A stretch of DNA of 44,781 nt, from assembly GCA_036785375.1 (NCBI GenBank), contig JAWMAR010003537.1:1-44781 (forward strand), given 5' to 3'. The position numbers and the translations under genes are program-made. The notes beneath the pieces were generated by a model. That model saw only the letters and a program-made list of their open reading frames with translations, was not told the DNA's origin and did not search any database. This DNA comes from Leucoraja ocellata. Its lineage: Eukaryota. Below, one piece after another: positions 1 through 44,781 of this stretch (positions are counted from its first letter, which is position 1; every line of letters starts with the position of its first letter).

Positions 1-994
1 ATATTATGGTCACTCTTGCCCAAGGGGGCACGTACAACAAGATTGCTAAACTAAACCCTTCCTCATTACTGAATACCCAGTCCTAAAATAGCCTGCTCTC
101 TCGTTGGTTGCTCTACATGTTGGTTTAGAAAACTATCCCGTATACATTCCAAGAAATCCTCTTCCTCAGCACCCCTGCCAATTTGATTCACCAATCTATA
201 TGTAGATTGAAGTCACCCATTATAACTTTTACCTTTGTTGCACGCATTTCTAATTTCCTGTTTGAAGCCATCCCCAACTTCACTACTACTGTTAGGTGGC
301 CTGTACACAACTCCCGCTAGTATTTTCTGCCCCTTAGTGTTTCGCAGCTCTACCCATATCGATTCCACATCCTCCAAACTAGTGTCCTTCCTTTCCATTG
401 CATTAATCCCCTCTCTAACCACATAATGCTACCCCACCTCCTTTCCTTTCTCTCTATCCCTCCTGAATATTGAATATCCCTGGATGTTCAGCTCCCAGCC
501 TTGGTCACCCTGGAGCCATGTCTCCGTGATCCCAACTATATCATATTCATTAATAGCTATCTGCACGTTCAACTCATCCACCTTATTATGAATGCTCCTT
601 GCATTGAGACTCAAAGCCTTCAGGCTTGTTTTTACAACACTCTTACCCCTTATGCAATTATGTTGAAAAGTGGCCCTTTTTGATTTTTGCCCTGGATTTG
701 TCTGCCTGCCACTTTTACTTTTCACCTTGCTACCTATTGCTTCTACCCCCCCCCCCCCCCCCCCCCCCCCCCTACATGTTGGGTCTGAGTGCTTCCCTTC
801 TCTGCCTCCTGCCTCACACACTGGCTACTAGCTTTCTCTATCTGAGTCCCTCCCCCAACCGTTCTAGTTTAAAGTCTCCGCAGTAGCCTTTGCAAATCTC
901 CCCGCCAGGATATTGGTCCCCCTCAGGTTCAAGTGCAACCCGTCCTTTTTGTACAGGTCCCACCTTCCACAAAAGCGGTCCCAATGATCCAGGA
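1..994 (-). mobile_element. CR1-clade LINE fragment: end of ORF1 (SGNH esterase), inter-ORF spacer and APE endonuclease of ORF2; runs off the window start
   Basis: Minus ORFs 429-821 (SLNARSIHNKVDEL...DIVGITETWL) and 213-422 (VVYRPPNS) are APE endonuclease motifs. Sequence is colinear with the plus-strand CR1 at about 12780-13800. Frameshifted. Confidence 0.9.
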
Positions 995-1600
995 CTGGAG
1001 GTCATAGCCTCAGAGTGTAAAGGACGTTCTTTGAAGAAGTACATGAGGAGATAGTCAAAGGTCAAATGTTCATAAGGCACATGAGTAGAATTAGACCATT
1101 CGGCCCATGAAGTCTACTCCGCCATTCAATCATTGGTGATATATCTCTCGATACTAACCCCATTCTGCTGCCTTCTCTCTATCTCCCCTGACACCCATAC
1201 TAATCAAGAATCTATCTATCTCTTCCTTAAACATATCCAATGACTTGGCCTCCACAGCCGTCTGTGGCAAAGAATTCCACAGATTCACCACACTCTGATG
1301 AACGAAATGACTCATTATCTCCTTCCTAAATGAAAGTCCTTTAACTCTCAGGCTGTAACGTCTAGTCATAGACTCTCCCATTCACGCAAACTGGAGGATG
1401 GTGAACCTGTGGAATTCTTTGCCACAAATGCTGTGAAGGCCATGTACTGTAAATGGACATTTAAAAGCAGTGAAGAATAGACTGTTGATTATTACTGATG
1501 TTTTGGGTTATGGGTAGTAACGGGTGAATTGGGTTAGGAGGGAGAGATAGATCAGCCATTACTGAATGATGGAGTAGACGTGATGCTCCTATTGGATCAA
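995..1600. mobile_element. Degraded CR1 3'-end fragments in both orientations (about 1075-1385 minus; 995-1050 and 1386-1600 plus)
   Basis: VVNLWNSLPQ ORF2 C-terminus (ORF 1154-1381) and CR1 3'-UTR motifs such as GATCAGCCA...GAATG. Confidence 0.75.
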
Positions 1601-1989
1601 TTTTGCTCATCATTTTTGGCCCTATGACAATATCAGACATAACGCCCAATATAGAGAGGCAATGCTGATACAATGGATGAAAGATTCAAAATGTCCAACA
1701 GCCGTACGCAGTAAACGGAGGCCAGATAACGTGATCCAGAGCAATATAACTGGTGGAGTGGACTGATCCTCTGACATCATGGAATGTGACACGATGACAA
1801 CGCTTACACAGAGGCCGAACTTTTTTCTTGGAAAGAGGAAATGGTAATAGTGCATTATATTAAAAAAATGGGTAACTCGCTTAAGGCTTGGTGAGATCGG
1901 AACAGTGCACATCCTAGTGAGACAAAACACGATGTATTCTAAATAGGCGCAGGTCAACTGCAGTTATAACATTGGCAACATTAATTTTT

Positions 1990-2300
1990 GTTAGTTTAGT
2001 TTAGTTTAGCTTAGTTTAGTTTAGTCGAGTGATTATAGCATGGAAACAGATCCGTCCCACTGAATCCAGGCCGACCATCGAACACCGATCCACGCTAGAT
2101 CTATGTCATCCTCCTTTCTTATCTACTCATCACATATTTCGGCCACTTTATAGAGACCAATTAAGTGACACTCCCACACAGCTTTGGGATGTGAGAGGAA
2201 ACATTGGGCCACTCGGTAACAGGGAGAAGTTGCAAACTCCACGCAGACAGCACCAAGGCCAGGATTGAAACCAGGGTCTCTACCGCTGAGTCAGCGTCTG
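1990..2300 (-). mobile_element. tRNA-derived V-SINE/HE1-like SINE, degraded, with (TAAAC)n tail
   Basis: (GTTTA)n at 1990-2025. Reverse complement is colinear with the SINE at 38820-39151 (B-box-like GGTTTCAATCC, V-domain remnant TTTCCTCTCACATCCCAAAG). Confidence 0.7.
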
Positions 2301-2409
2301 TATGTGATTTACCCCAGGTTTTCGCGGCAGTGGTAATTTGGCGATATCACTGAGGAATATGAGCATGACGAGGATCAGTGCAGAATCTGGCTATTGGCTA
2401 ATTGACCAA

Positions 2410-3052
2410 GGCTAGTGGAATGTTGGCCTTCATAACAAGAGGATTTCAGTAAAGGAGTAAAGAGGTTCTTCTGCAGTTGTATAGGGCTCTGGTGAGACCA
2501 CATCTGGAGTATTGTGTACAGTTTTGGTCTCCTAATTTGAGGACATCCTTGTGATGGAGGCAGTGCAATGTAGGTTCACGAGATTGATCCCTGGGATGGC
2601 GGGAATGTCATTTGAGGAAAGATTGAAAAGACTAGGCTTGTATTCACTGGAGTTTAGAAGGATGAGGGGGATTCTTGTAGAAACATATACAATTATAAAA
2701 GTGCTGGACAAGCTAGATGCAGGAAAAATGTTCCCAATGTTGGGCGAGTCCAGAACCAGGGGCCACAGTCTTAGAATTAAAGGGGAGGTCATTTAAGACT
2801 GAGGTGAGAAGAAACTTTTTCACCCAGAGAGTTGTGAATTTGTGAAATTCTCTGCCACAGTGGAGGCCAAGTCACCGGATGGATTTAAGAGAGAGTTAAA
2901 TAGAGCTCTAGGGGCTAGTGGAATCAAGGGATATGGGGAGAAGGCAGGCACGGGTTGTTGATTGGGGACGATCAGCCATGCTCACAGTGAATGGCGGTGC
3001 TGGCTCGAAGGGCCGAATGGCCTCCTGCTCCTATTTTCTATGTTTCTATGTC
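2410..3052 (+). mobile_element. CR1 LINE 3' fragment
   Basis: [13 protein letters not shown]-type region, ORF 2551-2796 ([13 protein letters not shown]), 3' stem-loop GGGCCGAATGGCCT and TTTCTATG tail. Confidence 0.9.
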
Positions 3053-3109
3053 TAATCACCTGAAACAATGCGGATTTTACCATTAACCAAGACATAGATT
3101 TGTGAATGA

Positions 3110-3630
3110 AGGTACTGCAGGTTCTGGTTTACACCGGCAATAAATCCTGGAGTAACGCAGTGGGACAGGCAGCATCTCCGGACACAACAAATGGGAAACG
3201 TTTCAGATCGAGACCCTTCTTAGGTCTGATAGTCAGGGGAAGAGACAGTTTAGAGGTATGGAAGGGCAAGGTGTGAAAACGGCATATCAAAGCAAACAAT
3301 GCTGATGGAATGTAGAATAGTTATTTGTTGACTGAGGGGAAGCTGACAAGAAAGCATCCAATCAGTGAAATTAATCAGGACAGTGAAATGTTGGCAAACT
3401 ATGATGGGGAGGGATAGAGTGAGAGGAAAAGCAAGGGTTAAATCAATATTTACAGCCGTTGGGGGTGTAAGCTGCCTGAGTGAAATATGAGGTGCTGTTC
3501 CTCCAATGTTCGTTGGGCCTCACTCTGACAGTAGAGGGGCCCAGGACAGAGCTGTGTGGGAATGGGCGGGAAGTTAGTGTTTAGCAACCGGGAGATCACG
3601 TTGGCCAAGGTGGATTGGTGTAGCTGTTGT
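3110..3630 (-). mobile_element. Penelope-like element 3' fragment with degenerate hammerhead-type terminal repeat
   Basis: Minus translation CQSEAQRTLEEQHLIFHSGSLHP resembles the PLE GIY-YIG C-terminus. Minus strand AGAAGGGTCTCGATCTGAAACG (about 3199-3220) resembles the CUGANGA-stem II-GAAA core. Confidence 0.7.
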
Positions 3631-5029
3631 GAAACCCATTGCTTCGCTGCTATCGACATTTTGACATGTTCACTTGTGGCAGCGTAGAACAGTACAACAT
3701 AGGAACAAGCGAGTCGGCCCTTAATATCATTGCCGAACATGGTGCAAAATCATCGTTTCTGTTTGTACGTGTGCTATATCTCTCCATTCCTCACATATCT
3801 AGATGCTACTGGCACATCTGCCTCCTCTAACACCCAAGGCAGCTACCAGTCTCAACTCCGTGTGCAAAATGTTGTCCCACATATCTTCTTGAAACATTGG
3901 CCCACTAAACAGATAGTCATTTGCATCCTAGCTGTTGTTTATTCCACAATCGTCTTTGCTAAAATCGCAAAGATCTAATCGGAATCTGTTGTGTTTATAT
4001 TGCCTGATATTTCGCTAGATTCTGATCAGGGAAGCATTTAAAGCTCGGAGTTACTGTGGGGATATTTAGGACATTGAGACTCTCGAAAATACATATTGCG
4101 ACCCAATCTGAAATGTTTCAATTTTCAATCTTGAAATGTAAACGTTTTGCAGTTTAATCTATGGACGTTACATAATGCGGCATGTTTGGGTCAGTCTGAG
4201 TGTCCTTTGGTCAAGATGAAAGGCGCTGAGTTCAAATGGTTTCAATCCTCTTGCAAATGGACATTGTGGAAAAGCAGCCTGCTCTCCAGAAGTGGTGTCG
4301 CATACTTGCATTGTCCTCTCACAAACGCCGCGTTATTCTCTGCCATCGTATTGCAGGGACCTTTGCACAAAATAAAATCTGATAATCCTGTCCGGGAAAT
4401 CTCAGGTCACTTTACTATTGCTGCCAGTGGCCAGAAAATAATCCATCTGGTCAGTTGCGAAAAACACATCGAGGAACATTGTTTTTTGTGTTTATTTTTC
4501 GATGAGAGCGCAGCTGGACGCAACCGACGCATTGATGTAAATAATCTCAGAAGTAAAAGTCCCAGATTAGAACACTGACAGACAGAAAGAGCATCTAATT
4601 GTCCCCACCAACACAGTAGAGAATTAGGCCGTGCGCCATGCAAATCTTCAAGCGATTCAAGAGCGTGGCGAATGTTTCAGATGGTTTTCTGCTCGTCATT
4701 TGATAATATAATGGAGATTATATCCACGTTCACTTGAGGTAAAGAAATCCAGAACTCATAGTTTGTGCAAGCATTCCGAAGGCTGGAATGGGGAGAGGGG
4801 AGTTCCTTGACCCAGTGCTCTCTCCATACCAACTCACTCTTTTATTAAACTTCTCCCAGAACTGACAATACCCGAATGTCAATGTGAAGGAAACTATGTT
4901 CTGCCTGAAAGGCTGAGGATAGTGTGAGGCGGGAGCCTTGTATCAACATGTAATATGTGTATTCAGTTATCGGATGGAAGCTGACCCATGATGATCCTGG
5001 CCTGGTTGTGGGTGATGAGGCAGAGAAAC

Positions 5030-5442
5030 ATTGAAACATAGGCAATAGGTGCAGGACTTGGGCATTTGGCCTTTCGAGTCAGCACCACCATTCAACATGA
5101 TCGTGGCTGATCATCCACAATCAGTACCCCGTCCCTGCTTCTCCCCCATATCCCTTAATTCCGTTAGCCATAGCCATACCTCTAACTCTCTCTTGAAAAC
5201 ATCCAATGAATTGGCATCTACTGCCTTCTGTGGCAGAGAAGTCCACAGATTCACAATTACCTGGGTGAAAAAGGTTTTCCTCATCTCAGTAATAAATAGC
5301 CTACACCCTATTCATAAACTGTGACCCCCGATTCTGGACTCCCCAAACAAAGGGGAACATTTCTTTCTGTATCTAGCCTCTCCAATCACTTACGAATTGT
5401 ATATGTTTCTACAAGATGCCCTCTCATCCTTCTAAAATCCAA
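5030..5442 (-). mobile_element. CR1 3' end; the element continues at 10258-10742 on the far side of the Rex1 insertion
   Basis: ...CTTCTAAAATCCAA (5442) joins ACAAGCCCAGTCGACCC (10257 onward) as in the other CR1 copies. Confidence 0.8.
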
Positions 5443-5538
5443 CTCAGATTCAGATTCAGATTCAGAAAACTTTATTGTCTGTCGTAACAGAAAATCTTCT
5501 TTGACGTGGCTCAACATACAGACAGGACAATGTACTGA

Positions 5539-6453
5539 TAATAATAATAATAATCTTTATTTATATAGCACTTTTCAACAAAACCAGTATTTGAACCAAA
5601 GTGCTTTACAGAGATTGATTAAATTAATTGAACAGATCAAATGTCAATAAATCCATACAAAACAAAAAAGAGAAAAAGAAAAAAAGACATAGAACAGTAC
5701 ACTATAGAAATCAACATGAAACGTCCCCCCACAGCAGAATTCACTGTGAGGGAAGGCACTAAAAATATCCAGTTCTCCCCTTCATAGTCCACCCGAGGTC
5801 GGGGCCTATATCTGGCCTCCTCAGCCAACCCGGTGTTTTCAGGCCCTCTGCCGCGAAGCTGGATCATCGGCGTCGGGTGAACATCCTTCAGCGGCTTGGA
5901 CTGAAGCGGCCGCTTCCTCCCCGAAGACTGCAATGACCAAAGTTCACAGGCCGTGCTGGCCGGACCTCCGACTCTGGCGATCTCGGATCCCAGGCTCAGC
6001 GGTGCTGTAAATCCAGTGCCGCCCACCCACAGCTGGACGTTCTGTAGCCGCAGCTCAACGATGTCGCAGTCGGCGGTCACAGTGCCCCGGAGCTTACCGC
6101 AAGGCGACCCAGTAAGGCATCGCCCGCTCCATGTTGGTGTCCCAGCATCTGCACCGCCGGCGAAGCTGTAGTCCCGGCAGGAAACGGCGCTCCAGCGCTG
6201 CTCCAGTTCGATGGTAGGCCGCACAGAGAGGACGAAGATGCGGTTCGGAGAAAAACCGCATCTCAGACCAGGTAGGACTGGGATTAAAATAGTTTCCCCC
6301 TTCCCCTTCCCTCACCCACCACATAAAAGAAGACCTCCAAGAAACATTTTGTACGGACAGGACTAAAAATAAAAATAAAAAAGTGTGAAAGGACGGACTG
6401 CAGGAGGAGCAGCCATACACAACGGCGCATCACCCCCGCAGTCCGCCATCTTT
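5539..6453 (-). mobile_element. GC-rich non-autonomous retroposon E1 with L2-type tail, nested in the Rex1 3' UTR
   Basis: 5' AAGATGGCGG, body homologous to E2, tail TGTAAAGCACTTTGG...GAAAAGTGCTATATAAATAAAG(ATT)n. No clear TSD. Confidence 0.75.
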
Positions 6454-6793
6454 ATAGTTTACTCGATACATGTGACAATTAACTAAACTAAATCCCATCT
6501 GCATCTTCTCCTGTACAATTTCATCTTTGCTATTATATACTAACAGGAAGCACTCCTCGACAATTTGAGCAATTTTCTGGCATTCCTTTGGCAAGGGAAG
6601 ACTGAAAACATTTAGTCAGAACCTCAGCTGTTCCCACCTGATAAGCAGTCATACAACACAGATTTCTGCGAGCACACACAGTGTGTATCGATCTTAAAAG
6701 CAAATATAAAGAATAAAAACTGTAAAAATAGACAAGATAAAAGTTGTGGGTATGTGTAAAGTGACAATGCATCAGGGTTAATTTGTCCATTGT

Positions 6794-9700
6794 TCATTGT
6801 TTATTTAAGCTGTTTATGGCAATGGGTATGAATGAGTTTTTGTGGATGTTTTTCTTGGATAGGGGGACTTTATATCGGCGGCCTGATGGCAGAAGTTGGA
6901 AAGACTTGTGCAGGGGGTGGGTGGGATCCTGTGTAATGAGATTGGCTTTCCTTTTAACTGCCTGGGTGTGGAGTACTGATCATTGATTTTGCGTTTTGCC
7001 AGTTATTTTGCTTGCCTGATTGATGATCCGGGAAAGCTTTGATTTGTCTTTGACAGAGGTGAGGGTGAACCAGGATGTGATGTTAAAGGTGAGTACAGAT
7101 TCTATAAGTGATTTATAGACAGCTGTTAAAACGTCCTGTCTGACATCAAAGCTCCTGAGTTTCCTCAGCAGGAACAGGCGTTGCTGTGCCTTCTTGTACA
7201 CAGAGTCTGTGTGCTGGGAGAAGGACAGGCGGGTGTCAATCTCTGTGCCCAGGTATCTAAAGGCCTCTACCTGCTCAACTGTCTGCCCATTTAGCCTCAG
7301 AGGTTCAAAGAGAGGTTGGGGGGAAGATGTTCGCCTCCCCCCACAACACAGCTCCTTGGTCTTGGAGATGTTAAGCTCCAGAGAGCTCTCTTTGATCCAC
7401 AGCATCAGGGTGTTGACCTGCTGATAGTAGGCAGCCAGAGAAGTGTGATCCTTGATGTGGGCCACCAGGGCCATATCGTCTGCATACTTAAAAAGGGAAA
7501 TGTCACTGTTATTGTTTGTTATGTTGTTTGTGTAGATGGAAAATAAAATCGGTGATAAGACACAACCCTGGGGGACACCAGTGTTTAAAATCATGTTCTT
7601 GGATTTAAAACCATTTACCACCACATGCTGAGGCCGGTCCTGCAGAAAGTCTTTTATCCACAGGATAAGTGATGGGTTGACTTGTAGATCCAGAAGTCGG
7701 TTACAGAGGGTGACCTTGTTAACTGTGTTAAAAGCTGAAGAAAAGTCCATAAATAAAATCCGTGTGTGGGGGTGTGGGGAGTCCAGCTGTCTGCTAACTG
7801 TGTCCAGAAGAGTCAAACAGGCATCCTCCACCCCACGCCTTGCCTTATAGGCAAACTGGAGTGGGTCAAGCCTGTCCACCACCATAGCAGTGAGGTGATC
7901 ACTTACCACCCTCTCCATACACTTGGAAAGAATGGATGTGAGTGCCACCGGTCTGTAGTCCTTCATCTCCGTGGCGTTAGATTTCTTCGGCACCGGTATG
8001 AGTGTGGACTCCTTCCACATCCATGGGACACAGCTGGAGTCAAGGAGATGCTGGAATAGCTGAGTGATAACATCACCCAGCTGAACTGAGCATTCCCTCA
8101 GCACCTTGCCCCTGAGCCTGTCCGGGCCAGAAGCTTTGTGAGGGTTGATGCGGCCCAGTATAGATGTAACCTTCATTTTATCCACTGTGATTGATGAATT
8201 GCTGGTGAGGGTCCAGTCATTCTGGGGGTGTGTCCTGTCAAACCTGCTGTAATAGATGTTGAGTTGCTCAGCAAAGGTGGCAGGGTCAGAGCATTGGATC
8301 AGGGCCGGTTTCTGGGCTCTGCCCATCATGATGTTAGGTCCCTGCCATGCCTCCCTTGCATTGCCAGTGGTGAATTTTTCCTCCACTTTGTTTTTTGTAG
8401 TGGAGTTTGGCCAGCCTGGTCTTCCTTCTCAGCTCACTATTATACTGTTTTACTCTGTGTTTGTCTCCCTGTAGGAATGCCACTTTTTTGTTGTTAAGAC
8501 ACTGCACCCAAGGCTTGTTATTAGGGTACAGCTTGACCTGTTTTGTTGGTATAACAGCATCCACACAGAATGACAAATAGGAGGAGATTAGAGTCGGTCA
8601 GCAGATTTAGGTCTCCCTCACAACTTTGGAAAAATATTTCCCAGTCAGTGATCTCCATGCAGCCCCTTAATGCATCGACAGAGTCATCGTTCCAGACTTG
8701 AATAGTTTTTGTTTGTATATCTGTTTTTAGTTTTTGTCTGTATTTTGGAAGCAGCAGAATGACATTATGGTCGGAACGACCGAGCGGTGGGCGGGGCTTT
8801 GAGACATAGGCTCCCGGTATGTTACCGAAACACAGATCCAGCGTTCTGTCAAGTCTGGTAGGTGTGGTGACATACTGCTCCAAGTTTGGAAGCTGTGTGG
8901 TGACATCGCATCTGTTAAAATCCCCGAGCAGGAAGACAGGCTGATCGCTGCTCTGATTGACAACTCTGTTGAAACAGTCAGCAATGCGCTCCGTTGCAAA
9001 TGCGTTATCAGGTCCAGGGACATACGCTAGGATAACTGTGATCTGTGTGAATTCACGGGGAAGGTAGTGAGGCCTGAACGACACCGTCATGATTTTGTGG
9101 TGTTTGCTGCATTCAGTCTCTCTGACAGTGAAGTTGACAGCCCACTCTGTGTTGACAGCCCACTCTATGTTGACAGCCCACTCTATGTTGACAGCCCACT
9201 GTGTGTTGCCAGCCCACTCTATGTTGCCAGCCCACTCTATGTTGACAGCCCACTCTATGTTGCCAGCCCACTCTATGTTGACAGCCCACTCTGTGTTGCC
9301 AGCCCACTCTGTGTTGCCAGCCCACTCTGTGTTGCCAGCCCACTCTATGTTGCCAGCCCACTCTGTGTTGCCAGCCCACTCTATGTTGCCAGCCCACTCT
9401 GTGTTGCCAGCCCACTCTATGTTGCCAGCCCACTCTGTGTTGCCAGCCCACTCTGTGTTGCCAGCCCACTCTGTGTTGCCAGCCCACTCTGTGTTGCCAG
9501 CCCACTCTGTGTTGCCAGCCCACTCTGTGTTGCCAGCCCACTCTGTGTTGCCAGCCCACTCTGTGTTGCCAGCCCACTCTGTGTTGCCAGCCCACTCTAT
9601 GTTGACAGCCATGCACAGCCCGCCCCCAATCGATTTCCGCGTCATCCTAGTGTCTCTGTCAAAACGGATGATCTTAAATCCATCAATATCGACATTGATT

Positions 9701-10137
9701 ATTTTTTCTGACAACCATGTCTCCGTGAAGCAAAAGAGACTTGTTTGATGGTAGTCTGAGTCAAGTTTGATGAGTGCGGAAAGTTCAGTTATTTTGTTGC
9801 GTAGTGACCATACATTGGAGAGAGTTATTGCAGGTAGTGGCAGCCTCCTACCTCGTCTCCTCATTCTGTTCCGTATTCCTCCTCTGGACCCCCTTCTCCT
9901 ACGAATGCTCTTGATGTAATGATTCCTCTGTAGCTGAGGAATCCCATTCAGGGAAGAAGGTGTCACTTGTAGAGCCAGGGAAGCAGGCCGCAGATCCAGC
10001 AAAGTGTCCCGTGAGTAGGTGAGCCTCCCTCCATGGCGTGTCATGGGATTTGCCGGTGTAGTACATATCGCAAATACTGGTTCCAGAAAGGCGGTCAGAA
10101 CACACACACTCGCTAAATACTTCACCGTGGTGGTCAT
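6794..10137 (-). pseudogene. Rex1-type EN-RT polyprotein with two frameshifts (about 8576 and about 8390) and one in-frame stop (6980)
   Basis: YSRDTLLDLR...RRRRGSRGG...LPAITLSNVWSLRNK; FTETWL; LGDFN; LGRSDH; DYRPVALTS; DPLQFAY; FMDFSSAFNT; GVPQGCVLSP; KYADD; past the stop, DPTHPLHKSFQLLPSGRRY...NSFIP. Confidence 0.9.
9133..9610. repeat. 18-bp minisatellite GTTG(C/A)CAGCCCACTCT(G/A)T, about 26.5 copies, in frame inside the Rex1 endonuclease
   Basis: Directly visible tandem array encoding A(G/V)N(T/I)EW hexapeptides. Confidence 0.98.
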
Positions 10138-10257
10138 ACTTGCTGTCGTTAAATACCACACTTAATGACTCTCAGAAAAACACTAAACAACTCAGAAAAC
10201 ATGCAAACATACGGGAGCAGCGCGCCGCGGTTCGCTCACAGAATAGCGCCCCGCCCA

Positions 10258-12056
10258 CAAGCCCAGTCGACCCATTCTTTCATCATATGTCAGTCACGCC
10301 ATCCTGGGATTAACATTGTAAACCTACCTGCACCCCCTCAATAACAAGAATGTTCTTCCACAAATTAGGAGACCAAAACTGCACACAATACTCCAGGTGT
10401 GGTCTCACCACAGCCCTGTACAACTGCAGTAGGACCTCCTTGCTCCTAATCTCAAATCCTCTCGCAATGAAGGCCAACATGCCATTAGCTTTCTTCACTG
10501 CCTGCTGTACCTGCATGCATACTTTCAGTGACTGATGTACAAGCACACTCGGGTCTCGTTGCATCTCCCCTTTTCCTAATCTGACACCATTCAGATAATA
10601 ATCTGCCTTCGTGATCTTGACACCAAAGTGTATAACCTCATATTTATCCACATTATACTGCATCTGCTATGCAGCTGCCCAATCACCCAACGTATCCAAG
10701 TCACCCTACAGGCTCATAGCATCCTCCTCTCAGTTCACTCTGTCACCTATCTTTGTCAATAGACAATAGGTGCAGGAGTAGGCCATTCGGCCCTTTGAGC
10801 ATGATCATGGTTCTGGTTCTGGTCTCCCCCAACATCGGGAACATGTTTCCTGCCTCTAGCGTGTCCAAGCTCTTAACAATCTTATATGTTTCAATGAGAT
10901 CCCCTCTCATCCTTCTAAACTCCAGAGTGTACAAGCCCAGCTGCTACATTCTCTCAGCATATGACGGTCCCGCCATCCCAGGAATTAACCTTGTAAACTT
11001 ACGCTGCACTCCCTCAATAGCAAGAATGGCCTTCCTCAAACTAGGGGACCAAAACTGCACACAATACTCCAGGTGTGGTCTCACTAAGGCTCTGTATAAC
11101 TGCAGAAGGACCTCTTTGCTCCTATATTCGATTCCCCTTGTTATAAAGACCATCATGCCATTCGCTTTCTTCACTGCCTGCTGTACCTGCATGCTTACTT
11201 TCATAGACTGATGTACAAGGACCCCTTTTCCCAACTTGACGCCATTTAGATAGTAATCAGCCTTCCTGTTTTTGCTACCAAAGTGCATAACCTCACATTT
11301 ATCTGCCTTAAACTTCATCTGCCATGCACCTGCCCACTCCCCCAACCTGTCCAAGTCACCCTGCATTCTCATAGCATCCTCCTCACAGTTCACACTGCCA
11401 CCCAGCTTTTTGTCATCTGCAAATTTGCTAATGTTACATTTAATTCCCATCGTCTAATTCGTTAGGGAAGTCCAGGACAAGGGGTCACAACTTAAGGATA
11501 AGGGGGAAATCCTTTAAAACCGAGATGAGAAGAACTTTTTTCACACAGAGAGTGGTGAATCTCTGGAACTCTCCGCCACAGAGGGTAGTTGAGGCCAGTT
11601 CATTGGCTATATTTAAGAGGGAGTTAGATGTGGCCCTTGTGGCTAAGGGGATCAGGGGGTATGGAGAGAAGGCAGGTACGGGATACTGAGTTGGATGATC
11701 AGCCATGATCATATTAAATGGCGGTGCAGGCTCGAAGGGCCGAATGGCCTACTCCTGCACATAATTTCTATGTTTCTATGTTTAATATATATTGTAAGTA
11801 ACTGGGGTCCCAGCACTGTGCCTTGCGACAACCCACAACTCCCTCCCTGCCATTCTGAAAAGGACCCGTTAATTCCAACTCTTTGCTTTCTGTCAATTCT
11901 CTATCCGTGTCAATACCCTACCACCAATACCATGTGCTCTAATTCTGCACACTAATCTCTTGCGTAGGGCCTTTTTGAAGGTCCAGATACACTACATCCA
12001 CTGGTCTCCCTTATTCATTCTACGTTACATCCTCAAAAGATTCCAGAAGATTAGTC
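10258..12056 (-). mobile_element. Tandem minus-strand CR1 RT/3' fragments with a plus-strand CR1 3' end nested at about 11461-11780
   Basis: ORFs 10310-10663 and 10944-11450 ([19 protein letters not shown]); nested piece ends in TTTCTATG. Confidence 0.85.
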
Positions 12057-12271
12057 TGTCCCAGTGTATTTCAGGTGAAAGAGCCAAAGGAACTTTGTCA
12101 TTAGGTCTCGTCAAGGATTACCCTCCCCTATAATATTGGTTTAAAAAAATAGTTGTGGGGGCTTTGCTCATTGTATTAGCTGTACATCCTCTGCCCTTGT
12201 AGAATATCAACGAACAATGTTTATGAAGATAACGATGTATTTACCCGTGGTGTCATTGCCCGCGGAGTGAC

Positions 12272-15200
12272 CTTGACAATAAGTACTCCTGTTTGAGTAC
12301 TGTTGGGGGGGACAGCCTAGCTGGGGGTAGCAACAGCGGCCGGGCCTCTAGTACAGAGACCGGCCCTGTTGCTCAGAAGGGTAAGGAAAAGAAGAGGAGG
12401 GCAGTAGTAATAGGGGACTCTATAGTTAGGGGGTCAGACAGACGATTCTGTGGACGCAGTCTGGAGACCAGGATGGTAGTTTGCCTCCCTGGTGCCAGGG
12501 TCTGAGATGTATCTGAACGTGTCCAAGAAATCCTGAAATGGGAGGGAGAGGAGCCTGAGGTCGTGGTACATATAGGTACCAATGACATGGGTAGAAAAAG
12601 AGAAGAGGTCCTGAAAGGAGAATTTAGGGAGTTAGGAGGAGAGTTAAGGAGAAGGACTGCAAAGGTAACAATCTCAGGATTACTGCTTGTGCCACGCGAC
12701 AGTGAGAGTAGGAATTGAGCGAAGTGGAGGATAAATGCGTGGCTGAACGACTGGTGCAGAGGGCAGGGATTCAAGTTTCTGGATCATTGGGACCTCTTTT
12801 GTGGAAGGTGTGACATGTACAAAAAGGATGGGTTGCACTTGAACCCGAGGGGAACCAAAATATGGTGGGGAGATTTGCAAAGGCTACTGGGGAGACTTTA
12901 AACATGGAATGGTTGGGGGGAGTGACTCAAATAGAGAAAGCCACTCAGACCCAACATGTAGGGGGGAAAGAAGAAAACAATAATAAACAGAGAATAAGAG
13001 GTGGTGGGTTTCTTAAATGTGTGAGCAGAGAGACAGAGGGGTGTAAAATGAGGGTAGAAGCAATAGGTAGCAAGGTGAAAAGTAAAAGTGGCAGGCAGAC
13101 AAAACCAGGGCAAAAATCAAAAAGGGCAACTTTTCAACATAATTGTACAAGTTGGTAAGAGCGTTGTAAAAACAAGCCTGAAGGCTTTGTGTCTCAATGC
13201 AAGGAGCATTCGTAATAAGTTGGATGAGTTGAATGTGCCAATAGCTATTAATGATTATGATATAGTTGGGATCACGGAGACATGGCTCCAGGGTGACCAA
13301 GGCTAGGAGCTGAACATCCAGGAATATTCAATATTCAGGAGGGATAGACAGAATGGAAAAGGAGGTGGGGTAGCGTTGCTGATTAGAGAGGGGATTAATG
13401 CAATGGAAAGGAAGGGCATTAGTTTGGAGGATGTGGAATCGATATGGGTAGAGCTGCGAAACACTAAGGGGCAGAAAATGCTAGTGGGTGATGTGTACAG
13501 GCCACCTAACAGTAGTAGTGGAGTTGGGGATGGTATCAAACAGGAAATTAGAAATGCGTGCGACAAAGGTAAAACAGTTATAATGGGTGACTTCAATCTA
13601 CATATAGATTGGGTGAATCAAATTGGCCGGGGTGCTGAGGAAGAGGATTTCTTGCAATGTTTGTGGGATAGTTTTCTAAACCAACACGTAGAGGAACCAA
13701 CGAGAGAGCAGGCTATTCTAGACTGGGTATTGAGTAATGAGGAAGGGTTAGTTAGCAGTCTTGTTGTACGTGCCCCCTTGGGCAAGAGTGACCATAATAT
13801 GGTTGAGTTCTTCATTGGGATGGAGGTGACATTGTTAATTCAGAAACAAGGGTTCTGAACTTAAGGAAAGGTAACTTTGAGGATATGAGACGTGAATTGG
13901 CCAAGATTGACTGGAAATTGATTCTTAAAGGGTTGACGGTGGATATGCTATGGAAGGCATTTAAAGTCTGCATGGATGAACTACAACAATTGTTCATCCC
14001 AGTTTGGCAAAAGAATAAATCAGGGAAGGTAGTGCATCCGTGGATAACAAGGGAAATCAGGGATAGTATCAAAACAAAAGATGATGCGTACAAATTAGCC
14101 AGAAAAAGCAGCCTACCAGAGGACTGGGAGAAATTCGGAGACCAGCAGAGGAGGACAAAGGGCTTAATTAGGAAAGGAAAAATAGATTATGAAAGAAAAC
14201 TGGCAGGGAACATAAAAACTGACTGCAAATGTTTTTATAGGTACGTGAAGAGAAAGAGATTAGTTAAAATAAATGTAGGTCCCTTGCAGTCAGCAACAGG
14301 TGAATTGATCATGGGGAACAAGGACATGGCAGACCAATTGAATAACTACTTTGGTTCCGTCTTCACAAGGAAGACATAAATAATCTACCGGGGGCCAAAT
14401 GAGACGGAGGAAATCCAGGTTAGTCGGGAAGTGGTGTTAGGTAAATTGAATGGATTAAAGGCCGATAAATCCACAGGGCCGGATAGGCTGCATCCCAGAG
14501 TACTTAAGGTAGTAGCCCCAGAAATAGTGGATGCATTAGTGATAATTTTTCAAAACTCTTTAGATTCTGGAGTAGTTCCTGAGGATTGGAGGGTAGCTAT
14601 TGTATTGTATTGTATTCAAATTTATTGTCATTGTCTCAATTTGAGACAACGAAATGAATTTCCCTTACAGGCAGTATCATAAAAAAAAATTATAAATAAA
14701 TAATAAATAAATAATAAAACATATTAAAAATAAAATTGAAATTGAATTTAAAAAAAAGCACAAACACAGAAAGTCCACGACACAACATAACATAAATGGC
14801 ACCCAGGTGAGGAAGGCACCATAGTCCAGCCAGCCTCCCCTCCGTGTTCATCCGTGTTCATCCGTGGTCGGGGCCTTCCGAGCACCCGCAGTCGCCGCCC
14901 CGGGTGGCCCGATGTTCAGGCCCTCACGCCGGGCTGGTGGAACGCCGACGCCGAACCCCGACGGTGAGCATCCTCCTCCTCAGCGGCCCGGACCTCCCGA
15001 TCAGCCGCCTCCCGCTGCCGGAGTCTGCAGCTCCTGAGTCCACAGGCCAAGCCGGGCAGAGTCACAGGACCCCGCGCTGTCCATCAGCGCCGCCCACGTT
15101 GGGAGCTCCGCAAACCGCAGCTCCAGGATGTCGGTGCAGCAGGTCCAGCACTCCGGGCTCCAGACGGCGACCCCCGGTAAGGCATCGCCAGCCCGCAATG

Positions 15201-16960
15201 TTCCAGCGCTGTCCCGCCGCTGCTGGAGCTCCGGTCGATCCCGACAGGAAAGGCCGCGCCAATCCAGGTAGGTAGGCCGCTGTTGGGGGAGGGGGGGGCG
15301 AGGACACGACTCAAATAATAGTCGCGTCCTCACCAGGAAGCGGCTGAAGGACGGTATCCCCCGCACCGTGCCCTCTTCCCCCACGTAAAAACACCAAAAA
15401 AACACACAAAAACACACTTTTACATAACTAAATAAACAAAAAAACAAAAAGATACCGGGCTGTAGGTGGAGGCTGCTGGCACCAGCGCCACCGGAAGTAC
15501 AACACATGCTAATGTAACCCACTTTTTAAAAAGGAGGGAGAGAGAAAATGGGGAATTACAGACCAGTTAGTCTAACAACGGTAGTGGGGAAACTGCTAGA
15601 GTCAGTTATTAAAGATGGGATAGCAGCACATTTGGAAAGTGGTGAAATCATTGGACAAAGTCAGCATGGATTTATGAAAGCTAAATCATGTCTGACGAAT
15701 CTTATAGAATTTTTCGAGGATGTAACTAGTAGCGTCGATAGGGGAGAACCAGTGGATGTGGTGTATCTGGACTTCCAGAAGGCTTTCAACAAGGTCCCAC
15801 ATAAGAGATTAGTATGCAAACTTAAAGCACACGGTATTGGGGGTTCAGTATTGATGTGGATAGAGAACTGGCTGGCAAACAGGAAGAAAAAAGCAGAAGT
15901 AAACGGGTCCTTTTCAGAATGGCAGGCAGTGACTAGTGGGGTACCGCAAGGCTCAGTGCTGGGACCCCAGCTATTTACAATATATATTAATGATTTGGAC
16001 GAGGGAATTGAATGCAACATCACCAAGTTTGCGGATGACACGAAGCTGGGGAGGGGGGCAGTGTTAGTTGTGAGAAGGATGCTAGGAGGCTGCAAGGTGA
16101 CTTGGATAGGCTGGGTGAGTGGGCAAATGCATGGCAGATGCAGTACAATGTGGATAAATGTGAGGTTATCCACTTTGATGGCAACAACAAGAAAGTAGAC
16201 TATGATCTAAATGGTGGCCGATTGGGAAAAGGGGAGATGCAACGAGACCTGGGTGTCATGGTACACCAGTCATTGAAAATAGGCATGCAGGTGCAGCAGG
16301 CAGTGAAGAAAGCGAATGGTATGTTAGCATTCATAGCAAAAGGATTTGAGTATAGGAGCAGGGAGGTTCTACTGCAGTTGTACAGGGTCTTGGTGAGACC
16401 ACACCTGGAGTATTATGTACAGTTTTGGTCTCCAAATCTGAGGAAAGACATTCTTGCCATAGAGGGAGTACAGAGAAGGTTCACCAGACTGATTCCTGGG
16501 ATGTCAGGACTTTCATATGAAGAAAGACTGGATAGACTCGGTTTGTACTTGCTAGAATTTAGAAGATTGAAGGGGTTCTTATAGAAACTTACAAAATTCT
16601 TAAGGGGTTGGACAGGCTAGATGCAGGAAGATTGTTCCCGATGTTGGGGAAGTCCAGGACAAAGGATCATAGTTTAAGGGTAAAGGGGAAATCCTTTAGG
16701 ACCGAGATGAGAAAAACGTTTTTCACACCGACAGGGGTGAATTTCTGGTATTCTCCGCCACAGAATGTAGTTGAGGCCAGTTCATTGGCTATATTTAAGA
16801 GGGAGTTAGATGTGGCCCTTGTGACTAAAGGGATCAGAGGGTATGGAGAGAAGTCAGGTACAGGATACTGAGTTGGATGATCAGCCATGATCATATTGAA
16901 TGGCGGTGCAGGCTCGAAGGGTCGAATGGCCTACTCCTGCACCTATTTTCTATGTTTCTA
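12272..16960 (+). mobile_element. Near-complete, 5'-truncated CR1 LINE (ORF1 SGNH esterase plus ORF2 EN-RT), frameshifted
   Basis: VVIGDSIVRG, HIGTND, DGLHLN (GDSL/SGNH); ITETWL, MGDFN, GKSDH; [23 protein letters not shown]; tail TTTCTATG; TSD/microhomology TGAC at 12268-12271 and 16961-16964. Confidence 0.95.
14600..15507 (-). mobile_element. GC-rich non-autonomous retroposon E2 with Rex1-type tail, inserted in CR1 ORF2
   Basis: TSD GCTA (14596-14599 and 15508-15511); 5' ACTTCCGGTGGCG; tail CATTTCGTTGTCTCAAATTGAGACAATGACAATAAA...(AATAC)n. Confidence 0.85.
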
Positions 16961-17037
16961 TGACTCCAGCAGATATACCGACAATGCTTAGCTGTGATTA
17001 AATGGTTCCATTCTATAGGTGCAAAGAAATTGACTTT

Positions 17038-18048
17038 GTTTTAAATTAGATGCAAGTACAATAATATGGTATATATTGGCATGCTACATTTCATGTACAG
17101 CTTCTTATTATTTTTATTTTAACAATGAAAAGGAGACAGAAAAAGTATAGAAAAAAAATAGAGAAGTGTGTGATATCAGAAAGTGAGAAAAGGAAAATGA
17201 GAAAAGAAAGAAAATGAAGAGAAAAGCAGATGAAGAAAGCAGAAGAATAAAGGAGTGATTTGTTATTCTGCCACCATTCACCCAGTCCTGAAACGGATCG
17301 TTTCTACGTGTGTGTTGCACGATTTGCTTGTAAGAAGTCGACAAATGGACACCAAATCCTTTGGAATTGGTCTACTTTGTCTGTTAGGAGGAATCGTATT
17401 TCTTCAAGATGTTGGGTTTTCAACATGTTTGAAATCCACATTTTAAGCGTTGGTATCGATGTATTTTTCCAAAATGTCAGTATACGTTTTTTTGCCGTTA
17501 TTAAACCATAATTAAGGAATGATTTTTGAAACGTATTCAATTTATTCTCGAGTTCCAGTAATCCAAATATAATCAATTCAGTGTTAGGATCAAGTTTTAT
17601 CTTAAGTAATTTTGTGAAAATTTCAAAGATTTATCTCCAAAATTTGTGTAATTTTATACAAGAAACAAAAGAGTGTGCTATAGTGGCATTCTGAGATAAA
17701 CATTTATCACAAATGGGGGAAGTATTTGGGTAGAATTTGTGCAATCTAGTTTTCGAATAATTTCATCTGTGTAGAATTTTTAATTGAATTAAATTATGTC
17801 TTGCATTAATCGAACATTTATGTATATATATCAAGTGTTTTTCCCAAGTTTCTTTTGGGATTTTTATCAGTAGTTCTCATCCCATTCTTCTCTAAGTGCC
17901 TCTGTCTGTGGTAATTCTATATTTAAGATACTATTGTATAAATATGATATTAATTTCCTTGATTCAGCCTTATTGTTCATTGCATCTTCCAATGAGTCTA
18001 GAGTTAAAGTTTGGTATCCTTGTAAATATTTTTTCAGGAAGTTGACTT
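17038..18048 (-). mobile_element. L1/Tx1-like LINE 3' fragment
   Basis: Minus translation includes SKTRLHKFYPNTSPICDKC...HSFVSC..LHKFW (CCHC/zf-RVT-like) and ORF 17304-17576 (AKKRILTFWK...PTLKMW...FQRIWCPF). 12-bp TSD GAAATTGACTTT at 17026-17037 and 18049-18060; the empty site is visible in copy B at about 27405. Confidence 0.85.
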
Positions 18049-18738
18049 GAAATTGACTTTTGACTGAACTGTCATCGATGTTTGTTCGATAGACATTTTG
18101 TAACTTTCATGGTGCCAGAAACATGGCGACCCTTTGTGCACTGCCTAGGTGAGGTCTGCTGTACGATTTAACTAGATTGTATGCAAACATAAAGAATTTC
18201 ATTGCACCTAGCTGCATGCGGCAATAAAGTATCATTGATTCGTTGAATCATTAATTTTGTTGCATTGCGGTGCATTCATTTGCTAAAACAAATTGGAATA
18301 TACAATAGGCGGGGGAACACATGGATCGCAGCATTTGTCGATTTTTAAAACGTCTGTGTGTTCTGGCTATAGAACATGGACCCCACTGACCCCCCCAGAT
18401 ATGTTTTACATTTTCACACACGCCTACATTATATCACGCAGTGACCTTCACACAGAAGCGCTCACTTCATGTACACGGCTGCAGTGTGAAAAGGGGAACA
18501 TCCATTCGGTATTTTACTCATTTTTATCTGTGTGGTGTGTGACTAGCAATCATACCCACGATATGAACTACATTATATCTCTGTGTCAGATAATCTCTAA
18601 ACAGATTCCATACAGAATCTAAGAGACATTGATCCCACTGTAAACGTGAAAGCTAATCCCAATCAAACACAGTAGCCGGGATTTACATGATCAGAATGGA
18701 TACTCCTGACAGTTTAACTGAAATGATGCAGCATGCAA

Positions 18739-18781
18739 CCAATGAGATTGGTAGCTGGAATTTGCGAGATCTGTTGCTAGG
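18739..18781 (-). promoter_or_regulatory. MHC-type X1-box (RFX) plus Y-box (NF-Y) module
   Basis: Minus strand CCTAGCAACAGATC-N21-CTCATTGG, compared with the HLA-DRA module as I recall it, CCTAGCAACAGATG-N20-CTGATTGG. Confidence 0.5.
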
Positions 18782-19277
18782 TAGTTTTTTATTTTGTTCG
18801 TTGTTATTCACCATCGGAGTTTTCAATGTTTGAGCAGCAGACTGAAAGTGCCTCATTAATTTAGCAGCACGACCGACACAGGTGTTTCCTTTCAGTTACA
18901 TGGTGAGCTCTTGCCCATCATTCACAATGAAATGTTTTGTCTGTAGATGAGGGGGGATATTCTGATTCGGCAGAATCGAAAATGCATTCATTCCGCATGC
19001 TATTAGTAATTTTATCATTTATTCAATGCGCATTCTTATGATAATAAGGACTATCTCTGCTGAGCCACATAAACACAAACAATTAGAGGGAAGTTTGAGG
19101 CGTTAATAAAGTTAATTTAGATTTCCCCACTTTGATGTAATGGACATGTAGTCTTGTAGAAGAAATGGGGAAGATGATCGATACGTTACCGAATTTAAAT
19201 GAATTTAATATTACATAGGCAGACAAAAGGTTACAGATGAATCGCATGAGTGGGCCGTTCGATCTCAGATTACAGGT

Positions 19278-21003
19278 TAGAAACATAGAAACATAGAAAC
19301 TTAGAAATTAAGGTGCAGGAGGCCATTCGGCCCTTCGAGCCAGTACCACCATTCAATATGATCATTGCAGATCATCCAAAATCTGTACCAGCATTTTCTC
19401 CATATCCCTAGAATTAGTTAACGCTAAGAAGCTAAATCTAAACTTCTTTGAAAACATCCAGTGACTTGACCTCCACTGCCTCCTCTGGCAGATAATCCCA
19501 CAGATTCACACCTCTCATGAACAAAGAAATGGCAGATGAGTTGAACAGATACTTTGGATCTGCCTTCACTAAGGAGGACACAAACAATCTTCCGGATATA
19601 GTAGTGGCCATAGGTACTGGGGTGATGGAGGAACTGAAGGAAATCCATATTAGGCAGGAAATGGTGTTGGATAGACTGATGGGACTGAAGGCTGATAAAT
19701 CCTCAGTGCCTGATGGTCTGCATCCCAGGGTACTTAAGGAAGCGGCTCTAGAAATCGTGGATAGATTGGTGATAAGAGTTCCTTCTGCAGTTGTACAGAG
19801 CCCGAGTGAGACCACACCTGGAGTATTGTGTGCAGTTTTGTTCCCCTAATTTGAGGAAGGACATTCTTGCTATTGAGGGAGTGCAGCGTAGGTTTAGAAA
19901 ATAGAAAATAGGTGCAGGGGTAGGCCATTTGGCGCTTCGAGCCTGCACCGCCATTCGATATGATCATGGCTACAAGGTTTACAAGGTTAATTCTCAGGAT
20001 GGCGGGACTGTCAGATGCTGAGAGAATGGAGCTGCTGGGCTTGTATACTCTGGAGTTTAGAAGGATGAGAAGGTGTCTCATTGAAACATAAGATTGTTAA
20101 GGGTTTGGACACGCTAGAGGCAGGAAACATGTTCCCGATGTTGGGGGAGTCCAGAACCAGAGGCCACAGTTTAAGAATAAGGAGTAAGCCATTTAGAACT
20201 GTGACGAGGAAACACTTTTTCGCACAGAGAGTGGTGAGTCTGTGGAATTCTCTGCCTCAGAGGGCGGTGGAGGCCGGTTCTCTGGATGCTTTCAAGAGAG
20301 AGCTAGATAGGGCTCTTAAAGATAGTGGAGTCAGGGGATATGGAGAGAAGGCAAGAACGGGGTACTGATTGGGGATGATCAGCTGTGATCATATTGAATG
20401 GTGGTGCTGGCTTGAAGGGCTGAATGGCCTCCTCCTGCACCTATTGTCTATTGTCTCTCCAGGTGAAAACGTTTTTCTTCATCTCAGTCCTAAATGGCCT
20501 ATCCCTTAATCTTAAACAGTGACCCTGGTTTTGGACTCCCCCAACATCGGGACCATCATGTTTGCATCTACCCTGTCCAGTGCTCTAATAATGTTATATG
20601 TTTCTATAAGATCCCCTCTCATCCTCCTAAATTCCAGCAAATACAAGTCCAGTCAACGCATTCTTTCATCATACGTCAGTCCCGTCATCCCGGGATTTAA
20701 CCTGGTGAACCTATGCTGCACTCACTCAATAGCAATAAGGTCCTTCCTCAAATTAGGGGATCAAAGTGGCACACAATACTCCAGGTGCGGTCTCACCAGG
20801 GCTCTGTACAACTGCTGTAGAACATCTAAACTCAAATCCTCTCGCTATGAAGGCCAACATGCCATTAGCTTTCTTCACTGTATACTGTACCTGCATGCTT
20901 ACTTTCAGTGTGATGTACACAGCCAGGTCTCTTGCACATCCTCTTCTCATAACCTGACACTATTCAGGTAATAATCTGCCTTCTTGTTTTGTATAACCTC
21001 ACA
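19278..21003. mobile_element. Cluster of CR1 fragments: about 19278-19515 minus, 19516-20456 plus (with a short minus tail nested at about 19897-19973, TSD AGGTTTA), and 20457-21003 minus continuing at 26022 after the DIRS
   Basis: ORF2 motifs (DGLHPRVLKE, LWNSLPQ), ATTGTCT and TTTCTA tails. Confidence 0.85.
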
Positions 21004-24000
21004 TTTTACTTCGGAATCACGTGAGTGACTACGTGAAGACCCCGCCAGCACGCATGCGCGGCATATCGTCTATCGCATTGCACAACGACTGGCTGGCAGG
21101 CGCGATTCTCCTGCCAGCAGTCAGACCTGAAGGTAAGTTTTTGAAACATTTTCCAGGTTTTATCTTCCTGCAGGAACCTCTGCTTAAAGGTCCTGCTAAA
21201 GCCCGGAGCGTTGCCCCCGCAGCAGAAGGTTTAAAACAGGACCTGCGGGAAAATTCTTTACTCTCAGGTTGTTTAGTTCTATTTCTGTGAGGATGTGTTA
21301 CAGGAAAGGTACCATGGACTAAGTCCAAATGGAGACTGACTGTGGAGGACCATGGGAGTGCGGGTAGTCAGCAGCGGTTGGCTACACCTGGACCGCTAAT
21401 CGATCATCATTCTCCGACCTGGCACCTGCACAGCACGTATGGACATCACAGACTGGCGGGAAGTCCAAGCAGAAGTCGGACAGACCGAAGGGAGTCGGGC
21501 TGTGAAGACTGTGATCACATATCCCGCATGGAGCGGTTGATGGAGCAGATGCTCCAACGTGACATGCTCCAGTATATGGAGTTTAGTCACCATGGGGTCC
21601 TAGGACGCCCATGGCCGCACCTCATAGAGGGCTGCATAATGCATCTCCCTCGACAGAGGGGAGCATTAGGAGACACTTCTGGGCTGACTCTGAAGACAGG
21701 GGTTTGGCTGAAGATACCACAAGTGTGCTGCGGGTGCAGGAACAACAACCAGCAGCAAGGCTGTGAATGACATCTCCGGTGGCAGCACCCCTATGCACTC
21801 ACCAGCAAACCATGGAAACTGGTGAAAGCTTGAAGGCCGTACAACCAGGACAAAGGTCTTTTCAGGCCATAGCCCAGAACGGCCTTCCTGGAAGATGCGC
21901 CAACCCCGTACTCGAAGCTTCTCTTCCTCCCAGGAGCAGAATTTGCAAAATGATGCACACGAGGTTAAGACTGACTGAAGTCACTGACGGAAGTCAGGAC
22001 AAGATACAAGATACAATTTATTTGTCATTTGGACCCCTTAAGGTCCAAACGAAATGACGTTTCTGCAGCCATACATTACAAACAAATAGACCCAAGACAC
22101 AACATAATTTACATAAACATCCATCACATGGCTGTGATGGAAGGCCAAAAAAACTTATCTCTCCACTGCACTCCCCCCCCCCCCCCCCGATGTCAGAGTC
22201 AAAGTCAAAGCCCCCGGCTGGCGATGGCGATTGTCCCGCGCCCATTAAAGCCACGCCGGGTGGTGCAAGGTCGCACACCGGGTTCTTTATGTTAGAGCCC
22301 CCGGCGTGAGCTCGCAGAGTCCCGCGGCCATTCCAAGCCGCGCGGGGCGGTGCTGTAAGGCCCCGCTCCAGGAACTCTTCGACCCCGCAACTCGGGCGGG
22401 AGAAGTCGCCGTTGCGGGAGCCCTGAAAAGCGGTCTCCCTCCAGGGACCCGCGGGCTCCCGGTGCCGCCGTCCGCCAGACCCGCAGTTGCAGCCTCCGAA
22501 TCTCCGGAGGTCGGGCCGCAGCAGCAGCAGCGCTCCACCACCGCTCCACCCGCTCTGGACTCGGCCAGCTCCGCAACGGTGAGGTGAGTCGTCGGCACCA
22601 GAGCCCCAGGTCTTCCTGTTGGAGGCCGCTCCATGTTACAGCCCCAACGACAACGGAGACCCGACAAAGAAAAGGTCAGGTCTCCCGTGCAGGGAGAGAT
22701 TTAAAAGTTACCCCCTCCCATCCCACCCCAACCCCCCCACACACATACCTCAACAAAAAATAACAAAAACTACATAAAAACATAGACAAAAAATAATAAA
22801 AACGCAGATGGGCTGCAGAGGCCGCTGCTGACGAGAGTCGCGCCGCCTACCGTGTCAGGAGGGTCCCCTCCGGCATGGGTTCGGCCTCGGATGTTTTACC
22901 CATCCTGATTGGCCAGGGAGGGCCATATCAGCGCAGGTCTCCTCGAGAGCCTGTGGCCACACCCTTTTCAGGGTTGCCTACAAAACTCCCTTCTGCGAAG
23001 GTGAGTACGAGGGGTCAGTTGGCAACTGACTCTGAACTCGGAAGCACTCTGAACTCTGAACTCGGGAGCATGTCCGAGGAACAGGTGCCGGCTGGGAGAT
23101 ACCATGCACCTGAAAAGACATGGGTCCACATGCACCAGCAGCCCTACGCTCCAATCAAGGATGGAAATCGAACCCGCATCGGGGGCCTTTTGGGTTTACC
23201 ATAAAACCCCCGGTAGCCATGACGGCAGGTGGGTCTGGGTTTTTCCTAAAACGTAGTGTTGTGGACCATTTACATGAAGGTTGGATGTGATTAGTTTATA
23301 CTGCACAGTACAAGCGAGACAGTCTCGGAATATGGCTGGAGTTGCCTCTTTAGGCAGGTTCGCTATAATGACAGATGAGGCCTGTTCATTATCAACAAGC
23401 TCAACTCGCATGTGCAGTATAGACATTGAAACTTCGTGACTATTAATTCCCATGGGGTCAGCTTCATTCACAGGGCACCGGAAATACCTGAAATTTAACT
23501 GGATGGGGCAATGATATAGCAAAATAGGGAAACCAGCTCCCAGGTTATTTATTAAATTAATGCTTCGGCAGCTCAGAGCTAAACAATATTGTTAAGAACT
23601 ATCTGGATGAAATTTAAACGCTGTATTTTGCTAAGTTAGCTGTATCAGCCACAAAACCATTTGAGAAATTGGGTTCTCATCTGTCCAGATAAATTTAAGT
23701 TGATGCCAACTGAAATTATTGATTATTGGGATTACCTTTAACTCTATTAATCATCTGGGACTCCGCCCTGAGGTAAGGGATTGGAATTAATTGAAGCCCG
23801 TAACAAACCTGATCAAACAGCCTTCTGTTCATCAAGTATAATTGGCTTACAGCTGTGCTATTTGGGCCTTTGCACAATCAAAACAATACAGCATGCAAAA
23901 GAAGTAAGCACTCAAGTACCATGTGGTCATTGTTACCAGCTCTATGCTACTCCACTAAATCAGCAAATCTTCAGTTAAATTACAAACTGATGCTATTGTT

Positions 24001-26021
24001 CAGGATGAGAAATTGCTCATGCCATCTAGTTACAGATGTGGATGGGAGAGTTACCAATTCCTCAGTTACATAGTATCAACTACCTATAGACACTGGGTGC
24101 ATTCTGTGGATTAAAGGTTTATGCGAATATGCCTAATCTGCATGCTCTAGTCCAAGTTGATACACTTCGGTGGTGGCAAATGTCTGTTGACATGGGTGCA
24201 AACAAGTCAAAATATCCGGTGATAGTTTACCCAAACCTCATTATGGTACACAATATGGGTGTTGGATCACAAAGTATTAAAATACATTGTGAACATTAAA
24301 GACCAAGAAGCTTCCATCGAGGCTCAATCAGCAGTGGAAAATATGTGGCATGCCAGTAGCGATGGTTACATTCTAGCTACACTAAGGAGGAATGTTCTTT
24401 TATGTCTTCCTCCATTTCTGCCTCATCAGACAGGTTTGAAAAATTCAGCAAGTTCCCGCCTCAGGCATTTTTATAGTGCCTGCCGGGCTTAGCCAGCCAT
24501 GGTTCCCACTGATGTGGGGTATGATAGAACCATATATGGTTATTCTAGACACAAGTATTGGTCTTGCTGTGACGCGAGAAACTGTCCTCAGCTTGATATA
24601 ATCAATTCTTTGACTTACAGAGACTGAGAAGACCGTTCCTGCGGCTGGGGTTGTTAAACCAACCATGAACGTGCTCGCTGCAGATCGCAGGGATAGCACC
24701 AAAAAATATTAATATTTCCGCATAAGGAGATGGGAGGTATTTGTTTTATGATATATTGCATATTTGGCACGATGACTGACGTCTTGTAGTTCAGGCTCAT
24801 ATGAGGGCTTGACAAATCATGATGTCTAAAGTGCCATCTACCATACCTAAAGTGCTTCATCATACTGGCTGGGAGGAGTAGAATCCACTCTGGGGAGGTC
24901 ACCCTCTGAGTTCTAGATTATGAAGGAAATCTGCAACTCGAAAACTCCCAGGCCCAGGGACTCAGAGATATGGGGTGTTAACGTTGCGCTTACGTCGCTT
25001 CGCTGAAGGGCTCCAGCTACATCCCTGTCCTTGGGCTAACTCACTTATATGTGGTTATGCTCATAGCCCTGCATGCAGCACAAAAGGTCGAGTCATTTCA
25101 TAAACGTTGACTGGACAGGATGATTATATCTGCAGGCTAAATAACACTTATGTTATGACTTAGTCAAGCAGTATAGACCAGGGGCACCAGATCTCAAACT
25201 AGATGTTCACATATCCCATGAACCTTCGATTGTGTATGGTCACACATCTAGACCAGAATGTTAGATCACTAGAGCCTAGAGACTCTGAACTAGCAATATT
25301 GTTAGTTACATCTCGCGTCAAAAGAAGGTATCACTTCAGACCATCTTCAGGTGATTATGGGTCTGGCTTATACAGGAGTAAATACTGACATTTCAAATCA
25401 CTCCACCAAGGCTGCAACAACCTCAGCAGCAGGGTCATGGAAGTTAGCGGGACCACATCCGAGCGGTTGCAGGATGGTCAATGTAGCAATTTTCCACACA
25501 TTTAGTACTAACCCATTACCAGATCGGGGGAATTTACGAACTCTATGTTAAGTTCTGTTCATAGTTCCTCCCGGGTGAGGGAGGTTACTATTGTCATTAT
25601 TCATGTCTGAATATGATAACATACTTCCTCCCCTGGTCAACTAAGGCAGTGAGTGAAGCATGGACTCGTTCCACAGCATGAAATCACAGATCTTTAAAAT
25701 CTTCACGTAGTCACTCACGTGACTCCGAAGTAAAATAGTAAGATAAACGAGAACTTACCAGTTTGAAGTTTGATCTTTATTTTATAAGGAGTTACGATGA
25801 GGGATTACGTGCCCTCCGCTCCCACCCTCTATTATAAAGGTCAACTGGTATCCTAGTTCTTCTTATCTTACTATGTTTATTTTTACTGTGATTCCACACC
25901 GCTGCTTTGAAGAATGTCGCGCATGCGTGCTGGCGGGGTCTTCATGTAATCCCTCATCGTAACTCCTCATAAAATAAAGATCAAACTTCAAACTGGTAAG
26001 TTCTCGTTTAATCTTACTATT
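21004..26021 (+). mobile_element. DIRS1-type tyrosine-recombinase retrotransposon with decayed ORFs and recognisable terminal structure
   Basis: lITR 21004-21064, ICR 25700-25811, rITR plus extension 25914-26021. RT remnants GHRKYLKFNWMGQ, PAPRLFIKL, YLDE (23470-23610); methyltransferase-like FYVFPPF...QPWFP (about 24395-24507); recombinase HSTKAATTSAA...AGW (about 25399-25477). Confidence 0.92.
22000..22853 (-). mobile_element. GC-rich non-autonomous retroposon E3 with Rex1-type tail, nested in the DIRS
   Basis: TSD GTCAGGA (21993-21999 and 22854-22860); tail CATTTCGTTTGGACCTTAAGGGGTCCAAATGACAAATAAA(TTGTATC)n. Confidence 0.88.
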
Positions 26022-26600
26022 AATCCACATTAAACAGCACTGCCCTGCTTCTTCCCACTCAACCAACCTATACAAGTCACCCCGCAGCCTCATAGAATCT
26101 TCCTCGCAGCCCACACTATCACCCAGCATTGTGTCACCCGCAAACTTATTGTTTCATTTAATTCCATCGTCTAAATCATTAATATATATTGTAAACAACG
26201 GGGGTCCCAGCAGCGATCCTTGCGGCACCCCACTAGTCACTGCCTGCCAGTAGATCCTCGCTCCCCTAGTTTTTCTGGGAGATTGTTTGCGTCGTCCTTA
26301 GTGAAGACAAAACTAAAGTACTCGTTTAACTGGTCTGCCTTTTCATGTTTCCCATTATAAATTCCCATTATAAATCCACCCGTTTCTGACTGTAACGGAC
26401 CTATATTTGCCTTCACTAATCTCTTCCTCTTCACATATCTTTAAAAGATTTTACAGTCAGTTGTTAAATTCTCCGCATGCTTTGTTTCATGCTCTATTTC
26501 CCCGCTCAATGTCCTCCTCTGTTGAATTCTAAATGTCTCCCAGTCCTCCGGTTTGCTGCTTCCTCTGGCCAATGTTTATGCCTCTTTATTGGATTTAACA
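26022..26600 (-). mobile_element. CR1 ORF2 fragments (continuation of the DIRS host element)
   Basis: CACATTT (21000-21006) joins ATCCACATTAAAC (26023 onward); ORF 26237-26434 KRKRLVKANIGPLQSETG. Confidence 0.8.
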
Positions 26601-26744
26601 CGATCTTCATGATCTACATTTTCAATGACCTGAGAATATTTTTGGGCGTAGAAGAGTGAGCAGTGCAAGAGAAGCATTCATGAGAAATAATGGAAATAGC
26701 CCCTTTAGGTATCTATCCTTGTGACTATATTTAATTGTAATTTT

Positions 26745-27015
26745 TGAGATGCCGCATGGATACAGGCCCTTGTGCCTAACGAGTCCATGGTGAACATCGG
26801 CCTGCTGTTCACACTAGTTTATTGTTACCCACTCTCATCCACATCGAACATATAAAAGGCAATAATACACAGCCCATTACACCTACAGATCCGTATATCT
26901 TTGGGATGTGGTAGGAAACCAGAGCCCCCGGAGTAAATCTATGCGGTGGCAACCTCCACACAGACAGCTCCAGAGGTAAGGATCGAACCTGGATCTGTGC
27001 AACTGTGTGGCAGTG
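26745..27015 (-). mobile_element. V-SINE/HE1-like SINE, degraded
   Basis: Minus strand GGTTCGATCC B-box, CTGGTTTCCTACCACATCCCAAAG V-domain-like core, AAGGGCCTGTATCCATGC tail. Confidence 0.7.
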
Positions 27016-27117
27016 TGCACATTAGGACATGAGCAGGAGCATCACATTAAATACACGCTCCGTGCGATTTATAGTGTATGGAGGGATCTCGTCTCCGCAT
27101 CCAACCAACACTGCATT

Positions 27118-29041
27118 TGTCCCAGTGCATTTCATGGGAGAGAGTCAAGTGAACTTTGTCATTGGGTCTCGTCAAGGATTACCCTCCCCTATAATATTTG
27201 TCCGAAAAACAGTTGTGAGGGCTTTGCTCACTATATTAGCAGTACATCCCTCTACTCTTGTAGAATTGGAACGAGCAATGTTTATGGAGATAACCATGTA
27301 TTTACCAGTGGTGTCATTGCCCGTGGAGTGACTCCAGCAGATATACCGATAATGCTTAGCTGTGATTAAATGGTTAAATCAAGGACTGATTCTATCCGTG
27401 CAAAGACATTGACTTTTGACTGACCTGTCATTGATGTCAGTTCAATAGACATTTTGTAACTTTCTTGGGCCCAGAAACATGGCGACTATTTGTACATTAC
27501 CTCGGTGAGGTTGCGAATTTACTAGATTATATGATAAAATAAAGAATTTCACTGCACCTAGCTGCATGTGGCAATAAAGTATCATTGAATCGTTGAATCA
27601 TTGGTTTTGTTGTATTACGGTGCATTAATTTACTAAAACAATGTGAAATATACAATTAATTGACAATTAAATCATAAGGGTTGATAGGTTTAACATAAGC
27701 GTAGGGCAGTGCATGTGCCCAAGGAGTATTTCTACCACACTCAATAGTCAGAAAGAGATGACTGGTGCAGGAAAATATGCAGGGAAACACATGGATCACA
27801 GCATTTGTCGATTTGTAAAACGTCTGTGTGCTCCGGCTAAAGAACATGGAATCCAGACCCCACTGATCATCCCAGATATGTTTTACATTTTCACACACGC
27901 CTACATTATATCATCCAGTGACCTTCACGCAGAAGCGCTCACTTCATGTACGCGGCTTCAGTGTGCAAATGGGAACAATGTGGACACCTCTGGCCTTCGC
28001 TAAACTAGAATATAATGAGCATCCATTCGGTATTTTACGATATCCTACTCATCTGTGTGGTGTGTGACTAGCAATCATACCCACTATATGAACTACCTTA
28101 TAACTCTGTGTCAGATAATCTCTAAACAGATTCCATACAGAATCTAAGAGACATTGATCCCACTGTAAACGTGAAAGTTAATCCCAATCAAACACAGTAG
28201 CCGGGATTTACACGATCAGAATTGATACTCCTGACAGTTTAATCGAAATGATGCAGCATGCAACCAATACGATTGGTAGCTGGAAGTTTGCGAGATATAG
28301 ATTGCGAGGTAGTTTTTTATTTTGTTAGTTGTAATTCATCATCACAGTTTTCAGTGTTTGAGCAGCAGACTGCAAGTGCCTGATTCATTTAGCAGCTCGG
28401 CCGACACAGATGTTTCCTTTCAGTTACATGGTGACCTCTTGCCCATCATTCATAATTTCGCCACAGAAAATGTAGAAGAGGGGGGATATTCTGATTCAGC
28501 ATTCCTTCCTTATGTGAGTGGTGAATCTCTGGAACTCGCTGCCACAGAGGGTAGTTGAGGCCAGTTCATTGGCTATATTTAAGAGGGAGTTAGATGTGGC
28601 CCTTGTGGCTAAGGGGATCAGGGGGTATGGAGAGAAGGCAGGTACGGGATACTGAGTTGGATGATCAGCCATGATCATATTGAATGGCGGTGCAGGCTCG
28701 AAGGGCCGAATGGCCTACTCCTGCACCTAATTTCTATGTTTCTATGTTTATGCTATTAGTCATTCTATCATTTATTCAATGCGTACTCTTATGATAACAA
28801 AGACCGTTTGTGCAGAGCCACATAAACACAAACAATTAGTGTGAGGCGTTAATAAAGTTTAATTTAGTTTTCCCCACATGGATTTAATGGACATGTAGTC
28901 TTGGAGAAGCCACGGGGAACCTGATCGATATGGCAGCGATTTAAAATGGATTTGATATAACATAGGAGTACAAAAGATAACAGATAGATCACACGAGTGG
29001 GCCGTTTGATCTCAGATTATACGTTAGAAACATAGAAACAT
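27118..29041. repeat. Copy B of the duplicated segment, with its own CR1 3'-end insertion at about 28516-28748
   Basis: Colinear with copy A; retains about 27657-27780 and about 27978-28018, which copy A lacks. Confidence 0.95.
27306..27359 (-). other. Candidate 54-nt exon of an unidentified gene
   Basis: aatcacag|CTAAGC...CCACTG|gtaaat with both splice dinucleotides kept in copy A. Reads LSIIGISAGVTPRAMTPL (phase 0) or xKHYRYICWSHSTGNDTT (phase 1). Weak pyrimidine tract; no homologue recognised. Confidence 0.2.
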
Positions 29042-29742
29042 CGGATGAAAGCTGCATACTAAATCTCTTTGCACATATGTGCAATGACAATAAAATATGT
29101 TATTATAAACTTGATCATGAATGATTGTCCAAAATGTTACGTTTTCCCTGCCACATCTGTGTCTCACAATGTTATTAGCCTCACAACTCGCCGTTCAGGC
29201 TGAATTAAAAAAAATGAATGGCATTTCATATTTATTCTGATTCCATTTGATTTCACCTTTCCCCCACATATGATGTGGCTGGAGTCCAACACTCCACCCT
29301 TAGCAAAGAGCAGGAGGAGAACGGAAGCACCTGTGGATTATTTAGAGAAATGAATGTACTGGTTCCAGCCCGAAGCACAGAGCTGCTGAGTGCAAACTAA
29401 CAACTCCAAGATCTGCCCAGCAACACGTGTCTCATACCCACAACTGGCGACGCAATTGGTTAACCAATGGGTCTTTAGGATTCATCATTTAATTGTGCTC
29501 TCTGACAGTTTGGACCCAAAGCCACTCTGGACTGGAAGTGAGAAGTGTAAATGATTAATACTCATTACATCCATTCACAAATCTGCTAGATGCAGTTCTT
29601 GGAGTTGGAGAGGTCTAATAATATTTTGAAGAATTGGACACATGACGATCAGCAATGATTGGGTTGAAGGCTGAACCAGTTTTAAGGGCCTAATGGCTTA
29701 CCTTGCTGCAATCGTTATTGTTCATGTCTAGTCATGATCCTA

Positions 29743-30073
29743 TGCCCCTGTCCCACTTAGGAAACCTGCACAGAAACCTCTGGAGACTTTGCGCCCACCT
29801 AAGGTTTCCGTGCGGTTCCCAGAGGTTTTTGTTAGTCTCCCTGCCTGCTTCCACTACCAGCAAGAAGATGGGTTTCGGCCCGAAACATTGCCTATTTCCT
29901 TTGTTCCATAAATGCTGCTGCACCCGCTGAGTTTCTCCAGCACTTTTGTCTACCTTCCACTACCTGCAACCTCCGGCAACCACCTGCAACCTCCGGGAAC
30001 CGCACGGAAACCTTGGGTGGGGCGCAAAGACTCCAGAGGTTTCCGTTCAGGTTTGCTAAGTGGGACAGGGGCA
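29743..30073. mobile_element. MITE with about 85-bp TIRs, PIF/Harbinger-like
   Basis: TGCCCCTGTCCCACTTAGGAAACCTG... matches ...CAGGTTTGCTAAGTGGGACAGGGGCA; flanks CTA and TTA (TWA-type 3-bp TSD with one mismatch). Confidence 0.85.
29864..29953 (+). mobile_element. 90-bp Penelope-like terminal fragment with partial hammerhead core, inserted in the MITE
   Basis: GAAGATGGGTTTCGGCCCGAAAC...GCTGAGTTTCTCCAGC; flanking direct repeat CTTCCACTACC(A/T)GCAA at 29848-29863 and 29954-29969. Confidence 0.75.
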
Positions 30074-30154
30074 TTACTATAATATTTTTCAATGTACAAC
30101 ATTATTGTTCATGAAATTGCATTACAAATATTTCCCTGGAGCATGTCCCATACG

Positions 30155-30606
30155 CGACAATAGACAATAGACAACAGGTGCAGGAGTAGGCCATTTGGCC
30201 CTTCGAGCCAGCACTGCCATTCAATGTGATCATGGCTGATCATCCCCAATCAGTACCCCGTTCATGCCTTCTCCCCATATCCCCTGACTCCGCTATATTT
30301 AAGAGCCCTATCTAGCTCTCTCTTGAAAGTATACAGAGAACCGGCTCCACCGCCCTCTGAGGCAGAGAATTCCACAGACTCACCACTCTCTGTGCGAAAA
30401 TGTGTTTCCTCATCTCCGTTCTAAATGGCCGACCCCTTATTCTTAAACTGTGGCCCCTGGTTCTGGACTCCCCCAACATCGGGAACATGTTTCCTGCATC
30501 TAGCGTGTCCAAACCCTGAATAATTTTATATTTCAATAAGATCCCCTCTCATCCATCAAATCTCCAGAGTTTACAAGCCCAGCTGCTCCATTCTCTCAGC
30601 ATATGA
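30155..30606 (-). mobile_element. CR1 3' fragment, (ATTGTCT)n-tail subfamily
   Basis: ORF 30312-30536; GACAATAGACAATAGACAA tail on plus strand. Confidence 0.9.
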
Positions 30607-30747
30607 TAAACAGCATAACATGCTAAAAATGACATGTCAGAGAGTTTAAATGTGAATAAATGATGATAATTCACCTTGACTTAATGTCAAATACTTTAGA
30701 ATCTGGCAGAACATAGTGACGGCTTGGCTGGCTTTACTTCTACAGAG

Positions 30748-31156
30748 AGTGTTAGCTATAGGGAGAGGTTGAGTAGGCCAGGTCACTATTTCATGGAGCG
30801 GAGGAGGATGAGGGGTGATCTTATAGGGTACAAAATGATGAGAATAGGGGAATCAAGGACCAGAGGACATGGGTTCAAGGTGAAGGGGAAAAGATTTAAT
30901 AGGAATACGATGGGTAACATTTTCACACACAGGGTGGTGGGTGTATGGAACAAACTGCCAGAGGAGGTAGATGAGGATGGGACTATCCCATCGTTTAAGA
31001 AACAGTTGGACAGGTACATGGATAGGACAGGTTTGGAGGGATATGGACCAAACGCAGGCAGGTGGGACGAGTGTAGCTGGGACATGTTGGTTGGTGCGGG
31101 CAAGTTGGGCCGAAGGGCCTGTTTCCACACTGTATCACTCTATGTTTCTATGACTC
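30748..31156 (+). mobile_element. CR1/HER1-type 3' fragment
   Basis: SYRERLSR...VWNKLPEE...LDRYMD; tail GGGCCGAAGGGCCTGTTTCCACACTGTATCACTCTATG, the same tail type as the SINEs. Confidence 0.85.
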
Positions 31157-31299
31157 TGTCTTTCCGTTTCCACCGCTTCTGCTTTCTGTTGAGACCACAT
31201 TGTCCGCAGTTGCTTGGTCTGCTCATCTCTGCCCACCGAAACCGTTCCATTCCCAAGCATTTCCCCAACATCCGCATGGAATGTAACCCCTTGCCCGAC

Positions 31300-31645
31300 A
31301 GCTCCTGTTTCACCAGCCATGCAGGCAGTCGTCCTAGTTCAGACTGAGATTCACATCCACCTCTGCAGATCACGTGTGCAGCATTTGTCTCCCGCGATGC
31401 TCATTCGTGTACATTGGTGAGACCAAGCGTACACTAGGCGAACGTTTTGATGACCATTTACGCTCTCTCCATAAGGTTCACAGTCAGTTAAGCTCTGCTT
31501 CCCATTCCCACACTGAGCATCTTCCATTGTTAACCTTGGCCTCACACACAGTGGAGAGCAGCACCCGATGATGATCCGCTGGAATATCTTACAATGGAAC
31601 AGTATAAACACCGATTGCTCCAATTTAGAATCATAGCACCCTCCA
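31300..31645 (+). mobile_element. Penelope-like GIY-YIG endonuclease remnant
   Basis: CLPRCSFVYIGETKRTLGERFDDHLRS in ORF 31374-31571. Confidence 0.8.
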
Positions 31646-32215
31646 CATAGAAACATAGAAACATAGAAAATAGGTGCAGGAGTAGGCCATTCGGCCCTTC
31701 GAGCCTGCACTGCCATTCAATATGATCATGGCTGATCATCCAACTCAGTATCCTGTACCTGCCTTTTCTCCATACCCATTGATCCCTTTAGCCACAAGGG
31801 CCACATCTAACTCCCTCTTAAATATAGCCAATGAACTGGCCTCAATTACCTTCTGTGGCAGAGAATTCCACAGATTCACCACTCTCTGTGTAAAAAATGA
31901 TTTTCTCATCTCAGTCCGAAAAGATTTCCCCCTTATCCTTAATCTGTGACCCCTAGTTCTGGACTTCCCCAACAACGGGAATAATCTTCCTGCATCTAGC
32001 CTGTCCAACCCCTTAAGAATTTTGTAAGTTTCTATAAGATCCCCCTCAATCTTCTAAATTCTAGCGAGTACAAGCCGAGTCTATCCAGTCTTTCTTCATA
32101 TGAAAGTCCTGACATCCCAGGAATCAGTCTGGTGAACCTTCTCTGTACTCCCTCTATGGCAAGAATGTCTTTCCTCAGATTAGGAGACCAAAACTGTACG
32201 CAATACTCCAGGTGT
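31646..32215 (-). mobile_element. CR1 3' fragment, (TTTCTATG)n subfamily
   Basis: ORFs 32032-32265 and 31745-32008; very similar to 16400-16960. Confidence 0.92.
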
Positions 32216-33975
32216 AGGTGAGGCCCAGGAGCTGTTGGTGAGGGAGGAGGAACCCAACTCTGCAATGTTCCATTCGCAGATCACACTTCAAATTAAGTGG
32301 GCTTGAGGAAGCCGCTGATTGGTCGAACAGACTCGAGGAAGCAACTTATTGGCTTGTATCCCGGGTAAGGCTTTGTATTGTATCCAGGATAAGGGGGAGA
32401 ATGAAGGCCAGGGCAGTTCACTGTTCTGGATGTCAGATGTGGGAGGTCATGGAGTCGGAGTGCCCGCCAGACGTCCACATCTGCACCAGGTGCGTCGAGA
32501 TGGGGCTCCTAAGGGACCGTGTTAGGAACCTGGAGCAGCAGCTCGATGACCTCTGTCTGGTCAGGGAGAGCGAGGAGGTCATAGAGAGGAGTTACAGGGA
32601 GGTGGTCACTCCAAGACCACGGGAGACAGACAACTGGGTCACAGTTAGGAAGGGCAATGGGCAGTGGCAGGGTCTAGTGAGTAGCCCGGTGCCTGTGCAC
32701 CTTGAAAATAAGTAACCATATAACCATATAACCATATAACAATTACAGCACGGAAACAGGCCATCTCGGCCCTACAAGTCCATGCCGAACAAACTTTTTT
32801 CCCCTTAGTCCCACCTGCCTGCACTCGTACCATAACCCTCCATTCCCTTCTCATCCATATGCCTATCCAATTTATTTTTAAATGATACCAATGAACCTGC
32901 CTCCACCACTTCCACTGGGAGCTCATTCCACACCGCCACCACTCTCTGCGTAAAGAAGTTCCCCCTCATATTACCCCTAAACTTCTGTCCCTTAATTCTG
33001 AAGTCATGTCCTCTTGTTTGAATCTTCCCTATTCTCAAAGGGAAAAGCTTGTCCACATCAACTCTGTCTATCCCTCTCATCATTTTAAAGACCTCTATCA
33101 GGTCCCCCCTTAACCTTCTGCGCTCCAGAGAATAAAGACCTAACTTATTCAACCTATCTCTGTAACTTAGTTGTTGAAACCCAGGCAACATTCTAGTAAA
33201 TCTCCTCTGTACTCTCTCTATTTTGTTGACATCCTTCCTATAATTTGGCGACCAAAATTGTACACCATACTCCAGATTTGGTCTCACCAATGTTTCATGT
33301 ACTCATGTTTGAGTAAGGGTGGGGGAGACAGCCTACCTGGGGGCAGCGACAGCGGCCGGGCCTCTGGCACAAAGACCAGTCCTGTTGCTCAGAAGGGCAA
33401 GGAAAAGAAGAGGAGGGCAATTGTAATAGGGGACTCTATAGTCAGGGGGTCGGATAGGCAGACAGGAGACCCGGATGGTAGTTTGCCTCCCTGGTGCCAG
33501 GGTCAGGGATGTGTCTGAACATGTCCAAGAAATCCTGAAATGGGAGGGAGGGAGCCTGAGGTTGTGGTGCATATAGGTACCAACGACATAGGTTGAAAAA
33601 GAGAAGAGGTCCTGAAAGGAGAATTTAGGGAGTTAGGAAGAGAGTTAAGGAGAAGGACTGGAAAGGTAACAATATCAGGATTACTGCCTGTGCCACGCGA
33701 CAGTGAGAGTAAGAATGGAGCGAGGTGGAGGATAAATGAGTGGATGAGGGACTGGTGCAGTGGGTATGGATTCAAGTTTCTGGATCATTGGGGCCTCTTT
33801 TGGGGAAGGTGCGACCTGTACAGAAAGGACGGGTTGCACTTGAACTCAAGGGGGACCAATATCCTGGCGGGGAGATTTGCAAAGGCTACTGGGGAAATTT
33901 TAAACTAGAATGGTTGGGGGGAGGGACTCAAATAGGGAAAGCAAGTAGTCAGTGTGTGAGGCAGGAGGCAGAGAA
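32216..33975 (+). mobile_element. CR1 5' region with ORF1 (Cys-rich zinc finger/leucine zipper plus SGNH esterase), interrupted
   Basis: MKARAVHCSGCQMWE...HICTRCVEMGLLRDRVRNLEQQLDDL (32401); IVIGDSIVRG; DGLHLNSRG. Confidence 0.9.
32715..33291 (-). mobile_element. CR1 3' fragment of a distinct subfamily with (ATATGGTT)n tail, inserted in ORF1
   Basis: Uninterrupted ORF 32805-33290 (VRPNLEYGVQFWSP...AGRWD); (TAACCATA)n at 32714-32740. Confidence 0.92.
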
Positions 33976-34432
33976 GGCGGGACTGTCATGTGTTAAAAGA
34001 ATGGAGTGACTGGGCTTGTATACTCTGGAATTTAGAAGGATGAGAGGGCATCTTATTAAAACATATAAGATTATTAAGGGATTGGACATGCTAAAGACAG
34101 GAAACATGTTCCCGATGTTGGGGGAGTCTAGAACCAGGGGGCACATATTAAGAATAAGGGGTAGGCCATTTAGAACGGAGACGAGGAAAAACCTTTTCAC
34201 CCAGAGAGTTGTGAATTTGTGAAATTTTCTACCTCATAAGTCAGTGGAGGCAAATTTTCTGGATGCTTTCAAGAAAGAGTTAGATAGAGCTCTTAAAGAT
34301 AGCGGAGTCAGGGGATATGGGGAGAAGGCAGGAACGGAGTACTGATTGGGGATGATCAGCCATAATCACATTGAATGGCGGTGCTGGCTCGAAGGGCCGA
34401 ATGGCCTAGTCCTGCACCTATTGTCTATTGTC
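33976..34432 (+). mobile_element. CR1 3' fragment, ATTGTCT tail
   Basis: ORF 34016-34222; CTATTGTCTATTGTC end. Confidence 0.88.
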
Positions 34433-34559
34433 AATCGAGAAACATTGCAGAAAGATGCTATCCCATCATTCAGGGTCGCTTCGCTCTTCCATAAGATCAC
34501 AGCGGATGCCGTCTAAGAATCCTCATCACCTTTCCTCTCATTCTCCGTACTCCTTGATG

Positions 34560-35399
34560 TGGGCGGCGGGACCGGTGTCGCAGCGGCCTCTGCAGTCTGT
34601 CCGTGTTTTTTTTGTTTTTTTTTTGTCCTGTTGAGGGTTTAGTTGTAGCGGTTTAGCGTTTTTTTTTTTTTTTTTTTTAAATGTGTATGTGTGGGGGGTG
34701 GGGGATGGGTGGGGAAACTTTTAATCTCTTCCCTGCATGGAGACCCGACCTTTTCCCTGTCGGGTCTCCGTTGCCATTGGGGCCTAGCGCCGTGGAGCGG
34801 CCTCCACCGGAACGACCTGGAGGCTCAAGTCACGGCGCCTGTGGAGCCGCGGAGCTGCTGTGGAGCTGTTGTGGAGCTGCTGTGGAGCCGCGGAGCCTGT
34901 GGAGCTGTGGAGCTGTTGTGGAGCTGCTGTGGAGCTGCTGCGGACTTACCTCCGTGGAGCTGGCCGGCTTCGGGGCGTGGAGAGCGGCGGTGGCGCGTTG
35001 CTGCGGCCCGGCTCCGGTGGATGGTGACACCGGGAGCTCGCGGATCCCCGGTGGGAGGCTGCTTTGCGGGGCACCGGCAGTTGCAGCGGCGACTTCTCCC
35101 GCCCGAATTGCGGGGTTGAGAGTGACCTGGAGCCCTACAACGCCCGGCGCGGCCTTAATTTGCCGCGGACTAGCGCCCGCCGGGGGCTTTGACCTCGACT
35201 TCGGGAGGGAAATGGAATGCAGGGGAGAGACAAGAACTTTGCCTTCCATCACAGTGAGGAGGAGAGCCACTGTGATGGATGGTTATGTGAATAATGTTGG
35301 TGTGTGTTTTGGTTCTTTTATTGTATGGCTGCAGAAACTACATTTCGTTTGAACCTCGTGTGAGGTTCAAATGACAAATAAAGGTATTGTATTGTATTG
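34560..35399 (+). mobile_element. GC-rich non-autonomous retroposon E4 with Rex1-type tail
   Basis: Close relative of E3; internal (GTGGAGCTGCT)n-like array at about 34840-34940; tail CATTTCGTTTGAACCTCGTGTGAGGTTCAAATGACAAATAAAG(GTATT)n. Confidence 0.85.
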
Positions 35400-35914
35400 C
35401 CTTGTTTGATTTTTTTAAACTGCACCAGAATCCAATTCAAATATTGTCAATATATTCATATCCATTGTTGTCGGGAATAGAGAATTCCAAAGTGTCACAA
35501 CTCCCTGTCACAAATTACTCTGAATCACCAATTGCATTGGCTACCCCTTATTCTGAATCCACGCTCCTCAGTCCTGAACACCACTGTAGAAAAAATAATC
35601 TCACCAGCTAGCCCATCAACCCAGCTCAGAATATTAACAATAGTAAGGTCATCTCAAGGTCTTTGTTTATGCAGTGGCCTCTTTCTGCTTATCTGCCTCT
35701 CTACGTCATCCTGTCATGCAAGAATCAGCTTAGTGAAGCTTGTACTACCGCCCTTATAAATGTCCCAAGCATTGTAGTTCGGCATTAGAGATGTCTCCAG
35801 ACATGATCTAATTAGAAACCTATAAAACGTCCCATCGTCCGTATCCTTCCTCCAGCCATCTGCCAATCGATATCCTCACCTGCATTCTCCCTAAATCTAA
35901 CCCTAACCCTATCC

Positions 35915-36400
35915 CGAACCCCAGCGGTAGGAATATTGATCTTCCTTATTTCCTGTAACCTTTGCAATCCATCACTCCCCTTCCTCACCCATCCAAGTCA
36001 TCCTACTAGTTTCACTGTCGTCCTGCTTAGTTTTATGGCTTGTATACACTCGTTATCACCTTTTCCACAGCCAACAAGAGGCCATTGTGGGCTCCACCAT
36101 TCCTTGATCGTTGTGGCTGGCTTTTATTTTTTTATTTTCGTAACTTTCATTCATATGTTATTTGTACCCTTACATGCCTCTTCCCTCCCCCCCCCCCCTT
36201 GATGTTTCAGCCAGACAAGTAAGAATGTTATCCAATATTAGTATGTCTACTATTGCCCCTCTCCTCTGAATCTCAGTCTGAAGAAGAAGGGTCTGGAGCT
36301 GAAAGTCACCGATTCCTTTTCGCCGGAGATGCTTCCTGAGCCCCCGAGTTACTCCGCCATTTGTGTCTATCATCGGTGTAAACCACCAATTGCAGATCCT
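35915..36400 (+). mobile_element. Penelope-like element 3' fragment with degenerate hammerhead core
   Basis: CCCAGCGGTAGGAATATTGAT (PSGxNID ORF end); CAGTCTGAAGAAGAAGGGTCTGGAGCTGAAAGTC at about 36274-36307. Confidence 0.7.
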
Positions 36401-37309
36401 CCCAACACATTCCCTCCACTCGTCACATCCCAGGCTTTATCCGGTCCCCACCTCTATTCACCAGTTAATGGAGGAGATAATCTCAGCAGGTACCACAAAC
36501 TACTTATTTATCCCACTTCAATACACGCTTCATTCCATTAGCCTCCCAAGACGGCTGCTGCACCTCCGGGTAATATTTTGTGTGTCATAATCTGGTTGCT
36601 CAGAAATGTTTGCGCCCCACTTAAGGTACACCCCACTTAGATAATATTGTCAGTACTTGCTTTCCTTCTTCATTTCAAATATGATGTCTTCAAAGTTTCA
36701 CAAAGCATTGTCCAATTTGGTGCCAGTTGTACACATCACACTGCAGGTTCTTTGTGTTAACCTGACACTTCTCACCAGAACACTATGTGTGCCGTCAAAA
36801 AACCTAAACACGGTAATCGGTGCATTTATTGAAGTTATTAATATGCATTGTAAACAATATCATCACTGATCTATGCAAGTATCTCATCCAAAAACAAACC
36901 AGGACATACATTCCATCTTCAAAGACTAACAACAACTTTGTCAAATATCGTTGCTTTTTCAAAAAATGATGAACAATCTGTTAGAAGCGGTTATAAACCC
37001 TAAGCACCCGGATATTATCTATTTAATCATGGCATTCAATATCTCCCCTCTGAGCGATGTTCGACTAGTTGACATTGTTCGTGCTCATTTCTGACTCTCC
37101 TCCTTCTTAATCGTGGTCACTTTTGTAGTTTTAACTCAATTAGAGTTTTCCCACAATGTTACGTCATTTTGTAATATATTATAATCCATACTCTCTCTTT
37201 GTCTACATCTACTTATTTCTAACGCTCACATTCAGGTCATTAGGTCCAGGTGACTTGTCGATGTCTAGTGCATTATTTTACTACATTTTCTCTGGTGATT
37301 CAGTGTACA

Positions 37310-37980
37310 TTCATAAGTTCAGATATTCATGAATCATAGCAGCATAATTATATCATTCGGCCCATCGAGTCTACTCCGCCATTCAATGGCTGCTGGTTTA
37401 TCTTTCTCTCTCGTACCCATTCTGCTGCCTTTCTGCCAAAGCCCTTGACTTCCTAACTAAACACAAATCTACCAATCTCTGCTTGAAAACATAACCATAT
37501 AACATGGCCTCCACGGCTGCCTGTGGCAATGAATTCCACAGATTCACCGCTGACCAAAGAAATTCCTCATTTCCTTTCTAAGTCTATGTACTTTTACACT
37601 GAGGCTGTGCTCTCTTGTCCTAGACTTTGCAATGAGTGGAAACACCCTCTCCACATCAACCCTCCTCAGGCCTTTCAATCTTCAATCAGTCGCAATAAGG
37701 TCTCACCACATCGTTTTAAAGTCCAGCGTACGTAGGCCTAGAGTCGTCATACGCTCATCATAGGTTACCCCAATCACCCACAGATCATTATTCTCAGCCT
37801 CATTGGAACCCTATCCAAGGCCAGCTTATCCCTCCACAGATATGGGCCCAAACATGGCTCAACATTTTCCATATCCTTGTTGGCCCATTCTACCAACATG
37901 TCCAGTTCATCTGCAGGCTCCTGATCCTCTACACTACCTGTCCCTCTACCTACGTTCATGTCATCTGCTAACTTGGCCAC
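37310..37980 (-). mobile_element. Old degraded CR1 3' fragment
   Basis: ATTCGGCCCATCGAGTCTACTCCGCCATTCAA; GAATTCCACAGATTCACC; KLADD in ORF 37774-37980. Confidence 0.7.
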
Positions 37981-38819
37981 AAAGTCAAGTGCTTTGAGAT
38001 TTTCTGCATCTATAAAGATAGATAATTTACAGTGACATTAAAATAGATGCAAGGTGCAGTATTTCCATCATTGCAGGTTTCCATCTTTCTTTTAACCGAG
38101 AACCAAAATGATTATATCTGTTGATAAAGTTTATTCACAATTTTCAAATACTTGTTGTATTTTTTGTATATTTGTTGCATAAAAAGTGGCGCAGCCCAGG
38201 TCCGGTAGTGCAACTGAGAAAATATGTGGCCTTAACCCAACTTGCCAACACGGATAACTTTATTCCAGACTGCTACAGTCTCTGTAGGATTAATACAGTC
38301 TGAAATAAATATAGACGCGCCCTCGTGCTTTACAGCCGACGGCATTTTGGGGTGTAATTATTGTAGACATAGTGCAGCATATGACGTGGATAGGTGCTTG
38401 AAACACATTGTGTAATGTACCAGAAGGATTTAAACAGGCATATGGATATGCAGAGAGTGGCGGGATGTGAATCATTTGCACATAGGTGAGATTAGTTTAT
38501 CTTGGCATTATATTTAGTAGAGAGATTGTGAGTCGAAAGACATGAAACTGTGCTGTACATTTCTATGGTCTATATAGTGTCTTTGCAAGACTATTGGGGA
38601 GTGTGCTCAGTGTAAGATACAGAAGGTTGAGACAGATGTTGGGCTTGGCAGATGAATGCGTGTTTCAGTGTAAGGTATGGAGACATAAGGCCTAATGTGA
38701 CATGGAATTGTGCTTCATGGTATTATAGTTAATTTATTTTTTTAGTTTAGAGATTCCAAATGTTATATAAATAAATACAGCCCATAAATAATGACGTTGT
38801 CTATTATAGTAGATATAGG

Positions 38820-39151
38820 GGGTGGCACAGTGGCATATGGGATGACAGGCTGGCATAGTGGTAGAGTTGCTGCCTTACAGCACCAGAGATCCAGATTCAA
38901 TCCTGACTGGAGGCTGTCTGTACGGTGTATGTCCGTTCTCCATGTGACCGCGTGCATTTTCTCCGGCTGTTCCGGTTTCCTCCCACACTCCAAAGACGTG
39001 TAGCTTTGTTGGTTAATTGGCTTTGGAAAGGAATGTAGATTGTCCCTAGTGCGTTGGATAATGCTGGTGTATGGGGGCCACTGGTCGGCGTGGACTCGGA
39101 GGTCCGAAGGGCTTGTTTCCGCGCTGTGTCTCCAAACTAAACAAAACTAAA
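38820..39151 (+). mobile_element. tRNA-derived V-SINE/HE1-like SINE
   Basis: A-box-like GGCATAGTGG, B-box-like GATTCAATCC, core TCCGGTTTCCTCCCACACTCCAAAGACGTG, LINE-derived tail CCGAAGGGCTTGTTTCCGCGCTG plus AAACTAAAC. Confidence 0.85.
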
Positions 39152-39299
39152 TATGAGAAAAGAAAACACGATACATTGTGAAAAGAGCGGATCATTATTG
39201 CCTTTTCATGTACAGTGAGTTTAATGAATATGGGGGTAGGTCTAATATGGTTTATGCGGGGCAAAGACAAGGTTAGATAAAACAACAAGTTGGACAATA

Positions 39300-39980
39300 T
39301 ATCGTCGGTTTTATTATTTTTGTGTGTTTTGAAAGTTTGTGCTAATGTTCTCTGGTTTGTTTTATGTGGGGGGTGAGGGATGGGGTCAGGGGAAAGTTTT
39401 TTTCAATCTCTTACCTTGCCGGAGATGCGATTGTTTTCCGGATCATATCTCCGGTCGCTCTGCGGCCTAACATCATGGAGCTGGCGGCCATGCACGGGAC
39501 TAACTTTGTGCCCCACCACGGGGCCGTGGACTTACCATCGCAGCCGATCCCTTGCCTTGGATCGACGCTCCAACCGCAGCCTGCGGACTTTAACATCAAA
39601 GAGCTCACAGTCTCGGGAGAGACCGAGTCGGTAAGCTCCAACGACACAGAAGGTTTAACCAGCCCCAACCTGGGGGTCAGATTGCCTGGCATGGGGAGCT
39701 GAGATCCCCTGATACAGGAGATTGATCACCCTGATGCGGAGGGACCACCGCCGGCTACAGGAGTCTAGATCAACGGAAGCTCGAGGCCCAGAACCATGGG
39801 AGATCAAAGAAAGGAAGAGGTTGAACAATTTTTGCCTTCCAACACAGTGAGGAATGTGGAGGAGTCACTGTGGTGGATGTTCATGTTCTAATGTATTTTG
39901 TGTGTTCTATTGCTTTTTATTGGTATGACTGTACGGCAAAACAAATTCCTCGTGTGTTGCAAAACATACTTGGCTAATAA
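39300..39980 (+). mobile_element. GC-rich non-autonomous retroposon E5 (5' end eroded)
   Basis: T-tract, G-tract, hairpin 39419-39454, 3' box GCCTTCCAACACAGTGA...TCACTGTGGTGGA, tail AAATTCCTCGTGTGTTGCAAAACATACTTGGCTAATAAAG. Confidence 0.75.
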
Positions 39981-40132
39981 AGTATGAATATGATGATGAT
40001 ATCGTGAGATTAAATAAACAACATGATATAAACAGGTAAAATGCATGTTGCCTCTGATTGTGGTGAATACAGAAAATAGGCTAAAAATATATACACAGGT
40101 GCAGAGATTTATTGAATGTTGGCTGTAACGCA

Positions 40133-40666
40133 ACATAGAAACATAGAAAATAGGTGCAGGAGTAGGCCATTCGGCCCTTCGAGCCTGCACCGCCATTCAA
40201 TATAATCATGGCTGATCATCCAACTCAGAACCGTGTACCTGCCTTCTCTCCATACCCCCTGATCCCTTTAGCCACAAGGGCCACATCTAACTCCCTCTTA
40301 AATATAGCCAATGAACTGGCATCAACTACCTTCTGCGGCAAAGAATTCCAGAGATTCACCACTCTCTGTGTGAAAAATGTTTTTCTCATCTCGGTCCAAA
40401 AAGATTTCCCCCTTATCCTTGAACTGTGACCTCTTGTTCTGGACTTCCCCAACATCGGGAACAATCTTCCTGCATCTAGCCTGTCCAACCCCTTAAGAAT
40501 GTTGTAAGTTTCTATAAGATCCCCCGTCAATCTTCTAAATTCTAGCGATTACAAGCCGAGTCTATCCAGTCTTTCTTCATATGAAAGTCCTTACATCCCA
40601 GGAATCAGTCTGGTGAACCTTCTCTGTACTCCCTCTATGGCAAGAATGTCTTTCCTCAGATTAGGA
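40133..40666 (-). mobile_element. CR1 3' fragment, TTTCTATG subfamily
   Basis: ORF 40225-40530; CATAGAAACATAGAAA tail on plus strand. Confidence 0.92.
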
Positions 40667-40713
40667 GGAAGGAGGATGGTGGAGGTAGGGACAAACACAA
40701 CATTTAGGAAATA

Positions 40714-41006
40714 CTAGACCAAGTGCAGACCCGTTGGGTCTGTTCCCCCCAACGTGCGGTTGTGGGGGGGGGGAGGCGGCATGCAGCGTCACACACACTA
40801 ACTACCCCCCCCCCCACACTTACGCTAATTACCCCCCTTGATATTATATTAATATTATTAATTTGCTCCTTTTACCCCATAACCACCCTATCTACTGACG
40901 CATAGCCCCCAACTTGCAGTCACATCTAGAGAGGGGGGATGGGGGGGTGGTGTAGAGAGTGTGGGCAGAGGAGCGGAGGGGAAGAGGAGAGGGGGTGAAC
41001 TGTGTG
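40714..41006 (-). mobile_element. Helitron-like non-autonomous 3' end
   Basis: Minus strand CAGACCC-AAC-GGGTCTG hairpin (40726-40742), then CACTTGGT, then CTAG followed by T. 5' end not identified. Confidence 0.6.
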
Positions 41007-41680
41007 TGGTCCCTTGTTCTGGACTTCCCCAACATCGGAAACAATCTTCCTGCATCTAGCCTGTCCAACCCCTTAAGAATTTTGTAAGTTTCTATAAGAT
41101 CTCCCCTCAATCTCCTAAATTCTAGCGAGTACAAGCCGAGTCTATCCAGTCTTTCTTCATATGAAAGTCCCGACATCCCAGGAATCAGTCTGGTGAACCT
41201 TCTCTGTACTCCCTCTATGGCAAGAATGTCTTTCCACAGTTTAGGAGACCAAAACTTTACGCAATACTCCAGGTGTGGTCTCACCAAGATCCTGTACAAC
41301 TGCAGTAGAACCTCCCTGCTTCCATACTCAAATCCTTTTGCTATGAATGCTAACATGCCATTTGCTTTCTTCACTGCCTGCTGCACCTGCATGCCTACTT
41401 TTAATGACTGGTGTACCATGACACCCATGTCTCGTTGCATCTCCCCTTTTCCTAATCGACCACCATTCAGATAATAGTCTACTTTCCTGTTTTTGCCACC
41501 AAAGTGGATAACCTCACGTTTATCCAAATTATACTGCACCTGCCATGCATTTGTTCACTCACCCAACCTATCCAAGTCACCTTGCAGCCTCCTAGCATCC
41601 TCCTCACAGCTAACACTGCCCCCCTGTTTCGTGTCATCTGCAACCTTGGAGATGTTGCATTCAATTCCCTCGTACAAATC
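41007..41680 (-). mobile_element. CR1 RT/C-terminal fragment
   Basis: ORF 40892-41539 and KVADDTK in ORF 41555-41899. Confidence 0.9.
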
Positions 41681-42476
41681 CTCAGGAACCTTAAGAATGC
41701 AATGTTTGTAGCGAACATTAAGCCCACTGACCTGCCTGTCCTGATCCATATCCTTGTACTCTCTGCACTTCCCTGTACCTACAATGAGCCTCATAAACAC
41801 CACTATCATATCCACCCACACCACCATCATGTGTTCCTGGTCCGTACCTTCCATGTAAAATACTTGCCTCGCCCATCTGCATTCAACGTTCTCCCTCACA
41901 CCTTATAGCTACGTCTTCTCGTGTTGGACATTTCCATCCTTGAAAATGATACTAAATATCTACCGTTTCAATGACTCTCATCATTGTATATACGTCTATC
42001 AAGTCCCCCACGAACCTCCGACATTCCAGAGAAAGCAATCCACAGATATCCAATCTCTCCCTGTGGCTGATCCAGGCAGCATTCTGGTTATTCTGGTTAA
42101 GAGGATGATAGGAGGCTGCAATGTGGCTTGGATAGGCTGGGTTAGTGGGCAAATGCATGGCAGATGCAGTATAATTCTGGTTAACCTGTTTTGTATCCTC
42201 TCCAAAACCTCAATTTCTTCCCTTTAATGGGGCGATCGGATCTGTACTCAATACTCCAATTACTGCCTCATCAAAGTCATATAGAACTGCATCATGTTCC
42301 TGACCCTTATGCTCAACACCCCTAGCAATGAACGCAAGTATACCATACATCCACTTTACCATCTACATGTGCTGCCAACTGCAGCAAGCTATGAACTTGG
42401 ACTCCAAGATCCCTCAGCACATCCATGTCCTTCAGAATCTAGCAATTTACTGTATAAAACAGCCTATCATTGATGA

Positions 42477-44693
42477 TCATTGAATGGTGGCTGAACTCCA
42501 AAATGCGTTCATCCCCGGCTGGAGAAAGAAACAATATGGGGAAGGCGGCTCAACGTGACTAACGAGGGAAATCAAGGATAGTGTTATTGTATTGTATTGT
42601 ATTGTATTCAAATTTATTGTCAATTTGAGACAACAAAATGAATTTCCCTTACAGGCAGTATCATTAAAAAAATCACAAAAAATAAAATAAATAATAAATA
42701 AATAATAAAACATATTAAAAATAAAATTGAAATTGAATTTAAAAAAAGCTCAAACACAGAACATAACATAAATGGCACCAAGGTGAGGATGGCACCATAA
42801 TCCAGCCAGCCAGGGAAGAGGTTATATAAATTGGCCAGAGGACTGGGAGAAATTTAGAATTCAACATGGTAGGAAATAAGGGTTAATTAAGAGCGGGAAA
42901 AGAGAGCATGAAAGAACGCTTGCGGGGAATATAAAAACTGACTGCAATAGCTTCTTTAGATATGTAAAAAGGAAAAGATCAGTGAAGAAAACTTAGGTCA
43001 CTTACAATCAGAGACAGGTGAATTTCTAATGGAAAGCAAGGAAATGGCAGATCAGTTAAACGAGTAATTTGGTTCAGTATTTACCAAGAAAGACACAAAC
43101 AATCTCCCAGAAATACGAGGGGACCGAGGATTTAGTGGGAGGGAGGAACTGAAGGGAACCCACATTAGTCAGGAAATGGTGTTATGCAAACTGTTGGGGC
43201 TGAAGACAAATAAATCCCCAGGGCCTGTTGGTCTGCATCCCAGAGTACTCAAGCAGGTGGCTCTCGAAATCGTGAATGCATTGGTGATAATTTTCCAATA
43301 TTCTCCCGACTGGATCCGTTCCTGTAGACTGAAGTGCAGCCGTTGTAACTCCACTTTTTAAGAAAGGAGGGAGAGAGAAAACGGTGAATTATAGACCAGT
43401 TAGCCTGACATCGGTCGTGGGGAAGATGCTGGAGTCGATTATTAAAGATGTTATAGCAGCGCATTTGGAAAACAGTGACAGGATTGGTCAAAGTCTGCAT
43501 GGCTTTATGAAGGGAAATCATGCTTGACTAATCTTCTGGAATTTTTTGAGGAAGCAACAAGTAGAATGGATAAGGGAGAGCCAGTAGATGTGGTGTATCT
43601 GGACTTTCAAAAAACCTTTGACAAGGTCCCACACAAGAGATTAGTGTGCATAATTAGATCACATGGTAATGGGGGAAGGGTATTGACATGGATAGAGAAC
43701 TGGTTGTCAGACAGGAAGCAAAGAGTAGGCATAACTGGTCCTTTTCAGAATGCCAGGCAGTGACAAATGATGTGCGGCAAGGCTCGGGGCTAGGACCCCA
43801 GTTATTTACAATATTTATTAACGATTTAGACGAGGGAATTAAATGTGTCATTTCCAAGTTAAATTTACGGATGACGCAAAGCTGGGTGGCAGTGGGAGCT
43901 GCGATGAGGATGCTATAAAGCTGCAAGGTGACTTAAAATAAGGCAGATGCATGCAGTATAATGTGGATACATGTGAGGTTACCCATTTTGGTGGCAAGAA
44001 CAGGAAGGCAGTTTATTATCTGAATGGTGTCAGATTTGGAAAAGGGGAGGTGCAACAAGACCTGGTATGCTTGTACATCAGTCCTGAAAGTGAGCATGCA
44101 GGTACGGCAGGCAGTGAAGAAATCTAATGGCATGTTGGCCTTCATTGCGAGAGGATTTGAGTTTTGGAGCAAGGAGGTCCTACTGGCAGTTGTACAGGGC
44201 CCAGGTGAGACCACACCTGGAGTATTGTGTGCAATTTTGGTCTCCAAATTTCAGGAAGGACATTATTGCTATTGAGGGAGTGCAAAGTAGGTTCACCAGG
44301 TTAATTCCCGGGATGGCGGGACTGAGGGGCTAGATGCAGGAAACATTTTCCCGACGTTGGGGGAGTCCAGAACCAGAGGTCACGGTGTAAGAATAAGGGA
44401 TAGGCCATGTAGGACTGAGATGAGGATAAAAAAATTCACCCAGGGACTTGTGAATCTGCAGAATTATCTGCCACAGAAGGCAGCAGAGCCAATTCTCTGG
44501 ATCTTTTCAAGAGAGAGTTAGATTTAGCTCTTAGGACAAATGGAAACAAGGGATATGGGGAAAAAGCACGTACGGGGTACTGAATTTAGATGATCAACCA
44601 TGATTATGTTGAATGGTGGTTCCTGTTCGGAGGGCCGAATGGCCTACTCCTGCACATATTTTTCCATGTTTCTATGTTTCCTCTATGTTTCTA
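42477..44693 (+). mobile_element. Degraded CR1 ORF2 plus 3' end
   Basis: [42 protein letters not shown] tail; many frameshifts. Confidence 0.9.
42587..42812 (-). mobile_element. 5'-truncated copy (E6) of the E2 subfamily, inserted in CR1 ORF2
   Basis: Very similar to 14600-14833, including the (AATAC)n tail. Confidence 0.9.
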
Positions 44694-44781
44694 ACACATG
44701 ACGCGTCAAGGATCAAGAATGTATAATTTTCATGTGCCGAAAGCGGTACAATTACATTCTTACTTGGGGCAGGAAGTACAT

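What the first reader, a model, noticed from the sequence alone, without database searches (positions are those of the whole stretch)
6235..39454. Same-position hairpin with different sequence but preserved pairing in all five long E elements
Seen on the sense strand just after the G-tract: E1 GAGATGCGG...CCGCATCTT (6235-6264), E2 GAGGACGCGAC...GTCGTGTCCTC (15300-15331), E3 GGAGACCTGAC...GTCGGGTCTCC (22655-22685), E4 GGAGACCCGAC...GTCGGGTCTCC (34739-34769), E5 CCGGAGATGCGAT...ATCATATCTCCGG (39419-39454). Stems are 9-13 bp with T-rich loops. Several mismatches are G-U pairs on the sense strand. Inference: compensatory change points to selection on an RNA structure in the transcript.
Basis: partly seen in the sequence, partly recalled or inferred. 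Interest (0 to 1): 0.75.

Follow-up and report, generated by a model that had tools for sequence, protein, structure and literature searches.

The report
Conserved hairpin in a hitch-hiking retroposon
Five repeats in this window belong to a large, protein-less family of jumping elements that all carry a hairpin at the same place, and its family-level changes favour pairing on the RNA strand, so it likely folds in the element's RNA and likely helps that RNA get copied by enzymes borrowed from two kinds of LINE.

Summary
The five hairpins are real and sit at the stated coordinates (E1-E3 on the minus strand). A structure-blind alignment puts them in one register. The E elements are 0.7-0.95 kb non-coding, non-autonomous retroposons without target-site duplications. 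They cover about 2% of 1 Mb sampled, form many subfamilies, and end in Rex1-like or L2-type 3' tails.

In 109 copies the stem has 14-15 bp and a 9-10 nt U-rich loop. On internal (subfamily) branches, G-U-making transitions in the stem outnumber A-C-making ones 18-20 to 5, against a balanced background (p 0.001-0.003). On terminal branches there is no bias. This supports selection on sense-RNA pairing in the master elements, followed by neutral decay after insertion. Classical covariation is weak: my R-scape-like test passed 1 of 15 pairs.

I found no support for a ribozyme, a Pol III SINE or a U1 origin. Related species' reads suggest that sense RNA is polyadenylated at the element's own AATAAA. 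Most likely the hairpin is a docking site for a host factor in a Pol II-type transcript; this function is inferred, not shown.

The parts
5538..6452 (-). E1: full-length E retroposon with L2-type tail and (ATT)n end
   Evidence: tail class
6229..6277 (-). E1 core: YUACCU motif plus hairpin
   Evidence: 55.9 bits
5722..5757 (-). E1 second conserved hairpin near the 3' end
   Evidence: sequence
14598..15505 (-). E2: full-length E retroposon inserted in a CR1-like LINE; Rex1-like tail and (AATAC)n end
15295..15342 (-). E2 core hairpin (15 bp)
   Evidence: 43.3 bits
22000..22853 (-). E3: full-length E retroposon ending in AATAAA plus microsatellite
   Evidence: RNA reads
22650..22698 (-). E3 core hairpin
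   Evidence: 37.6 bits
22118..22145 (-). E3 second conserved hairpin near the 3' end
   Evidence: sequence
34556..35399 (+). E4: full-length E retroposon; head resembles a Rex1 5' end, tail Rex1-like
34727..34774 (+). E4 core hairpin
   Evidence: 49.7 bits
35241..35281 (+). E4 second conserved hairpin near the 3' end
   Evidence: sequence
39309..40000 (+). E5: 5'-truncated E retroposon
39409..39457 (+). E5 core hairpin
   Evidence: 62.4 bits
39834..39879 (+). E5 second conserved hairpin near the 3' end
   Evidence: sequence
42590..42811 (-). E6: 3'-only fragment of the E2 type, no hairpin
   Evidence: 84% to E2
6700..10255 (-). Rex1-type LINE copy (RT plus PF09004), a member of the likely helper class; not itself shown to be the partner

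Best explanation
The hairpin is a conserved part of a non-coding, non-autonomous retroposon superfamily and likely folds in the element's sense RNA, where it would serve as a docking site for a host protein that helps the RNA be copied by borrowed Rex1 or L2 reverse transcriptase.

Shown: the anatomy (GC-rich head, U-rich run, G-tract, YUACCU, 14-15 bp stem with a 9-10 nt U-rich loop about 200-230 nt from the 5' end, GC-rich body, second hairpin, LINE-type tail with AATAAA and a microsatellite); high copy number; no TSDs; strand-biased, pair-keeping changes on subfamily branches and neutral decay in individual copies; the same core with two tail classes.

Inferred: transcription by Pol II from the head; selection acting through transposition of master copies rather than through host function; a host rather than LINE ligand, because the hairpin persists when the tail changes between Rex1-like and L2-type. 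The ligand and the step it serves (export, stability or ribosome-side capture of the RT) are untested. I put selection on sense-RNA pairing at about 0.85 and the host-factor docking role at about 0.45.
For: Stem, internal branches: C>T plus A>G 18-20 versus G>A plus T>C 5. Background (379 non-hairpin columns, same branches): 319-345 versus 384-393. Fisher p 0.0008-0.003 over 5 reconstructions. Terminal branches: 34-35 versus 47, p 0.36-0.50. Pair kept/broken: 34/18 internal versus 59/97 terminal, p 0.0007. In 44 lineage representatives 85.2% of cells pair, against 35-46% in slid registers, with double changes at 10 of 14 pairs; RNAalifold predicts the same stem. It is the only strong fold among 30 windows (mean z -3.9 versus -0.94 to +0.18), and sense is more stable than antisense in 69 of 89 copies. 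Rex1-like tails in 6 of 11 tested; an L2-type tail in E1 and relatives. T5+ runs in 108 of 111 heads and no B-box excess argue against Pol III. 509 reads carry a poly(A)-like run just past the AATAAA on the sense strand in run X22. A lineage carried inside a DNA-transposon-like repeat has lost the 3' arm.
Against: The R-scape-like test found only 1 of 15 stem pairs significant (E 0.004) and none in the all-pairs test (best stem pair E 0.9). In one search the number of pairs with double changes (85 of 500 shuffles as high) and of extra pair types (32 of 500) was not significant. The null (86% versus 61% paired, 0 of 400) scatters changes over columns and so overstates the effect. 29 of 138 copies were dropped for indels, among them all young E2 copies and several with deleted hairpins. 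One subfamily has a 2-nt internal loop in the stem. No binding partner was tested. The RNA reads come from related species and the strandedness of run X21 is unconfirmed. Stem-specific RNA editing could mimic part of the G-U excess.
Confidence: 0.45

Rival explanations
1. The hairpin is selected in the sense RNA but acts without a specific ligand, together with the G-tract, as a block to ribosome scanning or exonuclease decay that keeps the capped RNA untranslated and intact.
For: Same strand-bias evidence. A G-quadruplex pattern lies just upstream in 76 of 111 copies, and no long ORF was found (median longest ATG ORF 82 aa).
Against: Loop length and the unpaired flanking motifs (YUACCU, GCGGCCUAMC) are conserved, which a simple barrier would not need. 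The stem is only about -18 kcal/mol on average.
Confidence: 0.25
2. The inverted repeat works in DNA, as part of an internal Pol II promoter or through quasi-palindrome template switching that perfects arms without selection on RNA.
For: It lies in the 5' quarter beside G-rich tracts. Weak classical covariation leaves room for few, correlated events.
Against: A DNA mechanism predicts no strand difference between G-T and A-C, yet the internal-branch ratio is 18-20 to 5 against a balanced background. G-U is fixed in several subfamilies.
Confidence: 0.1
3. The core is a relic of the U1 snRNA 5' end and first stem-loop, whose splice-site-complementary motif is kept to pair with 5' splice sites.
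For: The genome's own U1 aligns over its first 24 nt to the E profile (3.3 bits; 6 of 2000 shuffles), and the covariance model lands in register on U1 nt 3-52. Antisense donor-like hexamers occur at 1.79 per 500 nt versus 0.27 shuffled, mostly on either side of the hairpin.
Against: The comparison was post hoc. The covariance score is 8 bits (E about 5, background level). Median pairwise z is 0.8, with 1 of 90 copies beyond all shuffles. There is no Rfam U1 hit, and the loop is unrelated to U1's.
Confidence: 0.1
4. The region is a self-cleaving ribozyme that defines the element's RNA end, as in R2, RTE or Ingi elements.
For: Such ribozymes are known at the 5' ends of LINEs that give rise to bipartite elements (PMC5786205, section 23). 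One subfamily contains a TCCTCGC word that recalls the HDV L3 loop (recalled).
Against: No Rfam ribozyme hit. My HDV-like descriptor hit 15 of 111 copies versus 19 shuffled, and the hammerhead core 5 versus 7 antisense. Full-length copies keep about 200 nt upstream of the hairpin, and 5' ends do not pile up at it.
Confidence: 0.04
5. The hairpin is an inherited, functionless palindrome from the founder element.
For: Few deep lineages and weak formal covariation.
Against: Pair-keeping versus pair-breaking differs between internal and terminal branches, and the strand bias is specific to the stem.
Confidence: 0.06

Closest known systems
Bipartite ORF-less non-autonomous LINEs (RIME, NARTc, Bov-A, RTESINE, Vingi derivatives; PMC5786205)
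   Same: No protein; LINE-like 5' end and LINE 3' tail; presumed Pol II transcription.
   Different: That paper lists only RTE, Ingi, Vingi and R2 as sources; here the tails are Rex1-like and L2-type. The roughly 600-nt body with the hairpin was not found in the 20 long Rex1 loci examined, so it is not a simple internal deletion as far as sampled.
SINE superfamilies with a conserved central domain and exchangeable tails (CORE, V, Deu, Ceph; PMC5786205, PMC7245038)
   Same: A shared central segment kept across subfamilies whose 3' tails come from different LINEs.
   Different: No tRNA, 5S or 7SL head was detected, Pol III terminators precede the core, and the elements are longer (0.7-0.95 kb).
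SVA/LAVA composite retroposons (PMC7353768)
   Same: Non-autonomous composite, mobilised in trans, GC-rich body, with 5' domains that affect mobilisation.
   Different: No Alu-like part, no clean VNTR (about 0.9 degenerate units per 500 nt), LINE-specific tails rather than poly(A), and no TSD.
SINEU (U1/U2-headed SINEs of crocodilians; PMC4494074)
   Same: A short U1-like word next to a stem-loop.
   Different: The resemblance is internal, about 24 nt long and at background score; SINEU heads are 5'-terminal and mobilised by Tx1.
3'-end stem-loops of stringent LINEs and SINEs (PMC3747384)
   Same: Compensatory changes in a retroposon RNA hairpin.
   Different: This hairpin is about 600 nt from the 3' end and independent of tail class; E has its own terminal tail hairpin.

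Membership tests
Non-autonomous non-LTR retroposon | Dispersed high-copy repeat with fixed 3' end and variable 5' truncation | tested here: met
   5,679 exact motif matches versus 2 control; 39 hits reaching the 3' end, with spread 5' starts
Non-autonomous non-LTR retroposon | No coding capacity for RT or endonuclease | tested here: met
   tblastn hits only beyond the element ends in 106 copies; median longest ATG ORF 82 aa
Non-autonomous non-LTR retroposon | 3' tail shared with a LINE | tested here: met
   6 of 11 tails match Rex1 3' ends at 1 or fewer of 100 shuffles, one of them (E1) mainly through the microsatellite; 5 do not. The E1-type tail also follows an LHWLP-coding stretch in L138 and L272 (L2 label recalled).
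Non-autonomous non-LTR retroposon | Mobilisation in trans by the LINE protein | not testable with these tools
   needs a cell assay
Bipartite non-autonomous LINE (internal deletion) | 5' end derived from the partner LINE's 5' end | tested here: inconclusive
   E4 0 of 100, L260 2 of 100, E3 7 of 100, L250 9 of 100 shuffles; 6 of 10 heads no match to 16 Rex1 5' ends
Bipartite non-autonomous LINE (internal deletion) | Whole element made of the LINE's 5' and 3' parts | tested here: not met
   Body and hairpin absent from 20 long Rex1 loci except as inserted E copies; only a sample of Rex1 families and no full L2 was examined
Classical SINE (Pol III) | tRNA/5S/7SL head with internal Pol III promoter | tested here: not met
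   no tRNA, no Rfam hit, B-box 10 versus 13 shuffled, T5+ runs in 108 of 111 heads
SINEU | U1- or U2-derived 5' head | tested here: not met
   U1 scores 8 bits, E about 5; the likeness is internal and limited to about 24 nt; U2 covered only by the Rfam scans
HDV-like ribozyme | Nested double pseudoknot with catalytic C, at the element's 5' end | tested here: not met
   own descriptor 15 of 111 versus 19 shuffled; no Rfam hit; about 200 nt retained upstream
Hammerhead ribozyme / Penelope pLTR | CUGANGA...GAAA core | tested here: not met
   5 of 111 sense versus 7 antisense
Conserved structural RNA | Covariation beyond phylogeny | tested here: inconclusive
   1 of 15 pairs significant; strand and branch tests positive

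The most novel reading that the evidence does not exclude
E is an undescribed superfamily of Pol II-type, ORF-less retroposons whose conserved RNA core (a splice-site-complementary YUUACCU word plus a 15-bp hairpin) recruits a host RNP or pairs with LINE mRNA, letting one body parasitise two LINE clades by swapping tails. It would be a Pol II counterpart of the Alu domain.
Probability: 0.2. Interest if true: 0.75.

Novelty: new variant of a known kind. Interest (0 to 1): 0.5.

Why it matters
How non-autonomous RNAs capture LINE enzymes is understood mainly for Alu with L1 and for 3'-tail stem-loops (recalled; tail recognition also in PMC3747384). Here an internal hairpin is kept across many subfamilies and across a switch between Rex1-like and L2-type tails. 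This gives a natural mutational series for asking what else such an RNA needs. A 2018 survey lists no Rex1 or L2 source for ORF-less bipartite LINEs (PMC5786205, section 23). At about 2% of sampled DNA, with donor-like sites on the antisense strand and a used poly(A) signal on the sense strand, the family may also shape host transcripts. It is a transposon-internal feature; copies decay neutrally, so no host function is implied.

Tried and rejected
Rfam scans of the window and of 20 E loci gave nothing relevant. ARAGORN found no tRNA. A U1 origin was suggested by eye, gave a weak profile match and a background covariance score, and was not adopted. HDV-like and hammerhead descriptors were at background. 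TSD search: mean longest shared word 5.7 versus 5.0-5.2 in controls, and 2 of 72 copies at 9 nt or more. No autonomous LINE carrying the E body was found in 20 long Rex1 loci or downstream of 106 E cores. Metagenome pattern scan: 0 of 92 loci are E. No RNA holder was listed on record for E3; this is no evidence either way. A strand control for the RNA runs was not obtained, so the 12:1 strand ratio in X21 cannot be assigned to sense RNA with certainty. Our-findings look-ups returned nothing. Literature searches found no description of this family. Repbase and Dfam could not be searched, so it may already have a library name. No supplements were read.
Full report
Observation. The five hairpins are at the stated places, with E1-E3 on the minus strand. 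They fold at -16.7 to -20.4 kcal/mol as quoted, with z of -4.1 to -9.2 and 0 of 200 dinucleotide shuffles as low for each. Sequence-only alignments put them in one register behind a G-tract, a U-run and a YUACCU word. The E5 mismatch is C-A.

What the elements are. The window lies in a 3.44-Gb genome rich in CR1-like and Rex1-type LINEs; the copy at 6.7-10.3 kb carries RVT_1 and PF09004. I take the host to be a cartilaginous fish, probably a ray or skate. This is inferred from recall of such repeats and from a paper reporting that rays have among the highest Rex1 coverage (PMC13343379, passages); it was not tested. Each E type has many relatives (first-look candidates 1,712-4,287; the 40 best at 88-100% identity). 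They start at fixed heads and end in AATAAA plus a microsatellite, without TSDs (2 of 72 copies share 9 nt or more). One G-tract motif has 5,679 exact matches against 2 in the control. In 100 unselected 10-kb stretches there were 20 cores and 50 pieces covering 19,987 bases, 2.0%. Of 39 pieces reaching the 3' end, 10 start in the head and the rest are 5'-truncated at spread positions. No RT lies inside. Six of 11 tails matched Rex1 3' ends at 1 or fewer of 100 shuffles (E1 mostly through its microsatellite) and five did not. Of 10 heads, E4 matched a Rex1 5' end at 0 of 100, three more weakly (2, 7 and 9 of 100), and six not at all. E1 and some relatives end instead in a different tail (5,953 exact matches). 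In L138 and L272 that tail follows a stretch coding an LHWLP motif, which I read by eye and recall as the L2 ORF2 C-terminus. So one body travels with two tail classes. The body was not found in 20 long Rex1 loci except as inserted E copies. T5+ runs in 108 of 111 heads, no B-box excess and no tRNA argue against Pol III.

Sample. 245 core hits gave 234 anchored copies, and 195 after removing 39 flagged as duplicates by shared flanks; some of those 39 may be false duplicates. Keeping 6 per BLAST-selected family gave 138. Dropping 29 with indels in the hairpin columns gave 109. The dropped set includes all young E2 copies (an aligner artefact at their poly-C linker), several copies with deleted or interrupted hairpins, and one three-copy lineage lacking the 3' arm. 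The tree was built from 379 non-hairpin columns.

Is pairing selected? Across clades the stem shows U-A/C-G, A-U/G-C/U-A and G-C/C-G exchanges. In 44 representatives chosen by non-hairpin branch length (plus five E2-type or divergent copies added back), 85.2% of cells pair against 35-46% in slid registers, and 10 of 14 pairs show double changes. The count of such pairs did not exceed the shuffles (85 of 500). My R-scape-like test with a tree null passed only the pair next to the loop-closing pair (E 0.004 among 15) and none among all 3,240 pairs. Classical covariation is therefore weak, as expected with few deep lineages. The branch-wise tests are stronger. Changes keep or break a pair 34/18 on internal and 59/97 on terminal branches (p 0.0007). 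Transitions that make G-U on the sense strand outnumber those that make A-C by 18-20 to 5 on internal branches, while the same classes are balanced in non-hairpin columns (p 0.0008-0.003). Terminal branches show no such bias (p 0.36-0.50). A general strand mutation bias or a DNA palindrome mechanism does not predict this; stem-specific RNA editing could contribute. The 86% versus 61% pairing result (0 of 400) uses a null that scatters changes, and I give it little weight. The hairpin is the only strong fold among 30 windows spaced 20 nt apart in 45 copies, a grid centred on it. The lineage that lost the 3' arm sits inside a repeat with inverted ends and TA flanks that looks like a DNA transposon; this is one natural case consistent with release from RNA-level selection.

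RNA. No listed holder was on record as RNA. Raw reads from related species laid on E3 at 85% likeness gave 15,654 of 7.3 million records in X21, about 12:1 on one strand at the hairpin. That strand is the sense strand only if the library follows the common convention; this was not verified, and internal priming at the A-rich antisense tract is a real alternative (seen in X22). In X22, 509 reads carry a T-run just beyond the AATAAA. Genomic copies end in microsatellites, so this suggests polyadenylation of sense RNA at the element's own signal. Many X21 reads cross the 5' boundary, so part of the signal is read-through from host genes.

Mechanism. Most likely the head drives Pol II transcription, the tail hairpin is read by Rex1 or L2 RT, and the internal hairpin with its conserved loop size and flanking words binds a host factor that raises the chance of being copied. 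Selection then acts only on master copies. The first and last of these steps are inferred, and the ligand is unknown. A passive barrier role is the main rival. A ribozyme is unlikely: no Rfam hit, descriptors at background, and about 200 nt retained upstream. A U1 origin rests on about 24 nt chosen post hoc (6 of 2000 shuffles) and a background covariance score.

Comparison. It works like bipartite non-autonomous LINEs, central-domain SINE superfamilies and SVA, but fails the membership tests for Pol III SINE, SINEU and strict internal-deletion derivative. Papers seen: PMC5786205 (passages and section 23), PMC4494074 (first of five parts), and passages of PMC7245038, PMC2746220, PMC13343379, PMC3747384 and PMC7353768; others only as search listings. 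No supplements were read; repeat libraries in them could name this family. Seven searches found no description, but Repbase and Dfam were not available.

Verdict. The feature is real and probably selected as RNA structure. It is a new variant of non-autonomous retroposon as far as I could check, with function inferred. Interest 0.5.

Noticed in passing
window 5722-5757(-), 22118-22145(-), 35241-35281(+), 39834-39879(+): A second conserved hairpin about 140 nt before the AATAAA. In the 60 of 111 copies matched by the motif, mean z is -3.7, with an A-U/C-G exchange at its third pair.
   Followed up: partly
just 3' of the core hairpin in E copies, e.g. window 39458-39490: A further small stem around GCGGCC...GGCC is predicted in most clades, in differing registers; not tested for covariation.
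   Followed up: partly
E bodies, first 200 nt after the G-tract: Antisense 5'-splice-site-like hexamers are enriched (1.79 per 500 nt versus 0.27 shuffled), so antisense intronic copies could be exonised.
   Followed up: partly
L122:1808-1886, L318:7973-8050, L375:304-377: An internally deleted E fragment is carried inside a repeat with inverted ends and TA flanks, probably a MITE-like DNA transposon.
   Followed up: partly
window 9133-9610: An 18-nt in-frame tandem array (26.6 copies) has expanded inside the endonuclease part of the Rex1 copy, keeping a 546-aa open frame.
   Followed up: no
G000 C1777, C1661, C404, C1196, C5379, C1748: This window's region is segmentally duplicated several times at 95-98% identity, including the E and Rex1 insertions.
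   Followed up: partly
L225, L237, L240: A Rex1 family with a long GC-rich 5' region containing TACCTGG and GGAGCTG words like those of the E body; the whole-element profile gave no hit there.
   Followed up: partly
window 21000-25990: A roughly 5-kb segment bounded by related inverted ends (near 21005-21060 and 25700-25990) with degenerate coding sequence, not part of E; it may be a DIRS-like retroelement (recalled, untested).
   Followed up: no
window 29730-30075: A short element with long terminal inverted repeats, probably a MITE.
   Followed up: no
window 12060-12300 with 27110-27330, and 18050-19300 with 27420-29040: Local duplications of otherwise non-repetitive-looking DNA within the window.
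   Followed up: no
L396:252-299: An E copy lies about 1.2 kb upstream of a U1 gene; probably a chance insertion.
   Followed up: no

What the first reader, a model, noticed from the sequence alone, without database searches (positions are those of the whole stretch)
5539..42812. Family of long, GC-rich, non-tRNA retroposons with one architecture and interchangeable LINE tails (E1-E6)
Seen: six inserts (5539-6453 -, 14600-15507 -, 22000-22853 -, 34560-35399 +, 39300-39980 +, 42587-42812 -). The longer copies share one order: short GC leader, T-tract, G-tract, hairpin, GC-rich body, GCCTTCCnTCAC box, T-rich spacer, tail. E1 and E2 have clearly homologous bodies (GCGGCCTACC, GGCGATGCCTTACnGGG, GAGGGCCTGAA, AGGCCCCGACC) but unrelated tails. 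E1 ends TGTAAAGCACTTTG...AAAAGTGCTATATAAATAAA(ATT)n; E2-E4 end CATTTCG-hairpin-TGACAA(A)TAAA-microsatellite. TSDs (E2, E3) and 5' truncation (E6) fit target-primed reverse transcription. Established: SINEs borrow the 3' tails of partner LINEs. The first tail form is what I recognise from L2-clade elements, and the second resembles the 3' end of the Rex1 in this window. Inference: a structured non-coding parasite, with no tRNA, 5S or 7SL head that I can see, that has switched between L2 and Rex1 machinery. I do not recognise it as a described family but cannot check.
Basis: partly seen in the sequence, partly recalled or inferred. Interest (0 to 1): 0.85.

Follow-up and report, generated by a model that had tools for sequence, protein, structure and literature searches.

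The report
Headless GC-rich retroposons with swapped tails
Six copies of a non-coding jumping element about 0.9 kb long carry a CpG-island-like body, three conserved RNA hairpins and 3' ends of the kind LINE elements use, so they look like parasites of LINE machinery built differently from classical SINEs.

Summary
Six inserts (about 10% of the window) form one diverged family. It has target-site duplications, 5' truncation and microsatellite-ended tails. None has a tRNA, 5S, 7SL, snRNA or ribozyme match, a Pol III B box or protein-level conservation. T runs from about position 50 argue against a full-length Pol III transcript.

New here:
- The bodies are the window's CpG-island-like segments.
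- An 11-bp head hairpin covaries in 6 of 11 pairs.
- Head, body, box and tail are shuffled between copies, not only tails.
- Paralogous empty-site contigs show E1 entered with its L2-like tail as one 1,103-bp unit, 184 bp longer at the 5' end than reported.
- Thousands of related contigs exist in two DNA runs.

Not supported: the in-window LINE's tail or 5' UTR resembling the E elements. The L2 and Rex1 labels are untested.

Best reading: an SVA-like, probably Pol II-transcribed, LINE-dependent retroposon superfamily with module exchange. Repbase and Dfam could not be searched. This scan noted the same family on at least ten other windows of this genome.

The parts
5542..6453 (-). E1 proper: leader, T tract, G tract, hairpin 1, GC body, box/hairpin 2, T-rich spacer, L2-like tail, (ATT)n
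   Evidence: Other copies' similarity stops at 6452/6453 (records 6 and 24).
6454..6637 (-). 184-bp AT-rich 5' extension that entered together with E1 (5' transduction or template-switch chimera). It is itself repeated in the genome.
   Evidence: empty-site joint 5534->6638 skips 1103; contigs over 6481-6597 with depth 539 and 1254 in X1.
5535..5541 (-). 3' copy of the 7-bp TSD TTATCAG of the E1 unit (5' copy at 6638-6644)
   Evidence: (7 letters fit both sides of the joint)
14600..15507 (-). E2, full length (908 bp), inserted antisense in a CR1-type LINE copy. TSD TAGC.
22000..22853 (-). E3, full length (854 bp). TSD TCCTGAC (22854-22860 and 21993-21999).
34557..35399 (+). E4, full length (843 bp). 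TSD CCTTG. Contains an 11-bp x 9.3 tandem array at 34851-34944.
39306..39998 (+). E5, 5'-truncated inside the T tract (693 bp). TSD ATATCGT. Third tail variant ending in a (GAT)-type repeat.
42587..42812 (-). E6, 5'-truncated copy of the E2 subfamily (box to tail), inserted in a second CR1 copy
6234..6265 (-). Hairpin 1 of E1. Equivalents: E2 15300-15331(-), E3 22655-22685(-), E4 34739-34769(+), E5 39421-39452(+).
   Evidence: 11-bp stem, 53 of 55 cells paired, 6 of 11 pairs compensatory
34693..34714 (+). G-quadruplex-type G tract of E4. Equivalents: E1 6296-6317(-), E3 22711-22738(-), E5 39368-39392(+). E2 has a G-rich tract that misses the strict motif.
   Evidence: 4 of the 11 G4 motifs in the window are E heads on the sense strand
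35241..35283 (+). Box plus hairpin 2 of E4; the GCCTTCCNTCAC box is its 5' arm. Equivalents: E1 5721-5757(-), E3 22120-22141(-), E5 39838-39877(+). Absent in E2 and E6.
22025..22052 (-). Terminal tail stem-loop of E3 (12 bp), followed by AAATGACAAATAAA and (TTGTATC)n. Equivalents: E2 14628-14652(-), E4 35345-35374(+).
5562..5610 (-). L2-like tail fold of E1 (GTAAAGCACTTT ... AAAGTGCTATAT), followed by AAATAAA and (ATT)n
   Evidence: z=-3.47
5445..10254 (-). Context: host LINE (EN, RT and ALKBH8_N-type domains, one broken ORF, about 115-nt 5' UTR, (TGAATC)n end). The E1 unit sits in its 3' UTR. About 3.7 kb without the insert.
   Evidence: Ends were placed by eye against the CR1 copy it sits in.

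Best explanation
E1-E6 belong to a high-copy superfamily of non-coding, non-autonomous retroposons of about 0.85-0.9 kb. They are copied by target-primed reverse transcription using the enzymes of stringent-type LINEs.

Inferred steps:
- A full-length RNA starts at a fixed 5' end, the short GC leader.
- It is made by Pol II or as part of longer host transcripts, not by Pol III.
- It ends in a LINE-type tail: a stem-loop, an AATAAA-like block and a short tandem repeat. That tail is what the partner LINE's reverse transcriptase binds and primes on.
- Subfamilies arise by exchange of whole modules (head, body, box, tail), so related bodies end in unrelated tails and can use different LINE partners.

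The body is a CpG-island-like sequence. The head carries a G-quadruplex-type tract and an 11-bp hairpin kept by compensatory changes, which points to a second RNA-level requirement besides the tail (stability, export, packaging or processing). In design it is closest to primate SVA. In tail logic it is closest to SINEs of stringent LINEs.

Shown here: family membership, insertion signatures, lack of coding and of small-RNA heads, CpG and G4 features, hairpin covariation, mosaicism, and high copy number.

Inferred: the polymerase, the role of each hairpin, and the partner LINEs.
For: - Family: pairwise similarities; profile searches recover the left-out copies and nothing else.
- Retroposition: 7-bp TSD and paralogous empty-site contigs for the E1 unit in X2 and X1, plus RNA reads in X24; paralogous empty site for E2; TSDs of 4-7 bp for E3-E5; 5' truncation of E5 and E6.
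- 3' bias: summed depth falls from 305,000-392,000 at the box to 40,000-90,000 at the head in X2.
- Fixed 5' end: E2, E3 and E4 start within about 20 alignment columns of each other. Other copies of the E1 type stop matching at 6452/6453.
- Copy number: 8,014 (X2) and 7,423 (X1) contigs laid at 80% or more on the 1.4-kb stretch, flanking repeats included.
- No Pol III head: 0 tRNAs; 0 Rfam matches at gathering score; at E<=10 only three far-sub-threshold chance matches (two sRNA models and MIR408) touch an E element; 0 of 3 B-box-like sites fall in an E element.
- T runs of 4-20 start at positions 49-72 of all 4 full-length copies. By established knowledge these terminate Pol III.
- Non-coding.
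- CpG: bodies have GC 0.58-0.71 and CpG o/e 0.69-0.89, against 0.43 for the rest of the window. All CpG-island-like 300-bp windows lie on the five E bodies, apart from one 300-bp segment spanning E3's 5' end and its upstream flank.
- Hairpin 1: 96.4% of cells paired against at most 51% when slid; 0 of 500 shuffles reach it.
- Tail stem-loops of 11-13 bp in E2, E3 and E4, with z of -2.95 to -3.87.
- Mosaic similarity matrix.
- Published mechanism: stringent LINE RTs need and bind a specific 3' stem-loop (PMC4176376, passages). SINE module exchange and tail switching are established (PMC5499810, passages).
Against: - No partner LINE with either tail form was found in the window. The only non-CR1 LINE here shows no significant tail or 5' UTR similarity.
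- Transcription by Pol II is inferred only from the T runs and CpG-island character. The oligo-dT RNA run shows low, strand-symmetric coverage that follows DNA copy number, and no preferred start (tables 2 and 6). There is therefore no evidence of an own promoter.
- The 184-bp 5' extension on E1 shows that at least one source transcript, or a template switch, went beyond the canonical 5' end.
- Hairpin covariation rests on 5 sequences. A DNA-level palindrome cannot be excluded.
- Contig bridging from the E1 body to the L2-like tail was seen in only one listed contig. The tool skipped the low-complexity spacer 5657-5695.
Confidence: 0.68

Rival explanations
1. The elements are ORF-less derivatives of autonomous CR1-group LINEs, as in SIDE or HAL-type decay. 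The head and CpG-rich body would be a LINE 5' UTR with its internal promoter, and the box-to-tail region a LINE 3' UTR. Different subfamilies would descend from different LINE lineages rather than from tail swapping.
For: - LINE 5' UTRs are often CpG-rich internal promoters (my own knowledge).
- The 5' ends are fixed.
- The in-window LINE begins with GTGGGCGG, as E4 does. It also has a GC leader of about 45 nt followed by a T-rich stretch, the same order as the E heads.
- L1 UTR replacement is known (PMC5753468, passage).
Against: - No LINE in the window shares sequence with any E module. Heads against the LINE 5' UTR give z<=1.5, with 48-329 of 500 shuffles as good. Tails give z<=1.6. The nhmmer profiles have no hit there at E<=10.
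- Related heads sit on unrelated bodies, and related bodies on unrelated tails. This is easier to explain by exchange among non-autonomous elements.
- No remnant of EN or RT coding sequence.
Confidence: 0.2
2. The family is real but already catalogued, for example as an unclassified or 'N' (non-autonomous) non-LTR entry for skates or sharks in Repbase or Dfam. Nothing is then new beyond this description.
For: The elements are abundant and easy for automated repeat finders to pick up. This scan's own readers noticed them on at least ten other windows.
Against: Four full-text searches returned no paper describing such a family. The vertebrate CR1-group survey contains no occurrence of 'non-autonomous' (PMC13343379, term search). 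This is weak evidence: repeat libraries and supplements were not searchable.
Confidence: 0.35
3. The E1 L2-like tail is a rare accident: a single source copy that read through into a neighbouring L2-tailed repeat (3' transduction). It would not be a successful tail switch used by a subfamily.
For: - Only one copy with this tail is in the window.
- Only one listed contig links body and tail elsewhere.
- E1 also carries a 5' extension, so its source transcript was unusual.
Against: - Summed depth over the tail (446,000-564,000 in X2) is close to that over the E1 box region (305,000-392,000). Depth over the E1-specific spacer is 99,000-137,000 even with part of it skipped. This fits many copies with the same box-spacer-tail order.
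- Another first-reader note on a different window reports the same body with two tail types (s1-946160, unchecked).
Confidence: 0.2
4. It is a true Pol III SINE whose head derives from an unrecognised small RNA.
For: The 45-70-nt GC leader is followed by T runs, the layout of a small Pol III gene with its terminator.
Against: - No tRNA, 5S, 7SL or snRNA match even at E<=10.
- No B box. A-box-like sites are at the chance level, and the only one inside an E element lies about 230 nt in, after the T runs.
- The T runs would stop Pol III after about 50-70 nt, long before the tail needed for retroposition.
- The length of 843-912 bp is beyond the SINE range.
Confidence: 0.03

Closest known systems
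SVA / LAVA composite retrotransposons of hominoids
   Same: Both are non-coding and non-autonomous, with no Pol III head, and both are mobilised by a LINE in trans. Both have a GC-rich body: SVA is termed a 'mobile CpG island'. Both carry a G-quadruplex-prone 5' repeat tract and a variable tandem-repeat region (E4 has an 11-bp x 9.3 array). Both show 5' transduction: the MAST2 exon in SVA_F1, and the 184-bp extension on E1. The SVA facts come from PMC6928650 and PMC5753468 (passages).
   Different: SVA is about 2 kb and is assembled from recognisable Alu and HERV-K pieces. It ends in poly(A) and uses the relaxed L1 machinery. The E elements are about 0.9 kb, and none of their parts matches another repeat in the window. 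They end in a specific stem-loop plus microsatellite, as templates of stringent CR1-group or L2-type LINEs do, and they keep covarying hairpins.
SINEs of stringent LINEs with module exchange (CORE-, Deu- and V-SINEs; SacSINE1 and CmiSINE in cartilaginous fish; UnaSINE1/UnaL2 in eel)
   Same: Both carry a LINE-derived 3' tail with a stem-loop and a short tandem repeat, and both make TSDs. Tails are swapped between families to change the LINE partner. Source: PMC5499810 and PMC4176376 (passages).
   Different: SINEs are 80-600 bp with a tRNA-, 5S-, 7SL- or snRNA-derived Pol III head. The E elements have none and contain Pol III terminators near their 5' end.
SIDEs and other internally deleted LINE derivatives (R2 and R2/R1 hybrid SIDEs, HAL1, RIME, NARTc). 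These names are recalled, except HAL1, which is in PMC5753468.
   Same: Both are ORF-less or ORF-poor elements that keep LINE ends and use the parent's enzymes. Hybrids with ends from two LINEs are known (recalled).
   Different: A parent LINE with matching 5' and 3' ends is required, and none was found here.

Membership tests
SINE (SINEBase sense) | 5' head derived from tRNA, 5S, 7SL or snRNA, with an internal Pol III promoter | tested here: not met
   ARAGORN found 0 genes. Rfam gave 0 matches at gathering score, and at E<=10 only far-sub-threshold chance matches (two sRNA models, MIR408) touch an E element. 0 of 3 B-box-like sites fall in an E element; A-box-like sites are at chance level.
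SINE (SINEBase sense) | Short length (about 80-600 bp) and no Pol III terminator before the tail | tested here: not met
   Full-length copies are 843-912 bp. T runs of 4-20 start at positions 49-72 in 4 of 4 full-length copies.
SINE (SINEBase sense) | LINE-type or A-rich tail, TSDs, dispersed multicopy | tested here: met
SVA-like composite retrotransposon | Non-coding, GC/CpG-rich, with a tandem-repeat (VNTR) region and a repeat tract at the 5' end | tested here: inconclusive
   The CpG-island character is met. A G-rich tract is present in 5 of 5 heads and a strict G4 motif in 4 of 5. A clear tandem array is present only in E4; E2 has a 10-bp x 2.6 repeat.
SVA-like composite retrotransposon | Built from pieces of other known repeats; poly(A) end; L1-dependent | tested here: not met
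   No E module matches any other repeat in the window. The ends are microsatellites after a stem-loop, not poly(A).
Internally deleted LINE derivative (SIDE-like) | 5' and 3' ends homologous to one autonomous LINE | tested here: inconclusive
   Not met against the only candidate in the window. The true partner LINEs are not in the window, so the test is open.
Rex1-tailed retroposon | Last 60-80 nt homologous to the 3' end of an autonomous Rex1 | tested here: inconclusive
   Against the in-window LINE, z<=1.6 in 10 comparisons. That LINE was not classified to clade here. It has a single ORF and a short 5' UTR, which fits the statement that Rex1 lacks ORF1 (PMC13343379, passage).
L2-tailed retroposon | Tail homologous to an L2-clade LINE of the same genome | not testable with these tools
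   There is no L2 reference in the window (the motif occurs only in E1) and no repeat library. The L2 label rests on my recall of L2-type tails.

The most novel reading that the evidence does not exclude
Cartilaginous-fish genomes carry an SVA analogue that arose independently. It is a Pol II-type, structured, non-coding RNA parasite that has no small-RNA head. It needs a conserved 5' hairpin and G4 module as well as a 3' stem-loop. It hops between at least two LINE clades by swapping tails, and it has sown thousands of CpG-island-like sequences across the genome, where they could act as promoters, methylation boundaries or G4 sites.
Probability: 0.3. Interest if true: 0.7.

Novelty: new variant of a known kind. 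Interest (0 to 1): 0.5.

Why it matters
If the reading holds, three things follow.

1. Stringent LINEs, which demand a specific 3' stem-loop, can be parasitised by long Pol II-type RNAs as well as by Pol III SINEs. The covarying 5' hairpin suggests a requirement beyond the tail, and this can be tested in a retrotransposition assay.

2. The elements spread CpG-island-like, G4-bearing DNA. In this window every CpG-island-like 300-bp window lies on one of them, apart from one 300-bp segment spanning E3's 5' end and its upstream flank. They will therefore confuse CpG-island, promoter and gene calls, since they contain ORFs of up to 223 aa. They may also have been a source of regulatory sequence.

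3. The mosaic copies give a clean system for studying module exchange and partner switching among non-autonomous retroposons.

Tried and rejected
- Small-RNA or ribozyme head: Rfam at gathering score and at E<=10, and ARAGORN, found nothing credible in any E element. It gives no sign of the HDV-like head reported for another retroposon of this genome.
- Pol III boxes: none.
- Coding capacity: tblastx similarity is frame- and strand-independent. In 7 ORFs of 126-223 aa no Pfam family reached E<0.1; one chance-level hit had E=0.38.
- Homology of E tails to the in-window LINE tail: not above shuffles.
- Homology of E heads to that LINE's 5' UTR: not above shuffles. The shared GTGGGCGG start of E4 and the LINE remains an anecdote.
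- Further copies in the window: none beyond the six.
- Literature: four searches gave no description of the family. The only hit for a typed motif was an unrelated primer.
- RNA evidence: the oligo-dT run gave low coverage on both strands and no preferred starts. This says nothing about an own promoter.
- Not done: clade assignment of the in-window LINE. I chose not to spend a large protein search on it, because its tail does not match the E tails anyway.
- Not possible: Repbase or Dfam comparison, genome-wide consensus, and a second read laying on E3 or E4 (cap reached).
- Supplements of the papers were not opened. Those of PMC13343379 and PMC5499810 may hold LINE and SINE consensus tails that bear on the L2 and Rex1 labels.

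Full report
**What is there.**

The window is 45% GC and full of non-LTR retrotransposon debris. It holds several CR1-type copies, with RT and EN domains found. Their ends resemble, by my recall only, elasmobranch CR1 tails.

- E3~E4: 66% over 652 columns plus 72.5% over 222.
- E2~E6: 84% over 243.
- E1~E5: 74% over 124 in the head.
- E4~E5: 77% over 102 around the box, and 69% over 117 in the head.
- E1~E2: 73% over 82 in the body.

A profile built from the heads of E1-E4 finds the head of E5 (not used to build it) at E=1.1e-13. A profile of E1-E5 finds E6 at E=2.2e-4. Neither finds anything else in the window at E<1. The family is therefore real, strongly diverged, and present exactly six times, covering about 10% of the window.

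**Boundaries and mode of insertion.**

For E1 the public contigs gave an empty site. Contigs of two DNA runs and reads of one RNA run join 5534 directly to 6638, with 7 letters fitting both sides. These come from other copies of the LINE that hosts E1.

What entered that LINE's 3' UTR is therefore 5535-6637 (1,103 bp including one copy of the TSD TTATCAG). Other genomic copies of the E1 type stop matching at 6452/6453 (records 6 and 24). So 6453 is the canonical 5' end, and 6454-6637 is an extra piece that was co-inserted. That piece is itself repeated: contigs of depth 539 and 1254 cover 6481-6597 in X1.

For E2, an uninterrupted paralogous CR1 copy at 43344-43347 marks the empty site, with TSD TAGC. 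E6 sits in that second CR1 copy, about 500 bp away from the equivalent site, so the two are independent insertions.

E3 (TCCTGAC), E4 (CCTTG) and E5 (ATATCGT) have TSDs readable in the sequence. E5 lacks the leader and part of the T tract. E6 keeps only box to tail.

Every copy ends in a short tandem repeat directly against the TSD. Variable TSDs, 5' truncation and microsatellite ends are the signature of target-primed reverse transcription (established knowledge).

**Abundance.**

On the 1.4-kb stretch around E1, 8,014 (X2) and 7,423 (X1) contigs were laid at 80% likeness or more, flanking repeats included. Summed depth in X2 across E1:
- L2-like tail: 446,000-564,000.
- Box region: 305,000-392,000.
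- Head: 40,000-91,000.
- LINE flank at 6475-6615: 3,900-8,900.

Single diverged contigs have depths of roughly 5-40. This suggests copies in the thousands, which is a rough inference of mine and not a count. The fall towards the 5' end fits 5' truncation.

This scan's first readers noted what looks like the same family on at least ten other windows of this genome. I treat these as unchecked leads that agree.

**What it is not.**

- ARAGORN finds no tRNA.
- Rfam finds nothing at gathering score.
- At E<=10, the only hits touching an E element are far-sub-threshold chance matches at E1's ends and in E2's tail (psRNA6, MIR408, STnc150). There is no 5S, 7SL, U1, HDV-like or hammerhead signal.
- None of the 3 B-box-like sites in the window lies in an E element. 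A-box-like sites are at chance level.
- In all four full-length copies, T runs of 4 to 20 begin 49-72 nt from the 5' end. By established knowledge Pol III would terminate there and never reach the tail.
- tblastx similarities between copies occur in every frame and on both strands.
- In seven ORFs of 126-223 aa inside the elements, no Pfam family reached E<0.1; one chance-level hit had E=0.38.

**Anatomy that is conserved.**

1. A GC leader of about 45-70 nt. E2, E3 and E4 begin within about 20 alignment columns of each other, so the 5' end is defined rather than random.

2. A T-rich tract followed by a G tract. The G tract meets the four-run G-quadruplex motif in 4 of 5 heads, and these are 4 of the 11 such motifs in the window.

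3. Hairpin 1, an 11-bp stem with a T-rich loop. On the five-copy alignment, 53 of 55 cells pair, against at most 51% when the partner is slid. Six of 11 pairs show changes on both sides. 0 of 500 shuffles reach the observed pairing or covariation score. With five sequences this is suggestive and not final.

4. A GC-rich body (GC 0.58-0.71) with CpG observed/expected of 0.69-0.89, against 0.43 for the rest of the window. Scanning 300-bp windows for GC>=0.55 and o/e>=0.65 returns only the five E bodies plus 22801-23100, which spans the 5' end of E3 and its upstream flank.

5. The GCCTTCCNTCAC box is the 5' arm of hairpin 2. It folds well in E1, E3 and E4 (z -2.9 to -5.3). E5 also folds into the stem, but its energy is not distinguishable from shuffles (z -1.2). 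It is absent in E2 and E6.

6. A T-rich spacer.

7. The tail. E2, E3 and E4 end in an 11-13-bp stem-loop whose base (CGTT(T)G / CAA(A)TG) is kept while the top and the loop differ. This is followed by AATGACAA(A)TAAA and a 5-7-mer repeat. E5 has a weaker variant. E1 has a different fold, the GTAAAGCACTTT...AAAGTGCTATAT form, followed by (ATT)n.

**Mosaicism.**

I scored each module pair by local alignment against dinucleotide shuffles.
- Heads: E1~E5 z=25, E4~E5 z=16, E1~E4 z=10, E3~E4 z=34. E2 is undetectable.
- Bodies: E1~E2 z=19, E3~E4 z=37. E5 matches none.
- Box region: E4~E5 z=14, E1~E4 z=8.
- Tails: E3~E4 z=27, E2~E4 z=5. E1 matches none.

So E1 shares its head with E5 and E4, its body with E2, and its tail with no other copy. 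Modules, not only tails, have been recombined.

**The tails and their partners.**

It is not met. A single TSD brackets the whole unit with (ATT)n at its end, so body and L2-like tail were reverse-transcribed together. One further contig links an E1-like body to that tail (joint 5614->5790). Tail and box depths are similar, which fits many such copies. The tool skipped the low-complexity spacer 5657-5695, so direct bridging could not be counted.

That LINE is about 3.7 kb without E1, with one broken ORF carrying EN, RT and an ALKBH8_N-type domain, a 5' UTR of about 115 nt and a (TGAATC)n end. Ten comparisons gave z<=1.6. Its 5' UTR is not detectably related to the E heads, although it starts with the same 8 letters as E4 and has the same GC-then-T-rich order.

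I did not classify that LINE. A single ORF fits the published statement that Rex1 lacks ORF1 (PMC13343379, passage), but this is not a test. The L2 label for the E1 tail is my recall.

**How it most likely works.**

Published work shows that stringent LINEs retrotranspose only RNAs carrying their own 3' stem-loop. The loop gives specificity, and the stem can be exchanged if pairing is kept (PMC4176376, passages). SINEs escape the silencing of a partner by swapping tails (PMC5499810, passages).

The E tails have exactly this form: a kept stem base and covarying stem tops. Their loops differ (E3 UAAG, E4 GUGU, E2 AUU), which may mean different partner subfamilies.

I therefore read the E elements as trans-mobilised templates of stringent LINEs. 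They are transcribed by Pol II from their own CpG-rich 5' part or as passengers of host transcripts. A head module (G tract plus hairpin 1) is kept by selection for an RNA-level role that I cannot name.

The RNA run neither supports nor refutes an own promoter.

**Comparison with known elements.**

In design the closest known element is primate SVA. It is non-coding, has no Pol III head and is LINE-dependent. It is called a mobile CpG island, has a G4-prone 5' repeat and a VNTR, and shows 5' transduction (PMC6928650 and PMC5753468, passages). In tail logic the closest are SINEs of stringent LINEs.

The E elements fail the defining SINE features of head, length and absence of terminators. They also fail the SVA features of poly(A), L1 dependence and recognisable source repeats. 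A deletion-derivative origin from a LINE stays open, because the partner LINEs are not in the window.

**Verdict.**

I rate it a new variant of a known kind, a LINE-dependent non-autonomous retroposon. It is moderately interesting for three reasons: the headless, CpG-island-like design; the covarying 5' hairpin; and the module shuffling. There is a real chance that repeat libraries already hold it under an uninformative name.

Noticed in passing
window 9133-9610 (- strand ORF 8521-10161): An 18-bp unit repeated 26.6 times, 95% matching, lies in frame inside the LINE's endonuclease-side ORF. It encodes a (T/I)EWAGN hexapeptide array between two parts of the EN region.
   Followed up: partly
window 6454-6637: A 184-bp AT-rich piece entered together with E1, joined exactly at E1's canonical 5' end. 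It is itself multicopy in the genome (contigs of depth 539 and 1254). Its origin is unknown: 5' transduction or a template-switch chimera.
   Followed up: partly
window 10249-10262 and 34558-34570: The host LINE and E4 both start with GTGGGCGG, followed by a GC leader and then a T-rich stretch. Alignment statistics do not support homology.
   Followed up: yes
window 22854-23100: The flank just upstream of E3 is itself GC-rich (0.60) with CpG o/e 0.66 and contains a CCAAT-like motif. No Pfam domain was found in the nearby ORFs 20519-20971 and 21342-21770.
   Followed up: partly
window 6170-6278: Another first-reader note proposes a U1 snRNA-derived module here. Rfam gives no U1 or other snRNA match in the window, even at E<=10.
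   Followed up: yes
window, e.g. 16816-16962, 28578-28748, 31652-31822, 11612-11782, 34256-34435: About 15 copies of a 150-180-bp CR1-tail-type repeat ending in a (TTCTATG)-like motif. Several are 94-95% alike, so they are the youngest-looking repeat in the window.
   Followed up: no
window 22173-22188 and 746-772: Long homopolymer runs: G16 on the E3 sense strand just before its box, and C27 at 746-772.
   Followed up: no
one search run list: Runs labelled with two different coded organism names (A and B) hold this exact locus at similar word shares (0.49-0.55). The labels may be synonyms or very close relatives.
   Followed up: no
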